Source: Microcoleus sp.
Lineage (GTDB): Bacteria > Cyanobacteriota > Cyanobacteriia > Cyanobacteriales > Microcoleaceae
Direction of reading: 5' to 3'
DNA length: 64,000 nucleotides
NCBI GenBank assembly: GCA_042408215.1
Contig: JAYFMW010000008.1
Location: forward strand, 160,001-224,000
The first letter of the stretch is position 1. Each line of letters opens with the position of its first letter. Of the stretch, positions 1-64,000 are shown piece after piece. The notes under the pieces were generated by a model, which saw only the letters and a list, made by a program, of their open reading frames with translations, had not been told where the DNA came from and ran no database searches. A program made the position numbers and the translations under genes.

Positions 1-580
1 AAACTAGCCATTTATCTCTCTTCAATTTAGTAATTATCAATTTTTTGCAAATTACAACTATTTAATCTCTCTCCACCAGCCCCCGTTTCCCCTACCATTT
101 AACCAGGATACCCGCAAAATTACCCAAACCGCTCCCAAAATCAGTAAGATCACTGATCCTGCTAAGCTACTAAGCACATAAATTTGCCGCCGCAGGGGGA
201 TAATTTTTCCCGCCACCCTTTTTCCTGTATCTTTCTTCTTCCTTCCCCTTCCCCCGGAACCGCAACCCCATTACCGATAAAAGGTTGTTTGGGTGTTTAG
301 GGTATTACCCCACAGGGCAAAATGCTACATATCAAGATTCAACTAAAGTTTGAAAGTTTAAACTTTCGATTAACTTTTTTAACCGTATTGTCGGCGACCA
401 TTGCGATCGCACTGGAATTAGACAGATTCTATAAAGCCTGCACGCCCCACCAAGACCATCGTCGCGGGCGACCCGGTCGATTATCAATACTATATTGATT
501 TTGCTGATTGTACTTGCAGTGCAAATTCATTGAGTCTTTGCAGCGGACAATTACCCGCATCACAATCTTGCCAACCTGTC

Positions 581-759
581 ATACCAATTTTTTGTGAGGC
601 TGCATAGAATTTGATCCCCCCTAACCCCCCGCGAGTTCGGGGAGTAGGGGGGGGGGACAAGAGCGCGATCTTTCGTCAACCCCTACTCACACCCTACTCC
701 CTTATTAAGGGGGATGCGAGGGGGATCAGAATATGTGCAACGACCCATTAAATTGGTAT
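581..759. mobile_element. MITE-like element with ATACCAATTT/AAATTGGTAT terminal inverted repeats and internal CCCCC/GGGGG hairpin repeats
   Basis: 10-bp TIRs at 581-590 and 750-759; a second copy with near-identical ends lies at 39476-39642. Confidence 0.75.
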
Positions 760-2976
760 CAGCACATTGATATTTTGACGGAACTGCAAGCGGTTTATTT
801 CGAGCAGGGAGAGTATCTTAAAGCTTTTCGGATTAATAAAACCCAGCGTGCGATCGAAGAGCAATACGGATTTAGAGCTTTGAGCGGAGCCTGTCAATTG
901 CAGCAGCAGCGACAAGCGGTTAACCCGTCGAGTCCCTCAGCCCCAAATCAAGCAGCAATTGCAGCGGAAATGACCACTCCCGCCAGAAAGATCTCAAAGC
1001 TGCTAGAAACAATTAGCCTGGACGACCATAAATTAACAATTATTCACGGGCCGATGGTCGGAACAGCAAAAGTTCTCTAGTCCATGCTGGATTAGTACCA
1101 GCTTTAAAGATCACTCCCCACGGGATACTTGGCCCGTATTAGTCAAAGTTTATACTGATTGGCTGGGGGAATTGGAAAATGCTTTGAATGGCGCGCTGTA
1201 CTACAAACAAGCCTAGGAATACAGGACAATCAGGGCCGAAATAGTACAGTAAATTCACGTAAATCATCGACTGGTAGTACCAGCCCGCACCGAATAAATT
1301 TATTTTTTTAGCACATACAAATAGCGATAAAATTGCCATAACAATTTATCAAATATTCGGATTTTTTACCAGTTTTAATAATTGTTCTTTCTTTCAACAT
1401 CAGTGGCTCAGAGGCAACTTTTTGATCTATTTTTACGTGGATTCTTAAATCTACCTTTTGTCAAGGTAATTCTGTGCTTGCGCTCAGATTATTTGCACTA
1501 TTTGCTAGACTGCGATCGCTTTCCCAATCTCGATGATGCTATCAACAATAATATTCTCGACAAAAGCATCCGCTACCAACTGCGAAGTTTTTCCATTAAA
1601 GAGGCGCGGGCTGCGATCGGACACTTAACAGAACGGGCCGAATTTTATTTAGAACCAGAATTGATAGATGCTTTCGTAAAAAATTTAGCAGAATATCTTC
1701 AAGAAGTGCGACCGATCGAATTGCAGGTAGTGGGAGCGCAACTGCAAGAATAAAATATTAATACTATAGCACAATACCAGCCGTTGGGCGACAATCCCAA
1801 AGCAGAATTAGTTCAGCGATCCCTCGAACGAGTAATCTCTAATTGCGGCCCGGTTAACGAAGACGCAGGTGGGAAAATATTGTTTTCCCTAACAGACGAA
1901 AGAGGAGTTCTGCTAATTAAAACCAAACACGAACTCTCCTTAGTTACAGGCCCGCCATCAGCAGATGAGGGGGAAACCGATTTGTCGGCGATCGGCAGAA
2001 TCAGCCGAATTTCGCTACACCGAAAAATCGCAAAACACCCAGAAATATCACCCAATAAAACCGATAACCTCGACTTAAATTTAGACATTTTAGTCGGTCA
2101 TGGTTTGTTATTTCTACTGCGGGAGTCCCCCGAAGATCCTGGCGATCAATTGGTTCACGACTATCTAGTGCGGCCGAGCCGTCAAAGATTCGGCTTAGAA
2201 GCCAGACTACATAAAGCAGAAGCTGACAAAAACATGAGTCAAGTACAACTCTACCGAGCCAATACTTTTCTCAAACAACTGCTAGGATTAGCAGTCATTG
2301 GCGTACTGCTACTAACCATTTCCACCATCGCCACCGTAAACTTTTGGTGGCGGGCTGTCGGTCAAAAACAGCTAGCTGTGGCTCAAACTCAGCGAGCCGA
2401 AATCAGCACCCTAACCGCAGTTTCAGAAGCACTTTATTTCTCCAACAACAAATTTGACTCCACGATCAAAAGTTTGAGAGCGGGGAAACAGTGGAGACTC
2501 CCCCGACGGTCAAACTTTTGCTTCGGTTAGTGCGGATGGAACTGTCAAACTCTGGAGTCTGGCTGCTGTTGATCCAAAACACCCGCTAGATGTCAGCAAG
2601 CTCAAACCTCCGACTGCGCCTGCTGAGAACCTTTGAGGGACACGCCGATCGAATTACTCAGGTGAGTTTGAGCCCGGATGGTTTGTTGGTTGCTTCCGGT
2701 AGTTACGATCGCCAGGTGAAATTGTGGAGTCGCAGCGGGACTTTGCTGAAAACTCTGACGGGACATAAAGACAGCGTGATGAGTGTGAGTTTTAGCCCGG
2801 ATGGGAAGGTTCTGGCTTCTGCTGGTAGGGATAATCCGGTGATTTTGTGGAATTTGGATCTTGACGATTTGCTGGTGAGGGGCTGCGATTGGGTGGGCGA
2901 TTATCTGAGGACTAATCCGAATGTGAGCGATCGCGATCGGCGTTTGTGCGACGGGGTAGCGCCTAAACAGTTTTAG
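733..2976 (+). pseudogene. Fragmented STAND-type NTPase + WD40 repeat protein
   Basis: Four collinear ORF pieces (733-1080, 1382-1753, 1784-2530, 2590-2976): degenerate P-loop region LTIIHGP, VILCLRSDYLHYL, EVRPIELQVVGAQLQ, then WD40 repeats ([30 protein letters not shown]); interrupted by stops and frameshifts. Confidence 0.8.
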
Positions 2977-3193
2977 TCATTTGATGTTTGGGGGTTGGCA
3001 GTTGACGGTTGACTGTGAAGCAACGGAGGACACGGGATTGCCGTTTCCCTCTCGCAAAATAATCTATCGCGATCGCCAGAGATGTAACTATCGCCCGATT
3101 AATTGTAGGGAAACGGCACTACTGAAAGCAGATATACCCTCCCTTAGAAAATTTATAATGTGGCAAGTAGGTTAATCTAGTAAAACTTTCAGG

Positions 3194-3403
3194 TCAGGAT
3201 TCATAATTTCCTGTTTTATACCTGTAGATTATGGATTTTTCTGTCCGCACATAAACAATTGTGTTTCTCTGATTTGGTAAAGGCTTAATATGTTTGATTT
3301 GACCGGAAACAATTTCTATAGGAATCAAACCGGGAGCGAATGCAGGACAAGTTCCATCTGGTCGAAAATAGAGACAGTATTGACATCCTTTGTACTCAAT
3401 CAT
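3194..3403 (-). CDS. Small Cys/His protein, orphan candidate immunity protein (paralog of 5935-6135 and 6222-6422)
   Basis: GCxxC...CPAF.PG.IP..I..G...H.KPLP...NTIVY pattern shared with the two paralogs. Confidence 0.7.
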   Translation of the reverse strand: MIEYKGCQYCLYFRPDGTCPAFAPGLIPIEIVSGQIKHIKPLPNQRNTIVYVRTEKSIIYRYKTGNYES

Positions 3404-3408
3404 TTTTT

Positions 3409-3489
3409 TTACGATTCAATCACTACTACTTGTTCAGGAGGAGATACTATAAAGTATTTCAAGGCCGTAATTTCTACGATATCAATACC
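3409..3489 (-). pseudogene. Orphan C-terminal tail of an ART-like toxin
   Basis: Minus strand reads GIDIVEITALKYFIVSPPEQVVVIES*, similar to GYDAIATRSPEMMLYYIVFDPKQVVVVEE* at the end of the 6427-11457 ORF; stop lies 5 nt before the Cys/His gene start. Confidence 0.65.
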
Positions 3490-3538
3490 TTAATTATTGG
3501 GTCGATTTTCCGAAACCAACAACTAAAATAGGAATATT

Positions 3539-4069
3539 ATGCTGATTACACCAGATGAACTACTAGAACGCTATCAAAAGGGAGAGCGCAATTTTGCCGG
3601 ATTGAGGATGGAGGCTAATACAGACCATCCTGATGTCTTATATGGTGCTCACCTAAGTAATATTATCTTAAGTGGAATTTACTGGCCGGGAGCTAGGCTT
3701 AGAGACGTTAACTTAACAAAAGCTAAATTAATAGGAGCTTATATGCCCGATGCTGATTTGACATTAGCAGACCTAACATGGGCCGATCTAAACGGAGCTA
3801 CATTGAGGCGGGCTTGTTTAGAATGTACTAATTTGACAGGAGCTAGGCTGGAATATGCTAACTTGATTCAAGCTAACTTGGAGGGGGCTGATACTCTTAA
3901 TGCTAATTTTGAAGATAGTCTTTTGTGCCAATTAAATTTGATGCAAGTTAGGCCTGCGGGTATTGCCATTGACCGTGTTAATATCCATTGCGTAGGTGCG
4001 TTACTCTGGAATACAGTCATGCCTGATGGCAGGTTTGTTGCTGAGCCTAAATACGATACGAGATACTAA
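3539..4069 (+). CDS. Pentapeptide repeat protein
   Basis: ELLERYQKGERNFAG N-terminus and A(D/N)Lxx repeats. Confidence 0.85.
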   Translation: MLITPDELLERYQKGERNFAGLRMEANTDHPDVLYGAHLSNIILSGIYWPGARLRDVNLTKAKLIGAYMPDADLTLADLTWADLNGATLRRACLECTNLTGARLEYANLIQANLEGADTLNANFEDSLLCQLNLMQVRPAGIAIDRVNIHCVGALLWNTVMPDGRFVAEPKYDTRY

Positions 4070-4109
4070 ACAAGGCTATCCAATTAGTTCGGTCATTATC
4101 ATTACATAT

Positions 4110-4643
4110 TCAGTCGTGATACTTTGCACTATCAATAAACGTGCCATCAGGCAGATGAGTTTCCCAGAGCAAAGCCTTAGTGCAGAGTACCTGACGATGG
4201 CATTCTTCATCTAGCTTGACTTTGGAAAGATTTACTTTACAAAGAATACTTTCACTTAAATCAGCACCTGTTAAGTCGGTCTCAATTAATTGAGCCTCTG
4301 TTAAGTTAGCTCCAATCAATTTAGCACCTCTGAGGTTAGTTTTAAGTAGACGAGCCTCAGTAAGGTTGGCTCCTGTCAGGTTTGCACCTGAGAGGTCAGC
4401 CTCTCTTAGTGAAGTACGCCATAACTGAGTTCCAACCAACTGGGATCCTTGCAAGTTCATTAGGCTTAGGTTGGCATTACAAAGGCTTACTCCACTTAAA
4501 ATAATATCGCTTAAAAAAATAAGATCGCGTAAGTAAAGTGTGGTGCCATCCTCACGGTAGCTGTTATATAACTGTATACCAGCAAAGTTACGTTCCCCAG
4601 CATTATAACGCTCGCTTAATTCGGCTATTGTCATCTCAACCAT
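4110..4643 (-). CDS. Pentapeptide repeat protein (candidate immunity to the upstream nuclease tip)
   Basis: ELSERYNAGERNFAG plus A(D/N)Lxx repeats; 25 nt downstream of the nuclease remnant with a GGGAG RBS-like sequence. Confidence 0.85.
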   Translation of the reverse strand: MVEMTIAELSERYNAGERNFAGIQLYNSYREDGTTLYLRDLIFLSDIILSGVSLCNANLSLMNLQGSQLVGTQLWRTSLREADLSGANLTGANLTEARLLKTNLRGAKLIGANLTEAQLIETDLTGADLSESILCKVNLSKVKLDEECHRQVLCTKALLWETHLPDGTFIDSAKYHD

Positions 4644-4668
4644 AATTTTGTCTCCCTGAACTTATTAC

Positions 4669-5200
4669 TTAAAAGACTGTAGGTAAAGTAATATTGTTTT
4701 CAATTTCTTCTTGAACTTCGGTGGGAATGTTCGAGAAAAAGTTATAGCCAGTGTACTCCTCAATTTCATTGACTGAGAAAATGTGCTTGCGCCAGTCTAG
4801 TTTTGATGGTTCTTGGTTAGTATTTGGCAAAAGTACGCCAAAAGTTTTTGCCTTAATTGTGATATCTGTAGGACTTTGGCCGGGTGCTTCTGGAATTAAA
4901 ACAACTTTCCACAGCATTTCAGGAACATCAATATTAAATTGAGTAGCTCGAGACCTAATTAGTTCCTCTTTGTTTTCGGGTTTTAGTGAGGGAATCAGAT
5001 CACTTGAGCCATATCTGCCAGTAATAACGTAAACCTCATTGCTGGGGTTATTACTTTTTCTGACAAAGGTGTTTATGTCACCTTCGATCGCCCGCGCTTA
5101 AAATAAACTTCATTACCATTATTTATGTCATCAGGACTGAAAGTAGCATCAACTGGCCGAACATTGTCAGGATTTTGGGGAAAATTACTATGGAAACCTC
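4669..5200 (-). pseudogene. Remnant of a DNA/RNA non-specific (NucA-like) endonuclease domain, probably an orphan toxin tip
   Basis: Frame extends upstream of the listed ORF: RAIEGDINTFVRK..EVYVITG..DVPEMLWKVVL..SVNEIEEYTGYNFFSNIPTEVQEEIE; a further upstream frame ends EVYFKRG, lacking the catalytic His of the RGH motif. Confidence 0.7.
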
Positions 5201-5227
5201 AATCCAAATACGATCGGCAATTTACCT

Positions 5228-5767
5228 CTATCCACTATTTACAGCGTTTTTCCAATAATTATAAGTCGTTAAACCAATAATTTCCTTGTTTTCATTATAG
5301 ATATCATCCAAACAATTGAAAAGAGCTAAAGCATAATTTTTCAATCCCAAAATTGTTAAACTTTTCAGTATCCTAGTCAGGCGCAGGTAATTGTGATTCA
5401 ATCTTTCAATCCACTTTCGGCTTCTGGACAAATATTCCTCAGATTTGGCAAGGACAATTTCCGCGTTTTCTTCTGTGCGGCATTCCAACCCGTAAAAAGC
5501 CAGCATGACTTTGAGAGATTTAATTAAGCGATTTCTCAACTCATCGCTTGTTCTAAAAGCTTGAATCGCCCGATAGTTCAAAGTAGGAGCGCTCGTATTG
5601 ACGTAACTTTTTTCTGTCAGCGGAAACAGCCATTGAATGTAGTCGTGTATCGCTTCCAACTTCTGGTAATCCCACGACCAAATATCCTCGATCGCCCGGC
5701 CTTGCGAATTTGGCTGCTGGCCGAGATAAAAATCTAAAATTGGATTTGATTCGCTTAAATAACTCAT
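5228..5767 (-). CDS. Opioid growth factor receptor (OGFr_N)-like domain protein
   Basis: LEAIHDYIQWLFP and HNYLRLTRILKSL signature motifs. Confidence 0.85.
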   Translation of the reverse strand: MSYLSESNPILDFYLGQQPNSQGRAIEDIWSWDYQKLEAIHDYIQWLFPLTEKSYVNTSAPTLNYRAIQAFRTSDELRNRLIKSLKVMLAFYGLECRTEENAEIVLAKSEEYLSRSRKWIERLNHNYLRLTRILKSLTILGLKNYALALFNCLDDIYNENKEIIGLTTYNYWKNAVNSG

Positions 5768-5785
5768 TAATTCCTTAGAAATGAT

Positions 5786-5908
5786 TTACTGACATTTGAA
5801 GATATCGATCGATTGTCTTAAGGTGCCGACATTGGTCAAAAGATACCAACCTTCATCCTCCTGTTTTCCTCTATATTTTCCCCACCAATAACCTCGACCA
5901 AATCCGCC
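5786..5908 (-). mobile_element. Short IS4-family transposase remnant
   Basis: Reads GFGRGYWWGKYRGKQEDEGWYLLTNVGTLRQSIDIFKC*, resembling the W.LLTNL...AI..Y/F..R segment of cyanobacterial IS4 transposases. Confidence 0.55.
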
Positions 5909-5934
5909 ACCGGTGGGGCTTTTGACTCTTGTTG

Positions 5935-6135
5935 TCACTCCGTCAGCCAAAAAGGTTTTTCCGCTGGTTCATAAACAATTGTATTGTCCCGATCGGGTAA
6001 AGGTTTTGTATGTTCTTTTCCGACGAAAATAATTAGTGGAATTCCTTCAGGAAAGGCGCGACAAGTTGGCATCTCGTTTATATACACGTCATGAAACCAG
6101 TGACGGCAGGCACGGCATCCTCCATATTCAGCCAT
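5935..6135 (-). CDS. Small Cys/His protein, second candidate ART-toxin immunity allele
   Basis: MAEYGGCRACRHW..TCRAFPEGIP..GKEHTKPLP; ATG at 6135 follows an orphan toxin-tail stop. Confidence 0.75.
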   Translation of the reverse strand: MAEYGGCRACRHWFHDVYINEMPTCRAFPEGIPLIIFVGKEHTKPLPDRDNTIVYEPAEKPFWLTE

Positions 6136-6139
6136 TTGA

Positions 6140-6196
6140 TTAATCCTCAACAAAAACAACTTGTTTGGGGTCGAAAACTAAATGATATTGCATCAT
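6140..6196 (-). pseudogene. Orphan toxin tail MMQYHLVFDPKQVVFVED*
   Basis: Variant of the main toxin's last residues MMLYYIVFDPKQVVVVEE*; part of a ~287-bp tandem duplication (5912-6198 / 6199-6485). Confidence 0.75.
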
Positions 6197-6221
6197 TTGG
6201 TGGGGCTTTTGACTCTTGTTG

Positions 6222-6422
6222 TCACTCCGTCAGCCAAAAAGGTTTTTCGGCTGGTTCATAAACAATTGTATTGTCCCGATCGGGTAAAGGTTTTGTATGT
6301 TGTATAGTTCCGACGATAATAATTGGTGGAATTCCTTCAGGAAAGGCGCGACAAGTTGGAATACCGTTTATATACACGCGAAGATAGTGACGGCAGCCAC
6401 GGCATCCTGCATATTCAGCCAT
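6222..6422 (-). CDS. Small Cys/His protein, cognate candidate immunity protein of the ART-like toxin
   Basis: ATG 4 nt after the toxin stop; GCRGC..C.AFPEGIP..H motif. Confidence 0.8.
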   Translation of the reverse strand: MAEYAGCRGCRHYLRVYINGIPTCRAFPEGIPPIIIVGTIQHTKPLPDRDNTIVYEPAEKPFWLTE

Positions 6423-6426
6423 TTGA

Positions 6427-9400
6427 TTACTCCTCAACAACAACTACTTGTTTGGGGTCAAAAACTATATAGTATAGCATCATTTCTGGGCTTCTAGTCG
6501 CGATCGCATCATACCCCTGAGATTTGAGATCCTCTACATATCTAACCGTCCGCTCTGGTTCTTGTAGACCAGTTTCCTGACCGTAATTAGCTACCCGCTC
6601 ATCAAATTCAGTTAAATCCTGATAAACTTTGGGGTTTTTTACGTTCAGCATAATCTTTAATATCGGACCCTGCGTTGGATTGCCATTCTCATCACTGCTA
6701 AAATCCTTAGCCCTCTCCTCCAGATTTGTCAAATAAAAACCTTCTCCGAAGAAACCTCTTGTGAACCTACCAGGATTTACACCAATATTCGTAATACTAC
6801 TAGCACCCGCTGGGCTAGTTCCATGATAGAGCGTGCGTCCGCTGTAGTAGCTATTTTTTGTATATTCTTCAGCCTCAGCCAGAGTCATAGAAGGTTCCCA
6901 CTTCTTGCCAAAAGAAATATCGTCAAGGTAAACAGTGCCGTCATTGATTTCAAACTTGAGTAAAGCTGCCTTACCGCGCAGTTCTTCCGGGAGATTTAGG
7001 TAGAAAGTTTCCAAGCCTTCAGTACCATAACCGATCTTGCGAATATTGCTGTCGAGCTCTGGACCAGAGCTATTTATTCCAGATACTCGCTCTAAATCGA
7101 TAGTTCCTATTGACGTAAACTGTTCGTAACCAGCTACGTCTGCTCTCAGAGAAACCGTAATTTTTCTTCCCGCACCGAGTTGGTCTTCAGGTACGTGCAG
7201 GTCGAATTTCAAACTATCGTGTAAGCTGTTTTGATCGGGGACAAGAAATAGATTATGAATTATTTCTTTAGGTCCATCGGTTCCTCCCATCTTCAAGGTA
7301 TAGTTTTTTCCCGCCAAACCCGGGTTTAATATTCTTTGCTCTTCAGTTAAAAAGGTATCAATCTCATCCCGTTCATGCAGATGTCTTTGCGACACATTAG
7401 GATTGTCGGATACACTTAAAGAGTTGTAAAAAGACCAGCCTGGAACACTCTGAGCTGTAAAACGTTTGCTGGCGTCAAAATTACCATTGAAAAGGGTGGG
7501 AACTGCATAGTCACCTCGCATCTTGTTACCTATAATTTCGTCTGTGTAGGTATTGTCCTCAGTTACGGGGACACGGTTACTTACGTTAGCATCATAGGGG
7601 CGTAATTGAGAGCCACCACCCAGTACCGAGTAAAACCAGCCAGTACCGATACCTTCCCAAGGAGCTCGTTGTTCACCGTGAGTAAAATTAGCATTCGTAT
7701 GATCGGGTGTGTACCACGTAGGTGTGGTTGGATTGCCTGAACTATCTAGTTCCAGATCTCCAAGCCGACGGTAAATCCTCTCTCCATTCTTTGAGGGGAG
7801 TTGACTTCCGCTAAGGTTAGTTGTTCCTCCATACCAAGTTAGAGCCTGCATGGGAGGCTTTCCATCCGTGCTATTTTCAGTAAATCCAATCCGGCTCGAG
7901 CCACCAGAACCACCAAGGTGTACGTTCCAATCCGCCTCTGCAATTCGCCGACCAGGACGGGTATTGGTTTCCTGTGTCTCCAGAGCGGGGACGTCTTGAT
8001 AATAGTTATCGGCATAGGTAACATTTTCCCAGATCCGCACTTCTGGATCGCGGAAGCTTTTTAAGGAGCTTACAAAGTAATCTTGGTCGAAATCATGAGG
8101 ATCGATCGTTGTCATCTGGAGGTCGCGGTTTACAAGGCTAGTACCACCAGCGAGGGGAAAATAAGTCCCCAAACGCTGGACAATTTCATTGTCGATCGCT
8201 GCACCCTGACCAAACCCAATAAAGTGCATAGGTGAATTGAAAAGGGTGTTTTCCAAACTTTGATTTAAAGCTACCAGTGAGGCAAAAAAGGCATCTGCGG
8301 CTGCCTCAGTAAAGCCAGAGTTAAATGCGGTTGCTTCTGGCGGCTGTTCCCATCCAGGGATTAGTATCAGTGGTGCGCCAAATTTATGAGTTGGAGGGGA
8401 GAAGGTTGTGGAGCCATCAAAATTCAGCCACCCCCATTTGTTAGTAGCCCGATCGTAACGCATGACCAAACCATTTTCTTTAGTCAGGTGAGAAGCCATC
8501 TGCTCGAATTGGCGGTCTATCAAATTAGATTGAGGTTCTAAGCCCCGCGTTAACACCGTAACGCTGCTGAAAGTATTGCCACCAGAAATCGGAGCCGGCA
8601 GTAAAGTCTTAAACTTGTCGGTAACAACTTTTCTTTCCCTTTTGTTCGTCACAGCTTCCACAGCCCAATGATATTCCTGGCCCGCCGTCAAAATTCGGTC
8701 ATTAGAAAGAGTAAACTCCTCAGAAGAACCAGCCTTATTACCTCCATTCCAAGTCCAGGTACCATTCTTCCATTGAGCAGTCAGAACCCGATTCGGATTG
8801 TAATCTTTTTCGACAGTCGGATTTAACCCCGACCACCGATCGCCCGGCAACAAGCCCTTCCCTTGCGGAAAAACGCTTACATAAAGATTGACCTCATCGA
8901 CATCAGTATCGGGATTAAAACCAGTCAGACCGCATTCTTCACCGTCACCCTTCAAATCCCATTTAAAAGTAGGAGTTAGAGGATTGCTTTCACTCTCGCT
9001 AGTACCAATCGGCCCCTCTAATTCCAGCCAGTTTTTAACAGAAGCTATTGCCAAACCTTTAGGATTTCCACCGATACCAATTGGAGCGCGGTTCGTGCCT
9101 TCTGGTACGCTAAAGGTAAAGTTATTAATCCAATTTCCCCCGGTAATTTCGTAGTCAGCGGCAATACTGGCCAAAGGGTTGATATCGTCAATAGGCACGC
9201 GGGCGAGGTCAGCAACAGTCGCATTTCGCTCAGTGTTAGTCACGAAACCAACGCTACCCACACCCCTGTCGCGGGCGTCAAGCTTGTAATTACCCGGATT
9301 CTCTATAGCCTTAATCATTTCCTCAACATCGAAAACGTAGGAACTTCCTCCTAGCTCTAGGGTGGGATAGGAACCAATCAAATATTTGCCGTCGCTCGAA

Positions 9401-11457
9401 AGCGCTAGGTTGTTAGTTAAGCTGTCGGGAATCGGTCGAGTCGCAGCCACCAATTGAGGATTGGGCCCCAGCGGGTTTGCGATAATGCCGATATTTCCAC
9501 CCTCGCGCGTATTTACATTTGCCCTAGAGTTGCGGCCGGCAACAAAGGCATATTTCCCGTCTTGCGTTACTGTTACAGCCACTGCCTCGTTGACATCAAA
9601 ATAGTCAGTGGCCGCGCCCAGCGACAAAGGAGCGTAGCGAACTTCAGCATTAAAGTTGAGGGGGTCATCAGACGTAATGGAGAGCACGCCAAAGCCTTTG
9701 CCGTCATCCTGAAGCTTTATCTGTTCCCCATTACTTATGGCAAGGACACTAGCAAATCCGTTGGTGAACACCATTTTCATCGGGTCGGAAGTAGCAGCTA
9801 TGCCCTCTGTCTCCGATGCGGTGGGAATTACTCCAATCTGCTGGTGCCACTTCCGCTCGTTAGCACCCTGAGCGCTAGGTTTGTCGGCGGGGTCAATGTT
9901 GACAGCGTAAATGCGGCGGTTAGGTGTTTGTTCGTTATTGTCGGAACCTGTGGCGAACAGTCGCCGCCCGTCGCTGCTGATAGCTAACTGGCTCAGTCCC
10001 AGCGGCGATGAGACGTTAATTGTCTCGACAACGGTATGATAAGTTGCCGAATTCGGGTTAATGTCGAGAACGTAGATGTTGGGGCGATTTTGGTCGGCAA
10101 TGTAAGCATAATTGTCTTTGGGGTCAATGATAATACCTTGCGGTCTGGCCCCTGGAGGCAAGCTAATTGCATCGACAGTCTCCGTTTCCTTGGTGGTGTC
10201 TATTTCTCGCAGCGCTATCAAATCCACTACCGAAACGCGGCCGGTGTCGCGCAGAGTCACGTAGGCGCGGGTGGCATTGTTGGTAGCTGCTATCGACTCC
10301 GGTCGGTCTGATGTATTGGGATTACCTACAGGAATGTTAATAGCAACCGCCAATTTATCGCTGGTCTGGGTTTCAACAGTTGATAAAGGGTCTTTGAGAT
10401 TAATAACGTTGATTTTGTCGCCCGTGCGTTCGGTCACCAGCGCCAATTCAACGCAGGTAGGGGCGAGGCGGATATTTTCTTCACTTTCTAGTTCGACAAT
10501 CTCGTAATCTCCAGTACCCAGTCCGAAGCGCTTTTTCTGCTTCCTCGACACTACAATACTGGATTCGCCGACGGGTACGGTAATCGGAATTTTAACGGCA
10601 ATTCTGTAGCTATTTTCTCCCAAATCGGTGTTTTTATCCGGTATCAAAATGCCTGGATAAGTTTTGTAGCCGACGCGGAAACTAACTGTTAAATCCTCAA
10701 ATTTACCGCCCAAATCATTGGAGTTATTCAGGAAATTGCTACCTGTCAGGACGACTGTTGGATCGCCATTTTCTAACTTAAATTCAGCGGATTGAAGCAC
10801 TGGAGGTGCGAAGGGGTCTGCTGGGAATAATGTGGGTATATTTACAGTCGCTGTGACGCTGGGAATTCCTTCTGGGTCGAGTTCGACACCCGCCGGAGTG
10901 ACTACAGGTAAACCGACTTGTGGAATGGCGATGACTTTCAATCCAGATTGCAGATATTTAGCTAAGTAAGCAAGGAGTAAGATTGTAGCGGCGAATTGGG
11001 CTCCGGTAGCGGCGGCGATACCGATTAAACCTGCATTTGCTGCTAAAAAGGTGCTTTGGAGACCGAAATTAGTTGAGAGGTTGAGTGCACCAGCAGTTTT
11101 TGTGGCAGCATCTACAGTTGCGATAGTTGCGATATTAAGCAACTGTTTCAGTGTCAGAGCTGGAGCTGGAGCTCCTAGTAACCCTAGAGTTGGCCATATA
11201 AACATCGAATATTCGCCACTGTCCAAAACACCAGGAAATGGTGGGGAATTGGTTCGGATAGTGCCCGAAGCATCGACGTAGCCGGATTCTTGAATCAGCC
11301 AAGTTGGGTTTTGAATATTGTTAGCATCCGGCAGCGAACCTTTTCGCATGAATAAAATTTCGGTACCGGGAGATAAGCCGGCGGGGGCTGGAATTGCTAA
11401 TTGAGCGGGCAATTTCAGAGATTCATCACCCGTCTGGAAGTTGTAGCGATAGAGCAT
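6427..11457 (-). CDS. Open 3' part of the giant toxin gene (beta-propeller region and ART-like toxin domain)
   Basis: 1676-codon ORF; propeller blades such as PQGIIIDPKDNYAYIAD and LAISSDGRRLFAT; HGT and GxGFY motifs in the last ~150 aa. Confidence 0.7.
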   Translation of the reverse strand: MLYRYNFQTGDESLKLPAQLAIPAPAGLSPGTEILFMRKGSLPDANNIQNPTWLIQESGYVDASGTIRTNSPPFPGVLDSGEYSMFIWPTLGLLGAPAPALTLKQLLNIATIATVDAATKTAGALNLSTNFGLQSTFLAANAGLIGIAAATGAQFAATILLLAYLAKYLQSGLKVIAIPQVGLPVVTPAGVELDPEGIPSVTATVNIPTLFPADPFAPPVLQSAEFKLENGDPTVVLTGSNFLNNSNDLGGKFEDLTVSFRVGYKTYPGILIPDKNTDLGENSYRIAVKIPITVPVGESSIVVSRKQKKRFGLGTGDYEIVELESEENIRLAPTCVELALVTERTGDKINVINLKDPLSTVETQTSDKLAVAINIPVGNPNTSDRPESIAATNNATRAYVTLRDTGRVSVVDLIALREIDTTKETETVDAISLPPGARPQGIIIDPKDNYAYIADQNRPNIYVLDINPNSATYHTVVETINVSSPLGLSQLAISSDGRRLFATGSDNNEQTPNRRIYAVNIDPADKPSAQGANERKWHQQIGVIPTASETEGIAATSDPMKMVFTNGFASVLAISNGEQIKLQDDGKGFGVLSITSDDPLNFNAEVRYAPLSLGAATDYFDVNEAVAVTVTQDGKYAFVAGRNSRANVNTREGGNIGIIANPLGPNPQLVAATRPIPDSLTNNLALSSDGKYLIGSYPTLELGGSSYVFDVEEMIKAIENPGNYKLDARDRGVGSVGFVTNTERNATVADLARVPIDDINPLASIAADYEITGGNWINNFTFSVPEGTNRAPIGIGGNPKGLAIASVKNWLELEGPIGTSESESNPLTPTFKWDLKGDGEECGLTGFNPDTDVDEVNLYVSVFPQGKGLLPGDRWSGLNPTVEKDYNPNRVLTAQWKNGTWTWNGGNKAGSSEEFTLSNDRILTAGQEYHWAVEAVTNKRERKVVTDKFKTLLPAPISGGNTFSSVTVLTRGLEPQSNLIDRQFEQMASHLTKENGLVMRYDRATNKWGWLNFDGSTTFSPPTHKFGAPLILIPGWEQPPEATAFNSGFTEAAADAFFASLVALNQSLENTLFNSPMHFIGFGQGAAIDNEIVQRLGTYFPLAGGTSLVNRDLQMTTIDPHDFDQDYFVSSLKSFRDPEVRIWENVTYADNYYQDVPALETQETNTRPGRRIAEADWNVHLGGSGGSSRIGFTENSTDGKPPMQALTWYGGTTNLSGSQLPSKNGERIYRRLGDLELDSSGNPTTPTWYTPDHTNANFTHGEQRAPWEGIGTGWFYSVLGGGSQLRPYDANVSNRVPVTEDNTYTDEIIGNKMRGDYAVPTLFNGNFDASKRFTAQSVPGWSFYNSLSVSDNPNVSQRHLHERDEIDTFLTEEQRILNPGLAGKNYTLKMGGTDGPKEIIHNLFLVPDQNSLHDSLKFDLHVPEDQLGAGRKITVSLRADVAGYEQFTSIGTIDLERVSGINSSGPELDSNIRKIGYGTEGLETFYLNLPEELRGKAALLKFEINDGTVYLDDISFGKKWEPSMTLAEAEEYTKNSYYSGRTLYHGTSPAGASSITNIGVNPGRFTRGFFGEGFYLTNLEERAKDFSSDENGNPTQGPILKIMLNVKNPKVYQDLTEFDERVANYGQETGLQEPERTVRYVEDLKSQGYDAIATRSPEMMLYYIVFDPKQVVVVEE

Positions 11458-14400
11458 TGCTGGTTAGAGATGTCAAGCTAATAGCTGTATCTTCGGCAAG
11501 AGCACTCCTCGGCACCATCACAATTGAACCGTCACTGCCAGTAACTGCACCGCCATTTACTCCTAAAATTGTTCCGGCGGCGGCAGGAAGGGAGACTCGT
11601 ACTGGTACGACTTGTTCGGCTGCTCCGTGAATGACGGTGACGTTAGTAACTCCTTCTTCTATTGCAGTAATAAGGCCGTCTGAATTCACTTGCAATAAGT
11701 TGGAGTTTCCGGGGAAATAGCGAGTTCCTACTGAGCCGAATTTCAAATCGGGGGATTTGATGATATTTTCAATTCCTACTAAAAGCGAGCGTCCCATTCC
11801 GGCTGTCATGGTGACTGCTTTGGGATAGACATTCAAACCGTTAATCTCGGCTAGTGCTCCATTGAATTCTGCATCGTTGGTGGGGGCTGGCAATTTTCCT
11901 ACTCGCACCGCTGTTACTGCTTGCAGGTTGTTGCGACTTGCGCTCAAAACTGAAGTACCGTTGACCAAACCTGTCACTTTACCAGTTGGATCAATTGGTG
12001 CTACTTCTGGATTTATTGAAGTGTAAGTTAGATAAGAATCTGGCAGCACTACACCTTTTTGGTCGGCAAAATCTCCGAGCACAACTAATTCCGTATTCTG
12101 TCCTGCATTGAGCTGCGGATTACGCTTCACAAAATCCAAATTCAGCAGGGGAATGTCGCTGACGTTGACTGTTACCCGCGCGGGAATAGAACTCCCAAAA
12201 CCGTCGCTGGCAAGGAAATCAAAGCTAGCAATTCCAGAGAAACTGGTTGCTGGTTTGAACGATGCTTTGTTAGTTAAGGGATTGAAAATTACTGTGCCGT
12301 TTACTGGACCCTGGACGCTAATTGTGAGAGGGTCGCCTTCTACATCTGTGGCAAGATTGTCTAATTAAATAGTTGTCTCTAATTCTGTATAAGTCCGAGC
12401 GCTTGTCGGTGAAACAACGGGCGGATTGTTATCAGAATTCGGGGGATTAGCTGCTGCGAGCAATTGTTGTCCTAAGGTCGTATTGCGCCATTCTTTGTCA
12501 GGATTGATGACTGTATCTAGCAGCGGTGCGTTTCCTATTGCGCCACTAATTTTAAAGATTAGGTCATTGTAATCTCTGTCCGAGTTAGCGGCCGACATAT
12601 CTTCGAGGGCGAAGGTGTTGCCGGTGCCGGTAATATCGGCTATTTGTAGCAGATGAGCGGTATCGTTGGGATTGGCTGTGGCGATACTAAATAAGGGACG
12701 GTTTTCGGGGAACCAATTTCCCGAATACGAGGATTGGAGGGATGATTGTATTGTAGCGTTGGGGACTAACATGACGGCAAAGGTGTCGCCTGGTAGCATG
12801 GAGAAAGTTTTGATACCCTGATATTCGCCGCTGCCCCAATCCCCGTCGAAGGGCATCGCACCGGTGAATTTTGCTCCTTCTGTACTGTCGCGGATTACAA
12901 CGTTTCCTAATGTGGAATTAGTTAGGACTCTCCTAGCAGCTTCGGCGATGAATTCTGGAGTACCAGGTGTAAATGCTTCCATTCCTGAAAGGCTGAAAAT
13001 GCCGACTTCGCCAGTAAAGTACCCGCCGTCAAACTGATAGTCAAATTTGACTTTTCCTTGGTCATCTACAAGGAAAGTGCCGGGATTGGGTGAGTTGGCT
13101 GCTGCTGTTATTGAGAGATTTGTTGGGGAATTGGTATTGGTTTGGAAGTCGCCTGTACGCTGTGTTGAATTGGGTTGAGTGTCTGCAATATTGTCTGAAA
13201 ATTGAGCAGAGTTTTCGGTCGCTGACGCTAGCAAAGCGCTGGTTATCTCTGGGGATTGCGGCGCAATTTTGGTATCAGAATACGCAGGTAAAACAGCGAC
13301 AGTTTCTGTTGGACTTGAATTGCTATTATAATTGTTTGAAGTTGGTTCAGGTGGGGATTTAAGAGTTGAGGGTGAAGCGCTGGTTTCGACTGAGGCTATC
13401 TGTGCCGTACCTGCTGCTGTTTCTGATGGAGTTGAGAAGAGTGCTGGGCTTTTCTCAGTTTCTAATTCCGCTGCTGTTTCGGAAACAGTAATGTTCCGTT
13501 CGATTGTATCAGCAGTGAATTCTGCTGTCGATAGCGAATCGGTTTTTGTTGGCAATTCGCTTTCAAGTTCTGATGTTATTTCAGGAAAAGCGCTCTCATT
13601 TTCTACCGTAGCCGAATCGTTTTTTGTGGGAATAATTGACTCGGTTTTTGTTGGTAATTGTTCGGCGGCGCTAGAAACATTGGAGTGGGTTTCTTTTGGT
13701 GATTGTTCGCCCACATTAGAGCTGAGTAAGTCTGTTTTTGCAGGAGAATTTTCTGCAAGTGGAGCGATAATTGACTCTGTTTCTGCGGGGGGTTGAGAAA
13801 TGCTTGCAGTTACAGTTGTGTCGGTTTTGATTAATTCAGCATCTGCTGATAGACTGACAATAGATTCTGTTTTAACTGGCTGTTTAATTTCCGAAAGTGA
13901 GTCAGTATTGTTCGGAGTTTTTTCTGGGGTTTTAACTGCTGCTGTTGCTGTCGTCACCGCTACATTTTCACTGGCTGCTGTTTTTGGTATTGCAGCAGGT
14001 TCGGTTTTTAATGGGTCAACTTTTCCTGAATCATTCTGTTTGTCAGTTAAAGATTGAGTAGCGGTTTGTACTGGCTTTTGTAAATCGGTTGATTTGACTT
14101 CTGCACTGATATTAGTGTCAGGTAAAACTGGGTTAGATGTGGCTGGAATTAATTGGGCTGTTGGGAGCTGTGTTGTCGGCGGCAGTTGAGAATCTGAAGG
14201 GGGTTTTTCTGTCGGTGTTGCATCGATTGTTGGGGATTTTTTGTCTGAGTCTATCAGGGTAGCTTCGGCAACAGGAAGCTGTTTGTCTGACTTTTTTATT
14301 TCTGAAGTTGAGGCAATTGGAGCTTTTTTATCGGAGTCTATTTTGTCAGAAACTTCGGCAGTACGAGATTGTTCGCCTGAGTTGGCTTTCTCCACAATTG

Positions 14401-15388
14401 TGGAGTTTTGAGATTGCTTGTCTGAGTCTATCTTGTCGTCAGCTTTGGCAACTGGGGACTGTTTGTCTGTAGAGGTTTTATCAGTCGAGGGTATGTTTGG
14501 GCTAGCCGCAATAGTTTCGGTTAAATTTGTTACTGCAATTCGATCGGATTTTTCTGATGAAGTTGTACTATTATTTGGGATTGCGGTTGATGCAGTTGCA
14601 GGTGATGTTTTGTTCGGCTCTGAGCGATCGGTTGATACAGTGGCAGGTGATGTTTTGTTCGGCTCTAAGTTCTCAACCGTTGATACAGTTGCAGGTGATG
14701 TTTTATTGGGTTCTGAATCACTTTTGAGTGTAGCCCCTGACGATAAGGATGTTTTGTTATCTTCGGGTTTTGAAGTCGTTTCAGCAGTTGCGACTAATGT
14801 TGTTTTGCCCGCAGCTTTTTCGCTCGTTGTGTAGGCAGTTACATCCGGTAATTTTGGGCTGTTTTCTTGGTCGGATTTGGCAACTGCGGCTGCGGGTAAT
14901 TGTGTTGAGTTTTCAGCAGGTAATTCATCCCTCGCAGCGGTTGTAGTTGCTGTGGTTTTATTGAATTCTGAGTTGCTGATTGACGAGTCGATTGCAGGTG
15001 CGTTTAGAGCGGGTTTATTAAAATCAGAAGTATCGTTATTTGAGGCAATTCGATTTGGGTTGGTTAGGGGGTCTGCTAAGTCGGAGTCGAGTTTACCAAT
15101 TAGGGGGTAAACTTCAGAATTTGTGGTATCCCTGAGAGTGCTGTTAGTTATCAGAGGGCTGGTGTTGGCAGAAGGTATGCTGTTAATATCGGAGGCTTTA
15201 TTAATAATAAAAGCATCAGCTTCTGTTCGAATGAATTCGGATGCGGGCCCGCTTGCGGGTTCTATTAAGTTAGGTTATTCGGGGTTTTCAGAAGAGCCCG
15301 GAGTTTGATCTAATAAGGTTTTGTTAGTCTGAATTCCCGGCAGTTGTGGGGCGAAAGTTGGGGCAAGTCCGGGAATTAAGGATTCCAT
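6427..15388 (-). pseudogene. Giant polymorphic-toxin-like gene (~2,980 codons): low-complexity N-terminus, DUF4114-type domain, Ig/cadherin-like domains, YncE/YVTN-like beta-propeller, C-terminal ADP-ribosyltransferase-like tip; disrupted
   Basis: ATG 15388 (MESLIPGLAP) is in frame with ORFs 12365-14395 and 11426-12139 across single TAA codons at 15275-15277 and 12365-12367; frameshift near 11430 joins ORF 6427-11457; tip has LYHGT..FGEGFYLT. Confidence 0.8.
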
Positions 15389-15709
15389 TTCTGTGAAAGG
15401 TTCTCTAATCGGATCGGTTAAAGGCACTCTGGGCGCTCCTTGAGAAATGGTTAATTTCTTTTAAATCATTATTCAGCGGTTACTCATCATTATCTGCTAG
15501 ACTCGATTATAAGTAAATTCGGGAAAATACAGAAGTTAAGAGTTTTTTTTGGTGTTGCTAGTCTGTTTGATTTCCTGTATATTTACTGAGAGTTTTTCAA
15601 CTTATGCTAAATCTTTATGAAAGTAAGTTTTTTCAGGCAGGAAAATACTTAAATAACCGATCGCACACACTGTCTCTCTCTATTAAGATCGGCTTCCAGT
15701 ATTATTAAT

Positions 15710-15840
15710 CTGAGATGTTGCACCAATATCAATAAGGGGCTTTTTTGTGGGTGGGGGCGGGTTTATTTAACCTGTCTGCACCCCTTAAAGCTTTTGGTGA
15801 ACCCGCCCCTACAGGTTTTTGATTGCGGGTGCAATATCTG
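15710..15840. mobile_element. MITE/REP-doublet element (CTGAGATRTTGCA...TGCAATATCT ends)
   Basis: Inverted ends shared with 39333-39467; internal GGGCGGGTTT...AACCCGCCCCTAC pair. Confidence 0.6.
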
Positions 15841-16086
15841 GGATCGATACTCACCCGTCAGGAAATCGAGCTCTTGCTTAACGATGGTTGGCCCTGGATC
15901 GCAACCGCGGCCTCTACAGTTAATTGTCAGCCCCTTCGCTCTTCCAAACTTTCCTGGCCCTTCCCCTTCCCCTTACTCTCGGCTTCCTGTAAAGTAAACA
16001 ATTGTAAAGAAATATGAGTTTTCTCTGATCCTCTGGTTAAGACCGCCAGCTAGCATTCACAATTGAGACCCAGATTAGAACTTCCT

Positions 16087-16893
16087 ATGTCACAGTTTTT
16101 TTCCCGCAAATTTCTAGCCTCTGCTGCTGCATTTTTCCTGGCTTTGTCGGTGTGGGCGATCGCCCAACCGGTACTCGCTTTCAATAATCCCGATTTGTTG
16201 CCGTCAACTCCAACCCCAATCATTGACTTAGCTAAAGCCCTGACGGACATTGAAGAAGAAGGGCTGGCCAAAAATTTAAACGCCTTTGAGGCAGAAACTG
16301 GCTGGAAGCTGCGAGTGCTGACTCAGTACGATCGCACGCCCGGTTTGGCTGTCAAAAGTTATTGGGGCTTAGATCAGAAGAGTGTGTTGCTAGTTGCCGA
16401 TCCCCGTGGCGGCAATCTGCTGAATTTTAATGTGGGAGACTCTTTGTATCCACTGCTGCCGCGCACTTTTTGGGTGGAACTGCAAACCCGCTACGGGAAT
16501 CAGTTTTTTGTGCGGGACAATGGGGAAGATCGATCGATTATTGAATCTTTGGAGTCGATAGAAGGCTGTTTGCGTCGGGGTGGATGCCGCGTGGTTCCCG
16601 GTTTGCCGAGGGAACAGTGGATTTTGACGTTAATTACGTCAGTGGTTGGCGGGGTAATCTGCGGGTTTGCAGCTCAGCCACGGAAGCCTGGACAGATTGT
16701 AGCTTGGCAGTGGGCGCTAATTTTTTCGCCGCTGTGGGGCATCATGTTTTTGGCTTTCGGAATTGGGCCGGTGGTGACTCGGACTTCTGAGTGGCTGCCT
16801 TTGGTGCGGAATGTGGCTGGTTTTGCGATCGGGGCTTTGGTGGCATTCCTGACTCCGGTGCTGGGTAAGTCTTCACCGTCGTCAGAAACTTAG
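16087..16893 (+). CDS. TPM domain-containing membrane protein
   Basis: Signal peptide, IIDLAKAL..FEAETGWKLRVLTQYDRTPG, three C-terminal TM segments. Confidence 0.85.
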   Translation: MSQFFSRKFLASAAAFFLALSVWAIAQPVLAFNNPDLLPSTPTPIIDLAKALTDIEEEGLAKNLNAFEAETGWKLRVLTQYDRTPGLAVKSYWGLDQKSVLLVADPRGGNLLNFNVGDSLYPLLPRTFWVELQTRYGNQFFVRDNGEDRSIIESLESIEGCLRRGGCRVVPGLPREQWILTLITSVVGGVICGFAAQPRKPGQIVAWQWALIFSPLWGIMFLAFGIGPVVTRTSEWLPLVRNVAGFAIGALVAFLTPVLGKSSPSSET

Positions 16894-17052
16894 TTTGTTA
16901 TTAGTCATTAGTCATTAGTCATTGGTCATTAGTCGTTGGTCATTAATCAGGACGGGTTTTTCAGGTTATTTGTTGGCTGCCGAATGGGTCCCAAAATAGG
17001 CTTCTGACAAATAACTAATAACTAATGACTAATGACTAATAACTAATGACCA
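16894..17052. repeat. Two inverted heptamer (STRR-type) arrays, (CATTAGT)n and (ACTAATG)n, around a ~60-bp spacer
   Basis: 16894-16945 and 17006-17052 are approximate reverse complements. Confidence 0.85.
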
Positions 17053-17103
17053 AAATCTGGTAAGCTGATACTTGATAATTCACAGGCGACAGCTATTCAA
17101 CAC

Positions 17104-17727
17104 ATGGAATGGCACGTAAGCGATGCCCAGAGTCTGGGATTAATCGATAGCGAAATTGGTGACCACGGTTTTTCAGCGGCGGAGTACGAAATAGTCCGCC
17201 GCGTGATTTATGCGACTGCTGATTTTGAGTACAAGTCTTTAATTAGTTTTTCCGATCAGGCTTTGCAGGCTGGGGCGGCGGCTTTGGCTGCTCGAACGAC
17301 GATCGTAGTAGATGTGCCGATGGTGCAGGTAGGCATTACGCCCCACCTCCAAAGTACCTTTTCGAATCCGGTGTACTGTTCGATGGAGGCTTGGACGCGC
17401 CCTCAAAAAGAAAAGACGCGGGCGGCTTGGGGGATTGAAACTTTGGCTAAACGCTATCCTGAAGGGATTTTTGTGGTGGGCCAGGCTCAAACCGCTTTGT
17501 CGGCGATCGTCGATTTGATTGAGGCCGAGGAAATTCGGCCGGCTTTGGTAATTGGCACGCCTTCTGGGTTTGTTGGGGGTGACGTGGCTAAGTCGCGGCT
17601 ACATGACTCGATGATTCCTCATATTCGGATTGAGGGGCGGAAGGGTTCTGCGGTGGTGGCTGTGGCGATTGTGAATGGGCTGGTGGATTTGGCTTGGCAG
17701 GCTTACGGCCAAGAGGGGAATAGTTGA
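17104..17727 (+). CDS. cobH: Precorrin-8X methylmutase
   Basis: IVRRVIYATADFEY, LVIGTPSGFV, GRKGSAVVAVAIVN motifs of the CbiC/CobH family. Confidence 0.85.
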   Translation: MEWHVSDAQSLGLIDSEIGDHGFSAAEYEIVRRVIYATADFEYKSLISFSDQALQAGAAALAARTTIVVDVPMVQVGITPHLQSTFSNPVYCSMEAWTRPQKEKTRAAWGIETLAKRYPEGIFVVGQAQTALSAIVDLIEAEEIRPALVIGTPSGFVGGDVAKSRLHDSMIPHIRIEGRKGSAVVAVAIVNGLVDLAWQAYGQEGNS

Positions 17728-17745
17728 TCGAAAATTCAGGAGTTA

Positions 17746-18078
17746 TTAGTCATTAGTGATTAGTCGTTCTGGATTATTTCTAGCAGTGTTGCGGGAAATT
17801 AACCAACTTTCAAGCGATCGTTGACTTTCACTGCTGCGCCTCCCAGCTAGCAAACCTTCAACTCCAATATGTTCGTCTAAATCAACCCATTCAATGGCAT
17901 AACCATCTCCAAGTAGCAGCCAATTATGTCTTTCCTCCGGGGAAGCGTGCAACAAACGGGGATACCAAGCTAAGGGAACACTTAAACTGCAACCATCAGC
18001 TAAGTCCACAATTACTTTTTCATCTGTCACTGTGACTTTCATTACAAGAGGTTCTGTTTCAAGTGTCAAAGTAGTCAT
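17746..18078 (-). CDS. DUF2442 family antitoxin-like protein
   Basis: DLADG..LSVPLAWYPRLLHASPEER.NW.L.GDG.AIEW.DLDEHIGVEGLL. Confidence 0.85.
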   Translation of the reverse strand: MTTLTLETEPLVMKVTVTDEKVIVDLADGCSLSVPLAWYPRLLHASPEERHNWLLLGDGYAIEWVDLDEHIGVEGLLAGRRSSESQRSLESWLISRNTARNNPERLITND

Positions 18079-18330
18079 CCCAAGCCTCCAACAATATTTT
18101 TTCGTATTCTTCTACAAGACGAGCGATCTGGTTTAATTCATGCTCTTTGAAGCCTCGATTTTTTTCTAGAGATACAGGATTCATATCAAATCCCTTGGTA
18201 TCGGAATTATTCATCTCTCTCTTCTGGAGACTCGGCGCCCTCTGCGCCCTAGAAGAGTTAAATCATTCAGAAAGAACCGTAAACGAGAGCATCCAAAATT
18301 GGGCAAATTGCCCATCGCTCTTTAAACTTT
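18059..18330 (-). pseudogene. DUF4160 family partner gene, truncated and split by a ~100-bp insertion
   Basis: GQFAQFWM (about 18290-18313) and MNPVSLEKNRGFKEHELNQIARLVEEYEKILLEAWDDYFDT* (18059-18184) rejoin as FWMNPVSL; overlaps the DUF2442 start. Confidence 0.65.
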
Positions 18331-18340
18331 CGGTACTTTA

Positions 18341-19054
18341 TTAATAATCAGCGGACGATCGCCTTTTTGTACTTCTACTGTTATTATCTCGATCGCCCGT
18401 TTTTTTCTCTCTACCTTTTTTAATCTGCTGACTCATCTCAACAAACACATCTTTACGCAAATAAGGATAGTCACTCACCCACACTTCGCGGCTGGGAATG
18501 TAAATATCTGAAACTTTAGCAATCCTGCCCAAATCTTCTTGATTCGACATGATTAACATTAAAGCAGCTTGACCGGGGACAATTCCTTGGTGACTTTTTT
18601 GCAATGGCGCTGTAAGTGTGGTAGTAAATCCCGTTTTGTCGCCGACTTCTAAGTTGATTCGCGGTTCTAAGTTGTCAACAATTACGAGTTGTCCTTTTTT
18701 GTTAACTGTTTCCTCTTGACTTGTGACTTCATCTGTGATATATATATCCAAAACTCGTCCTTGCCAAAAACCGCAATATTTATATTTACGGCATTCTGCA
18801 TTCCGCAAACTCGCCCACAAAATCGGGCCCCAAAGCCAGTATAAACCGGCTATCAATCCGGTAATTAAAACTAGAGGCCCAACATCGGAACCGGCGAAGT
18901 TGTAGATGACAAGTAGGAGCACTACAACTACGGCGGATATTAGCATTCTCCTCAAAAAGTCTGGTGGTTTTCCCCAGAAATATTTGTATTGAGAACCAGT
19001 GGCGACGGCGGGAATTAGTTCTTGAAAGGTTTCGCGGGTTAAGGGAATTAGCAT
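18341..19054 (-). CDS. Conserved cyanobacterial membrane protein of unknown function
   Basis: 237-aa ORF with two TM helices; MLIPLTR..F.ELIP.VATG.QY start. Confidence 0.75.
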
Positions 19055-19055
19055 A

Positions 19056-19236
19056 ATGGGGAATGGGGAATGGGGAATGGGGAATTGGGAATTGGGGATG
19101 GGGAATTGGGGATTGGGAATTGGGGATTGGGAGTTGGGAATTGGGAGTTGGGAATTGGGAATTGGGAATTGGGAATTGGGAATTGGGAATTGGGAATTGG
19201 GAATTGGGAATTGGGAATTGGGAATTGGGATGGGGA
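19056..19236. repeat. Heptamer tandem array (TGGGAAT/GGGGAAT)n, about 25 units
   Basis: Read directly from the sequence. Confidence 0.95.
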
Positions 19237-19279
19237 GTTTTTTTGGGTTGAGATCTATATCAAGTCTTTAATTACTCAT

Positions 19280-19648
19280 TTAATATTTTTTGTCACCTAT
19301 TGAGTTTAGATAAGCATTGAGTTTTGGTGGTAATTCATCAATTATTGGTTGAATTTTTCTGACTTGTTCATCTGCTAACAACTGTCTGGCATATGCCAAT
19401 CTCAACCAACTGATTGTTTCATATAAAGAGCCTCTGGCAATCTTAATAAAACGCCGATTGTCTTGATGATTATACCTGCCACGTCCTTCTGCGATATTAG
19501 CACAAATACTATCGGCGGAGCGTACAATTTGCTTTCCCATAGTATCTTTCGTGAAATAATCCCATTGTTTGACGATAAACCAAACCTCATTTGCTAACTT
19601 TTCAGCCAACTTGTAAACATCCAAATCCTCAAAATCTGGTCTACTCAT
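19280..19648 (-). CDS. Four helix bundle protein (23S rRNA IVS protein / bAvd-like family)
   Basis: [41 protein letters not shown] motifs. Confidence 0.9.
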
Positions 19649-19662
19649 ATCTACACCCCTCT

Positions 19663-19723
19663 ATTCCCAATTCCCCATTCCCCATTCCCAATTCCCAATT
19701 CCCCATTCCCAATTCCCAATTCC
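19663..19723. repeat. Heptamer tandem array (ATTCCCA/ATTCCCC)n, inverted relative to 19056-19236
   Basis: About 9 units abutting the dapB stop codon. Confidence 0.95.
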
Positions 19724-20551
19724 CTATAGTATTTTTTCCAAGCCGTAAACGAGCGATCGCAATTCAAGCACTTTGCGTACAGCCAGCAACACTCCGGGCA
19801 TATAACAAGCGCGATCGCTCGTATCGTGCCGCAAAGTATAAACTTGACCCTCGCCACCAAAAATTACCTCTTGGTGAGCAATTAAACCGGGTAAGCGGAT
19901 GCTGTGAATCCGAATTCCTTCCTCCGCCAAACATCCCCTAGCTCCCTGCAACTTTTCGGTTTCTTCAACCTGCGGGGGATTGAAAGTTTTCCCCATTTCT
20001 GCTAACATTTGGGCAGTTTGAATGGCGGTGCCACTGGGAGCGTCGGCTTTTTGATTGTGGTGGAGTTCGATAATTTCTACGTGTTCAAAATATTGAGATG
20101 CTGTGACGGCAGCTTGTTGTAGTAGAACCATGCCGATCGAGAAATTGGGTATAATCAAACAACCAATGCTGGCTTTATCGGCAAATTCAGCTAATTTTTG
20201 AATTTGCTCGCTACTCAAACCGGTAGTGCCGACGACGGGGCGAATGCCGTATGCTATAGCCGATCGCACATTTTCGTAAACCGAATTCGGGTGTGTAAAA
20301 TCTACCATCACCCCTAACTGCTTTTCTTGAGCAGCCAATACGAGCATTCCTTGCAAATCGTCGGTAATGGGAACTTCCAACGGGCCGCCCCCGGCTAACT
20401 CTCCTGCATCGGCGTGCAAGGACTCAGGAGAGTGGTCTATGGCCCCGAATAGGGTTAGGTCCTTAGCCTTGGCGATCGCCTTAATTACTTCGCGGCCCAT
20501 TTTGCCGCCAGCACCGTTAACAATCACCGGAATCGGAAGTTGACTTGTCAT
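19724..20551 (-). CDS. dapB: 4-hydroxy-tetrahydrodipicolinate reductase
   Basis: [30 protein letters not shown] motifs. Confidence 0.97.
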
Positions 20552-21405
20552 AATTTGAAAAAATCCTTAAAGTCGATCGACTAAATTTTAATCCTAGCAG
20601 GACTTACCCACTATACGGCTTAGCATTAACTTTGTTAAATCAAGCAATCAGCTTAAGCAAACTCGGTTTCGGCACAAGTTCTGAAACAATCATACTCTAT
20701 CTAATAATAAGCTCAATTCTGTGAGAACAGACAACGACCAGCGAATTTGCACCGATCAATTTTTTCCGATGGCAGAAGTTGCTGTCTGTCTCAATCCTCG
20801 ACTGCGGTAGTGGGAATTTCTGAGGCGGATCTTCAAGCTTTGGGCCGATTTCTGATGGCCAAGTTCGCGATCGCACAAACCTTGACAAAATTGCCAAAGT
20901 ACCTGCCAAAAGCGATCGGTTTGGATTTGTACCGGGATTGGCCACAAGCAGCGGGGCGCAAGGAATTACTGGCGCAACTGCTGCGGGATACAAGGCGATG
21001 TATCGGGCGAAGGCTTTGGGAATGGTGTTGACTGGTGTGGGCGCGCATACAAAAAGCTTTAGGATGTGCGATCCTCTGACGGTTTTCCCGAACCAGATTG
21101 CTTCGTTCCTCCCAATGACATATTCTGGGATGCTTGGGGCGGGCGATCGCAAATACTAGAGGACACAGCGGCTAATTGTTCGCGGGGCTATTTGGGAACG
21201 GGTTTGAGTACCGAGAGTTTGAAGTTGGAGATTGCTGAGAGTGTGGAGACTGTGGCACTGTTGGCTAAGTTAAGAGCGGCTGTGAATAGGGTCAAGGTTA
21301 TTGTTTTGCTAAGCCCTTACCGAGGGATGATGCTACTGCTTTGATGGCCTCTGAGCCGCAGTGGTAGTTATTAGTTATTGGTTGTTATTTTTTCTCGATT
21401 GTTTT

Positions 21406-21702
21406 ATGAAACCTGAGCGCATTGTTTCTGCTAAAGTTATTGACGATCGCACCTTGATAATTAAGTTTACCAATCTGGAAATCAAGAAGTACGACATCTC
21501 TAAGTTATTAGACAATCCGATGTTTGCGACATTACGAAATCCTGGGTTTTTCAGGAATTTTACAATTGAACCTGGTGGTTATGCACTGGTTTGGAATGAG
21601 GAGATAGATATTAGTGAATATGAACTTTGGCAGAATGGAATTAGTTGCACGGATGAGGAAAGTGAGCGATATATTGAATCTATTCATCAGGTTGTTCACT
21701 GA
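21406..21702 (+). CDS. DUF2442 family protein
   Basis: IVSAKVIDDRTL.IKF.N.E.K.YD..F.TL.NP.FF..GGYALVWNEEIDI. Confidence 0.75.
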   Translation: MKPERIVSAKVIDDRTLIIKFTNLEIKKYDISKLLDNPMFATLRNPGFFRNFTIEPGGYALVWNEEIDISEYELWQNGISCTDEESERYIESIHQVVH

Positions 21703-21728
21703 GAAATAATACTTGACTATTCTGATAA

Positions 21729-22140
21729 ATCGCACGTTTTGACTTATGCCAAAAGAGCGATCGCCCTTAGTTGAGAAAGAGAAAGAAAGGGCGATCGCGA
21801 TTTGCTGTTTAGTTTTCGCTGGAATGGCGATCGCAACAACACCGCAAGCATAATGTAGTTGCACCCTGGTCAACCAAAACATGATCTAGGGTGATGGAAT
21901 GTATTTACTCAGTGGGAATGAATCCTCGTACAGCAGCAGACTGGTTGGCGCGATTGGTAATGGTCAGCGTTGTTAAAACTTTACCGATTGATTTGTCGGA
22001 AGTTGCGTACATTGCGATCGCGCCTCCGAGTCCGCCTGGGGGTTCAGAAACCGGGTTTTTGCACTCATATATCGGTTGAGAGGCAAAAGTTATGTGAAAA
22101 ACCCGGTTTCTTTTGTTTGGGCAAAAAGCGATCGCCCTTT
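21729..22140. repeat. ~400-bp direct repeat, copy 1 (hairpin motif + clan AA aspartyl protease remnant on minus strand + AAACCGGG/CCCGGTTT repeat)
   Basis: Highly similar to 22850-23253; remnant reads GKVLTTLTITNRANQSAAVRGFIPTE*. Confidence 0.75.
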
Positions 22141-22205
22141 TTGTCAAGTAGACATGATTTGAGATAAACTAATATAGATGCTAACTTGAATTTTGAGGAA
22201 ATTAT

Positions 22206-22517
22206 ATGACAGCAGTCATTGCAGAACATATTGAAATTACTCCGGGTATTTGTGGCGGTAAAGCGCGCATTGCCGGCCATCGAATTAAAGTACAGGATAT
22301 TGCCATCTGGTACGAAGATATGGGACTTTCGCCGGATGAAATTGTTTATCACTATCCTTCAATTACTTTGGCAGATGTCTATGCTGCTTTGGCGTATTAT
22401 CACGATCGCCGGCAAGAAATCCGACAACAAATTAGAGAAGATGAAGCTTTTGCACGCGAGATGCAGGCGCAAACTCCTTCTCTGCTTCAGGAAAAATTAA
22501 GAAATCGCAATGTCTGA
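22206..22517 (+). CDS. DUF433 family antitoxin-like protein
   Basis: IEITPGICGGKARIAGHRIKVQDI..GLSPDEI...YP.ITLADVYAALAYY. Confidence 0.92.
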   Translation: MTAVIAEHIEITPGICGGKARIAGHRIKVQDIAIWYEDMGLSPDEIVYHYPSITLADVYAALAYYHDRRQEIRQQIREDEAFAREMQAQTPSLLQEKLRNRNV

Positions 22518-22843
22518 AACTATTCGCTTTCATTTGGATGAAAATGTTAGCAATGCGATCGCCGAAAGTTTGCGGCGGCGCGGCATTGACGTGACGACTA
22601 CGCCGTCAGCAGGGCTGATGGGTTTCTCAGATGAGGAACAGATTGCTTTTGCTGTGAATGAAGACCGGGTTATTTTTACTCAGGATACAGATTTCTTGCG
22701 GCTGAATCAAGAGGAGTTACTCATAATGGTATAGTTTATTGTCAGCAGAATAGTCGCTCAATTGGTGAAATTGTGCGGGTTTAATTTTAATTTGGGAGTA
22801 TGTAGAACTGGAAGAGATGCGCGGGCGGGTTGAATTTATTTGA
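22510..22843 (+). pseudogene. DUF5615 family PIN-like toxin, frameshifted
   Basis: RFHLDENV..SDEEQ..RVIFTQDTDF; continues in shifted frames as THNGIVYCQQNSRSIGEIVR and LILIWEYVELEEMRGRVEFI*. Confidence 0.75.
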
Positions 22844-22849
22844 GGGTCA

Positions 22850-23253
22850 GATCGCACTTTTTGACTTATTCCAAAAGATCGATCGCCCTTTTTTGAGAAA
22901 AAGCAATAAAGGCCGATCGCGATTTGCTGTTGAGTTTTCGCTGGAATGGCGATCGCCTCATCTGGCAAGCATAATGTAGTTGCACCCCTGTCTACTAAAA
23001 CATGATCTAGCGTGATGGAACGTATTTGCTCAGTGGGAATGAATCCTCGTGTAGCAGCAGACTGGTCTGCACAATTGGTAACAGTCAGCATTGTTAAAAC
23101 TTTACCGATTGATTTGTCGGAAGTTGCGTACATATCGAGCCTCCGAGTCCGCTTGGGGGTTCAGAAACCGGGTTTTTGCACTCATATATCGGTTGAGACG
23201 TAAAGGTTATGTAAAAAACCCGGTTTCTTTTGTTTGGGTAAAGGGCGATCGCC
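22850..23253. repeat. ~400-bp direct repeat, copy 2, with aspartyl protease remnant
   Basis: Minus strand RGFIPTEQIRSITLDHVLVDRGATTLCLP (degenerate DTGA motif). Confidence 0.75.
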
Positions 23254-23347
23254 CTCCCCATCCCCAAAAAGGAATATGGTAAATAAAACAATCAGTAAGT
23301 TACAATTAGACTTACAATAATTAAGGAGTTATGAGGAATGTGTAAAT

Positions 23348-23692
23348 ATGGCAAAATTTCCGAACGAACTTGCGGAAATTATCTGGAATTTAAAACGCCA
23401 GTTGCTAGATATTGTTGATGCAGCAACAGCAGCAGAATTGACTCTGTTTGAATTGTTTGGAGAAACGAGTGATACAATCCCATTTCTTAATGAACTGAAA
23501 AGTGTGGCTGAACGTGCTGTACCCTGGTTTTCTCGGTTGTCTAATTTTCAGTTACGCATAGCTGAGTCTCAACCCACAATTTCGGCTGATATGCTAAACT
23601 TAGTAAACCAATCTATTGAACGCATCCAGATGGAAATTCCGGCAATGGAACGGAGTATTCAAGAAGTCAAAACGGAGTGGAATTTGCCATGA
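23348..23692 (+). CDS. Hypothetical helical protein
   Basis: 114-aa ORF with ATGA overlap to the next gene. Confidence 0.7.
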   Translation: MAKFPNELAEIIWNLKRQLLDIVDAATAAELTLFELFGETSDTIPFLNELKSVAERAVPWFSRLSNFQLRIAESQPTISADMLNLVNQSIERIQMEIPAMERSIQEVKTEWNLP

Positions 23693-23898
23693 CTAGCCAA
23701 CCGCGTATTCCCGATCCTGAAACAGCCAAGAGATTATTGGCTAATTTGCGTCGCAGTCGTTTAGCGATGGAAGCAGCGACTCTGGAATTAGAAGACATTA
23801 CGATGCAGTTGGAAAATGATAGCAGACAAAGGCGTTTGGTGAGATTAAGACAGGCAATTAAGGATGCTGAGGCTGCGAGTTTTTCAGTCAATGTCTGA
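23689..23898 (+). CDS. Hypothetical small protein
   Basis: Translationally coupled to the previous gene (ATGA at 23689-23692). Confidence 0.6.
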   Translation: MTSQPRIPDPETAKRLLANLRRSRLAMEAATLELEDITMQLENDSRQRRLVRLRQAIKDAEAASFSVNV

Positions 23899-24091
23899 AA
23901 TTATTTCTTAAATATCGCCCCAAAACCGATAATTTTAATATTGACGAAAACACAAAGGGCGATCGCACGTTTTGACTTATTCCAAAAGGGCCAGATCCCT
24001 AGTTGTCAAGTAAACATCATTTGAGATAAACTAATCCTGAAACTATTCCCTAAAAATATCGCCCATCACCGACAATTTGAATGAACATCAT

Positions 24092-24345
24092 GTCCCCCCC
24101 TTAAGAAGGGGGGCTAGGGGGGATCAATCCAAGACTAAACGACCCAACCATGAATTTCAACCAACATCCAGTCCCCCCCTTCTTAAGGGGGGCTAGGGGG
24201 GATCAATCCAAGACTAAACAACCCAACCGACAATTTCAATGCACATCTTGTCCCCCCCTTCTTAAGGGGGGCTAGGGGGGATCAATCCAAGACTAAACAA
24301 CCCAACCATAAACTTAAACCAACATCCAGTCCCCCCTTAATAAGG
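24092..24345. repeat. 79-bp tandem repeat (3 full copies plus a partial) carrying GTCCCCCCCTT..AAGGGGGGCTAGGGGGGATC
   Basis: Units start at 24092, 24171, 24250, 24329. Confidence 0.9.
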
Positions 24346-24360
24346 AGCACCAGGAAAATC

Positions 24361-24741
24361 ATGCCTTTATTAAAAGACTCAAACTTCCACCTACCATACA
24401 ACCCAAAACTCATCCCCATCGCCAAACAACTGCGAAAAAATCCAACTCCATCCGAAAAAAAACTGTGGCAGAATTTTCTGAGAAATTTCCCTTTTCGAGT
24501 TTTGAGACAACGAGCGATCGACAATTTTATTGTAGACTTTTATTGTGCGGCTTTACTGTTAGTAATTGAAATAGATGGCGAGAGTCATTTTACTGAAGAA
24601 GGGAAACTATATGATGCAGAAAGAACCGGGATTTTAGAGGGGTATGGATTGAAGGTTGTCAGGTTTACGAATGTTGATGTGTTGCAGAGTTTTGAAGGGG
24701 TTTGTGGGGAGTTGTTGGGTTTGATTGAGGGTGATTTTTGA
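24361..24741 (+). CDS. DUF559 (Vsr-like) endonuclease domain protein
   Basis: AKQLRKNPT.SEKKLW..LR, RQRAID.FIVDFYC..LVIEIDGESH, DAERT..LE..G.KVVRFTN. Confidence 0.92.
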   Translation: MPLLKDSNFHLPYNPKLIPIAKQLRKNPTPSEKKLWQNFLRNFPFRVLRQRAIDNFIVDFYCAALLLVIEIDGESHFTEEGKLYDAERTGILEGYGLKVVRFTNVDVLQSFEGVCGELLGLIEGDF

Positions 24742-24746
24742 GGCCA

Positions 24747-24780
24747 GATCCCCCCTAACCCCCCTTAAGAAGGGGGGGAC
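24747..24780. repeat. Inverted copy of the GTCCCCCCCTTCTTAAGGGGGG.TAGGGGGGATC repeat
   Basis: Reverse complement matches 24171-24204 at all but one position. Confidence 0.9.
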
Positions 24781-24868
24781 ATGAAGGAGGATAGATTGTT
24801 CGCTAATTCCAAGCATCGCACTTTTTGACTTATTCCAAAAGGACGATCGACCTTGTAGTTTATCAAGG

Positions 24869-25246
24869 CTAAGCAGCCATCGGGCAAAGGCTCAGAGTTG
24901 AACAATCAACTTTAATTCTCGGTCGCAGTTCAACTTGAACTAAAGTTTTGAATTCTTCATTTTTGGGGGCAACTAAAAATTCTAATTTACCGTTAATATA
25001 ATCATTAATTTCAATAAAGTTCACGAGTTCAAAACACATAATACCCACAGTGCCATCGGCTATTTTTAATTCAATTTGAACTGATTTTTGAATGATATTC
25101 ATTCCAAATTTGAGGGTGACACCTAATGAATCTGTCACTTCATAACACCAATAGCCATCGGAGGGTTGGGAATCTTTTGGTTCTTCACAAAATAATTCTA
25201 GAAAAGCTAGTTCATCAAATCCATCATGTAAATTGATTTTTGCCAT
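24869..25246 (-). CDS. Candidate immunity protein resembling CdiI of the Kp342-type CDI tRNase
   Basis: DELAFLELF.EEP..Y...D..G..L.F..VQ..VELRPRIKV pattern; directly downstream of the toxin-like gene; similarity recalled, not computed. Confidence 0.6.
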   Translation of the reverse strand: MAKINLHDGFDELAFLELFCEEPKDSQPSDGYWCYEVTDSLGVTLKFGMNIIQKSVQIELKIADGTVGIMCFELVNFIEINDYINGKLEFLVAPKNEEFKTLVQVELRPRIKVDCSTLSLCPMAA

Positions 25247-25267
25247 TTTCTTACCTAAGATATTGAG

Positions 25268-25675
25268 TTATTTTCCATAGATTATAGCACTGAGAAAGCG
25301 GCGAGTTCCATCGGGCAAGACTTCCCATGAACTTTGGACTTGGGCGAATTTTCCGGTTCTGCCCGGTAACAGTGAATCTCTAAGCTCTGTATCTATTGTA
25401 GCCTCTTCTCCTGTAGTGTGGTTTGTATAAATATTAATAAATCGCTCAACAATATTACTTTCTTCTTGGACTGCTTGTTCTAGATGAGTTTGAATAAATT
25501 GACGAGATTCTGAATCGTCATCAAATCCCAAGCGATTTAGTTGTTGTCTATTTTGTACCGCTCTTTTTGAGTTATGAGCGTCTGGCTTTATGTTGACATT
25601 GAATAAGTAATCGAGCTTGCGATCGTTAATGATGCAGGGTGTTTTTGCGTCGGTGGGTCGATCGGATTGTGTCAA
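25268..25675 (-). CDS. Stand-alone toxin domain resembling CdiA-CT tRNases of E. coli 3006 / K. pneumoniae 342 (BECR fold)
   Basis: KLDYLF..HN.KR..RLG..HL..NIV..RDSLL.G.TGK..SSWEVLPDG.RRFLSAI pattern; similarity recalled, not computed; TTG start uncertain. Confidence 0.65.
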   Translation of the reverse strand: MTQSDRPTDAKTPCIINDRKLDYLFNVNIKPDAHNSKRAVQNRQQLNRLGFDDDSESRQFIQTHLEQAVQEESNIVERFINIYTNHTTGEEATIDTELRDSLLPGRTGKFAQVQSSWEVLPDGTRRFLSAIIYGK

Positions 25676-25917
25676 TGGCTGATTTTTAAAATATAGATTT
25701 TGGGAATTGTAGGATTATATCATTTTGGCAGTTTTTTCATCCTACAGCACGATCGCACTCACAGCCCCAAAAAGTCGATCGCCCTTTTTGATTTATTCCA
25801 AAAGAGTGATCGCACTTTCTTGAGAAAGAGAAAGAAAGGTCGATCGCCCGTCGCACTCAAAAACCAGCCGTCACTTATCTATCTGGAGGGAGGCGCTAGT
25901 TTTATGCAGAATGTCGC

Positions 25918-27096
25918 CTAATCTTCAGAAAACTTTACAAATCGGAGATTTGAGTCTGGAAAAGTTGACTCAGGAAGGGCGATCGTCAAAACGTTCTCTA
26001 ACAACTCAAAAATTGTTTGCTTCGCAGCTAACAAAAGGGCGCAGTTTTGGGGGTTGAGAGTGAGGGAATCCAACCACGGCAGGCTGGTTTCGCTAATAGC
26101 TTCCAGGTGGCGGCAAAGCAGATGGGGGGCAATTTCGGTGGCGCTTTGTTCGAGGATTTTGGGAACGGCTTGCAGAAGGTTGGCTAGGGTGGCGGCATCG
26201 GGAGATTCCCAGACATAATCTGGTAATGACATGAGTTTAGCTGCGATTTCTGTAGGGGAAATTTCGTCGCCCCCATTGGTTTCTAACTGAATGATGCCTT
26301 GCTGCTGTGCTTTTTGCAGCAGGGTACAGCAACGAAGATATGCAGATTGAACGCGATGGAGGCTATCTTGCGGGGTGGGTTTTCCTGCTGTGCTGATGTT
26401 AATGGGAGCAACTTCTGTGAGGGGAACTCGGAGGCTGTACCAGCGCAGTGCATCCATACTCACGGCTTTGAGCAATTCTGCGGGGGCGATGTCGGGGATG
26501 GGATGGATTTGCTGGGTAGGTTTGTGGAAGGCGTAGAGTTTGATGGGTTGAACGATGATGAATTGAAATTGCTCTTTGGTGTAGCCTAAGCATTGCATGG
26601 CGGCGGTGAGTAGGATGTCGTAGCCGGTGTAAGTAGTGGGACGAATGAGGATGATTTTGTCATAGCCTTGTTGGAATATTTGATGGTAGCGGGCGATATC
26701 TTCTAGGAGTTGGGTGAATTCGCCGTCGCGGTGTTGGAGGACGCGATCGTAGTCATCGCCAAAGTCGGCGGTTTTGATAAACCAGTCTTTGGGTTCGTCT
26801 TTGAGGGCGGTTTGTTCGATGTTGGGGGGAAGGTCGGCGGCAAGTTGACGGGAAAGGGAGGCTTTGTAAATCTTTTGGCTGGTTTTAATTGAGTTAAAAA
26901 AGAGTTCAATATTAGGTAATATTTCTTGGTTATTTGCACTTTCTGTACTCACAAAATTGTAGCATTTTTCTAGGATGTTCTTAACAGTCGTTGTCAGGGA
27001 GCAACGAATATAAGCTGAGGAAGGAAGAGTTTCTAAAGGATATTCGGGAAGGCTCAACCAAATTTTAGCCGATTTTTGGGATAATGCCATCATCAT
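25918..27096 (-). CDS. Truncated arginyl-tRNA synthetase paralog with DALR anticodon-binding domain
   Basis: FGDDYDRVL...DG.FT....DIA..H...GYDKII, DALRWY, VQSAYLRCC.LL, APHLLC..L; no HIGH or KMSKR motif visible. Confidence 0.8.
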   Translation of the reverse strand: MMMALSQKSAKIWLSLPEYPLETLPSSAYIRCSLTTTVKNILEKCYNFVSTESANNQEILPNIELFFNSIKTSQKIYKASLSRQLAADLPPNIEQTALKDEPKDWFIKTADFGDDYDRVLQHRDGEFTQLLEDIARYHQIFQQGYDKIILIRPTTYTGYDILLTAAMQCLGYTKEQFQFIIVQPIKLYAFHKPTQQIHPIPDIAPAELLKAVSMDALRWYSLRVPLTEVAPINISTAGKPTPQDSLHRVQSAYLRCCTLLQKAQQQGIIQLETNGGDEISPTEIAAKLMSLPDYVWESPDAATLANLLQAVPKILEQSATEIAPHLLCRHLEAISETSLPWLDSLTLNPQNCALLLAAKQTIFELLENVLTIALPESTFPDSNLRFVKFSED

Positions 27097-27103
27097 TTCA
27101 CAC

Positions 27104-27390
27104 TTAAACTAGGGATGATATTTGTGGCAGCGGATTGGCGGGAGAGGGAGGCTTTGTAAATGCGATCGCTCTTTTGAATTGATTGAATAAATTCGTCAAG
27201 ATTGGGTGCGAGCTTCTGATTTTGGTTAATGTGTAAGGTGACGAACAATCAGAGCGTTGCAGAAAATTTTTGACAGTGATTGTAACACTACAGCGAATGT
27301 CCACTAAATAGGAGGCTATCCCTAAAGGTGTGTTAACGTAGCTTAATCAAATTTTATTTATCTGCCTCAATAATCGCTGCATATTCTTAT
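27104..27390 (-). pseudogene. Degenerate duplicate of the 5' end of the ArgRS-like gene
   Basis: IRCSVTITVKNFLQ vs IRCSLTTTVKNILE; FTKPPSP also matches the shifted frame of the intact gene (FTKPPFP). Confidence 0.55.
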
Positions 27391-27400
27391 ACTCCTTAAG

Positions 27401-27931
27401 CTAAACCATGTATTCCCAGCCTTTTTCATTCTCAATAAAGCTCTTAATATCAGATTTAAAACGCTTTAGAAAGCCGAGAAAATCATTAGATAATAATTTG
27501 ATATGTTTTGTTTGCCCATCGAATGTCCCATGATAAACAGATCCGGCAGGCAAATACAATACCTCATTATGTTCATCAACACGTAGTGCAAAGCGACCAC
27601 CACCACCATCCGATCCGAAAACTATTATTTTACAATTAATAGGTTCAGATATTCTAACTGGTTCACCGTTTTCAATTCCTCTTAGAATACCTTCAATTGT
27701 GTGGATGTAATAGCCCACATAAACATCTGGAAGATTGAGTCCATCACATTGCTCAAAGAAGGATATAAAGGAAGATGATGAAGCTAGTCCTGATATTGTC
27801 ATCAGATGGGGTAATAGTGTGTTGTTCCCTGGAATTCGGATCATATTATCCCCTAAAGGATAATTGAAGGCTATTTCGTTCATTTTTTTCAACATTAAAT
27901 TAACTTCATCTATCCATTTAATTACGTTCAT
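27401..27931 (-). CDS. SMI1/KNR4 (SUKH) family immunity protein
   Basis: F...CDGL.L, IIVFGSDGGGGRFAL..EVLYL; AGGAG RBS right after the toxin stop. Confidence 0.8.
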   Translation of the reverse strand: MNVIKWIDEVNLMLKKMNEIAFNYPLGDNMIRIPGNNTLLPHLMTISGLASSSSFISFFEQCDGLNLPDVYVGYYIHTIEGILRGIENGEPVRISEPINCKIIVFGSDGGGGRFALRVDEHNEVLYLPAGSVYHGTFDGQTKHIKLLSNDFLGFLKRFKSDIKSFIENEKGWEYMV

Positions 27932-27941
27932 TTAGTCTCCT

Positions 27942-30900
27942 TTATTGAAACCAGTGCTGGCTGTATTGTCGATCTATCTGTTTTGCAAAATTTTCAATTT
28001 GCAATCGAGTTGCACTCGGATTTGAACGTTGAAACTCTGCCCAATCATTTGTGATCTGTTGGTGAATGTTTTCGTCAGCGCGAGAGCCTTTAACTCCACG
28101 AATGTTTGAGGGAGCGTGATAATCAAAGTTTTGAAATTCTGGATGGTCTTTGTAGAACTGAGGTATGGCATGATGAGCATCCCAATCATCTGGGAGCCTG
28201 GGTTGACCTTTAGCAGCTCTGTCTGCATTATACCTGCCACGGTAATTATCAGGTGCTGGGACTCTTGAACTGACCACCTCGTCAACTTTCCCTTTAAGAA
28301 AAGCAAACGCTTTATCCACTTTCTGTGGAACTTCTCGCCTTAGTTGCCGAACATTGTCTGCTAGATCGGCAAAGAACCCTTCATTCGGCAATTTTCCAAT
28401 TACATACTCATGCTGAAGGATACCCAGCTTGGGTAGTAGGTTGTCAAATGAGCGAATCCCATCATTGAGTTTCCGTAATAACCCTTCGATAGTATCCAAA
28501 ATCTTGAGGTAGAAATTTTTAGACTTGGTAGCTAGTGAGTCCCAATCAGTTCGCTTCGCAAAATCAACAACAGCATCAACAATAGTAGGACCTAGCTTTC
28601 TCATTTCTGTCACGAAATCAGCATTGCGAGCTACTTTGGTGACACCTTTAATAGCCCCTCCTGCCACTGGAACCAGACCAACTAAGGAACCGACAACACC
28701 CACCCAGTTCCAAGCATCTTGCATCTCAGATGGGTTATCGATAAATTTCTTAGTGTAGGCAATCAAGTCACGAACATCACCAATTTCTCCAGCAATCGGA
28801 ATCATACCAATTGCAGAATCAAGCAGAACTTGCCAGATTGAGGGATCATTATTAAATTCTCCCATCAAAGCACCGATGACAAAGTTGCTAGCACTACCTA
28901 AGCCATTAACAAAATCATCAAGTAAACGTTTGTAGAGATTGCCTTGATCTTTGATCGCCTTCTCTACACCTGTTCGAGTGGCAGCAATCTTAGCATCGAC
29001 TCCATTAATTTGATTCCACAAGTGACCTGTCTTGTCTCCCAAAATGGCATTGACAATATCCGCCACCGTCTTCTGAGTGCGAGGTTCAATCCAATCAATA
29101 ATCCCCTTCAGACCACTTCCAATTCCGCTAATTGTCGATTGGAAACCATCCGCAACACCATCCACCGCAGGCTTGACAATGTTGTTGTAAACATTGAAAT
29201 TAAACTTAACACCATACTGATCGACATTGATGCCAAGATTTTTCGTCCAATCAGTAGCGCTCAGGACGTGACCTTTGAACTCTCCAATCAGATTATTAGC
29301 ACCTCGAACGGCTTGATCGACCTTAGTTCGGAAAGTTTGAGCCGCATTCGCAATAATCTGATTAATCTCTGCTCCAGTGCGGTAGGCATTCTTGATCGTA
29401 TCAAAGAATTGCTGGATTGCTGAATTCACTCCATTTTGAATCTCAATTAGCTTACCTCTGAGCCAACTACGAGCGCTATTAACCGCACTCGTGACAGCAT
29501 CTCGTCCTTGGCGAATTAACCATTTAGCGTCATTTTTCCGATCTTTTACCCAGCCAATTCCGTAATCAGGAACTTGATTTACTGTGTTTTCTAAGCTATT
29601 CGCAAACGAATTAGCTTTATTGATAATCCCATCAGCCAGATTATCAACTTGACCCTTAATCGGATTAGCAATGCCATCAACCCAAACATTGGCATTATGA
29701 CGAGCATCATCCAAAGCCTGATGAACCTTTTGCCGTTGCTCCGCATTCATCTGGTCGAGCAACTCTTGCATCTGTTGCTCATAGCTGCGCTTCTCGCGCT
29801 CAAGTTCGGCAATCTTGGCATTAGCCTTAGCCCGCTCTGGCACTGAAAAATTCGCCAATGCCGTATCATAAATGCGCTGAATACGCGAATCGCTGAACAG
29901 TGAGCCAGAAGCCCCACCGCCACCACCACTATTGCCATTACCACCAACTTTCCACCCTAAAGGTGGCCCTATTTCTGATTGAGAGAGCTTGTGTTTGAAC
30001 TTAACAATCAGCTCGTAATCCGTCGTCACACCTTTAGGACTATTGACTCGCAGCATATAAGTACCAGGAATCAAATCAGCAATAATTTGCTCATCCGTAA
30101 TTCCCTCCCGCATCGAATAGGCAATAGGTTCATTCCGCACATCGTAGAGAACCAAATCTGCATCAGCCAACAGCTTTTTCAGTTCAGCCGTAATCCGACC
30201 ACCGCGAGACAAAGTAAAGCGATAGTAATCATCCGGCACCAAATGTCCAACTGTTTCACCCGTTAAAGATGTCTCAAACGGATCGACAGGCCCAAACTCA
30301 GGCATAGGCTTGGCAAGATACCAATCCAATCCTCCCTTACCTTGCTGACGAGCAATCTCCGCTTGACGAGCCAACTCAGCCAACCGCGCTTCTTCCAGAC
30401 GGCGTTCTTCCTCTTGGCGACGGCGTTCCATTTGTTCACGCAAACGCCGTTGTTGGTCTTCAAGTTCCCGTTGCTGGGCTTCCGCTTCCCGTCGCCGTGC
30501 TTCCTCTTCTTGACGAACTCGCTCTTGATCCCGCGCAAAAGCCTCTTCCTGTTCCCGCCGAATACGAGCTTCTTCTTCCTGCCGCTGCCTTAATTCTGCT
30601 TCGCGCTGTAGCCGTTCTGCCTCTTGTTCTTGCTCATAGTTGGGATGCCAGACTGGAATCCAACCTTCATTGCCTTGGACAATCCAGTTAGGATCGGGAA
30701 AACCATTCTTATTGGAAATAAATCGCCAATAATCCGGGTCATTAGCTTTCGCAATAGCAGAACGATGGTCGTCCTTACTAGGATGTGTCATCCGTTGAAG
30801 AACGTAGTCGCTAATCGTATGACCTTGCCGCCAGTTTCCAATAACAATCTTTTCCCAATCGTAATACTCGCCATTCTTCGAGAACCGTTCCGCGTGCGCC

Positions 30901-33900
30901 CAGATTTCTGGCGACACCTTATCGGGGTCAACCGTCGGCATAATCGGAGCAATATACTCCGCACCCGGTTCCTCAAAAGAAGTTTCAGCCAGTTCTCGGA
31001 AGGCTTCAAGCTGCTCTGGCGTTAAATCATCAACCCTGAACCCTTGACCGCCAAACAACCCAAAATCTGGAGTTGCCCCCTTCAAATTCACCTCGTAACC
31101 CAAATCGGCCAAAGATGCAATAGTAACAGGGCTAATCGGCGCATTGCCAGCCTTGCCGCTGAAGTTCAAATCAGCCGTCATCACCTCATCTTGGAACAGC
31201 GCCTCATTCCAGTGGAAACCAGCCGAACCTTTACCCTCAGTTTCCAGAGAAATAGCATCAGTCAAACCGCCCAAATCTTTGAACGCATCAACCGCCTTTC
31301 CACCGTTATACTGAGCCAGTGGCGTACCCGCATAATTCACCAAACCCTTAGCTTCCCAAAGATTCCCAAAACCCAAAGCGTGTAAAAACTCGTGCTGCAC
31401 AACGCTAAACAACTTTCCAGAACGCTCCAACTCGGCAATATCCGCTGCATCAAACTGCACTAAAGATTGAGCGGGCAACATACTTCCGTAGCGCATGAAA
31501 TCAATTTTAGTTCGCGCTTGAGTGCCGCTGGCACCGTCAATATTGGCAGTGGAAATCTTGATATTGATATCGTCAATAATCTTGCCGTCAACCACTGCAC
31601 TCGGCAACCCTTTGCCAATTAATCCAGCCACACTTTTTGCAGCGGCTTGCATAATCGCTTGTTGCGAAGCACTCAGCGGCGTTTCATATTCCAGATCGAT
31701 ATTAAACGGCTCAGTCGCGGTACTCTCAAAACCAGAGAGAACGTAAGTTGCAGGATCGGCATTGCGTTGGTCAATTTTGACAATCACCTCTGCTGGTGCA
31801 TTGGCTGGCAACTGCAATTTATGACTGCCCTTGCTGAAGGATTGAGTCCCCAATAATTGTCCAGAAGTTGTCAGGTAGCTGACGGATAAGTCGCCTGAAA
31901 GGACGGAAAACTTAGCACCATTTAAGTAGCGACTGTCAACCCGATAAATATCCGACGGATCGACGCTGCTAACCTGATCGATGACATCTTCGGTAGCGGA
32001 AGGAATCAGTTGCGTTGCATTAGCAAGATTATTGCTGCCCCGATCGACATTTGTTTGAGGAATTCCAGGGACTTTCACCGTAGGATGAGTCGGATCTCCT
32101 GGTAACTGCTTGGCGATCGGATGTTGAGAAATGAAGACATCGGTAATACTTCGCTGTCCGGGTTTAAGCGTGTAAAGTTCCGGTATAGTTACCTTTGCCA
32201 ACTGCACCGCAGCCGCCACATTCAGCAAGCCAGACCCAGTTTGAGCGTCCCAATTAGGTCGATCGAGGTCTGTAGCAGTACGCTTGATAATGTCAATTGC
32301 CTGAGTGTAATTCAGCTTGGGATTTGCTGCTAAAATTTGGGCGATCGCATTCGTGACTTCAACAGCAGCAACCTCTGTGCTGGATGTATTGCCACTGCTA
32401 CCGTTAGCGAGAATATCGAGAGTATTGCCGCTACCGGAATAATCTGCCAATTTAAAGGCATTGGATAGTGCAACGGAATCGTTAAATCGTTGAGCCGCAC
32501 CGACAGTAACTACGTTGTCAACTTCCTTAGATAATAGACCGAGAGCCGACATTGTGCCTGAGTTATCTCCAGCGGGAACAACAACAATAACATTGTTCTG
32601 ATATGCGTAGGCGATCGCCGATCGTTCTGCTGCCGTTAATTCCTTGCGGGGAATCACAGTTCCATCAGGCTGAGTTTGAGTCAGGTTGATGTTAATATTA
32701 ACAACGGCATGGGGTTGCTTCGATACCTTAGCAGCATCCACAAATTTAATCAGAGATTCTACCCACTGACTCGAATTATCTTGAGTGCGATCGACTGGCT
32801 GCGACGGGTTATTTGTGCTATTTTCTGGTTTTTCCCCTGCAACAATCAGACTCTTTTCCTCAGCAGGATTATCGACAGTCAAGCCAGTATCGTTGATAAA
32901 ACCGACCAAAGGGCGATTTTCGACAGGAAACTCAAATTGTACTGCTTCGACTGGTTCGACTGGTTTAGGTTCGACTTTCACAACCATATCTTCCAGCCGC
33001 GAAATCAACGCCGCTGTATTATCCGAAATAGGATTCGAGCCAGTTTGCTCCCTCAACTTCTCAGTCATGGCTTCCAAACGAGCAATCGAAGTGCGATCGA
33101 TCGCATTTTCGGCAACAACATCAGCACCACCCAAATTACTCAAACGCTGTTTAATGCTATCCAATCGCGCAATCCAATCAGCATTGACATTATTATTGTT
33201 TTGTGCTAATTCCTGCTTAACCGATTCAGTCACCGCCGCAGTCGAATTATCCTCAGTTGGTTTTGCAACAGTTGGAGAAATTGGCAATAACTCTTTTGGT
33301 GCAGCATCATTAACACCAGCAGTCTCAGTCTGAGTAACTATCTCCTTGTTCCGCAAGTCTACAGCAGTATTCGTACCTACAACTGGCATAGTTTTCGCTG
33401 CTGTCGGCGGCACAATCGCTGGAGTTTCTTTACTCTCAACCGCCGCTGTTGGCTGACTTTCCTTCACCGACTCTACAGGATTTGCGGCTACAACAACTTG
33501 AGTAGTTTCAGTTTTCTCTACCTCAGTTACTAAAGCCGGCTTTGTTTCTACCTTTGTCAGACTTTCCGCTGGCAAAACTGATGGCTTTGTTTCTACCTTT
33601 GTCAGACTTTCCGCTGGCAAAACTGACGGCTTTGTTTCTACCTTAGCCTGACTTTCCGCTGGCAAAACTTCGGGTTTAGTCTCTACTTTTGTCAGACTTT
33701 CCGCTGGCAAAACTTCGGGTTTAGTCTCTACTTTTGTCAGACTTTCCGCTGGCAAAACTTCGGGTTTAGTCTCTACTTTTGTCAGACTTTCCGCTGGCAA
33801 AACTTCGGGTTTAGTCTCTACTTTTGTCAGACTTTCCGCTGGCAAAACTTCGGATTTAGTCTCTACTTTTGTCAGACTTTCCGCTGGCAAAACTGACGGC

Positions 33901-36737
33901 TTTGTTTCTACTTTCGCCTGAGTTTCCGCTGGCAAAACTTCGGGTTTTGTTTCTACCTTTGTCAGAGTTTCCGCTGGTAAAACTGACGGCTTTGTTTCTA
34001 CTTGTGTCAGAGTTTCCGCTGGCAAAACTTCGGGTTTTGTTTCTACTTTCTCAGTTGGTATCGTTGCAGCAACTTCCGTCTCAGTAGTAGATTGAGCTGG
34101 CAAAGTTGGCATCGCTGGTGCTTCGGTAACTTGGTCTTTTACCTCAGTTGTCGCTGCGGGAATAGGCGTTTTTTCAACTGGTAAATTTTCAGTCGAATCC
34201 GCCACAGTATCTTTGCCAGCAGTTGGTGTAGTTGTCGCACCTGTTGTCGGATTTGCATCTACCTTGTCGGTAGTTTCAACCTGAGTCGAATCACCCGAAT
34301 TATTCGCAATATCTTTGACTTTTTCCTCAGTCGTCACCGCTGGAGTAGTAGGCTTTGCATCTACCTTGTCGGTAGTTTCAACTTGAGTCGAATCACCCGA
34401 ATTATTCGCAATATCTTTGACTTCTTCCTCAGTCGTCACCGCTGGAGTAGTAGGCTTTGTATCTACTTTGTCGGTTGTTTCAACTTGAGTCGAATCACCC
34501 GAATTATTCGCAATATCTTTGACTTCTTCCTCAGTCGTCACCGCTGGAGTAGTAGGCTTTGCATCTACCTTGTCGGTAGTTTCAACTTGAGTCGAATCAC
34601 CCGAATTATTCGCAATATCTTTGACTTCTTCCTCAGTCGTCACCGCTGGAGTAGTAGGCTTTGCATCTACCTTATCCGTTGGTACAATCTTGGTTGCATC
34701 AGTAGTATTGGTGTCGGTATTTGCGACAGGCGCTGGAGTTTTTGGAGCCTCTTTATCTGAAGTTGATGGATTCAGAATTTCCGTTTCTAAATCATCAAGT
34801 AAATCCGATAATTCAGCATCTACATTTGGTTTTGGTTCCGGGGTAATGTAAGGTTTCGCATAAGCAATAAGTGCCTTGCCCAAATCAGTTTTCCGCCAAT
34901 CTTTATCCGGGTTAATCGAAGTATCCAACAAAGCAGTTGTTGCCGTCGCACCCCGCACTTGGAAAATGATATCATTATAATCCCTGTCAGTCCCCGAATC
35001 TAACCGCATATCCTCCATAACAAAGGTATTGCCTTCTCCCGTGAAATCCGCAATTTGACCAAAGTGAAATCCCTCCACAGGATTCGCCATAGCCATAGAA
35101 AATAAAGGACGTTGAGCACCCCCAATAGTCGGATTATCAAACACAGACTTTACACTACCATTGGGTATCAACATCACCCCATATTTACCCCCTGGAGTTA
35201 CCGCAAAACTCTTGACTCCTAAGTAGGCTCCTTCATTAGCATTACTCTCTCCTAACACACCAGAAAACCGCGCACCTTCTGTAACATCATCAATCACTAC
35301 ATGACCTTTCACAGAGTTACTTAAAGAACGTGCAGCTACTTCTTTAATGAATGCTTCCGAACCAGGTTCAAATTTCTCTAATCCGTCCAAACTGAAAAGA
35401 GCTAACTCACCTTGGAACATCCCACCATCAAATGTGTAGTCTACACGAATTTGACCACTTTGATCCGTAGTAAATATCCCCGATGTAAATGGAAAAATTA
35501 ACTTTTTGTCCGTAGTTTGTTCTAGTTCTTTTGTGGTTTCAGCAGTCGGTATTGAAGTATTTGCATTCTCTGTTTTGGTGTCTTCCCCGTTGCTGGTGGC
35601 GGTATTCGGTTTGTCCCCTGGCTTGGTGGCATCTGGGGAAGTAGCAACTGGTTTGTCGGTAGTTGCTGATGTTGTTGCAGCCGCAGATTCAGTCGCGGCT
35701 ACAGGTTTTTCCGGTTCCGATGTGAGAGTTGTTTCGGAGGTTGTAGCAACTGGTTTGTCGGTAGTTGCTGATGTTGTTGCAGCCGCAGATTCAGTCGTGG
35801 CTACAGGTTTTTCCGGTTCAGATGTGAGAGTTGTTTCGGAGGTTGTAGCAACTGGTTTGTCGGTAGTTGCTGATGTTGTTGCCGCCGCAGATTCAGTCGC
35901 TGCTACAGGTTTTTCCGGTTCAGATGTGAGAGTTGTTTCGGAGGTTGTAGCAACTGGTTTGTCGGTAGTTGCTGATGTTGTTTCCACCGCAGATTCAGTC
36001 GCAGCTACAGGTTTTTCCGGTTCAGATGTGAGAGTTTTTTCGGAGGTTGTAGCAACTGGTTTGTCGGTAGTTGCTGATGTTGTTGCAGCCGCAGATTCAG
36101 TCGCGGCTACAGGTTTTTCCGGTTCAGATGTGAGAGTTGTTTCGGAGGTTGTAGCAACGGGTTTGTCGGTAGTTGCTGATGTTGTTGCAGCCGCAGATTC
36201 AGTCGCGGCTACAGGTTTTTCCGGTTCAGATGTGAGAGTTGTTGCGGAGGTTGTAGCAACTGGTTTGTCGGTAGTTGTTGATGTTGTTTCTGTTGTTTCT
36301 GCGGTGACAGTCTTGTCATCAACAGGAGCTCCTGTAATTACATCTTTGTTGGTAGTGGGTTTTTCCGAAGTTGTGGTGCTGTTTGAGGAAAGTGGATCAT
36401 CTGATTTTGCGCCGGTGAGGGTGTCTGCGTCGGATGCTGGTTTAGTGCTAGCTGGTGCTAAATTCAGCGTGTATTTGATGTCGCCAGTTATCGGCAAAAC
36501 TTTGACTGGATAGTCTCCGGCTACTAAGCTGTCAGCGCTAATTGTTTCTGCACTGGTTCCCGCGTTGGTGGAAATGTAACCTGTTGCGCCGCTATTGTTT
36601 GACAATAATACGTCGGCATTCCCGCTTAAAACGTTGGGGGAAAATTCAAAAATTTTGGGAGTGTCGATATTTGTAGTGCCAACACTACCTGTGTAGGTTG
36701 TGCTGCCAGTCAATGCCCCGATGTTAAGTTCAGCCAT
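27942..36737 (-). CDS. Giant polymorphic toxin (2931 aa): Thr-rich repeats, DUF4114-type domain, degenerate subtilase-like region, zincin metalloprotease, PPC domains, coiled coil, pre-toxin TG-like region, HNH/AHH-like nuclease tip
   Basis: EDM...DRDYNDIIF; VVPAGDN and TGSGLLNVAAAV; HEFLHALG; DDYYRFTL..ADADLVLYD; IGMIPIAGEIGDVRDL; tip WDAHHAIPQ..SNI..IHQQIT; followed by a SUKH gene. Confidence 0.88.
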   Translation of the reverse strand: MAELNIGALTGSTTYTGSVGTTNIDTPKIFEFSPNVLSGNADVLLSNNSGATGYISTNAGTSAETISADSLVAGDYPVKVLPITGDIKYTLNLAPASTKPASDADTLTGAKSDDPLSSNSTTTSEKPTTNKDVITGAPVDDKTVTAETTETTSTTTDKPVATTSATTLTSEPEKPVAATESAAATTSATTDKPVATTSETTLTSEPEKPVAATESAAATTSATTDKPVATTSEKTLTSEPEKPVAATESAVETTSATTDKPVATTSETTLTSEPEKPVAATESAAATTSATTDKPVATTSETTLTSEPEKPVATTESAAATTSATTDKPVATTSETTLTSEPEKPVAATESAAATTSATTDKPVATSPDATKPGDKPNTATSNGEDTKTENANTSIPTAETTKELEQTTDKKLIFPFTSGIFTTDQSGQIRVDYTFDGGMFQGELALFSLDGLEKFEPGSEAFIKEVAARSLSNSVKGHVVIDDVTEGARFSGVLGESNANEGAYLGVKSFAVTPGGKYGVMLIPNGSVKSVFDNPTIGGAQRPLFSMAMANPVEGFHFGQIADFTGEGNTFVMEDMRLDSGTDRDYNDIIFQVRGATATTALLDTSINPDKDWRKTDLGKALIAYAKPYITPEPKPNVDAELSDLLDDLETEILNPSTSDKEAPKTPAPVANTDTNTTDATKIVPTDKVDAKPTTPAVTTEEEVKDIANNSGDSTQVETTDKVDAKPTTPAVTTEEEVKDIANNSGDSTQVETTDKVDTKPTTPAVTTEEEVKDIANNSGDSTQVETTDKVDAKPTTPAVTTEEKVKDIANNSGDSTQVETTDKVDANPTTGATTTPTAGKDTVADSTENLPVEKTPIPAATTEVKDQVTEAPAMPTLPAQSTTETEVAATIPTEKVETKPEVLPAETLTQVETKPSVLPAETLTKVETKPEVLPAETQAKVETKPSVLPAESLTKVETKSEVLPAESLTKVETKPEVLPAESLTKVETKPEVLPAESLTKVETKPEVLPAESLTKVETKPEVLPAESQAKVETKPSVLPAESLTKVETKPSVLPAESLTKVETKPALVTEVEKTETTQVVVAANPVESVKESQPTAAVESKETPAIVPPTAAKTMPVVGTNTAVDLRNKEIVTQTETAGVNDAAPKELLPISPTVAKPTEDNSTAAVTESVKQELAQNNNNVNADWIARLDSIKQRLSNLGGADVVAENAIDRTSIARLEAMTEKLREQTGSNPISDNTAALISRLEDMVVKVEPKPVEPVEAVQFEFPVENRPLVGFINDTGLTVDNPAEEKSLIVAGEKPENSTNNPSQPVDRTQDNSSQWVESLIKFVDAAKVSKQPHAVVNININLTQTQPDGTVIPRKELTAAERSAIAYAYQNNVIVVVPAGDNSGTMSALGLLSKEVDNVVTVGAAQRFNDSVALSNAFKLADYSGSGNTLDILANGSSGNTSSTEVAAVEVTNAIAQILAANPKLNYTQAIDIIKRTATDLDRPNWDAQTGSGLLNVAAAVQLAKVTIPELYTLKPGQRSITDVFISQHPIAKQLPGDPTHPTVKVPGIPQTNVDRGSNNLANATQLIPSATEDVIDQVSSVDPSDIYRVDSRYLNGAKFSVLSGDLSVSYLTTSGQLLGTQSFSKGSHKLQLPANAPAEVIVKIDQRNADPATYVLSGFESTATEPFNIDLEYETPLSASQQAIMQAAAKSVAGLIGKGLPSAVVDGKIIDDINIKISTANIDGASGTQARTKIDFMRYGSMLPAQSLVQFDAADIAELERSGKLFSVVQHEFLHALGFGNLWEAKGLVNYAGTPLAQYNGGKAVDAFKDLGGLTDAISLETEGKGSAGFHWNEALFQDEVMTADLNFSGKAGNAPISPVTIASLADLGYEVNLKGATPDFGLFGGQGFRVDDLTPEQLEAFRELAETSFEEPGAEYIAPIMPTVDPDKVSPEIWAHAERFSKNGEYYDWEKIVIGNWRQGHTISDYVLQRMTHPSKDDHRSAIAKANDPDYWRFISNKNGFPDPNWIVQGNEGWIPVWHPNYEQEQEAERLQREAELRQRQEEEARIRREQEEAFARDQERVRQEEEARRREAEAQQRELEDQQRRLREQMERRRQEEERRLEEARLAELARQAEIARQQGKGGLDWYLAKPMPEFGPVDPFETSLTGETVGHLVPDDYYRFTLSRGGRITAELKKLLADADLVLYDVRNEPIAYSMREGITDEQIIADLIPGTYMLRVNSPKGVTTDYELIVKFKHKLSQSEIGPPLGWKVGGNGNSGGGGGASGSLFSDSRIQRIYDTALANFSVPERAKANAKIAELEREKRSYEQQMQELLDQMNAEQRQKVHQALDDARHNANVWVDGIANPIKGQVDNLADGIINKANSFANSLENTVNQVPDYGIGWVKDRKNDAKWLIRQGRDAVTSAVNSARSWLRGKLIEIQNGVNSAIQQFFDTIKNAYRTGAEINQIIANAAQTFRTKVDQAVRGANNLIGEFKGHVLSATDWTKNLGINVDQYGVKFNFNVYNNIVKPAVDGVADGFQSTISGIGSGLKGIIDWIEPRTQKTVADIVNAILGDKTGHLWNQINGVDAKIAATRTGVEKAIKDQGNLYKRLLDDFVNGLGSASNFVIGALMGEFNNDPSIWQVLLDSAIGMIPIAGEIGDVRDLIAYTKKFIDNPSEMQDAWNWVGVVGSLVGLVPVAGGAIKGVTKVARNADFVTEMRKLGPTIVDAVVDFAKRTDWDSLATKSKNFYLKILDTIEGLLRKLNDGIRSFDNLLPKLGILQHEYVIGKLPNEGFFADLADNVRQLRREVPQKVDKAFAFLKGKVDEVVSSRVPAPDNYRGRYNADRAAKGQPRLPDDWDAHHAIPQFYKDHPEFQNFDYHAPSNIRGVKGSRADENIHQQITNDWAEFQRSNPSATRLQIENFAKQIDRQYSQHWFQ
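33540..34050 (-). repeat. 45-bp coding tandem repeat (KVETKPEVLPAESLT), about 11 copies
   Basis: Seen in DNA and protein. Confidence 0.9.
34255..34680 (-). repeat. 102-bp coding tandem repeat (TTDKVDAKPTTPAVTTEEEVKDIANNSGDSTQVE), 4 copies
   Basis: Seen in DNA and protein. Confidence 0.9.
35640..36280 (-). repeat. 102-bp coding tandem repeat (TTDKPVATTSETTLTSEPEKPVAATESAAATTSA), 6 copies
   Basis: Seen in DNA and protein. Confidence 0.9.
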
Positions 36738-37593
36738 TGGTACCCCTGAAAAATAGTTGCTGAAAAGTGTTCCTAAATGTATATCTGGGGGAACTTGAGG
36801 TTTTTATTCAAATTCCGGGATATTGTTACATAACTTTATATTTGGGCTGCCCGATCGCCCAAAATTTGCCATCTACCCGGCCTTGAATTTACCGGATTCA
36901 GTTGCTTCAAACTCTTGTGGGGTGGGCTTCTAGCCCGCCCAAAACTGCAATGCAAATACAGCCAAGCTGAGTTGCGCTATTTGTAGTATCAACACTACCT
37001 GTGTAGGTTGTGCGGCCAGTCAAGGCCCCGATGTTAAGTTCAGCCATTGGTACCCCTGAAATAGTTGCTGAAAAGTGTTCCTAAATGTATATCTGGGGGA
37101 ACTTGAGATTTTTATTCAAATTCCGCAAAATTGTTACATAACTTTATATTTGGGCTGCCCGATCGCCCAAAATTTGCCATCTACCCGGCCTTGAATCCAC
37201 CGGCTTCAGTTGCTTCAAACTCTTGTGGGGTGGGCTTCTAGCCCGCCCAAAAGTGCAATGCAAATACAGCCAAGCTGAGTTGCGCTATTTGTAGTGCCAA
37301 CACTACCTGTGTAGGTTGTGCGGCCAGTCAAGGCCCCGATGTTAAGTTCAGCCATTGATACCCCTGAAATAGTTGCTGAAAAGTGTTCCTAAATGTATAT
37401 CTGGGGGAACTTGAGGTTTTTATTCAAATTCCGCAAAATTGTTACATAACTTTATATTTGGGCTACCCGATCGCCCAAAATTTGCCATCTACCCGGCCTT
37501 GAATCCACCGGCTTCAGTTGCTTCAAACTCTTGTGGGGTGGGCTTCTAGCCCGCCCAAAAGTGCAATGCAAATACAGCAAATCTGAGTTGCGA
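36668..37593. repeat. Three tandem ~308-bp copies of the toxin upstream region plus its first ~23 codons
   Basis: Units start at 36668, 36978, 37286; each contains MAELNIGALTG.TTYTGSV on the minus strand. Confidence 0.92.
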
Positions 37594-37785
37594 TTGAGTG
37601 TTGAAGGGGCTAAAACTCTTGATGCTGAAGCAATTTTCGGACTAAACGATCGACACGGACAACGCTATACCGTAGACTTGGAAATTATGGGAGTACAAGG
37701 ACAGCAGGAGATTGTCCGTACAGGTTGGATCGTAGAACCAGGCAGTAATGGGGCGAGACTGGTAACACTATTCGTTCGGAGGTAA
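37594..37785 (+). pseudogene. 5'-truncated DUF6883-like toxin
   Basis: HGQRYTVDLEI.G..G....VRTGWIVE......RLVTLFV; N-terminal part replaced by the triplicated repeat. Confidence 0.65.
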
Positions 37786-37793
37786 GCACGATC

Positions 37794-38099
37794 GTGCCAG
37801 AATTATTTGATGTAGTTGAATTGTTAGTAACATTGCCTGAATCTAATTTACACCTAGGTGTTAGAGGGGCAATTGTTGATTGTTATTCAGATGGAACTTA
37901 CGAGGTAGAATTTAGCGATCGCTCTGGTGAAACTAGAGCTTTGTGTACTCTGTCATCCGAGCAACTTTTAGTTGTTTGGAAGGCTAAAGAAAGGCGTTGG
38001 TTGTCTGTATCGGAGCTATTAGCTGCGATGGTTGAACGTTTGTCTGATGAACGTCAGCAACAAATTTTAGAGTTTGCGCGTTCTGTGTCTCAGAAATAG
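37794..38099 (+). CDS. DUF4926 family protein
   Basis: ELFDVVELL..LPE.NL..G..GAIVD.Y....YEVEFSD..GET.AL. Confidence 0.85.
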   Translation: MPELFDVVELLVTLPESNLHLGVRGAIVDCYSDGTYEVEFSDRSGETRALCTLSSEQLLVVWKAKERRWLSVSELLAAMVERLSDERQQQILEFARSVSQK

Positions 38100-38223
38100 T
38101 CTGTTTTGGCGGGGTTTTGAGAGAATCAGACAAACTCTGCACTTGGATTTAAAAGCTATTAATCGACTGTTGTCCGCTTGTATGTCACAATAAACAAGCA
38201 ATTATTATATTTTGAGTTATCCT

Positions 38224-39327
38224 GTGAGTCCTACTGCCCAAGCCAGCAATACCCTGAATGCGGATACCCAGCCAACCATGACCGCAGCCCGCCGCGCTGT
38301 TTTTCCCTTTACTGCCATTGTCGGCCAGGAAGAGATGAAACTGGCACTGCTATTGAATGTCATCGATCCGAAAATTGGCGGGGTGATGATTATGGGCGAT
38401 CGCGGTACTGGTAAATCTACCACAATCCGCGCCCTCGCCGACTTGCTGCCGGAAATTGAGGTGGTAGCAGACGATCCTTTTAATAGTCATCCCAGCGATC
38501 CAGATTTGATGAGTGATGAGGTGCGCGATCGCACTTTATCTCAAACTGACATCAAAATCGCCCGCAAAAAAGTCCAAATGGTAGATTTACCCTTGGGCGC
38601 GACCGAAGACCGAGTTTGCGGTACGATCGACATTGAGAAAGCTTTGTCCGAAGGTGTGAAAGCTTTTGAACCAGGCCTTTTAGCTAAAGCCAACCGTGGC
38701 ATTCTTTACGTCGATGAAGTCAATTTGCTCGACGATCATTTAGTCGATGTTTTGCTTGACTCCGCCGCCAGCGGTTGGAATACTGTGGAACGAGAAGGCA
38801 TTTCGATCCGCCACCCAGCTAAGTTTATTCTAATCGGTTCCGGCAACCCAGAAGAAGGAGAATTGCGGCCGCAGTTGCTGGATAGATTTGGGATGCACGC
38901 CGAAATTCGGACTGTAAAAGACCCGAATTTAAGAGTAGAAATTGTCGAACAGCGATCGAGTTTTGACCAAAATCCCGCAGACTTTCTCTCGAAATATCAG
39001 GACGAACAAGATGATATGCAGGAGAAATTGGTGGAGGCCCAGGAAAGGCTGAAATCGGTAAAGCTCGATCGAGATTTGCGAGTAAAAATCTCCCAAGTTT
39101 GCGCGGAATTGGACGTAGACGGACTGCGAGGCGATTTGGTCACAAACCGCGCCGCCAAAGCTTTGACCGCCTTAGAATGCCGTACAGAGGTCACAGTGGA
39201 CGATATTCGCCGAGTGATGACCCTGTGTTTGCGGCACCGATTGCGGAAAGATCCGCTAGAATCAATAGATTCGGGTTCTAAAGTGACCAAAGTGTTCGAT
39301 CGAGTATTCGGCCTAGAAACCAGTTGA
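38224..39327 (+). CDS. chlI: Magnesium chelatase ATPase subunit I
   Basis: [40 protein letters not shown] start at 38224 chosen as likely. Confidence 0.97.
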
Positions 39328-39332
39328 TAATA

Positions 39333-39467
39333 ACTGAGATATTGCATCATTCGTGTGGAAGCTGTAGGGGCGGGTTCGCCAAGGGTCTTAAAGCTTGCAA
39401 ATAGGCTAGATAAACCCGCCCGACCCCACGCAAAATCCCCTTATTGACAATGCTGCAATATCTCAGT
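39333..39467. mobile_element. MITE-like element with ACTGAGATATTGCA/TGCAATATCTCAGT TIRs
   Basis: Perfect 14-bp inverted ends; internal GTAGGGGCGGGTT/AAACCCGCCC pair. Confidence 0.75.
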
Positions 39468-39475
39468 AATTCCTA

Positions 39476-39642
39476 ATACCAATTTTTTATGAAGCTGCAT
39501 AGAATTCGATCCCCCCTAACCGAGGGCGGGCACGGGGGCACCGCCCCTACATTCGGGGGGGACAAGAGTCCAATCAAAGTCCCCCTTCTTAAGGGGGATT
39601 TAGGGGGATCGGAATATGTGCAACGACCCATTAAATTGGTAT
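39476..39642. mobile_element. MITE-like element, same family as 581-759
   Basis: ATACCAATTT/AAATTGGTAT TIRs and shared subterminal sequence. Confidence 0.75.
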
Positions 39643-39728
39643 AACTATTTTAGGAAATAAGTACATCAGTCATCAGTGTGTAGAAAGCAAACAAAAAATC
39701 AATGACGGCAACTGATGACTAATCGCCC

Positions 39729-40268
39729 ATGAAAAAGATAATTCTCGGATTAGATCCAGGCTTAGCAAGCCTCGGCTACGGCGCAATTTCCTGTCAAATT
39801 GTCCCCGGAAAACAAGATGAAAACCTGGTTTCCCTGATAGATTGCGGCGTGATTAAAACAACACCAAAACAGGAAATGGGACAGCGCCTCAAAACAATTT
39901 ACGAAGATTTGCACTCCGTAATTGAACAAATAAAACCAGATGTAGCAGTAGCCGAAAAACTATTCTTTTACAAAATGGGAAATACCATACTTGTAGCGCA
40001 AGCGAGGGGCGTTTTGACCCTAGTATTAGCCCAGTGTGGAGTGCCGCTGTTCGAGTTTACCCCGTCCCAAATTAAAAAAGCCTTAACTGGGCGCGGGAAT
40101 GCTGACAAATCGGAAGTGCAAGAAGCCGTAGCGCGGGAGTTGGAGTTGGGTTATATTCCGAAACCGGATGATGCGGCGGATGCTTTGGCGGTAGCTTTAA
40201 CTGGTTGGTATGATGATGATATTTGTCCGAAAACCATACAAAAAACCTTAATTTCTAACACCATGTAG
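39729..40268 (+). CDS. ruvC: Holliday junction resolvase RuvC
   Basis: [36 protein letters not shown]. Confidence 0.95.
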
Positions 40269-40272
40269 ATGC

Positions 40273-40335
40273 GTAGGGTGCGTCGCCACGAGTAACTTTT
40301 GCTGCTTCCAATTATTATTGAGCGACGCACCCTAC
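40273..40335. repeat. GTAGGGTGCGTCGC...GCGACGCACCCTAC REP-like inverted pair
   Basis: Inverted arms between convergent genes; similar pair near 59800-59862. Confidence 0.75.
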
Positions 40336-40351
40336 TACTACCCAATCTATT

Positions 40352-41710
40352 TTAGCGCCATTTCTTGCCAATTATAATCAGCAACATCGCACCCAACACC
40401 CCTGCAACAATTCCCAAACCAAGACTCAACCCAAAAACCGCATTCGCATCCATCGGATTTTGCGGAGGTTTAATTTGGCCTGCATAGACGCTAGCTGCGA
40501 CTCCGCTGGTGGCAATTCCCACACCTACAGCGCCGATGGTAAGATTCAAAGCGCGATCGCTCTTAGCCCTCTCAATCTCAATAATCCCCTCAATCGTCTC
40601 AATCGCATTTTCCAGCAACCTCAAACCCGCACTCAAACTCCGATTATCCGCCGCCACTTGCCAAACATACTTCTCCTTAGCAAAATCGCTGAAACTGGAC
40701 AGAAACTTAAAAGCTTCGGCATCATTTCCCATGTCCTTACCAATAGTTTCCAACCGTCTCTTATAATTTTTCAGATTAGTTTTGATTGTATTTTCTTGCT
40801 CTTCCAATCTACTGATAGAATTAGCATAAACCGAGAAAAATGTCAAGGAATCAACCAGACTTTGCTGCAATTCTTTCAAATCAACTTTCGGCGCATTCAC
40901 CTGATTTGGGAGTTGAGTAACAATTTGTTGAATCGTCCGCGCCGCATCTTTCAAATCATCCTTAAGTTGGCGGCTTTGAGTGTAAGCCCAAATCACCTTA
41001 TTGCGGAAGGCAAACAATCGCATTAAATGCACATAAAGTTTAGCGACACTCTTGCTAATATCGCCAATTGCTTGACCGTTATTGTAAGGAAACAAGCAAA
41101 TTAAGACATGATGATTTTGGCTGATATTACCTCTGTCTCCCGGTGGTAGCCACAATTCGTAAAAATTTGCATCTAAAAATTTACCCTCAGCTTTCAAGTC
41201 TCTATCCCATTTAGTATTCGTAACTAAATTGAGTTGGCTGTAGCAATTTTTAGCAGTTTCTAAAGCATTTTGGTCATCAGCAGTCAATTGTCCCCAAACC
41301 AGCCAACTTTGACCAATTGTCGCAGGTGGATTGACACGGGAGATTACTTGTTGTTGCAGCCATTCCAAACAGTCGATTTCTTTTGGTTTAAATTTGTTTT
41401 CATTGTCGGATTCGATTTTCCCAGACAAGTCAAATTGTGCCGCATAGGTATCGCCGATTTTCACGGGATAAGCATAGCCATCGAGGGGAGATTCAAATTT
41501 TGCTACTTTTTTCTCGCCCAGTAACTCGATATACTCAGCAGTTTCAGTTTCCGCTTGCTTGAGTTTTTCTAAATCTTTGTCGCCAGGAATCTTTTGCCAA
41601 AACTGTGCGCGATTTTGGCTAATCTTCTCGTCATTTTGCCCGATACCGTCTGCTAAATCGCAGATAAACAAATCGACAGTCGGGTAGATTAGCCAATTCT
41701 CGTTACTCAT
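40352..41710 (-). CDS. Hypothetical protein with helical region and two C-terminal TM helices
   Basis: ~452-aa ORF overlapping the upstream gene's stop; TM segments LTIGAVGVGIATSGVAA and VFGLSLGLGIVAGVLGAMLLIII. Confidence 0.75.
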   Translation of the reverse strand: MSNENWLIYPTVDLFICDLADGIGQNDEKISQNRAQFWQKIPGDKDLEKLKQAETETAEYIELLGEKKVAKFESPLDGYAYPVKIGDTYAAQFDLSGKIESDNENKFKPKEIDCLEWLQQQVISRVNPPATIGQSWLVWGQLTADDQNALETAKNCYSQLNLVTNTKWDRDLKAEGKFLDANFYELWLPPGDRGNISQNHHVLICLFPYNNGQAIGDISKSVAKLYVHLMRLFAFRNKVIWAYTQSRQLKDDLKDAARTIQQIVTQLPNQVNAPKVDLKELQQSLVDSLTFFSVYANSISRLEEQENTIKTNLKNYKRRLETIGKDMGNDAEAFKFLSSFSDFAKEKYVWQVAADNRSLSAGLRLLENAIETIEGIIEIERAKSDRALNLTIGAVGVGIATSGVAASVYAGQIKPPQNPMDANAVFGLSLGLGIVAGVLGAMLLIIIGKKWR

Positions 41711-42167
41711 GGACAAAACCATCTGCGATCGACAATAAGATTGTATCTCGACTTGCTCGCACTGAGTCCTTAGCTTGCAAAATCTTTCCGAGGAATGCTT
41801 TAAAGCCGCGTGACTGGATTTTTGACTCGATTTGAGTCAGAATTTTCGGCAAATCTGTCAAATCGCTGATATCGCTAGCGCTGTTATCAGTTTCGATATT
41901 AGTAGTATTGTTTATTTCAAATTCAGCATCCGGTACACAATCTAATCCTGCGAGACATTCGTTGCTGTGATTCTTTAACCAGACACGATTTTTTTGATAA
42001 GCAGCTAACAGAGGAGGATGCAGTTTTGTCAGTCTTAGAATATCGGTAACTGTACAATTTTCATCGGTTTGATTAAACTCGGATTGGACATCGGCGGGCA
42101 ATGGTTCGGTTTGTTGGAATATTGCCACAATAAAAGCTTGAAAAATCTCGTCTTGCGTGTCTTTCAT
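41703..42167 (-). CDS. Hypothetical protein coupled to the CHAT gene
   Basis: ATGA overlap with the CHAT stop at 42164-42167. Confidence 0.75.
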   Translation of the reverse strand: MKDTQDEIFQAFIVAIFQQTEPLPADVQSEFNQTDENCTVTDILRLTKLHPPLLAAYQKNRVWLKNHSNECLAGLDCVPDAEFEINNTTNIETDNSASDISDLTDLPKILTQIESKIQSRGFKAFLGKILQAKDSVRASRDTILLSIADGFVHE

Positions 42168-45100
42168 AATCCTGTGATAGTAAAGGCAGCCCAGTAGTAG
42201 GGATGCTGATAGGGTGGGTATAATTCTATTGTAGCCAATGCTAGGCGATCGGTTTCCAAAGAATCGATTAAGGTAATTTCAACTTCAGAAAGTTCGGGGC
42301 TGTTTGCGGAAATATTGTCAATTTCCCCTTGATACCAGGCGGCTAAATCCTCGCAGGTGGCTTCTCGCAGCCATTTTTGAGCATTTGCTAAAGCCACGGG
42401 TAGAGAATCGCCGGCTTCTCGCCACCGTTGGTAAAAATAAATCATTAATAACGCACTCGCACCGGATTCTACAGGCCACAGGGTACTGACGACACAGCCA
42501 ACTCCGGCGCGCATAAAACCGCTAGTCAATCCTACATATTCGGCGAGAATTGTTTGTTTGTCTGTCAAGGCGGTTTCGCAGGCGGGAAGGCAGATTAATT
42601 GGTAGTGACTGAGGTCATGTTTGATAATTTCTCTGACTGTTAATCGGTGGGTGTTGCTTAAGTATAAAGTCGATTCTAGGGGGGTCTCAAAATTATAGCT
42701 GCCGTGGCCCGTAAAGTGAAAAATATTGTGTGCTTGTTGCAACAATGTTTCGACTTCATCGAGGGTGGCTGCGTCTTCTTCGAGTCGGGTGGAATTGTCG
42801 AACATTCGGCAAATCATTTCCGATTCGATTTCGGCGGCGGGGAGAGGGGCGAGTCTTTTTTGTTGGCCGTTTTTATCGGTAATTACGCTGTGGGGATTTT
42901 CGATACTGAGGATGGCCAGATCCCCCCTAGCCCCCCTTCTTAAGGGGGGGACCGGAGTGTTCAAAGTTTCGCTTTGTGAGGGAGGAATCTGTTCATTCAA
43001 AGTCCCCCTTCTTAAGGGGGATTTAGGGGGATCTGAACTTGGAGGTAAGTCAGAGATTTCGGGTGGGTTTTCAATGCTTTGATCCCCCCTAGCCCCCCTT
43101 AAGAAGGGGGGGACTGGAGTGTTCAATGTCTCGGTTTGTGAGGGGGAGATTAGAGTATTCTCTTTAGCCCCCCCTTAGCAAGGGGGGGTTGGGGGGGTAG
43201 GAGCCCAGGAGGTAGTCGAGGATTTAGGTGGATCTAGATTTGGAGGTAAGTCAGAGATTTCGGGTGGGTTTTCAATGCTTTGATCCCCCCTAGCCCCCCT
43301 TAAGAAGGGGGGGACTGGAGTGTTCAATGTCTCGGTTTGTGAGGGGGAGATTAGAGTATTCTCTTTAGCCCCCCCTTAGCAAGGGGGGGGTTGGGGGGGT
43401 AGGAGCCCAGGAGGTAGTCGAGGATTTAGGTGGATCTAGATTTGGAGGTAAGTCAGAGATTTCGGGTGGGTTTTCAATGCTTTGATCCCCCCTAGCCCCC
43501 CTTAAGAAGGGGGGGACTGGAGTGTTCAATGTCTCGGTTTGTGAGGGGGAGATTAGAGTATTCTCTTTAGCCCCCCCTTAGCAAGGGGGGGGTTGGGGGG
43601 GTAGGAGCCCAGGAGGTAGTCGAGGATTTAGGTGGATCTAGATTTGGAGGTAAGTCAGAGATTTCGGCTGGGTTTTCAATGCTTTGATCCCCCCTAACCC
43701 CCCTTAAGAAGGGGGGAACTGGAGAGTTCAAAGTCTCGCTGGTTAAAGGAGGAATCTGTTCTTTCAAAGTCCCCCTTCTTAAGGGGGATTTAGGGGGATC
43801 TGAACTTGGAGATAAACGAGAGATTCCGCTAAACCGATGTTGCAAACTAAGCCCAACGGCCGCGCTAGGCAAATAACTAACCACAAAATCCCGACTAAAC
43901 AAAGCATGAATCGGGAAGCGGTGCAAGTCCCGGTGCGGAATCAAAATTAACTCAGTAATCCCCTCTAATTGCTGTTCAATATCATCAATTTTCAGAATTG
44001 CATTGAGTCGGGCAAATTTACTTGCCATTCCCCCGCGCCAAGGATGATTTTGTTGACCTTCTTTCTCCTTAGATTGATAATCTGTATATTCTTTATTCCA
44101 CTCCTTAACCCATTTTTTAAGTTCATCTGGAGAATCGCTGAAACAGGTTTCTGGAGACAACAAACCGTCGGATTTAATGATAAATGTTGTCAGGGATGCG
44201 TCGCTGAGATGCCAGTAAATCGCGGCTGTTTTGGGATTGAGAAGTTGCTGAATTTGGGCGTGAGTGACTGTCTCTTCTGTTTCGTAATCGGGAATTGGCA
44301 AGGCATCCAGCAGCCAAGATAGGCAGACATTTTTGTCTGTTTCTGCTGTGGCTAAGGCTTCGGCAAATTGCCCGTATTGGATGAATATATTTACGGTTAA
44401 TTGTTCAAAGCTAACTAATTTGTCGGTGAGTTGCTGTTGGGTGAGTTGGGAATATTTTTGCTTCAGTAAGCGTTGCAATAAATCGGTGGCATCTCGCTGT
44501 AATTTATTGGCTTTGTCAGTTTGTTTTAAGCTGACTAAGGTTTTGATTAATTTCTGCAATACTTGTAGATGCAGTTGGAGGAAAGTATCTGGTGTTAGAG
44601 TTTTGAGGGCTTCTTTGTAGCTGGTGGCGGCTTTATTCCAATAGGTGTTGGGAGAATTGAGTTGTCCGCGACTATAATGAGCATCTCCTAGTGCTCGATG
44701 CAGTTTTCCATATCCTTCGGGGTGGGTATTTTCTCGGCAATATTCTCAGCCTGTTTTTAATGTTAATACTTGTCCTTCATAGCCGCGCTGTGTCAGTTTG
44801 TGAGTTATGAGAGTTCTGGTTACTGGTGGAGATTTAGGGAATTGTAGCTGTAAGATTTCATAAACTAGCTGGTTATATCCAGATGCGTTGCTGACTGCAT
44901 TACTTCGATTAATCCATGATATGCGATCGTTTGGTTCAATTTCTAAAGATTTATCGAAGGAGGCGATCGCCTCTTCATATCTTTTTAAATCATCGCAAAG
45001 TATAGCACCCCGATCATTCCAAGCTGTGTCATTATCTGGATTAGATTTTAAGGCTTTATCATAGGAGGCAATCGCTTCTTCTAATCTTCCTAACTTACGC

Positions 45101-45903
45101 ATTACAGGGCTTAGGTTGAAGCAGGCTGCTTCATTATCTGGTTTTAATTTTAAGGATTTGTCGAAGGATGCTATCGCTTCTAATAATCGACCTAATTGAT
45201 GCAGTACAAGGCCACGATTGTTCAAGAATTCATAATCATCCGATTTCAATTCTAATGCTTGATCTAAGGATGCGATCGCCCCTTCAAAATCTCCTTTGAT
45301 ATATTGCTCTCTAGCTCGATCGCACCAAGCCTCAGCCTCTCCATCAAAATCCTCACCCCCCTCATCCGAAACTAGCGGAAACTCAACCAAAATCTCCCTA
45401 CCAACATTCCCCGCCACCTCTCCCAATTCCCCACCCGCAACTCTACCCAACAACTCCAACCTGCGCGCCAATTCCCGAAGCGATACCACCGCATCCGTAG
45501 GGGCGGTGCCCCCGTGCCCGCCCTCTGTACTCCCCTGCGCGCCCTCCAACAATCGCACCCCAAACCTCCGCAACCAAGCCGCCAAATCACCATTTTTAAT
45601 CCGTTTTGCGATTAAGAATTCCGCAACATCGCCTCTTCCCCAGCCCTGATTCACCCCTTCGAGAAGTTCCATCAACTTCGCCTCGTATTCCGCATCTGTC
45701 AAAGTTGGAGGAACCCCCCTCAGTCCCCCCTTGGTAAGGGGGGAAGCAAGATTTGTTTCCCCTTTACCAAGGGGGGAGGCAAGATTTTCTTTCTTGTCCC
45801 CCCCCTTACCAAGGGGGGGCCAGGGGGGGTTAAAATACTGAGTATAAGCGCACAAAATCCGCTGAATTAATTGTTTGAGGAATCGCCAGATTTTATCTAA
45901 CAT
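42164..45903 (-). pseudogene. TPR + CHAT (caspase-like) protease gene, disrupted
   Basis: TPR repeats (EEAIASYDKAL), LILIPHRDLH.FPIHAL, catalytic HFTGHG and LPACET, HPYYWAAF; in-frame TGA at 44746-44748 and frameshifts in a repeat tract at 43040-43700. Confidence 0.85.
43041..43720. repeat. 201-202-bp tandem repeat (3 copies plus a partial) built from CCCCCTTAAGAAGGGGG-type units
   Basis: Units start at 43041, 43242, 43444, 43646. Confidence 0.9.
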
Positions 45904-46136
45904 TGGTGAGATGGTGAGGCGGTTGGTTTTTGTTATTGTAGCAGGAATTGTGGGGATTGGTTATCGCCTCGATCACCCGGCGGTTGAAACCGCGTCTACA
46001 CAAACAATGTCCGCCTCCGCGGACTAAGAGATCGGAGATATTTTAGTTATTCTCCCAACCCAAAACAAAAAAAATGCTATAATATCAACTTTAACTCCTA
46101 AACTTGTCCCGCAACCAAAGAACAAAGGAAAATAAT

Positions 46137-46511
46137 ATGGTCGTTATTACATCCCAAGAAATTGCCCTATTTCGCTCCGAATTAGCCGCCTATCCCTCAG
46201 CATTGAAAGCCCTCGATGAAATCGAAGATTGCGAGGGAAACATTGAGGATGCAGCGATATCTCTGGCAATTCAAGCCGGACAAGAACCGAATATCTCGGA
46301 AAATTGGTTAGACGGATTAGCCAAAAGATGCCGCGTTGCTATCTGCAAATCAGAGTTAAAAGCAGATTTGAAAAATGGGGGATTGAATGCGGCTTTCGGA
46401 GATTTAGTTGCTGCAAAGGTTTGCCCGGAGATTTTGATAACTGCGGTGATTATTTATGTGTTTAAGACTGGGGTGAATGAGTTTTGTGAGCCTCTCGAAT
46501 ATAAACTTTAA
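46137..46511 (+). CDS. Hypothetical protein
   Basis: ATG preceded by AAGGA; ALKALDEIEDCEGNIEDA. Confidence 0.75.
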   Translation: MVVITSQEIALFRSELAAYPSALKALDEIEDCEGNIEDAAISLAIQAGQEPNISENWLDGLAKRCRVAICKSELKADLKNGGLNAAFGDLVAAKVCPEILITAVIIYVFKTGVNEFCEPLEYKL

Positions 46512-46530
46512 AGCTATATTAGTGGGTGGC

Positions 46531-46890
46531 CAGAAACCGGGTTTTTACCAACCTACTTTGTCACACCACCCAAAAATCACAAAAAACCCGGTTTCTTAGA
46601 TTCCCGGTTTCTTAGATTCTGTGGGTGGCCAGAAACCGGGTTTTTACGAACATACTTCGTTACACCACGAAAAAATCGGGTTTCGACACTTCGGCTTCGC
46701 TCAGTGCAACGCTTCGCTCAACCACCCGGTTTCTTTGGTTTTGAAGAGTGTTTTTAAAGTCACTCCTACTCCAATTAGACTTTCGATCCCCCCTAACCCC
46801 CCCTTAAGAAGGGGGGGACAAGAGTGTTCTCAAAGTCAACCCCTACTCACACCCTACTCCCTTCTTAAGGGGGATTTAGGGGGATCTAGA
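46531..46890. repeat. Cluster of dispersed repeats (two AGAAACCGGGTTTT/CCCGGTTTCT units, a CTTCGCTCA unit, a CCCCCTTAAGAAGGGGG doublet)
   Basis: Same motifs recur at 22046, 23163, 54143, 24092 and 39580. Confidence 0.75.
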
Positions 46891-46930
46891 CTTGACAACA
46901 AGCGACATTCATTAAACGAGAATACACAAA

Positions 46931-48154
46931 ATGCAAATAGGATTATTTTTAGGAAATCTCGGAAATCCGGTAATCTATTATCCAAAATTAGCCAAGATTA
47001 CCGGCGGTGTCACAGCCAGTATTTTTCTGTGCCAATTATTTCAATGGCAATCTCAACTTGCCAATTCCGAGAATTGGGTGCAAACTAACACCGCTGAAAT
47101 TGAAAAAGCTACTGGTTTAAATCCCGAAGAACAGGAATTGGCGAGACAGCAACTAAAAGGTAGATTTCTCCTGAAAGAAAAACTACCAAATCCTCCAGCC
47201 GACACCATAGAACTTTGGGCTGAATTTGATGCTTTCGAGGAAAAAATCAATAATTATTTTACAGCCAATTCTGACCATATCATAACACAAACCCTCCCCA
47301 AAAGCCTCAATTATCCTGTAGAAATAGTTGCTGATAATTCCCCATCAAATCCTAGCATTAAAACAGACAATTTTTTCGGTCAACCCCGCCCCAAAATAGC
47401 CGTTGCTGTCACCCCAAATTACCGATTTAGCGGCCCTTGGAACTCCCAAGAACAATTGCACAATTTTCAACGAGCCTTAGAAGCCTATGCTCAAGAACGT
47501 AATCTAGGTTTTGGCAATCCTTCGGGATGGGCATTTAAAATTATTGATAGCATCACAAAGGGCTTAGCCTCGACTTTTTGGGATGAATTTATTGCCGGCA
47601 TTCCTTTAGGAGAAAGTCAGAAAGTTCAGCGAGATTGGGAAATAGCACCAGAAGTGCCTTATCCGGCTTTTGAAGAGGAGCGAATTCAGTATTACGTCCA
47701 CAAAGGAGAACCGCTGGAAGCAGCAGTATCTAAGGCTCGTGCTGACTTGAGAAATCCTGTTTTGGGTAAAGATTTGTGGGAGGGTTTTTTGCGAAAGTGC
47801 GATCGCCTTGCTGATGATGCACTCAAAGCCAAAAACCAGGGCGTTGATACCCCATATTTGCCGTCTTCCTTCAACGAAAAACCGCAAATCACCAAGGATA
47901 GCGTTATGCGGAAATTAGGGGCGATCGCGCCGCAATTTGCCCTCAATCAATCGACATCTGACGCGATTCCAGCGCCGCCGAAACTTGAACAAACAGCATC
48001 GCCAACCCCCGCCGAAATTCCCAGTATTTCTGCTTTGCAAAAAGCTTACAAAACCCCTCTCGGTCGAAGTATAATTGAAACACAAATCGCTGCCAATCCA
48101 GAATGGGGATACGAAATAGTTGACGATGAAATAGTAGAATCAATCCCTTTTTAG
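46931..48154 (+). CDS. Hypothetical protein with phage replication-initiator-like N-terminal HTH region
   Basis: YYPKLAKITGGVTASIFLCQLFQW..W...T.AEIEKATGL..EEQELAR..LK; ends DDEIVESIPF. Confidence 0.65.
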   Translation: MQIGLFLGNLGNPVIYYPKLAKITGGVTASIFLCQLFQWQSQLANSENWVQTNTAEIEKATGLNPEEQELARQQLKGRFLLKEKLPNPPADTIELWAEFDAFEEKINNYFTANSDHIITQTLPKSLNYPVEIVADNSPSNPSIKTDNFFGQPRPKIAVAVTPNYRFSGPWNSQEQLHNFQRALEAYAQERNLGFGNPSGWAFKIIDSITKGLASTFWDEFIAGIPLGESQKVQRDWEIAPEVPYPAFEEERIQYYVHKGEPLEAAVSKARADLRNPVLGKDLWEGFLRKCDRLADDALKAKNQGVDTPYLPSSFNEKPQITKDSVMRKLGAIAPQFALNQSTSDAIPAPPKLEQTASPTPAEIPSISALQKAYKTPLGRSIIETQIAANPEWGYEIVDDEIVESIPF

Positions 48155-48163
48155 GAGGCGAAT

Positions 48164-48397
48164 ATGAAACGAATTAGCGAGATTAATCCCTTGGGGGAAG
48201 AGCGCCAGAATCCTTCGGAGGAAGAGAGAGAAAAACTGCGGCGGGAAAGGTTGCAGCGAGAGAAAGATGAGGGATATCAAATGTTAGTTGAACTTTGCAA
48301 TTTGGGCGAATATGATATGGCCCAGCAGTTGGCAAATCGAAACTTTAATTGGCGTTATGAAATAGTTGATGGGATTGTGATGGAAACAATAGATTAG
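48164..48397 (+). CDS. Small hypothetical protein
   Basis: AGGAGG RBS; C-terminal W.YEIVD motif shared with the upstream protein. Confidence 0.75.
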   Translation: MKRISEINPLGEERQNPSEEEREKLRRERLQREKDEGYQMLVELCNLGEYDMAQQLANRNFNWRYEIVDGIVMETID

Positions 48398-48431
48398 ATT
48401 TGTAGTAAATAGGCACCAATGTCAATAACCC

Positions 48432-48730
48432 TGTAGGGGCGGGTTCGCCAATAATATCTAACTCTCGCTAACAATCTATATAAACCCGCCCCCCACCACT
48501 AATAAACCACATCAACCTTAAATTTGCATTAAATGCTAAGATGTAGGCGCTGATTTTTCCTTGGGTGGGGGCGGGTTTGATAGATTGTAAATGCTAGGCA
48601 ATTATTGTTTGTAAAACCCGCCCCTACGAGCAAATTATACAATCCCAAAAATAGTTGGGTGGGGGTGGGTTTGATAGATTGTAAATGCTAGGCAATTATT
48701 GTTTGTAAAACCCGCCCCTACGAGCAAATT
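48432..48730. repeat. Three GTAGGGGCGGGTT/AAACCCGCCCCTAC REP-like doublets
   Basis: About 48432-48495, 48562-48630 and 48656-48725 (last two near identical); same family at 15750, 39364, 55600. Confidence 0.8.
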
Positions 48731-48737
48731 ATACAAG

Positions 48738-48770
48738 AAAAAAAAGAGGCGGGGAATTTTTCCCGCCTCC
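48738..48770 (-). terminator. Rho-independent terminator of rbcLXS
   Basis: Minus strand GAGGCGGGA-loop-CCCGCCTC followed by T8. Confidence 0.8.
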
Positions 48771-48820
48771 AATTAGCAATGACTGTTAACCTAAAAATTA
48801 GATTGGCCAGCCAATACTTT

Positions 48821-49156
48821 TTAGTAGCCTCTGGTGTTAGGCTTGTGGACGATGAAGCTGAGCACTTGGCATTGCTTCACGTTGTCAAAACCCATGACGC
48901 GGATGTAGCAACCAGGATTTTCTTGGCGGCAAGCTTGCACTTCTACCATGATTTCTTGGACGCTGCGAGCACCAAATAAAGGCAACTTCCACAGAGTCCA
49001 ATAGCGCATTTCAGCGGCTGAGGTTTCGTTGAATTCTACGCCGGGAATGTAGCCTTGATCCAAGATGTATTGCAGTTGCTTGGCGATTTGCGCGTCTGTC
49101 AGCGGGGGTAAATAGGACAGAGTTTCGTAACGACGCTCTTTAGGTAAAGTTCTCAT
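48821..49156 (-). CDS. rbcS: RuBisCO small subunit
   Basis: [31 protein letters not shown]. Confidence 0.98.
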
Positions 49157-49203
49157 TTTTTGTATCTCTAAGGTGTGTGTTCGATTCGCACTCGTGCGAT
49201 CGA

Positions 49204-49617
49204 TTAACTCGACAAATTATCTAGATTCGGTTCAGAATCTATTGAGGATGTTTCAGGATTACTGCTAGCCACAGACCAATTAAGCTGCGTAATTCGCTCT
49301 AAATGCTGGCGTCTGTGTTCCATATTAGACTGTTGAATTCCAGTGCGAACCATTTCCGGCAAAAATTCTGTCACATCATGGGCCAGATATTCTCGCACAG
49401 TCATGATCCGAAATCCTAAATCTTGATTTTCCAATAGCAACTCTCGAATGTATAATTCTCCATCCTGGATTTTGCCCTTCGTGGAAAATTCATTCAACCA
49501 GATTGCCAGAGGAGGATTGGTTTCGCTCAATTGAGCGATCGCAATCCGCACGGATTGATAGGTTAGGTAACTTGCCAGCACCTTAGCGGTGTCTTTCGCA
49601 ACTTGTTTGAGATCCAT
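49204..49617 (-). CDS. rbcX: RuBisCO chaperone RbcX
   Basis: [23 protein letters not shown]; located between rbcL and rbcS. Confidence 0.97.
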
Positions 49618-49752
49618 TTTTGACCCCAGCCCTTAAGAGTTTTAGATTGTGATTTTAGATTTTGGATGCAAACTTACTTGTAAATCTTCTTCTAAGATAA
49701 AGACATAACAGCAAGTTTGCTACCTAAAACCTAAAATCTCAAACCCAAATCA

Positions 49753-51183
49753 TCAAACGGTATCCATTGCTTCATACTCGAACTTGATTTCTTTCCAAAG
49801 TTCGCAAGCAACAGCCAATTCAGGGCTCCATTTGCAAGCTTCGCGAATGATGTCTCCGCCTTCGCGCATCAAGTTGCGGCCTTCGTTACGAGCTTGGACG
49901 CAAGCTTCCAAAGCAACGCGGTTAGCTGTTGCACCAGGTGCATTACCCCAAGGGTGGCCCAAGGTGCCGCCGCCGAACTGCAAGCAGGAGTCGTCGCCGA
50001 AGATTTCAACCAAGGCTGGCATGTGCCAGATGTGGATACCACCGGAAGCAACTGGCATGACACCAGGCATGGAGGCCCAATCTTGGGTGAAGTAGATACC
50101 GCGAGCGCGGTCTTGTTCGATGTGGTCTTCGCGCATCAAGTCTACGAAGCCCATCGTGATGCCTTTTTCGCCTTCGAGTTTGCCCACAACTGTACCGGAG
50201 TGCAGGTGGTCGCCGCCGGACATCCGCAAGCACTTGGCAAGCACGCGGAAGTGGATACCGTGGTTCTTTTGGCGATCGATCACGGCGTGCATGGCGCGGT
50301 GAATGTGCAACAGAATACCGTTTTTGCGGCACCATTTGGCCAAGCTGGTGTTTGCAGTGAAACCACCGGTGAGGTAGTCGTGCATGATGATGGGGGTTTT
50401 GATTTCTTTGGCGAATTCAGCCCGTTCCATCATTTCTTCAAAGGTAGGGGCAGTTACGTTGAGGTAGTGACCCTTGACTTCGCCAGTTTCTGCTTGAGCT
50501 TTTTCAATAGCTTCTTGAACGAACAAGAAACGATCGCGCCAGCGCATGAATGGTTGGGAGTTGATGTTTTCGTCGTCTTTGGTGAAGTCCAAACCGCCGC
50601 GTAGAACTTCGTAAACGGCACGGCCGTAGTTCTTAGCAGACAGACCCAATTTGGGCTTAATTGTACAACCGAGCAAAGGACGGCCGTACTTGTTCAATTT
50701 GTCGCGCTCAACGGTGATACCGTGAGGAGGACCTTGGAAGGTTTTGAGGTAAGCAATGGGAATCCGCAAGTCTTCCAACCGCAGAGCACGCAGAGCTTTG
50801 AAACCAAACACGTTACCGACCAAAGAGGTCAGCAGGTTGGTGACGGAACCTTCTTCAAACAAATCCAAAGGATAAGCGATGAAGCAGATATATTGGTTGT
50901 CTTCGCCGGGGACTGGCTCGATGTCGTAGCAACGGCCTTTGTAGCGATCGAGGTCGGTCAGGAGGTCAGTCCACACTGTTGTCCAAGTACCGGTGGAAGA
51001 TTCAGCAGCCACAGCAGCGCCGGCTTCTTCTGGGGGAACTCCCGGTTGTGGAGTTACGCGGAAAGCCGCCAAAATATCTGTATCTTTCGGGGTGTAGTCC
51101 GGCGTGTAATACGTTAGTTTATAGTCTTGAACTCCGGCTTTATACCCAGCCTTGGATTGAGTTTGGGTTTGCGCGTAAGCCAT
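49753..51183 (-). CDS. rbcL: RuBisCO large subunit (form IB)
   Basis: [11 protein letters not shown] catalytic motif; 476 aa. Confidence 0.99.
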
Positions 51184-51807
51184 ATCTCGCTTCCTAGTAT
51201 TCGCTTAATTTTTTGGCCTGATGGCAGGCTCTTAAAAATATATCAATAAAGTGACACTCTGAAATTTTAATATTCTTTTAATCATCATAAGTATTATTTA
51301 TTTAAATTTACATCTGGATAAAAATCGTAACATTTCTTATCAAACATAAGGCACGAAGGATGCAGGGGGAATAGCTGGGGATCGTAAAAGAAGGAAGAGG
51401 GAAGGGAAGGGGAAATTAGTAATAAATACTTAGTTTTATGGTTTTTGGTGGCGATCGAGCTTGTGCGATCGGTATGCAGTAAGTTCACTAAAATTGTCAG
51501 GAGATAGGCTTTGCCTATGTGTCATTCTGAGCGTTGCGAATGACAGAATGCGTAAGTCCTGATTGTATTACTCCGTTCCTTCAGACAAGAAAGATCGGCT
51601 AAAAATTCCCCTCTCCCCATTTCTCCCCGATTCCCCCAAGTCAAAAACCGACACCATAGCACATAATATGGACAGGACTTGCGCCGTCGCCCCGTGTTTC
51701 TCAACCCAAAAGCCTGATTACAGCAATTTAACCGGGGGGTCAACCCGGTTTACTCAGTAGCTGCGCGTAAGTCGTAATGGATATTTAGTCCCATTTCTAC
51801 TCTGGTT

Positions 51808-53565
51808 GTGCCTCACCCCCATTCAAAAGCCGTCCACTGCATCAATCCAGATTGCCCAAAGCCTTACCCTCAGACTTGGGGCAACAATTTTTGTCAGAGT
51901 TGCGGGGGGCCGCTGCGGCTGAAAAATCGCTACGTGCCGCTAGAAGGTTTGGGCACAGGCGGTTTTGCAGCTATCTACACTGTTTGGGATACAGAATCTC
52001 AAACCGAGCGGGTCCTCAAAGTATTGCTGGAAACTTCCCCGAAAGCGCTGAAATTGTTCGAGCAAGAAGCCTGGGTTTTAGCGCTTTTGCGACATCCGGG
52101 TGTCCCTAGAGTCGAGCCTGACGGTTATTTTCATGTGCAAATGCCAAATTTTGCTCTGAGCGAGGGAAGTGCTGCGGCGCGGCGGCTTCCTTGTTTGGTA
52201 ATGGAAAAAATTCACGGCAAAACTTTGGAAGAAGTTCTGGATGAGCACCCTCAAGGTTGTCCGCAGGAATGGGTTTTGAGTTGGCTGAGTCAAGCTGTGG
52301 AAATTTTAGAGGAGTTGCACAGGTGCCAGATTATTCACCGGGATATTAAACCCTCAAATTTGATGCTGCGGAATTCGCCATCGCCACAACTTTTACTGGC
52401 TAAGGGTTTGGGTGGATTGGAATTGGTGACGATCGACTTTGGGGGAGTTAAAAAAATTGGCGGTGTCGAACCGGTGGGGAAAGATTCTCCGAGTTCGACG
52501 CGGTTGATTTCCCCTGGGTACAGCCCGCCGGAGCAAATTTTTGGGGGCGGTGTGGGGCCGGCTACGGATTTTTATGCTCTTGGCCGCACTTGCATTCACT
52601 TGCTGACGGGGAAGTATCCGGCCCAAATTGAAGATCCGATGACGGGGGAGTTGCGGTGGCGCCACATATCGCCGATCGCCCCGGCTTTTGCTAATTTGTT
52701 GGATGATATGGTGCGATCGGACGTGCAGCATCGTCCGGCGACGGCTGGGGATGTTCGCCAACGTCTGAGGAAGATTTCTGCCCGGAATCAGGGACAAATT
52801 TCGTTAGCCCCAATCGGTCAAGCTATTTTAAAATTCTGTCGGGAAATATTGGTGGTGGGGGCGCAAAAAACTGTTAGCCTGACTGGTTTTGTGTTTGGGG
52901 CGATCGCCCAAATTGTGGTAGCTTCTCTGGATACGGGCTGGGAAATGGTGCTCGGTGGGATTGGGGGAAGTGCGGGGGCGATCGGCGGTTTGGTTTTGGG
53001 CTATGCTTCGCCTATAGGCCCGGAAATTGCCAGTTTTTTGAATGAAGGTTTGCATCAATTAATTCCTAACATGACTTTCGCTGTGGGGCCGGAGGTGCTA
53101 CTGTTTGGATTTGCGGGGTTGGGAACTGCGATCGGTTTGACTGATGCGGGTGGTTTTCGCCAACAAAAACAGTATTGGCTATCTGGATTAATGGGAGTTC
53201 AAGGCTATTTATTAGCTGGTTTGTGCTGGTTGGAAGCAACAACTTCTAGTGACGTGCAGGGGATTATTTTGGGTGCTTTTGCGATCGCCACTTTAACGAT
53301 CGGAATGGGTTTGCGGAGTCACCAATTGGTGCACGCTTTGGTGGTGGCTGTTTGTTCTACGGGAGTGTTTTTGTTTCTGAATGCTTTGAGCATTTTTCCT
53401 GGGAGTTTCTTGGAGAGTTTTGCGTCGTCTTACGCTGTACTCGGTTGGCTGCAAGTTTGGGGGGCTGTGGCGTTTTTTGGTTTGTTGGGAAGTGCGATCG
53501 GGCTTTGTTTGGGAGTCAGTCATTATTTGGTTGTGCCTTTGTTAAGGTGGTTGGGTTGGAAGTAG
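51808..53565 (+). CDS. Membrane-anchored Ser/Thr protein kinase with N-terminal 4-Cys zinc ribbon
   Basis: CINPDC..FCQSCG, LGTGGF, IIHRDIKPSN, IDFG, GYSPPEQ, C-terminal TM helices. Confidence 0.92.
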   Translation: MPHPHSKAVHCINPDCPKPYPQTWGNNFCQSCGGPLRLKNRYVPLEGLGTGGFAAIYTVWDTESQTERVLKVLLETSPKALKLFEQEAWVLALLRHPGVPRVEPDGYFHVQMPNFALSEGSAAARRLPCLVMEKIHGKTLEEVLDEHPQGCPQEWVLSWLSQAVEILEELHRCQIIHRDIKPSNLMLRNSPSPQLLLAKGLGGLELVTIDFGGVKKIGGVEPVGKDSPSSTRLISPGYSPPEQIFGGGVGPATDFYALGRTCIHLLTGKYPAQIEDPMTGELRWRHISPIAPAFANLLDDMVRSDVQHRPATAGDVRQRLRKISARNQGQISLAPIGQAILKFCREILVVGAQKTVSLTGFVFGAIAQIVVASLDTGWEMVLGGIGGSAGAIGGLVLGYASPIGPEIASFLNEGLHQLIPNMTFAVGPEVLLFGFAGLGTAIGLTDAGGFRQQKQYWLSGLMGVQGYLLAGLCWLEATTSSDVQGIILGAFAIATLTIGMGLRSHQLVHALVVAVCSTGVFLFLNALSIFPGSFLESFASSYAVLGWLQVWGAVAFFGLLGSAIGLCLGVSHYLVVPLLRWLGWK

Positions 53566-53584
53566 GAATTAATCCCAAATCACT

Positions 53585-54064
53585 ATGCCGATCGAGTCGC
53601 TGTCGATTAAACTTGTGTCCAGATTTTCAATGATTTGTGCTCTGGCGATCGCCCTTGTCCTCAGCAGCCCCAATCTAGCCAAAGCCGAATCGCGATCGCA
53701 AGCCGTCGATCGATTAACAGATTTCTTATTCTACAAGGTTAATCCTCAGTTAAACAATCGTAAACTGCAAGCGGGCGATCGCAACTACATAACGGAATGG
53801 CAGAGATTACGCACAGCAATAGATCCGCGAGTTAAGCCCGCCCAAGAAGTCTGCAATAGTCCGGGCCCAGAAGATATAGGATGGGAATTCACCACAATTA
53901 ACGGCGAAACATACCAACAAACTTACGATCGCCTTGCAGATATAATTTTTTATAGTCGTCATCCTCAAACGACAGGACAGCAAATTCCTATAGGTGATGA
54001 AGCCAGCAGCAAGGAATGGTTAGCAATTCGACGCGAAATGTATATTTCCAATTGTGGAATCTGA
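53585..54064 (+). CDS. Secreted hypothetical protein (paralog A)
   Basis: Signal peptide; ESRSQAVDRLTDFLFYKVNPQL. Confidence 0.8.
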   Translation: MPIESLSIKLVSRFSMICALAIALVLSSPNLAKAESRSQAVDRLTDFLFYKVNPQLNNRKLQAGDRNYITEWQRLRTAIDPRVKPAQEVCNSPGPEDIGWEFTTINGETYQQTYDRLADIIFYSRHPQTTGQQIPIGDEASSKEWLAIRREMYISNCGI

Positions 54065-54105
54065 GACTCTATTTCACTTCAAATTCATTTACTTTATAGC
54101 TCACT

Positions 54106-54678
54106 ATGCTAATTAAATCAGGACTTACCCACTCCTACCAAAGAAACCGGGTTTTTTTTCCCAAAAGACGGGTTCTGGCCCGAAGATTCGCTAAAAAACC
54201 CGGTTTCTGGCTCCCCATAAGTCCTATACTGTCAATAAACTCTGTGTTGAAGTTTTTAGGGGTGTTTGCGTTGGCGATCGCCCTTGTTATCAGTAATGCA
54301 AATCTCAACAATGCTATAGCGCGAGATTATGAATCACGAACTCAAGCCGTGGATAGATTTACGGATTGGTTTTTCTACAAAGTTAATCCTCAATTAGGAG
54401 GTCGAAAATTGCGATCGGACGATTCTCCTGTCTACATCCGCGAATGGAATGCTATTCGTAGTACAGTCGATCGCGAAATGATTACTACACAAGGAGATTG
54501 CGTCGGTGATGCTTTCTGGGACTTCGATTATCGTTCTCATGGGCGATCGCTCGATCGGATTGCAGATACAATTTGGGCTATCCGCGATCCATCGGGCGAT
54601 CGAACTCGTGCAGATGTTTCTCAAAAAGAGCGAAATAAGCTTCGGGAATCAATAATTAGAGAGCATTTTTGTTATTAA
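54106..54678 (+). CDS. Secreted hypothetical protein (paralog B) with an in-frame repeat insertion near the N-terminus
   Basis: ESRTQAVDRFTDWFFYKVNPQL. Confidence 0.75.
   Translation: MLIKSGLTHSYQRNRVFFPKRRVLARRFAKKPGFWLPISPILSINSVLKFLGVFALAIALVISNANLNNAIARDYESRTQAVDRFTDWFFYKVNPQLGGRKLRSDDSPVYIREWNAIRSTVDREMITTQGDCVGDAFWDFDYRSHGRSLDRIADTIWAIRDPSGDRTRADVSQKERNKLRESIIREHFCY
54120..54228. mobile_element. MITE-like insertion with AGGACTTA/TAAGTCCT ends
   Basis: Absent from paralog A; internal AGAAACCGGGTTTTTT/AAAAAACCCGGTTTCT inverted pair. Confidence 0.75.
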
Positions 54679-54800
54679 TTTGCAAGATTTGAAACCAGAA
54701 AATTAACAATAAATAACAACAGGGATCTCGGTTACAAAAAATGTTAAAATTTTGCTATCATCAGTAATAGCCGGAAATAATATTATATTTTTGCACTAAA

Positions 54801-55580
54801 ATGTCAGTCACTACTCATCAATTAATTCAGTGGAAACAACAAGGGCGGTCAATTGTCGCACTGACGGGCTATGATTATGCGATCGCCCAACTCATAGATC
54901 AAGCCGGCGTAGATCTAATCCTCGTCGGCGATTCCCTCGCCATGCCTATATTAGGCTACGAGACAACACTGCCGCTAACTCTCGATGAAATGCTGCACCA
55001 CGCTAAAGCTGTGCGTCGCGGTGTTAAACAAGCATTAATTGTGGTGGATTTGCCATTCTTAACTTATCAAGAAAGTGTCCAGCAAGCCATGCACTCAGCG
55101 GGGAGAGTTTTGAAAGAAACAGGTGCTCAAGCTGTCAAATTAGAAGGCGGATATCCAGCAATGGCCGCAACTATTTCGCAACTGACATCAGCGGGAATTC
55201 CGGTGATGGGTCACGTCGGTTTAACCCCGCAGTCGGTACACCAACTCGGCTACAAAAAACAGGGGAAAACTGTGGAAGCGGGAGAGAGGATTTTGCAAGA
55301 GTCGATCGCACTTCAAGAAGCAGGTGCTTTTGCTGTAGTATTAGAACACATCCCCGCAGACTTAGCCGATCGCATTACTCAAAAGTTAACTATTCCGACA
55401 ATTGGTATCGGTGCGGGCCCATACTGCGACGGTCAAGTTTTAGTTACTTCCGATTTGTTGGGACTTTCCGAAAAACAGCCGCCATTCGCTAAAGCTTATG
55501 CCAATTTGCGATCGACAATTACCCAAGCTGTGAAAGATTATTCCCTAGAAGTTAGAGAAGGCAAATTTCCCGATTTGTGA
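54801..55580 (+). CDS. panB: 3-methyl-2-oxobutanoate hydroxymethyltransferase
   Basis: [38 protein letters not shown]. Confidence 0.97.
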
Positions 55581-55695
55581 AGATTTTATAGCGATTAGTT
55601 GGGCGGGGGCGGGTTTACAAGATTGCGGGTTTTAGGCAATTATTGTCGGTAAAACCCGCCCCTACAGTTGTTTGACTGAATCATTTCCAATTTAC

Positions 55696-55899
55696 CTAAT
55701 CCTCATGTTTAACCTCTTCGTCCCGATTTTTCTGCTTCTCCTTCTCAACAGCTTCATCATCAGCCAAACCCACACCATCCTTGAAACTCCGCAAGGTTTT
55801 TCCCAAAGCATTTCCCAACTCAGGAATTTTCTTGGGGCCGAAAATTAGAATAGCGACTAGCGCAATAATGCCCAATTCGGGCAATCCCAGACCAAACAT
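55696..55899 (-). CDS. tatA: Twin-arginine translocase TatA/E subunit
   Basis: MFGLGLPE..ILIFGPKKIPELG.ALGKTLR.FK. Confidence 0.92.
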   Translation of the reverse strand: MFGLGLPELGIIALVAILIFGPKKIPELGNALGKTLRSFKDGVGLADDEAVEKEKQKNRDEEVKHED

Positions 55900-56029
55900 A
55901 CACTCATCTCCTGTAAAACTTACTCGATCGCACGTCGATCTGCTAATATCCTTAAAAGTATCTACCTTTGTTCCTGTATCCTGCAACAGTTGAATAAAGT
56001 TTTGTTAAGCCGATCGCCCATAAATAAAA

Positions 56030-56767
56030 ATGTTAGACATATCCAAACCTTCTCTACGCGACCAACAACACTACCTCATCCGCGAGTTAGCCGATCGGAT
56101 GGAAGCAGTATGGCATCGTTACCTAGACCTAGAACCATACCACCTGCCCGCTGAGTTGGGATACGTGGAAGGGCGTTTGGAAGGAGAAAAACTGGTCATT
56201 GAAAACCGCTGCTATCAAACGCCCCAATTCCGCAAAATACATTTGGAACTCGCTAAGGTTGGGCCGATGCTTGACATTTTGCACTGCGTGATGTTTCCTA
56301 GACCGACCTATGCTTTGCCGATGTTTGGTACGGACATAGTAGCAGGTAAAGGCCAAATTAGCGCGGCGATCGCAGACCTTTCTCCCCTGAATGCCGATCG
56401 AACTTTATCAGAAATCTACCGAACCAGACTAAAACCTCTGCCAGTTAACCAATTTTCTTGTCTCCGCCAAATTCCCGACTGGGGCGATATCTTCTCGGAA
56501 TTTTGCCTGTTTGTGCGGCCAGATTCCCAGGAAGAAGAAAGCCGATTTTTGGACATAGTTGAATCCTACGTGGAAATTCACTGCAAACAAGCAGTGGCAT
56601 CAAAACCAGTCTCTGCCGCTGAGGAGGAGAAAGTTCTGGCGGCTCAAGTTTACTACTGCACGCAGCAGCAACAAAACGACAAAACCCGCCGCGTACTCGA
56701 AAAAGCTTTCGGTCAAGATTGGGCAGAACATTACATGACAGAGGTACTTTTTGATCTCCCTAAATAG
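56030..56767 (+). CDS. pcyA: Phycocyanobilin:ferredoxin oxidoreductase
   Basis: FRKIHLELAKVG..LDILHCVMFP, QQQNDKTRRVLEKAFG. Confidence 0.96.
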   Translation: MLDISKPSLRDQQHYLIRELADRMEAVWHRYLDLEPYHLPAELGYVEGRLEGEKLVIENRCYQTPQFRKIHLELAKVGPMLDILHCVMFPRPTYALPMFGTDIVAGKGQISAAIADLSPLNADRTLSEIYRTRLKPLPVNQFSCLRQIPDWGDIFSEFCLFVRPDSQEEESRFLDIVESYVEIHCKQAVASKPVSAAEEEKVLAAQVYYCTQQQQNDKTRRVLEKAFGQDWAEHYMTEVLFDLPK

Positions 56768-56839
56768 TTAAGATCTGTTTACAATACTGAAGGAGGCGAG
56801 GGCAAAAATTCGATCGGCAAATGAGCTACCTCATAGGTA

Positions 56840-58483
56840 ATGGGAAAGGAATCGAAGGTCAAGGACAAATCATTGTTAAAACCGACCGGGCGAGGAGTTC
56901 TAGGTTTAGCGATTGCTGCAACAGTCATTACCACAGCAGTGGGTTTTTGGCAAGTATCCGAAATTAGAAAATCTCAAGAGTTAAAGGCCGCCGCAGCAAC
57001 CGCTACTGCAACCGCAGTCGCCACCCGCAACAGCGTCACAGCTTTGGGTAGGTTGAGCCCCCAGGGGGAAGCGATCAAACTGTCGGCCCCTTCGGCTTAT
57101 GACGGCGCGCGGATTGAACAATTGCGGGTGGAAGAGGGCGATCGAGTCAGTCAAGGACAAATCATAGCAGTTCTCGATACGCGCGATCGGCTCCAAGCCA
57201 CTCTCCAACAAGCCGACAAAGAAGTCAAAGTCAAACAAGCAGAATTAGCCAAAATTCAAGCAGGCGCAAAAACAGGCGTTGTCGGCGCCGTCCAAGCAGA
57301 AGTTGCCAAGTTTCAAGCTCAACTGCAAAGAGAAACCGAAGGCGAAGCAGCCAATGTCGCCCGCTTAGAAGCTCAACTGCGGAGAGAAACCGAAGCCGAA
57401 CAAGCTAACGTCGCTAAATTCGAGGCTCAACTGCGAAGAGAAACCTCAGCCGAACAAGCTAATCTTGCCAAATTTGAGGCGCAACTGCAAAGAGAAACTG
57501 AAGTACAGCAAGCCAAACTTGCGAGGCTAGAAGCTCAATTGCGGGGCGAAATAGCCTCTCAAAACGCTACAGTCGATCGCCTAAAAGCAGAATTGAAAAA
57601 CGCCGAAGCCGAGCAACAACGCAACAAACAACTGTCAGAAACAGGTGCTATTTCTGCTTCCACTTACGACACAAAACGTTTAGCAGTAGATACGGCTCAC
57701 CATAAAGTCATAGAAGCTAAAGCAATCTTAAAAAAAACCGTGCAAACTCTGCAACAGGAAATAGTCGAAACTCAAGCAACAATCAAACAAACAGTAGAAA
57801 CAGGCCAGCAAGAAATCAATCAATCTCGCGCTAATCTCAAAGGGAAATTAGAAACAGGTAAGCAAGAAATTAATGGAGCCAGAGCCGCCCTCAACCAAAA
57901 GATAGAAACAGGACGATCGCAAATCAATCAAGCCCAAGCAATGCTTAAACAAAAAGCAGAAACAGGCCAAGCACAAATCAATCAAGCTAAAGCAAATCTC
58001 GACCAAATTGCCGAAGTACGCCCCGAAGACGTACAAGCCGCCCAAGCCGCAGTCGAAAGTGCGATCGCCACCAAACAAAAAGCTCAAGTAGACCTAAATT
58101 TAAGCTACGTCAAAGCACCCGTATCCGCCTCCGTGCTCAAAGTTCACACCCGACAAGGAGAACGCATCAACACTCAAAATGGCATCGTAGAACTCGGCCG
58201 CACCGATCAAATGTATGCGATCGCAGAAGTATACGAAACAGACATTGCCAAAGTGCGAAACGGCCAGCGCGCCACCGTCACCAGCCCCGTTTTTGCAGGC
58301 ACACTAGAAGGAAAAGTCGCTCGCATCGGTAAACAAATAGGCAAAAAAGATGTCCTGAATACAGACCCGGCAGCCGACACCGATGCTAGAGTTGTAGAAG
58401 TGAGAATTCGCCTAAATCCAGAGTCGAGTAAAAAAGTTGCAGCCCTGACAAACTTACAGGTTGAAGTTAAAATAGAAATCTGA
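56840..58483 (+). CDS. devB: DevB-family ABC exporter membrane fusion protein with extended coiled coil
   Basis: VTALGRLSPQGE, AEVYETDI.KV, DPAADTDARVVEV. Confidence 0.9.
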   Translation: MGKESKVKDKSLLKPTGRGVLGLAIAATVITTAVGFWQVSEIRKSQELKAAAATATATAVATRNSVTALGRLSPQGEAIKLSAPSAYDGARIEQLRVEEGDRVSQGQIIAVLDTRDRLQATLQQADKEVKVKQAELAKIQAGAKTGVVGAVQAEVAKFQAQLQRETEGEAANVARLEAQLRRETEAEQANVAKFEAQLRRETSAEQANLAKFEAQLQRETEVQQAKLARLEAQLRGEIASQNATVDRLKAELKNAEAEQQRNKQLSETGAISASTYDTKRLAVDTAHHKVIEAKAILKKTVQTLQQEIVETQATIKQTVETGQQEINQSRANLKGKLETGKQEINGARAALNQKIETGRSQINQAQAMLKQKAETGQAQINQAKANLDQIAEVRPEDVQAAQAAVESAIATKQKAQVDLNLSYVKAPVSASVLKVHTRQGERINTQNGIVELGRTDQMYAIAEVYETDIAKVRNGQRATVTSPVFAGTLEGKVARIGKQIGKKDVLNTDPAADTDARVVEVRIRLNPESSKKVAALTNLQVEVKIEI

Positions 58484-58610
58484 AAAACCGACTCACTCTC
58501 GATAATTAATCCGTGTATCCGTGTCCTCTTCTTCTTCCTTGTTCCTGACCTCCGTTACATCCGTTACATCCGTTACATAATCCGTTGCCGAACTTCCTTC
58601 ATTAAACATT

Positions 58611-59771
58611 ATGGCAAAAATACCGCTAGCTTGGGCACAATTAACGCGCGAAAAAATGCGTTTAGTAATCGCGATCGCTGGGATTGGATTTGCCGATTTG
58701 CTGATGTTTATACAGTTTGGATTTAGAGATGCGCTCTTTGAAAGTTCCATCAGCTTTCACTCGCAATTAAAAGGAGATATTTTTCTCACCAGCACCCAGT
58801 CAACGGCTTTAATAGCCATGAAAAGTTTTCCCCAACGGCGTTTGTATCAAGCTTTGAGTTTTAATGGCGTTACAGGAATTAGCCCGGTATATTTAGGCTT
58901 TGGTTTGTGGAAAAATCCCGAACCAGAAAAAAACAATACTCGCCAACTGATGGTAATCGGTTTTGACCCCACTCATCCCATCTTTGATCTGCCGGAAGTC
59001 AAAGATAATTTGGACAAAATCAAAATTTCAGATGTCGTTTTATTCGATCGATCTTCCCGCCCGGAGTTTGGGCCAGTAGCGGAATATTTCAAGCAGGGAA
59101 AAACTGTGGAAACTGAAATAGATAACCGCCGCGTTACTGTAGAAGGGTTATTTACTTTAGGAGCATCTTTCGGTGCTGATGGCAATATTATTACTAGCGA
59201 TTTGAATTTTCTGCGGATTTTTAACGGTAGAAGAAGTAAAGGTTTAATTGATCTAGGAGTTGTTCACTTGCAGCCGGGAACGGATGTCAAAGCAGTTATT
59301 GAAAAAATGAGATCGACTTTACCACAAGATGTGACAATTGCTTCTAAAGAAGAGTTTGTAGCTTTTGAGAGAAAATATTGGGAGGAAAGCACGGCGATCG
59401 GATTTATTTTCACTCTGGGCGCGGCTATGGGATTTATCGTCGGGATAGTGATTGTCTATCAAATTCTTTATACTGATGTTACTGACCATTTGCCAGAATA
59501 CGCTACGCTGAAGGCGATGGGATATAAAGATATCTACTTTTTGAGTGTGGTTTTTCAAGAGGCTTTGATTCTGGCAATTATTGGTTATTTGCCAGGATTG
59601 GGCGTTTCTATGGTGCTATATAATTTAGCTAGAACTGCTACGAGTTTGCCGATGTACATGACTATGGGGAAAGTTGTAACTGTGTTTGCAATGACAGTGG
59701 TAATGTGTTCTGTATCGGGGGCGATCGCAGTTAGGAAGTTGCAGGCGGCCGATCCGGCAGATATTTTTTAA
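58611..59771 (+). CDS. devC: DevC ABC transporter permease
   Basis: IPLAWAQL, YQILYTDV.DHLPEYATLKAMGY, KLQAADPADIF. Confidence 0.93.
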   Translation: MAKIPLAWAQLTREKMRLVIAIAGIGFADLLMFIQFGFRDALFESSISFHSQLKGDIFLTSTQSTALIAMKSFPQRRLYQALSFNGVTGISPVYLGFGLWKNPEPEKNNTRQLMVIGFDPTHPIFDLPEVKDNLDKIKISDVVLFDRSSRPEFGPVAEYFKQGKTVETEIDNRRVTVEGLFTLGASFGADGNIITSDLNFLRIFNGRRSKGLIDLGVVHLQPGTDVKAVIEKMRSTLPQDVTIASKEEFVAFERKYWEESTAIGFIFTLGAAMGFIVGIVIVYQILYTDVTDHLPEYATLKAMGYKDIYFLSVVFQEALILAIIGYLPGLGVSMVLYNLARTATSLPMYMTMGKVVTVFAMTVVMCSVSGAIAVRKLQAADPADIF

Positions 59772-59945
59772 GTGGTTGGACACGCTAATTATAGTAGTCT
59801 GTAGGGTGCGTCGCTGCGAGATATTGGATATAACTTGCTGTATTTCGGGTGGTGACGCACCTGACACGGGAGTTCAAATTGTATGTACCGCGTATATATG
59901 GAATATGCTGTATAGCAACAGACGCAAAATCATTGAGGAACAAAA

Positions 59946-60296
59946 ATGTCAATACCAAAGCCACACTATTCTGTAAGCTGGATTTATCTACTTCTTGCAG
60001 TCGTTTTAGAGGCCGCAGGCACTATTTATATGAAATTATCAGAGGGTTTCACAAAAGTGGTTCCCTCGATTTTGATGCTAATTTTTTATGGAATTAGTTT
60101 TATCTTTTTAAATTTAGCTATTAAAAAGTTAGATGTGAGCGTAGCTTATGCAATTTTCTCCGGGTTGGGGATTGCTCTTGTCACTATTGGAGGCATTTTC
60201 TTTTTTAAAGACCCCATCACGGTGTTTAGAATCACTGCCATTTCCGTAATCATCATCGGTGTAATGATTTTGAATTTTACAGGTTTATCTCATTAA
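59946..60296 (+). CDS. SMR family small multidrug efflux transporter
   Basis: WIYLLLAVVLE..GT..MKLSEGF, VAYAI.SGLG; four TM helices. Confidence 0.9.
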   Translation: MSIPKPHYSVSWIYLLLAVVLEAAGTIYMKLSEGFTKVVPSILMLIFYGISFIFLNLAIKKLDVSVAYAIFSGLGIALVTIGGIFFFKDPITVFRITAISVIIIGVMILNFTGLSH

Positions 60297-60450
60297 ACAA
60301 CGCCCGGAAAGAAGTTCGGCAACGTATGCAAGTAACGGATACTTGGACTTCGCTCAGTACAAGTGTAATGGAGGTCAGAAAGAAGGAAGATGGAAGTCGG
60401 AAAAAGGAATTACCAATTACCAATTACCAATTACCAATTGCCAATTACCC

Positions 60451-61173
60451 ATGCACAATATACCCGTTGTCTCTATTCAAAATCTCAACCATTCTTTTGG
60501 TGAAGGTCAACTTAGCAAACAGACATTATTTGACATTAACCTCGAAATTTATCCCGGCGAAATCGTGTTAATGACCGGGCCTTCTGGGTCTGGAAAAACA
60601 ACATTGTTGACCTTAATTGGAGCTTTGCGATCGATCCAAGAAGGTAGCCTGAAAATTCTCGATCAAGAATTGCACGGATCGCGAAAAAATAAATTAGTAG
60701 AAGTTCGCCGCGACATCGGCTATATTTTCCAAGCTCATAACTTGCTCAAATGCTTGACTGCGCGGCAAAATGTGCAAATGTCTCTCGACTTGCACAACCA
60801 TCTTTCGGACCAAGAAACTAATGATAAAATAGAAGGAATCCTGGAAGCTGTGGGGTTGGGAGAAAGAATAGATTATTACCCAGACAGTCTTTCCGGCGGA
60901 CAAAAACAAAGAGTTGCGATCGCCCGCGCATTAGTCAGCCAACCCAAATTAATATTAGCCGACGAACCGACAGCAGCTCTAGACAGCAAATCCGGTCGAG
61001 ATGTGGTGGAAATCATGCGAGGTTTAGCCAAAGAACAGCATAGTACCATCTTGCTCGTCACCCACGATAACCGGATTTTAGACATAGCCGATCGCATCAT
61101 CCACATGGAAGACGGGCACCTCGCACAAGACACAGCGACGCCAGCTACAACAGGCGTTCTTTCCGGCAAATAA
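60451..61173 (+). CDS. devA: DevA ABC transporter ATP-binding protein
   Basis: GPSGSGKT, LSGGQKQRVAIARAL, ILADEPT; ATG follows a (CAATTAC)n heptamer tract. Confidence 0.93.
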   Translation: MHNIPVVSIQNLNHSFGEGQLSKQTLFDINLEIYPGEIVLMTGPSGSGKTTLLTLIGALRSIQEGSLKILDQELHGSRKNKLVEVRRDIGYIFQAHNLLKCLTARQNVQMSLDLHNHLSDQETNDKIEGILEAVGLGERIDYYPDSLSGGQKQRVAIARALVSQPKLILADEPTAALDSKSGRDVVEIMRGLAKEQHSTILLVTHDNRILDIADRIIHMEDGHLAQDTATPATTGVLSGK

Positions 61174-61190
61174 AGTTAATTCAAAGTCAC

Positions 61191-62103
61191 TTATTTCCGA
61201 GAATTGGGACGCTTAGCTCCTGTCTTAGTAGAACTCTTAGACGCCGTTTTACTTGAACTCTTCGTCGCACCCTTAGCACCTTTTGCACCCTTAACCGCAG
61301 TCAGTTGACTGTCCTCAGCATTCGCAGGTATGCCCCCAGCAGCTCTAGTAGTTCTAAAGGTAACATTCACCCCTTCATTCGACTGTTCCAGCACCAACAT
61401 CGGCGTCGGTTTCGCCTTTTGATCCCATTCAATGTGAACAATGCGACCTTGAATTGTCGGCTGCCAACTGTCGTGATCGTCTGAAGGACTAAGGTAAGTT
61501 TCCAAACAGTCAATAATTTGATTAATTGTCGCTGATGTTGCCCTGAGTCGGGAGTTTCATCAGCTTAATTTGAATCCGAAACAGCACTCGCTTCTCTATT
61601 TTTACAGCCGGATCGCCAGTTTCGTATTCGATATCAAACATGGAATCCACTTGTCTGCCGCTGCCGGCATTCCCAGTTTTATCTCCTACACTACCCTGAG
61701 TCGGACGCAGGGCGATACTAATTTTATCTTTGACTTTTACCTTAATTTGATTCACAATGGCAAAGTGAAAGACTTCTTCGGCCATCCGCATTCTTAGGTA
61801 GTCTAAATTAAAGTCTCGCGAGTGGATGAGGTCGGGATTTTTTTCCATTTTTGACAGGGTTTCCAGAGCCATCTTGTATTTTTTCTGGAGTTCTCGATTT
61901 CTAAACTCCTCAAACTTGAGCTTCTTGTTCAAACCATCCATTTTTAGCTTGGAAAATACCGCTAAACCGACAAGTAATAACAACAGTAATCCCGACGCTC
62001 CCATCAAGAGTTGATCGGAGGGTAAACCTCCTGGTTTAGCCTGTTTGGGCTTGGGAGAGGCTACTGCCAACCTTGGTTCTACAAGGATTATTTGGGTTGA
62101 CAT
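61191..62103 (-). pseudogene. Single membrane-anchored hypothetical gene split by a +1 frameshift
   Basis: Removing one base of the CCC at 61541-61543 fuses the two ORFs: KLPTQATSATINQIIDCLETYLSP. Confidence 0.65.
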
Positions 62104-62471
62104 GGGCTTTTAAAGGGTAAGATTTGACGCTATATTTATAGAATGCCCTGATTGGAGATCAGATTACAACTCGATGGAGCCACATTGACCTATTTTTACC
62201 ACAATCTTTCTACAACTGGATTTATACAATTGAAATGGGCACCCTAATTTATACTTTATCTTTAACTGCAAGCAGGTTTCCGAAATATCGGAAAATCCTC
62301 TGATGGCAGTGGCAAAAGCGATGGTGAATAGTCCGTGATATATTATATCAATACAATTGAAAAAAAAATGTTTTTTCAGCAGGAGCAGTTCCTAGCACAA
62401 CAGGAGTGATTTTACAGACACATAAACAGATCCTCTGCTAACATAACACCGCAACCAACCCATATTCGATC

Positions 62472-64000
62472 GTGACCTACGAACCCCTCCACCACAAATA
62501 TCGCCCCCAGAGCTTTGCCGAATTAGTCGGTCAAGAGGCGATCGCCCAAACCCTCACCAGCGCCATCCTGCAAGATCGGATAGCACCAGCATATCTATTT
62601 ACCGGCCCCAGAGGCACCGGTAAAACCTCTAGTGCTAGGATTTTTGCGAAATCCCTCAACTGTATTTCTACCGGCGCTCCCACCCCGACACCCTGCGGCA
62701 AATGCAACGTTTGTCAAGAAATTGCCAGAGGTTCCACACTAGATGTCATCGAAATTGACGCCGCCAGCAACACAGGAGTAGATAACATCCGAGATTTGAT
62801 TGAACGGGCCCAATTTTCCCCGGTGCAATGCCGCTATAAAGTATATGTGATCGACGAGTGTTTGACTGGTGATTCTCAGGTGCAAACTAGCGAAGGTCTA
62901 ATCCGCATAGATAATCCCAAAATCAAAGGAAAAAAAGTCCTCAGCTATAACGAAAGCTCAGAAGTTTGGGAATTTAAAAAAGTTTTAAGGTGGTTAGAAC
63001 AGGGTGAGAAACCAACACTGGTTATTAAGACGAGCCATCGAGAAATCAGATGCACCGGCAATCACTTAATCAGAACCGAACAAGGATGGATACCAGCAAA
63101 AGACGTAAAAGAAGGAGTGAAGATACTATCCCCTGTGAATGTGGGTGCGGCACCCTCATTCACAAAATTGGAACAGATGGACGCTTGCGGAGATTTGCCA
63201 GAGGACATCAATTTTACGGGAATACCTACGGACAAAAATCCTACGACTTGGCCTCTATTCTCGAACAGGCTCAAGCCATCCGACCTCTCTGTGCGTGTGG
63301 CTGTGGAGAACAACTCGAAATACCAGACTTTTTACAAAAAAAAGGCAAAGGGATTAAGAGCATTCAGTCTCATTGGCCGCGACATCCCTATAAAAAAGGA
63401 CATGGACTTTGGGATGCAAGAACGGAAAAGTTCTTGGCAAATGCCGAAGTTTTGCAACCAGAAACACTCGGACTCATTTACGGAACATTGCTTGGAGACG
63501 GTTCTATCACATACCCAAATAAATATAGCCGATTTCCAAGATTGGGCTGGACACACGGAGAAACGCAGCGGGAATGGTTGGAATACAAAGCCTCTTGCCT
63601 TTCGACACTGCGACCAAATTTACGAGTTACACCTAACCAAGGATACGGAAATATATCAGTCTGTTGCAACACAGTCTGCCATCCCCAACTTAGAGATGTC
63701 TTTGACGCTGTTAAACCCAACGGAAAAGGAAAATACGTCACAATGGATTGGCTCGATTGCATCACTCCCGAAGGACTTACTTGGTGGTACATGGATGATG
63801 GAGCGCTCAGCATTTCGCCAGAAGGAAGTCCAAATATTCAAATTCATACAGAAGGATATTCTGGGGAAGAAAATCAACTCATTGCCAAGTGGCTTACAGG
63901 CTTGGGATACCCAACAACAACCAAGTTTTACACAAGGTCTAACACAGGTAAAACCTACCACTACATACATATGGGCGCTGAAACCAGCAGAAAATGGGTC
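62472..64000 (+). CDS. dnaX: DNA polymerase III gamma/tau subunit, intein-containing, runs off the window end
   Basis: GTG start; YEPLHHKYRPQ, GPRGTGKT, EIDAASNTGVDNIR, KVYVIDE; frame open to 64000 and absent from the ORF track. Confidence 0.95.
   Translation, partial: MTYEPLHHKYRPQSFAELVGQEAIAQTLTSAILQDRIAPAYLFTGPRGTGKTSSARIFAKSLNCISTGAPTPTPCGKCNVCQEIARGSTLDVIEIDAASNTGVDNIRDLIERAQFSPVQCRYKVYVIDECLTGDSQVQTSEGLIRIDNPKIKGKKVLSYNESSEVWEFKKVLRWLEQGEKPTLVIKTSHREIRCTGNHLIRTEQGWIPAKDVKEGVKILSPVNVGAAPSFTKLEQMDACGDLPEDINFTGIPTDKNPTTWPLFSNRLKPSDLSVRVAVENNSKYQTFYKKKAKGLRAFSLIGRDIPIKKDMDFGMQERKSSWQMPKFCNQKHSDSFTEHCLETVLSHTQINIADFQDWAGHTEKRSGNGWNTKPLAFRHCDQIYELHLTKDTEIYQSVATQSAIPNLEMSLTLLNPTEKENTSQWIGSIASLPKDLLGGTWMMERSAFRQKEVQIFKFIQKDILGKKINSLPSGLQAWDTQQQPSFTQGLTQVKPTTTYIWALKPAENG
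62859..64000 (+). mobile_element. DnaX intein (N-terminal part) inserted after the Walker B IDE
   Basis: Block A CLTGDSQV and block B IRCTGNHLIRT after extein residue 129. Confidence 0.92.
63086..64000 (+). CDS. LAGLIDADG homing endonuclease encoded in an alternative frame inside the intein
   Basis: MDTSKRRKRRSEDTIPCECGCG..LCACGCG..GLIYGTLLGDGS..GLTWWYMDDG; open to the window end; alternative ATG at 63050. Confidence 0.88.
   Translation, partial: MDTSKRRKRRSEDTIPCECGCGTLIHKIGTDGRLRRFARGHQFYGNTYGQKSYDLASILEQAQAIRPLCACGCGEQLEIPDFLQKKGKGIKSIQSHWPRHPYKKGHGLWDARTEKFLANAEVLQPETLGLIYGTLLGDGSITYPNKYSRFPRLGWTHGETQREWLEYKASCLSTLRPNLRVTPNQGYGNISVCCNTVCHPQLRDVFDAVKPNGKGKYVTMDWLDCITPEGLTWWYMDDGALSISPEGSPNIQIHTEGYSGEENQLIAKWLTGLGYPTTTKFYTRSNTGKTYHYIHMGAETSRKWV

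Follow-up and report, generated by a model that had tools for sequence, protein, structure and literature searches.

Two giant genes on the reverse strand of a 64,000-nt stretch of Microcoleus sp. DNA (the window) are likely members of a family of giant modular exoproteins, acting here as polymorphic toxins accompanied by immunity genes. The plan of the family would run from one of several Sec-less N-terminal types, through Thr/Ser/Pro/Glu-rich spacers, to an extended DUF4114 domain of about 215 aa, followed by further spacers, by accessory modules (in most cases a subtilase, frequently a degenerate one) and by an exchangeable C-terminal effector. The putative effector pairs in the window are an H-Y-E-type ADP-ribosyltransferase (ART) with a 66-aa Cys/His protein in gene 1, and an HNH/EndoVII-like module with a SUKH-like protein in gene 2.

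The shared DUF4114 domain

A homologous domain of about 200 aa had been described for both genes in the initial annotation, and pairwise comparison bears this out: a block of about 212-215 aa is shared at 49% identity (E 3e-64), and no other significant similarity between gene 1 and gene 2 was found outside it. The block lies at 12440..13096 in gene 1 (minus strand; Pfam, pairwise comparison and alignment) and at 34848..35495 in gene 2 (minus strand, residues 415-630; Pfam, alignment and model). The Pfam family DUF4114 (PF13448) spans only its last 85 aa or so, with E-values of 7.8e-21 and 1.2e-19 and scores of 75.3 and 71.5 bits in the two genes, against a cut-off of 27. Over its entire length the extended domain is conserved in 23 relatives, which are 49-67% identical, and its acidic D..DYND loop is invariant (residues D162, D172, Y173, N174 and D175).

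The structure of the gene 2 domain was modelled with a pLDDT of 88. The best Foldseek rows obtained with this model were lectins of the PA-IIL family, at E-values of 0.15-0.7; by VIA, PA-IIL (1gzt) was matched with a Z of 6.1 and an rmsd of 3.2 over 105 of 114 aa, a middling match, followed by thrombocorticin (7f91, Z 5.7), the next unrelated row being at 3.7. A passage of PMC9109919 describes DUF4114 as calcium-binding and related to the PA-IIL/BclA/RS-IIL lectins, and reports the proposal that this domain of Myxococcus PilY1.1 binds exopolysaccharide for motility. The model suggests that the extended domain is a beta-sandwich resembling calcium lectins of the PA-IIL/LecB type. The domain had been proposed to be a trafficking or a surface-anchoring module; adhesion or anchoring is favoured because of the likeness to PA-IIL-type lectins, whereas no evidence supporting trafficking was found. 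The domain is linked to PA-IIL (LecB) and to the DUF4114 of Myxococcus PilY1.1 by its best, though middling, structural matches and by the conserved acidic D..DYND loop, sugar and calcium binding being putative here. PA-IIL has 114 aa, against about 215 in the domain described here, which is extended at its N-terminus, has helices inserted and carries a conserved tail at its C-terminus (..NP.KDWR..LG..L..YA), and which, unlike PA-IIL, is embedded in proteins of 1,600-9,600 aa.

Architecture of gene 2

Gene 2 (P0001; 27942..36737, minus strand) is intact, a single frame running over 2931 codons (2931 aa) with no internal stop. Both giant genes had been taken as intact; this holds for gene 2, but not for gene 1, described below. 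Its N-terminus (MAELNIGAL..., PPC-like; 36438..36737, minus strand) matches no Pfam family and displays no Sec-type signal; 27 relatives have N-termini 65-72% identical to it, and it was classified as type C, to which 21 of 117 proteins belong. At 36668..37592 (minus strand), a 308-bp unit spanning the upstream region and the gene's first 24 codons occurs as three copies in tandem.

The DUF4114 domain is flanked on both sides by Thr/Ser/Pro/Glu-rich spacers (33541..36288, minus strand), composed of tandem repeats of 102-bp and 45-bp units, with 6.4 copies at 35641-36288, 4.1 at 34252-34673 and 11.3 at 33541-34049. A subtilase (S8)-like domain follows at 32200..32910 (minus strand; E 1.8e-8 on the isolated segment, 34.5 bits against a cut-off of 21.8). 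Its catalytic triad is incomplete, as seen by alignment with relatives keeping D/H/N/S: it lacks the His segment and has Thr in place of the catalytic Ser, while relative P0072 keeps the full triad. A processing role is unlikely for such a degenerate domain. Further downstream, a leishmanolysin (M8)-like metallopeptidase with the motif HEFLHALGF was detected at 31086..31475 (minus strand; Peptidase_M8, E 1.3e-4, 21.3 bits against a cut-off of 21), and a pre-peptidase C-terminal (PPC) domain at 30039..30230 (minus strand; PF04151, E 1.1e-6). The region preceding the tip (28368..29927, minus strand) is predicted to be helical, with Gly-rich hydrophobic stretches, and gave only weak matches. An atlas search with this part returned a PT-TG cluster at rank 7 (score 0.84), which was retained as a lead only; Pfam did not detect PT-TG in gene 2.

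The gene 2 tip and its partner gene

The backbone of gene 2 is common to 12-16 relatives up to about residue 2640, whereas the last 142 aa find a match in one relative only. The last 110 aa or so (27945..28274, minus strand) form a predicted toxin tip, HNH/EndoVII-like by its homologs and by its HH..IPQ..N..H motif. The corresponding family counts 202 representative clusters, in every one of which the module is C-terminal; in the alignment H77, P80 and H113 are invariant and the HH..N..H pattern is kept. Among 62 relatives the module is found behind PT-HINT in ten, behind RHS in one and behind PT-TG in one, and five of ten looked-up clusters are named RHS repeat-associated.

No Pfam family reaches its own cut-off on this tip. 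AHH (PF14412) scores 12.9 bits (E 0.11), below its cut-off of 22.3, and is found at E <= 0.01 in only 3 of the 62 relatives; the tip is homologous by BLASTP to the AHH-positive protein P0047 (E 7e-15). It is read, from these similarities, as a putative family related to AHH that has no Pfam model of its own. Comparison of the predicted fold with HNH domains gave a weak match (HNH Cascade, Z 4.2); Foldseek returned weak rows to the DNases of ColE7/E9 and pyocin AP41 and no match at E <= 0.001, and nothing relevant was retrieved from the PDB by a profile search with the tip alignment. A wide structural search with the model was uninformative on the catalytic core, the matches being coiled coils that align with the N-terminal helix (residues 1-48). 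Within the order, the tip occurs in 1 of 301 genomes, that of the window, which suggests that it was acquired.

The candidate immunity gene of gene 2 (27401..27931, minus strand) encodes 176 aa and starts 10 nt past the gene 2 stop; the small gene following gene 1 starts 4 nt past its stop, so that a small same-strand gene does lie directly after each giant gene, as previously noted. The 176-aa protein resembles SMI1_KNR4 (SUKH-1, PF09346) at E 3.8e-4, with 21.5 bits, below the cut-off of 25.4. Only four homologous proteins were found, all of them devoid of Pfam annotation; a PDB search with the protein gave no match, and no similarity was detected to the SUKH-HEAT gene of paralog C30 (see below).

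Exchange of tips at orthologous loci

The upstream flanking genes are common to ten loci. At L005, the orthologous locus of Microcoleus sp. B6-A1, nucleotide homology breaks off at 28953 and is found again, at 95%, from 27124. The replaced block (27124..28953, minus strand) includes the last 337 codons, approximately, of gene 2 and its partner gene, which has thus been exchanged along with the tip. The L005 tip is an EndoU domain (E 5.4e-20), and no same-strand ORF of at least 40 aa is found between it and the conserved flank. The ends of ten backbone relatives were assigned to AHH (1), EndoU (3), nucleotidyltransferase (1) or none (5), the latter meaning no family at E <= 0.001 or above its cut-off. 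Comparison of the aligned loci shows recombination to have swapped tips, with or without partner genes, at conserved chromosomal loci and to have left orphan cassettes behind. Since close strains have exchanged their tips at a single locus, diversifying selection would act on the ends, which argues against a structural role.

Gene 1 and its array of small genes

Gene 1 (6427..15427, minus strand) is not a single gene of about 2,987 codons but is broken into four collinear pieces by two in-frame TAA codons and one frameshift. The first TAA is codon 51 (15275..15277, minus strand), read through in P0031 and in the paralog on contig C7; the second, located by alignment to relatives, is at 12365..12367 (minus strand); the frameshift site is at 11417..11463 (minus strand), where a contig from run X5 has 47 letters against 12 in the window. 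An intact paralog of 3204 aa and P0031 both align collinearly with the pieces, each break being a single site. Contigs assembled from other public runs carry the same lesions: those of X1 and X3 are identical to the window around codon 51 (15190-15600), that of X3 is identical around the second TAA (11992-12788), and those of X1 and X2 match it exactly across the frameshift. The breaks are therefore not an assembly artefact of this record alone. Translation more likely started, judging from the sequence, at GTG 15427, preceded by AAGGAG 8 nt upstream and giving an N-terminus that matches P0031, than at the alternative ATG 15388. A full-length product is not possible from the gene as sequenced, which is now a pseudogene whose tip and immunity array persist. 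Ig-like or cadherin-like domains (Big_9, Big_2, Cadherin_5) were detected by Pfam at 11429..12364 (minus strand). Gene 1 and the contig C7 paralog can be aligned to about residue 1522 and then part, one towards the ART tip and the other towards an Endonuclease_NS tip (E 5.5e-30).

The toxin-like tips of the initial annotation are thus recognizable in both genes. The tip of gene 1 (6430..6906, minus strand) is a predicted ADP-ribosyltransferase of the ART-PolyVal type, H-Y-E clade (PF18760, E 6e-12, 46.9 bits against a cut-off of 31.2). A profile search of the PDB retrieved exotoxin A and PARP catalytic domains at E-values between 8e-5 and 1e-3. YHGT is found in 6 of 8 relatives and GFY in 4 of 8, and a conserved residue near the C-terminus is read, in the alignment, as an invariant Gln rather than Glu. 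A literature search for work linking OGFr and ADP-ribosyltransferase retrieved nothing relevant.

The gene beginning 4 nt past the gene 1 stop (6225..6422, minus strand) encodes a 66-aa Cys/His protein, the candidate immunity to the ART tip. Of 6 other loci with the ART tip, 5 have a homolog directly 3' of it, at a distance of 8-36 nt; four of these loci with both genes are outside the genus, where ART identity is only 32-37%. Residues C7, C10, C24 and H42 are invariant, and the protein probably binds zinc. A second copy, 83% identical, is part of an orphan cassette (5938..6198, minus strand) which also retains a remnant of about the last 18 codons of the ART tip; copy-number joints of this cassette were seen in other runs. 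A third copy, 52% identical, is at 3197..3403 (minus strand). Between them, at 4110..5097 (minus strand), Pfam detected an orphan C-terminal fragment of Endonuclease_NS followed by a pentapeptide-repeat gene, and similar pairs recur 3' of the Endonuclease_NS-tipped paralog on contig C7. Orphan arrays were found both there and in genome G056. The grammar of tip, immunity and orphan cassettes invoked at the outset is therefore supported: close relatives combine a common backbone with different tips, the ART and Cys/His genes travel together, and orphans lie downstream.

The DUF4114 giant-protein family

At E <= 1e-5 the family includes 200 giant proteins. Of 401 cyanobacterial genomes, 48 have the domain; 46 of these belong to the order of the window, and in the window's own taxonomic family 18 of 26 genomes have it; among the genomes sampled it is thus almost wholly confined to one order of filamentous cyanobacteria. 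Some genomes encode proteins of about 890 aa that consist of four copies of the domain only. The C-termini are far from invariant, falling into 56 clusters among 121 proteins, and 18 proteins with domains at least 83% identical are distributed over 10 C-terminal clusters. The ends of 44 complete relatives were inspected: peptidoglycan hydrolases are the commonest (13/44), a nuclease was found once (1/44), and the remaining ends include lipase, calpain, S8 and propeller domains. The domain is not restricted to toxins. Linkage to an immunity-type gene was found for the ART tip. Of 30 downstream ORFs in these 44 loci, tightly linked or nearby, none matched a known immunity family. A SurA/PPIase-like gene lies directly downstream in 4 of the 44.

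At least four unrelated types of N-terminus are in use, and no NCBIfam model matched any N-terminal segment. The 70-aa type-A segment was searched among longer proteins, giving 11 matches in 43 candidates, 9 of them with DUF4114, too few to judge whether this leader is a module in its own right; in the genome of the window it also heads a 1070-aa S8 protein lacking DUF4114. Its reading as a double-glycine leader was rejected, the hydrophobic spacing misfitting by eye and the GG not being conserved. By eye, no hydrophobic or Sec-type signal peptide is present at the N-terminus of either gene, and Pfam found no RHS, TPS, VgrG or PAAR in them, in line with what had been noticed earlier; with NCBIfam added, no secretion signature (Sec, TPS, PAAR/VgrG, LXG/WXG, MuF, PrsW, PVC) was found in either gene. 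Neither TssC nor PAAR was found by searching the genome, its two ShlB-type genes are far from both loci, and no conserved transporter neighbour was seen in the neighbourhoods examined.

Paralog C30, from the same genome, encodes 7069 aa and joins an N-terminus of the gene 1 type and two DUF4114 domains to a YD-repeat shell with 28 YDxxG motifs (none in gene 1, none in gene 2) and a NucA/NucB tip; a SUKH-HEAT gene follows. The proposal of a separate toxin class is not sustained, because this paralog places the same head on an RHS shell: the polymorphic-toxin plan is the known one, and its lectin-like DUF4114 head is new. A literature search retrieved no description of this DUF4114 giant-protein family, nor relevant work on Microcoleus toxins and immunity or on polymorphic toxins of filamentous cyanobacteria.

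Discussion

In the mechanism that we propose, the giant protein would be exported from the producer cell; the lectin-like head would bind polysaccharide, either the sheath or slime of the producer or the surface of the target, with the repeat spacers serving as a stalk. The metallopeptidase might then free the tip, which would enter the neighbouring cell, and kin carrying the immunity gene would survive. A bolder version, tentative and rather doubtful at present, is that the DUF4114 head and the signal-less N-termini mark a hitherto unrecognised mechanism for the export and display of giant effectors in gliding filaments that form sheaths, in which a calcium lectin would tether the toxin to a glycan, the glycan would be the receptor choosing the filaments to be attacked, and nuclease, ART, RHS-caged and murein-hydrolase warheads would be interchangeable.

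The proteins could instead be secreted lytic or digestive hydrolases, tethered to the sheath and acting outside the cell on prey, competitors' walls or extracellular DNA, the downstream genes encoding intracellular inhibitors needed before export. The peptidoglycan hydrolases, commonest of the ends, and the other enzymatic or propeller ends of the family fit this scheme, as do the lack of a delivery apparatus among the genes searched for (TssC, PAAR), the membership of Endonuclease_NS tips in a family of secreted non-specific nucleases, and the downstream SurA/PPIase-like genes, a hint of periplasmic folding. The Anabaena nuclease NucA has an intracellular inhibitor, NuiA. However, an NAD-dependent ADP-ribosyltransferase has no obvious extracellular substrate, members of the gene 2 tip family are carried by RHS and PT-HINT toxins, whose delivery is into cells, one paralog bears a complete RHS shell, and orphan tip-and-partner arrays are a signature of polymorphic toxins. 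We regard this explanation as unlikely.

It is decidedly improbable that they are mainly structural proteins of the surface, sheath or gliding machinery, with the lectin-like domain binding slime, the C-terminal enzymes being accessory and the toxin-like ends decaying passengers. The near-confinement to one filamentous order among the genomes sampled, the exopolysaccharide binding proposed for Myxococcus PilY1.1 in the same passage of PMC9109919, the proteins made only of four domain copies and the broken state of gene 1 would agree with such a role; gene 2 is nevertheless open over its whole length, with tip and partner gene intact, close strains exchange tips at one locus, and the linkage between the ART tip and its partner holds across families. 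That gene 1 still functions, by read-through and frameshifting or as separately translated pieces, is scarcely credible: although its pieces are still long open frames, tip and partner genes are intact, and the recurrence of the lesions in contigs from more than one study means that the broken form persists in nature, there are three independent lesions of two kinds, all read straight through in relatives, piece B has no ATG, GTG or TTG in its first 290 codons or so, and the uninterrupted frame of gene 2 in the same window gives no reason to suspect recoding.

Read as polymorphic toxins, the two genes share with the systems surveyed by Zhang, de Souza, Anantharaman, Iyer and Aravind in 2012 (PMC3482391), in the sections of that work considered here, a constant N-terminal and central portion to which exchangeable C-terminal toxins are attached, an immunity gene placed immediately after the toxin gene, cassettes of orphaned tips and immunity genes, carbohydrate-binding adhesion domains near the N-terminus, internal peptidases, and the kinds of tip (ART, HNH/EndoVII, EndoU, EndoNS, NucA/B). 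The signature leaders given in those sections (TPS, PAAR, LXG/WXG, MuF, PrsW, PVC metallopeptidase, Sec) are absent here, the same sections make no mention of a DUF4114 lectin-like head, and, in contrast to the toxins they treat, many members of the present family have murein-hydrolase or non-enzymatic ends rather than cytotoxic tips. RHS/YD-repeat toxins are related through the gene 2 tip family, which ends RHS repeat-associated proteins elsewhere, and through the YD-repeat shell of paralog C30; gene 1 and gene 2 differ from them in having neither YD repeats nor an RHS Pfam match. The logic of nuclease bacteriocins (colicin E7/E9 and pyocin AP41 type) is also the same, in that a module for binding is joined through a long linker or translocation region to an HNH-type DNase at the C-terminus, with a small gene for the cognate immunity protein directly 3', but the proteins described here are ten-fold larger and chromosomal, and they are not accompanied by a lysis gene.

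How cyanobacteria deliver toxins to other bacteria is poorly understood, and in this genome neither a T6SS sheath nor a PAAR gene was found. One recognisable head carrying dozens of warheads, in at least 200 giant proteins with several paralogs per genome, offers a handle on competition and kin recognition in mat- and crust-forming cyanobacteria such as Microcoleus, and raises the question of the route by which proteins of 3,000-9,000 aa that have no signal peptide are exported. It also supplies pairs amenable to testing: the ART with its new 66-aa Cys/His partner, the unmodelled HNH-like tip with its own partner, and the Endonuclease_NS tips with pentapeptide-repeat proteins.

Organization of the two giant genes

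The window lies in a cyanobacterial genome of 7.36 Mb and includes rbcL-rbcX-rbcS and a bilin reductase gene; the closest relatives of gene 1 and gene 2 come from organisms named Microcoleus, Tychonema and Lyngbya. The initial annotation had described two giant genes of about 2,900-3,000 codons. This holds for gene 2 (27942-36737, minus strand), a single open frame of 2931 codons flanked by housekeeping genes, and does not hold for gene 1 (15388-6427), which is not one frame.

The gene 2 product begins with a PPC-like N-terminus, showing neither a Sec-type hydrophobic segment nor a Pfam match, followed by Thr/Ser/Pro/Glu-rich spacers encoded by 102-bp tandem repeats, the DUF4114 domain (Pfam E-value 7.8e-21) and further 102-bp and 45-bp repeats. 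Next come a subtilase-like domain (E 1.8e-8 on the segment), a leishmanolysin-like segment (HEFLHALGF; E 1.3e-4, right at the cut-off), a charged coiled coil, a PPC domain (E 1.1e-6), a helical stretch of about 500 aa with two Gly-rich hydrophobic segments, and a last module of about 110 aa, the tip. In the subtilase-like domain the His segment is absent and Thr occupies the Ser position; a relative, P0072, retains D/H/N/S.

Gene 1 (6427-15427, minus strand) is split into four pieces, A to D, by TAA codons at 15277-15275 and 12367-12365 and by a frameshift near 11417-11463. The pieces are collinear both with an intact 3204-aa paralog on contig C7 of the same genome (its positions 14-64, 66-984, 986-1298 and 1305-2911) and with P0031, from another Microcoleus (positions 1-50, 53-1314, 1316-1627 and 1634-1907), so that each break is a single site. 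The start is best placed, judging from the sequence, at GTG 15427, which has AAGGAG 8 nt upstream and the P0031 start, MPLTDQIREP, at the matching position. Contigs from public runs of other studies, one of which may be the source sample, equal the window exactly across the frameshift (X1 and X2), across the second TAA (X3) and over 15190-15600, which takes in the first TAA (X1 and X3). At 11417-11430, the contig from run X5 has 47 letters against 12 in the window; the difference of 35, which is 2 modulo 3, is the same as the shift in frame from piece C to piece D. Gene 1 is interpreted as a genuine pseudogene of the lineage.

The upstream region and first 24 codons of gene 2 are contained in a 308-bp unit, present three times in tandem at 36668-37592 (96% matches) and as a single copy in alignments of related loci; the two upstream copies form short dead-end ORFs starting MAELNIGALTGRTTYTG. 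A DNA polymerase III tau/gamma-like gene (62472-63998, plus strand), which leaves the window at its end, contains an intein splicing-domain match below the Pfam cut-off (E 7e-5).

The shared domain

The homologous domain of about 200 aa, originally noticed by eye, was recovered over 212 aa with 49% identity (E 3e-64), and no other significant similarity was found between the two genes, which are otherwise divergent as first described. The Pfam DUF4114 model spans only the last 85 aa or so of a block of about 215 aa, which aligns end to end in 23 relatives at 49-67% identity. In this alignment D162, D172, Y173, N174 and D175 are invariant, E161 and D170 nearly so.

A structural model built from the same alignment (pLDDT 88) gave no Foldseek match at E <= 0.001; the top rows were the PA-IIL/LecB, BclA, CV-IIL and RS-IIL lectins, at E 0.15-0.7. 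In a search independent of Foldseek, PA-IIL also came first (1gzt: Z 6.1, rmsd 3.2, 105 of 114 residues, 20% identity), followed by thrombocorticin (Z 5.7), the next row scoring 3.7. The DUF4114 domain of Myxococcus PilY1.1 is described as calcium-binding and related to PA-IIL-type lectins, exopolysaccharide binding being proposed for it (PMC9109919), and mannose binding has been demonstrated by experiment for the DUF4114-bearing sandwich of the Acanthamoeba mannose-binding protein (PMC11934332). The lectin-like fold rows agree with the PilY1.1 report, and of the roles predicted for the shared domain adhesion or anchoring has the better support. Of the two functions initially suggested, surface anchoring is thus favoured by the lectin-like fold, and no support was found for trafficking.

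Distribution and N-terminal types

A search limited to proteins of 1612-5130 aa returned 200 with the shared domain at E <= 1e-5. Peptidase_S8 is also present in 111 of the 120 matches listed, and variable extra domains in the family include M23, CHAP, LysM, amidases, GH19/25/108, PA14, lipase, AHH, EndoU and nucleotidyltransferase. Among 401 sampled cyanobacterial genomes the domain occurs in 48 (26 of 155 genera), 46 of which belong to the window's own order; within the window's family it is found in 18 of 26 genomes, this one included. Matches in this sample lie mostly inside open frames of 1,000-9,657 aa. The window's genome alone contains 13 DUF4114 matches, at nine loci.

The N-termini of 117 relatives starting with Met were assigned to type A (..FILEPILTPSG..; 44), type C, that of gene 2 (21), type D (16), type B, that of gene 1 (2), or other (34); no NCBIfam or Pfam model matched any type. 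On contig C29 of the same genome, a 1070-aa open frame (140764-143973, minus strand) combines a type-A N-terminus (..KSFILEKIVTPSAG..) with SH3_3 and a subtilase whose catalytic triad is complete, and it ends in a C39-like peptidase. It lacks DUF4114, and therefore the type-A leader and S8 can exist apart from the lectin-like domain. Open frames of about 883-908 aa, consisting of four tandem extended DUF4114 copies and little besides, were observed in one family of the order (G044:C3, G372:C96, G288:C61, G166:C79, G116:C10, G122:C27 and G144:C1).

C-terminal diversity and tip replacement

Invariant C-termini would have spoken against the toxin reading of the initial annotation. Clustering of the last 250 aa of 121 proteins produced 56 clusters, 39 of them singletons, and even 18 proteins whose domain is at least 83% identical to that of gene 2 fell into 10 clusters. 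The best 80 of 333 related loci from other genomes were also surveyed, and include 44 complete giants of at least 1000 aa. Their last 350 aa contain a murein hydrolase in 13 cases (M23 6, CHAP 4, Hydrolase_2 1, phage lysozyme 1, GH25 1), wall-binding repeats only in 3, S8 in 4, an SBBP propeller in 5, other binding or repeat domains in 5, and EndoU, lipase and calpain in one each; 11 have no Pfam family. Since murein hydrolases are the commonest ends, the family is broader than toxins.

The gene 2 backbone extends to about residue 2640 in 12-16 relatives, the final stretch in common being 30-97% identical. For the last 142 aa the sole matching relative is P0047 (27.6% over 181 aa, E 7e-15). 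Among ten backbone relatives, the last 330 aa contain AHH in one, EndoU in three and nucleotidyltransferase in one, and in the other five no family was found at E <= 0.001 or above its cut-off.

The upstream flank of gene 2, with ruvC and chlI-like genes, is found in ten loci at 84-95% nucleotide identity. At the majority of these loci, gene 2 homology stops near 33423-32864, just ahead of the subtilase-like part, and the rest differs. In the orthologous locus of Microcoleus sp. B6-A1 (L005), homology continues to 28953, is lost, and returns at 27124 with 95%; therefore, the last 337 codons or so and the partner gene have been replaced. The replacement is a different pre-tip segment with an EndoU tip (E 5.4e-20), after which no partner ORF is evident. 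The conserved downstream flank encodes a 392-aa protein (25918-27096, minus strand) with a DALR anticodon-binding-like domain (E 4e-7), whose gene is 95% identical in nucleotides in L005, whichever tip is present.

The tips and their partner genes

Both giants carry, as initially described, a toxin-like tip and a small gene directly downstream: an ART tip and a 66-aa gene starting 4 nt past the gene 1 stop, an HNH-like tip and a 176-aa ORF starting 10 nt past the gene 2 stop.

With the gene 2 tip as query, a scan of 1.84 billion representatives gave 202 clusters at E <= 0.001, of which 89 reach 1e-10 or below; it is invariably the C-terminus that matches, in host proteins of 41 to 6210 aa. Within the order, the window's genome was the only one of 301 in which the tip was found. 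Among ten clusters whose names were consulted, five are called RHS repeat-associated protein and one comes from a planctomycete. An alignment of 62 sequences has invariant H77, P80 and H113 (consensus ..WD.HH.IPQ...NLRGV.G.R...N.H..ITNEW..). The window's tip has no match in Pfam; the 62 sequences show upstream PT-HINT in 10, RHS in 1 and PT-TG in 1. The tip model (pLDDT 90.9) gave weak but thematically consistent fold rows, namely teneurin C-terminal domains, Cas9 HNH and colicin E7/E9 DNases, as well as a weak similarity to type I-F Cascade HNH domains (Z 4.2, rmsd 2.6-3.0 over 62-63 aa). We read the tip as a putative HNH/EndoVII-type nuclease module, AHH-related and without a Pfam model. Membership in AHH itself (PF14412) was considered and rejected; only 3 of the 62 sequences reach that family, weakly (best E 0.0019).

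The gene 2 partner matches SMI1_KNR4 (SUKH-1) below the cut-off (E 3.8e-4), and its four homologs are all without Pfam annotation. Its candidate immunity role is suggested by its position and by its being swapped together with the tip.

The last 159 aa of gene 1 match ART-PolyVal above the cut-off, and a profile of this tip and its relatives matches the catalytic domains of exotoxin A and several PARPs (E 8e-5 to 1e-3), so that the tip probably belongs to the H-Y-E clade. Of 301 genomes of the order, seven carry the ART tip; at five of the six loci outside the window, a homolog of the 66-aa protein lies directly downstream. A three- to four-fold array of tip and partner is found in genome G056. 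Loci L083-L086 have single pairs, with ART only 32-37% identical; in L084, L085 and L086 (G584, G448 and G474) the ART ORFs are free-standing (154-155 aa), each directly followed by the small Cys/His homolog, so the pair also occurs in two-gene form, apart from any giant protein. Among the small proteins C7, C10, C24 and H42 are invariant, a pattern suggestive of a zinc site.

Orphan cassettes, which the initial annotation named as part of the toxin grammar, were also found. A remnant of the final 18 or so codons of the ART tip precedes a second copy of the small protein (83% identical), a third (52% identical) is at 3197-3403, and an Endonuclease_NS fragment accompanies a pentapeptide-repeat gene. 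Over 6000-6422, contigs from runs X1, X3 and X5 show joints from 6381 to 6099 and from 6286 to 6000, about 285 bp back, consistent with a different copy number of a tandem small-protein cassette of about 285 bp in related strains.

The orphan Endonuclease_NS C-terminal fragment (4110-5097, minus strand) adjoins its pentapeptide-repeat gene, and a second, inverted pentapeptide gene is nearby (3539-4069, plus strand). At least four more such fragments adjoining pentapeptide-repeat genes were observed on C7, at about 97-114 kb, downstream of the paralog with the same tip. The pentapeptide proteins, which are DNA-mimic-like, may be immunity partners of these tips; no mention of 'pentapeptide' was found in the available part of Zhang et al. 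2012 (PMC3482391). Between the ART and Endonuclease_NS cassettes, inside the immunity island, lies a 179-aa homolog of OGFr_N, the opioid growth factor receptor N-terminal region (5228-5767, minus strand; E 4e-34); no literature linking OGFr to ADP-ribosylation was found.

Relation to known toxin systems and export

Two paralogs in the same genome bear on the proposal of a separate toxin class. The intact C7 paralog (3204 aa) ends in Endonuclease_NS (E 5.5e-30). The other, an open frame of 7069 aa on contig C30 (1443-22652), combines an N-terminus of the gene 1 type and two DUF4114 domains with a YD-repeat shell (28 YDxxG motifs), and its tip is a NucA/NucB DNase (E 2e-6); a 388-aa SUKH-1 and HEAT-repeat protein follows at 22661-23827. 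The same head thus serves proteins with an RHS cage and proteins lacking one; this links the family to classical polymorphic toxins and speaks against a wholly separate class. The grammar, too, is that defined for polymorphic toxins by Zhang et al. 2012 (PMC3482391), a paper that also describes N-terminal carbohydrate-binding adhesion domains and lists subtilisin among the processing peptidases. The predictive reading of gene 1 and gene 2 as polymorphic toxins, with a lectin-like adhesion module as head, is partly supported, and the family offers three candidate new toxin-immunity pairings. In the article texts searched, no description of this giant-protein family and no DUF4114 paper concerning toxins was found, Zhang et al. 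2012 not being among the DUF4114 papers retrieved. Contigs C13 and C15 end in near-identical 5' parts of the C30 paralog, an indication that repeats interrupted the assembly.

The reported lack of a signal peptide and of VgrG/PAAR was confirmed: no Sec-type signal is visible by eye, and neither gene has a TPS, PAAR or VgrG domain. TssC and PAAR had no match in the whole genome, which contains two ShlB-type genes and one phage-sheath gene, all distant from the giant loci. HlyD-family membrane-fusion, FtsX-type permease and ABC ATPase genes, forming a DevBCA-like tripartite exporter, stand in a row at 56840-61173 (plus strand), about 20 kb from gene 2. Genes for SurA-like or PPIC-type peptidyl-prolyl isomerases lie directly downstream of the giant in 4 of the 44 complete loci, from different genera (L012:16384-17247, L040:13761-14609, L054:15509-16285 and L050:10097-10876); their products may be folding helpers for passage through the periplasm.

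Follow-up and report, generated by a model that had tools for sequence, protein, structure and literature searches.

Gene modules beside a polymorphic toxin gene

The DNA that we analysed, hereafter the window, is a stretch of 64,000 nt from the 7.36-Mb genome of a Microcoleus sp. (GCA_042408215.1, contig JAYFMW010000008.1, positions 160,001-224,000, forward strand). It contains a row of small gene modules separated by a 39-nt element that we call M. The module at the toxin-distal end carries a DUF2442 gene (21361..21702, plus strand), which is retained at the distal end in the relatives G008, G014, G003 and G009. Next comes a degenerate retropepsin-like aspartic-protease module on the minus strand (21769..22138), which holds an ∼80-nt genome-wide repeat, and further along lies a second copy (22890..23255, minus strand; ORF 22717-23133). 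Together with M they make up a 410-nt direct repeat (21729-22138 and 22851-23255, 89% identical) that had been missed in the earlier, sequence-only reading of this DNA; intact homologues (L043:10999-11442 and L037:6519-6968) match Asp_protease_2. A DUF433/DUF5615 (PIN-like) pair (22206..22734, plus strand) is preceded by a promoter-like segment, TTGTCA-18-TAAACT (22141..22170, plus strand; a match to consensus only). Its DUF5615 gene is truncated (74 aa versus about 110), and the full-length pair is found in L036. Then follow two overlapping genes of 114 and 73 aa whose family was not recognised (23348..23898, plus strand; also present in G009) and a recurrent module with a DUF559 gene of Vsr-like endonuclease fold (24361..24741, plus strand) and a promoter-like segment by consensus match (24003..24032, plus strand). 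The segment said to be shared at about 22141 and 24003 spans 22135-22173 and 23997-24035 (90% identical). The last module holds two genes on the minus strand (24869..25675), encoding a 135-aa and an uncharacterised 125-aa protein. Pfam bore out the DUF2442, DUF433, DUF5615/PIN and DUF559 assignments of the sequence-only reading, and its statement that the window lacks an integrase held, as no tyrosine or serine recombinase domain was found there (no PF00589 match). Its label of tRNase and immunity gene for the last pair was unsupported: neither gene had a Pfam or NCBIfam match, and the 135-aa protein resembles DUF6883 by language-model features only (score 0.94).

The array borders directly on the 3' end of a polymorphic toxin gene that converges on it and varies in its C-terminal tip. 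In the window this is a candidate secreted polymorphic toxin of 2931 aa with DUF4114, PPC and an S8-like region (27942..36737, minus strand), its 3' end towards the array. Directly past it lies a SUKH-1-like gene (27401..27931, minus strand), which is likely its immunity gene, judging from a sub-threshold match (E 3.8e-4, 21.5 bits versus a cut-off of 25.4). The position downstream of such a toxin, first noted for this locus, proved general: a convergent large secreted protease-type toxin gene ends at the array in 28 of the 29 loci with enough flank, in all 26 stretches with an S8 match and in two more by Pfam. At the N-terminus the toxins share 77-87% identity, beyond which they diverge into different tips (muramidase, pesticin-like, M23, CHAP, SLT, C39-like), and tip similarity stops at M or within about 40 nt of it. 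These loci thus combine the conserved N-terminal part, variable C-terminal domain and adjacent immunity gene of polymorphic toxin loci, the immunity match in the window being sub-threshold. In genomes negative for the motif, toxin and array were jointly absent from 7 of 8 syntenic stretches.

The element M and related hairpins

M consists of a HIP1 site, a 23-nt asymmetric centre and a second HIP1 site. Its consensus is GCGATCGCAC-TTTTTG-ACTTATT-CCAAAAGG-GCGATCGC, with a 16-7-16 layout in which an asymmetric spacer of 7 nt separates imperfect inverted arms of 16 nt each. The copies in the window lie on the plus strand at 21726..21764 (27 nt past the DUF2442 stop codon; left HIP1 degenerate), 22848..22886, 23959..23997 (right HIP1 degenerate, a variant that travels with the DUF559 module), 24812..24850 and 25775..25813 (the copy closest to the toxin gene). 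Five co-oriented copies with HIP1 or HIP1-like flanks, the right one degenerate in the third, had been proposed before, and our scan agreed: with up to 2 mismatches the core TTTTGAYTTATKCCAAAAG gave five matches in the window, all on the plus strand (21737, 22859, 23970, 24823 and 25786), where 0.01 were expected by chance and none of 100 shuffles reached five. A sixth copy, missed earlier, is half an M (22128..22143, plus strand), in which the left HIP1 and T-run are fused to the promoter-like segment and the right half is deleted; in relatives' contigs, 22122/3 runs straight into an M core.

Genome-wide, the core occurred ten times (up to 2 substitutions). Eight matches, all on the plus strand, fall into two clusters, five at the window locus (C8) and three in a second array (C29), and the other two are unrelated and without HIP1 flanks. 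A 49-nt weight matrix recovered the same eight copies and one weak match. All eight strong copies stand at gene-module boundaries, so the motif is not scattered without regard to genes. In a census of 79 genomes of the genus, M was carried by 41, while the reversed motif gave 1 match as a control, and in each of the 40 contigs with at least two copies M occupied a single strand, among the matches listed.

Two further elements, H2 and M2, share the architecture of M, a stable predicted hairpin with HIP1 stems at module borders, but have other loops. H2 has the form HIP1-CCTT..TTGAGAAA..AAGG-HIP1, and its five good copies in the genome are all within the two arrays, including those at 21758..21797 (one HIP1 in common with the first M; predicted RNA fold -24.6 kcal/mol), 22880..22919 and 25807..25846 (all plus strand). 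Among copies chosen at ≤3 mismatches, the M centre has a major-base frequency of 0.95-1.0 at 11 of 12 positions and the H2 loop in the same arrays is more variable. The sole common polymorphism of the M centre sits exactly at the dyad centre. Predicted folding energies of the hairpin range from -18 to -24 kcal/mol (z -4.7 to -6), the toxin-sense strand carries a U-tail, and predicted stable hairpins with U-tails occur on both strands. As M read in the toxin sense forms a hairpin with a U-run behind it, it is predicted to terminate the toxin transcript and to insulate the modules from each other. A simple terminator scan did not call M because its loop/stem form falls outside the scan rules; no curated Rfam model matched 20500-27500 at E≤1.

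M could be a selected RNA or DNA hairpin and nothing else (a bidirectional terminator, or a processing or protein-binding site), without a causal role in recombination, in arrays that owe their origin to vertical descent, duplication in place and ordinary indels. The predicted folds and the existence of H2 and M2 fit this, as does the finding that HIP1 followed by xCTTTT is the most frequent HIP1 context in the genome (122 sites). We nevertheless regard it as quite unlikely, since a generic terminator should be dispersed whereas M is found in arrays only, and since breakpoints fall repeatedly at M, both between species and between loci, as described below.

M marks the points of module gain, loss, duplication and exchange

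Our survey of 39 stretches covered 146 copies of M and the 107 segments between them, of which 75 measure 500-1300 nt. The typical M-bounded module is self-contained, measures about 0.6-1.2 kb and holds mostly toxin-antitoxin-type genes (MazEF, HicAB, PIN, HEPN/NTase, XisHI, DUF559 and similar) in both gene orientations, and many modules carry their own promoter-like segment (consensus match). We distinguished 31 module families, 16 of them recurrent, with varying neighbours and none inverted relative to M. DUF559 forms an M-bounded segment in 6 of the 39 stretches; all three copies in the present genome are in arrays, and tandem DUF559 modules occur. The 74 copies of M with compared flanks showed 70 distinct upstream/downstream combinations. 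Indels between species end at the motif, as one of them illustrates: G008 lacks window positions ∼21770-24002 relative to G000, exactly from the first M to the third. Other species contain these same modules next to different neighbours, and in a junction sample taken upstream of the promoter-like segment, with M ignored in choosing, 28 of 35 junctions carried M (≤2 mismatches). The two-gene module at 24869..25675 is 98.4-99.2% identical in nine other species (9 of 11 stretches), where it occupies different positions and loci, versus 84-97% for DUF2442 across the compared stretches. M thus marks the sites at which arrays gain, lose and duplicate modules and at which arrays, loci and species exchange them. 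These data support the earlier proposal of a cassette accretion site beside a polymorphic toxin, and a genus-specific cassette array tied to the toxin gene explains them best.

We also considered M as a palindromic miniature element that inserts copies of itself at HIP1 sites in its vicinity and has punctuated an older toxin-antitoxin island, shuffling being a by-product. Tandem M-M units with one common HIP1 do occur, with a repeating unit of 31 nt (the centre plus one HIP1), and in other species and one metagenome contig a 24-nt palindrome lies within the right HIP1 of the fourth M. However, the genome has 5097 HIP1 sites and M at only two loci, a transposase is absent, and a uniform orientation is not expected at a palindromic target, so that this origin seems very unlikely.

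How modules may be exchanged

The explanation that we favour, tentatively and at somewhat less than an even chance, is homologous recombination with gene conversion, assisted by HIP1, at a hairpin doubling as a terminator. After DNA uptake, exchange would proceed mainly by RecA-type recombination and short-patch gene conversion between M copies, anchored either in the conserved distal flank or in the 5' portion of the toxin gene, which is long and conserved. The two HIP1 sites may assist through a Chi-like or uptake effect, and a dedicated integrase would be unnecessary. In the accessible part of one preprint, integration in Synechococcus PCC 7002 is reported to become more efficient with HIP1, an effect called 'reminiscent of Chi' (10.1101/2024.09.10.611283), although this is another cyanobacterium. 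M variants bear on the question. Left HIP1 variants follow the module upstream and right ones the module downstream, indicating that exchange takes place within about 30 nt. From -11 and +22 outwards, variants are linked to their flanks, whereas centre variants at -3, -1, +8, +17 and +18 are linked to neither, which argues for homologous recombination and against a crossover at a fixed point. We also count for it the M-M tandems, a 106-nt unit repeated three times, the tandem DUF559 modules and the lack of a recombinase gene adjoining any array.

Several observations speak against this mechanism. Homologous recombination alone does not account for the initial flanking of unrelated genes by M, nor for the presence of M at almost all junctions between the 31 module families. 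An arm of 39 nt (effectively about 25 nt if HIP1 is degenerate) is short for RecA, yet one module has travelled between loci and species with M at both ends. The asymmetric centre is conserved beyond the needs of a plain terminator loop. As to gene conversion, M copies differ by 2.46 per 23 nt within an array and by 2.51 between species (149/500 permutations); copies in one array are no more alike than those across species and show no sign of local homogenisation.

Alternatively, M may be the core site of an unlinked recombinase, sequence-specific or structure-specific on the folded hairpin, in an integron-like system in which modules excise as circles with one M and reinsert at any M. We hold this to be possible, if less than probable. 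The confinement of M to arrays in strictly direct orientation is consistent with it, as are the conserved asymmetric centre with its polymorphism at the dyad centre, the fixed orientation of modules relative to M, the narrow zone of exchange, the near-identical module in nine species and the joining of unrelated modules at M. Host Xer proteins are thought to move the pdif modules of Acinetobacter plasmids, which offers a parallel. Against it, not one of at least 29 arrays has a recombinase gene as neighbour, and no integron integrase is present in the genome or was found in the flanks of 8+15 array loci. Centre variants behave unlike those at a fixed crossover, M-M tandems and junctions with only M2 or H2 are not excision or integration products, and attI-type polarity is absent, conserved modules occupying both array ends. 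Neither a FimB-like tyrosine recombinase (11 of 79 genomes) nor the array DUF559 (47 of 79; missing from the array-rich G009 and G058) tracks M. One candidate host enzyme would be a large serine recombinase, present as a single copy and belonging to the core genes of the genus (77 of 79 genomes); it is equally frequent in motif-negative genomes. The bolder version, in which M, M2 and H2 are structure-specific recombination sites of an unlinked host enzyme, this serine recombinase being one candidate, and the arrays have independently invented the integron principle, we consider doubtful. If it is true, the arrays are a bank of exchangeable toxin-antitoxin and defence modules attached to a polymorphic toxin gene, and the long-unexplained HIP1 palindrome gains a concrete recombination function.

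The arrays link three puzzles, namely the diversification of polymorphic toxins and their neighbourhoods, the pile-up of toxin-antitoxin genes in islands and the purpose of HIP1. The hosts are ecologically important mat- and crust-forming Microcoleus/Tychonema, and M is a possible natural landing pad for engineering cyanobacteria of this type. Our full-text literature search, with subscription-only papers outside its scope, found no published account of such arrays.

Comparison with known systems

Integrons are rare in the cyanobacterial phylum, and attC sites are built as R''-L''...L'-R' with a GTTRRRY core over about 57-141 nt. The sequence-only reading had called the locus integron-like. 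This holds for the layout, while every defining integron feature that we tested was negative. The best match to the integron integrase model TIGR02249 in the genome reached 29.4 bits (cut-off 265) and lay away from the arrays, and a consensus scan found 0 attC pairs in 21300-26000, where shuffles averaged 1.1. As neither an integron integrase nor an attC-like site nor a linked recombinase was found, the array is not an integron. Moreover, integron cassettes are mostly promoterless and co-oriented with attI polarity, whereas here genes lie on both strands, promoter-like segments stand inside modules and both ends are conserved. A remnant attC cluster without integrase (CALIN) would fit the small toxin-antitoxin-rich modules and uniformly oriented repeats; it is extremely improbable, given the 39-nt length of M, the absence of IntI, the genes on both strands and 0 consensus pairs where two or more attC sites define a CALIN. 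The evidence leans to HIP1/homologous recombination, one of the two mechanisms proposed earlier, and away from the integron-like one. A cassette-array system of this kind would function without integron integrase or attC sites.

REP/BIME and Correia elements are short imperfect palindromes, possible terminators, dispersed genome-wide. Unlike them, M is limited to one or two arrays per genome, and its eight copies at two loci do not make it a dispersed palindromic repeat (REP/MITE). The pdif modules are bounded by 28-nt 11-6-11 XerC/XerD sites in alternating orientation. They resemble the present modules as discrete units that include toxin-antitoxin pairs, with short recombination-type borders and no linked recombinase, but M is 16-7-16, always direct, chromosomal and HIP1-based, and no Xer-type gene was recognised among the five tyrosine recombinases.

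In the accessible part of its description, rAID-1 of Bacteroidales has repetitive intergenic sequences 'reminiscent of integrons', is linked to antagonism and spreads horizontally (Ross et al., 10.1101/471110). The arrays share the tie to interbacterial antagonism and the horizontal spread; the defining marks of rAID-1 given there are an XerD-like recombinase at the 5' end and orphan immunity genes that run in one direction, whereas the arrays have no recombinase, mixed orientations and mostly toxin-antitoxin-type content. Likewise, from what is accessible of Zhang et al. 2012 (PMC3482391), the toxin genes resemble polymorphic toxin loci in their large Sec-type toxin with subtilisin domain, variable C-terminal tips, an immunity-like gene next and variable DNA downstream. 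Orphan cassettes in that account pair a toxin tip with an immunity gene behind homology to the main toxin gene. Here we found unrelated toxin-antitoxin-type modules bounded by a dedicated opposite-strand hairpin, and in our blast comparisons no module was seen to match a toxin gene.

In layout the arrays also resemble sedentary chromosomal integrons such as the Vibrio superintegron. In contrast to that system, the arrays have no IntI, attI, attC consensus or insertion polarity, their genes lie on both strands, their repeat is 39 nt long and built from HIP1, and their anchor is the 3' end of a toxin gene and not an integrase. In both, nevertheless, small modules are split by a homogeneous, co-oriented, hairpin-forming repeat, toxin-antitoxin modules come with their own promoters, and content varies among related species.

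The M element, its array and its distribution

The core TTTTGAYTTATKCCAAAAG occurred five times in the window, on the + strand each time, against 0.01 copies expected, and a count of five was reached in 0 of 100 shuffles. These copies (21726-25813) agree in position with the five same-orientation motif copies of the sequence-only reading, which were thereby borne out. In the source genome (7.36 Mb, 45% G+C, 0.69 HIP1 sites (GCGATCGC) per kb) the sole further cluster comprised three copies on the + strand of another contig (C29:138190-140515), while two unrelated core matches elsewhere, each with two mismatches, lacked HIP1 flanks. When 74 copies were turned into a 49-nt weight matrix, a genome scan with it recovered these 8 copies plus one weak site. 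With relatives included, the consensus of this element, M, is GCGATCGCAC TTTTTG ACTTATT CCAAAAGG GCGATCGC, that is, a 23-nt centre between two HIP1 sites, with imperfect 16-nt inverted arms and an asymmetric 7-nt middle. In RNA folding, full copies gave hairpins of -18 to -24 kcal/mol (z -4.7 to -6), followed on the - strand by a U-run. An Rfam scan of window 20500-27500 yielded no match, and M was not called by a simple terminator/promoter scan, which called the promoter-like segment twice and made fewer calls overall than the shuffle mean.

A second HIP1-bounded hairpin, H2 (HIP1-CCTT..TTGAGAAA..AAGG-HIP1), had five good copies in the genome, all five inside the two arrays and on M's strand, often with a HIP1 common to H2 and M. 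Among the genome's 765 HIP1-N20-30-HIP1 pairs we saw no further family of note. In other species and one metagenome contig, the right HIP1 of M copy 4 (window 24842-24852) is interrupted by a 24-nt palindrome (TCCCTACGGGATAGCTCCGCTTCA; insertions at L032:10416, L036:9643 and L039:3549 in stretches from relatives), and HIP1 sites may serve as insertion points for such mini-palindromes. A shorter HIP1-bounded unit (ACCTTTCCATnCCAAAAAGAG) is repeated in runs, at a period of ~26 nt, within and beside the arrays of some species (L034:5885-8760 and L043:9990-10080); the source genome is without it.

The array in the window starts on the left with the DUF2442 gene, followed by M copy 1 with H2, a degenerate retropepsin-like gene (- strand), a half-deleted M (22128-22143) and a promoter-like segment leading into DUF433/DUF5615. 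M copy 2 with H2, another copy of the retropepsin-like remnant and a gene pair of no assigned family precede M copy 3; then come a promoter-like segment with DUF559, M copy 4, a two-gene module on the - strand (24853-25775) and M copy 5 with H2. Beyond it, on the - strand, lie an ArgS-related gene, a SUKH-1-like gene and the gene for a 2931-aa secreted protein (27942..36737). In the two-gene module, 25268-25675 had been read as the tRNase of a tRNase/immunity pair; this assignment found no support. The pair had no Pfam or NCBIfam match, and language-model features alone liken the first protein to DUF6883, at a very high score that we take as a lead.

Other repeats accompany these genes. An ~80-nt hairpin-type repeat (GGTTCAGAAACCGGGTTTTTGC...AAAACCCGGTTTCTTTTG), with dozens of genomic copies, many in tandem, lies within the retropepsin-like remnants (22033-22113 and 23150-23230). 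The DUF559 gene is flanked by inverted copies (24246-24283 and 24747-24784, 95-97% complementary) of a C6/G6-rich ~38-nt repeat, and so resembles a small mobile unit within its module; more copies lie at 24088-24125 and 24171-24204, and hundreds in the genome, tandem in many places. The ArgS-related anticodon-binding protein (392 aa, 25918-27096, - strand), encoded between the array and the SUKH-like gene, is NrtL-like by NCBIfam, below the cut-off, and 82 nt from the 5' part of its gene are repeated upstream at 72% (26836-26917 versus 27126-27207). This may be an immunity or decoy gene.

M was present in 13 of 24 congeners, and among other genera of the order in 1 of 16, as a single match with one mismatch. 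In the genus sample it was found in 41 of 79 genomes (36 of the 71 of high quality), with one hit for a reversed-pattern control; these M counts are lower bounds because arrays often lie at contig ends. All copies were on one strand in 40 of 40 contigs with at least two copies, among the matches listed (18 matches fall outside the list). Named public records bearing arrays are titled Microcoleus, Tychonema, or Oscillatoriales/Microcoleaceae MAGs. Single matches in records with other titles lacked HIP1-like flanks in 17 of 18 cases, the remaining one being an unclassified cyanobacterial MAG with an array-type flank. Two matches on viruses, without HIP1 flanks, were dismissed as chance, and a plasmid search for M gave no match.

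Module-exchange joints are marked by M

We compared 39 stretches from about 30 genomes, with 146 M copies and 107 inter-M segments (median 744 nt): 20 under 150 nt, 3 of 150-500 nt, 75 of 500-1300 nt and 9 over 1300 nt. Segments of at least 150 nt formed 31 families, 16 of them recurrent, and every recurrent family had several different neighbours. Every family kept one orientation to M, with 0 inverted matches of at least 250 nt across the 39 stretches. By Pfam the content was mostly of toxin-antitoxin type: MazEF/PemK, HicAB, HEPN/nucleotidyltransferase, PIN, DUF433/DUF5615 and XisH/XisI, together with DUF4160/DUF2442, ParD, TumE, GIY-YIG, retropepsin-like and DUF559. The combination of upstream and downstream flank families was distinct in 70 of 74 M copies (75-nt flank required on each side). 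When junctions were collected blind to M, with the promoter-like segment as guide and all sequences upstream of it included (n = 35), M was present at 28 of them with at most two mismatches (14 exact, 10 with one, 4 with two); the others were one decayed M, the window's half M and five copies of a shorter relative of M, "M2" (HIP1-ACCTTTCC..CCAAAAAG-HIP1).

In the closest relative at the window locus (G008, flank identity 95.6%), the left flank of M copy 1 joins directly to the right flank of M copy 3 and window ~21770-24002 is absent. The sequence-only reading had proposed that indels between strains should end at the motif, and this gap does so at both sides. The - strand module 24853-25775 had 98.4-99.2% identity in 9 of the 11 other stretches holding it (95.5% and 94.9% in the remaining two), compared with 84-97% for the DUF2442 gene and 89-96% for the DUF559 gene, and in some of these stretches it occupied different positions and a different locus. 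The pattern suggests that one module spread horizontally in recent times. Among 19 sequencing runs, all in the form of Logan contigs, the contigs of four metagenome runs, from relatives, had alternative joints at M with short sides of 20-46 nt: 22122/3 to 22857/9 (two runs), 22919 to 23954, and 24848 back to 23998. The last could equally reflect a circle or a tandem DUF559 module of the kind present in C29. These contigs hint at additional module arrangements joined at M. The joints of module exchange were shown to be marked by M.

The toxin gene beside the array

Using tblastn, we detected an S8 (subtilase) reading frame in 26 of the 39 stretches, in all 26 opposite to M's strand with its 3' end toward the array; the distance from the stop codon to the nearest M was 32-307 nt in 13 of them. 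In two of the 13 stretches without a hit, this place was taken by the gene of a different large secreted protease (an S8-LGFP protein in one, a DUF4114/calpain-type protein followed by a PPIase in the other), and in the remaining 11 the contig ends within 3.3 kb on the toxin side. The placement downstream of a polymorphic toxin, as first read in the window, was thus upheld by 26 convergent S8 frames and two substitutes. The one clear exception was metagenome contig L203, with an array between argJ and dprA and no toxin-type gene. That dprA, a natural-transformation gene, adjoins this array (L203:7963-9114) is probably coincidence.

The toxin proteins combine S8, PPC, DUF4114 and SH3 domains with differing C-terminal domains (muramidase, pesticin-like lysozyme, M23, CHAP, SLT, C39-like). 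Eleven of them had 480-810 N-terminal residues in common at 77-87% identity and diverged beyond. These features fit the Sec-type polymorphic toxins that carry a subtilisin processing domain, as described by Zhang et al. (2012, PMC3482391). In five toxin pairs with a shared tip, nucleotide similarity stopped at one of three places: 43 nt past the stop, just before M; exactly at M's far edge (+178/179, core at +148/149); or at +115-120. Other S8 paralogues of the source genome (on contigs C28 and C5) had no M. Immediately upstream of the giant toxin gene lie three tandem 308-nt units (36668-37592, 96% matches), each consisting of the gene's first codons and upstream region, which gives extra copies of its 5' end and promoter.

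We also compared four motif-negative genomes at two syntenic loci, AlaDH and dapB, and none of these 8 stretches contained M. The toxin-plus-array segment (10.9 kb at the AlaDH locus) was absent from 4 of 4 stretches at AlaDH and 3 of 4 at dapB. In G002 and G007 a plain deletion, with genes truncated on either side, joins DUF2442 at its 3' end to the end of a gene at window ~37770. G001 retained a diverged toxin and a DUF433 pair without M. No att-like duplication was seen at the island borders. The right-hand edge of the G002/G007 deletion, window 37610-38099, holds a fragment resembling by eye the C-terminus of the two-gene module's 135-aa protein, then a DUF4926 gene (assigned by a Pfam hit on the L035 homologue).

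Mechanism of exchange and comparison with known systems

Degenerate left HIP1 forms track the upstream module and degenerate right forms the downstream module, and M positions at or beyond -11 and +22 were linked to their own flank (z reaching 7.8 and 10.6), which places the exchange within about 30 nt. Common variants inside this span, at -3, -1, +8, +17 and +18, showed no linkage to either flank (|z| no higher than 1), in a small sample (26 and 36 copies, from families with at least three members). Crossovers or short conversion tracts to either side of the centre match this pattern better than a single fixed cleavage point does. Homologous or microhomology-driven events are pointed to by the tandem M-M units with a common HIP1, a 106-nt unit in up to three repeats, the tandem DUF559 modules in C29, a window duplication of 1122 nt, the 24-nt palindrome inserted within a HIP1, and the window's half M, a deletion at a TTG microhomology. 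A preprint (10.1101/2024.09.10.611283) reports higher integration in Synechococcus PCC 7002 when the homology arms contain HIP1, an effect "reminiscent of a Chi site". With its conserved 5' part, the toxin gene could act as a long anchor for uptake-driven replacement of all sequence up to the next M; this would account both for the position of arrays at toxin 3' ends and for the joint variation of tips and modules. We tentatively favour HIP1-assisted homologous recombination at a hairpin doubling as terminator and insulator, at slightly less than an even chance.

A serious rival, which we consider somewhat less likely, is that a site- or structure-specific recombinase encoded elsewhere acts at M. 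It is kept in play by points that weigh against homologous recombination: the arms of M are short, its asymmetric centre is strongly conserved, one module moved cleanly with M at either end, M also stands at junctions between unrelated modules, and M copies within an array show no homogenisation (2.46 versus 2.51 differences per 23 nt; the value was no higher than the observed one in 149 of 500 permutations). Domain searches of the genome gave 5 tyrosine-recombinase and 26 resolvase-domain hits, all of them outside the window and away from both arrays, in keeping with the earlier remark that the window has no integrase. Nor was a recombinase found among 150 annotated ORFs flanking 8 arrays or among the 19 largest ORFs of 15 metagenome contigs. 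Co-occurrence with M was checked for the FimB-like one of the five tyrosine recombinases, which was rejected as M's enzyme (11 of 79 genomes, uncorrelated with M). A 427-aa large serine recombinase outside the window (G000:C6:645454-646734 in the source genome) is a single-copy core gene of this non-heterocystous genus (77 of 79 genomes, 78-95% identity); being universal, it was rejected as the cause of M presence or absence, and this candidate could be a host factor. Array-type DUF559 was rejected as M's enzyme, as 47 of 79 genomes have it, motif-negative ones among them, and the array-rich G009 and G058 do not. Three arrays carry a 413-aa gene at their distal end; it proved to be ArgJ, which is no recombination enzyme.

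Finally, we compared the arrays with known systems. The site had been called integron-like, and its layout is indeed like that of sedentary chromosomal integrons; the defining features of integrons were not found, as the best integrase match in the genome reached 29 bits against a cut-off of 265 and attC-type consensus pairs numbered 0 versus 1.1 in shuffles. The same holds for rAID-1 clusters and pdif modules, whose layout is alike and whose defining features the arrays do not have. The arrays belong to a polymorphic toxin locus, yet their modules are not toxin-tip orphans. Full-text searches of the openly accessible literature gave no published description of M arrays. Within cassette arrays, their novelty is to be integrase-less and HIP1-based. 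M cassette arrays are open to direct testing and of real interest as a type of cassette array.
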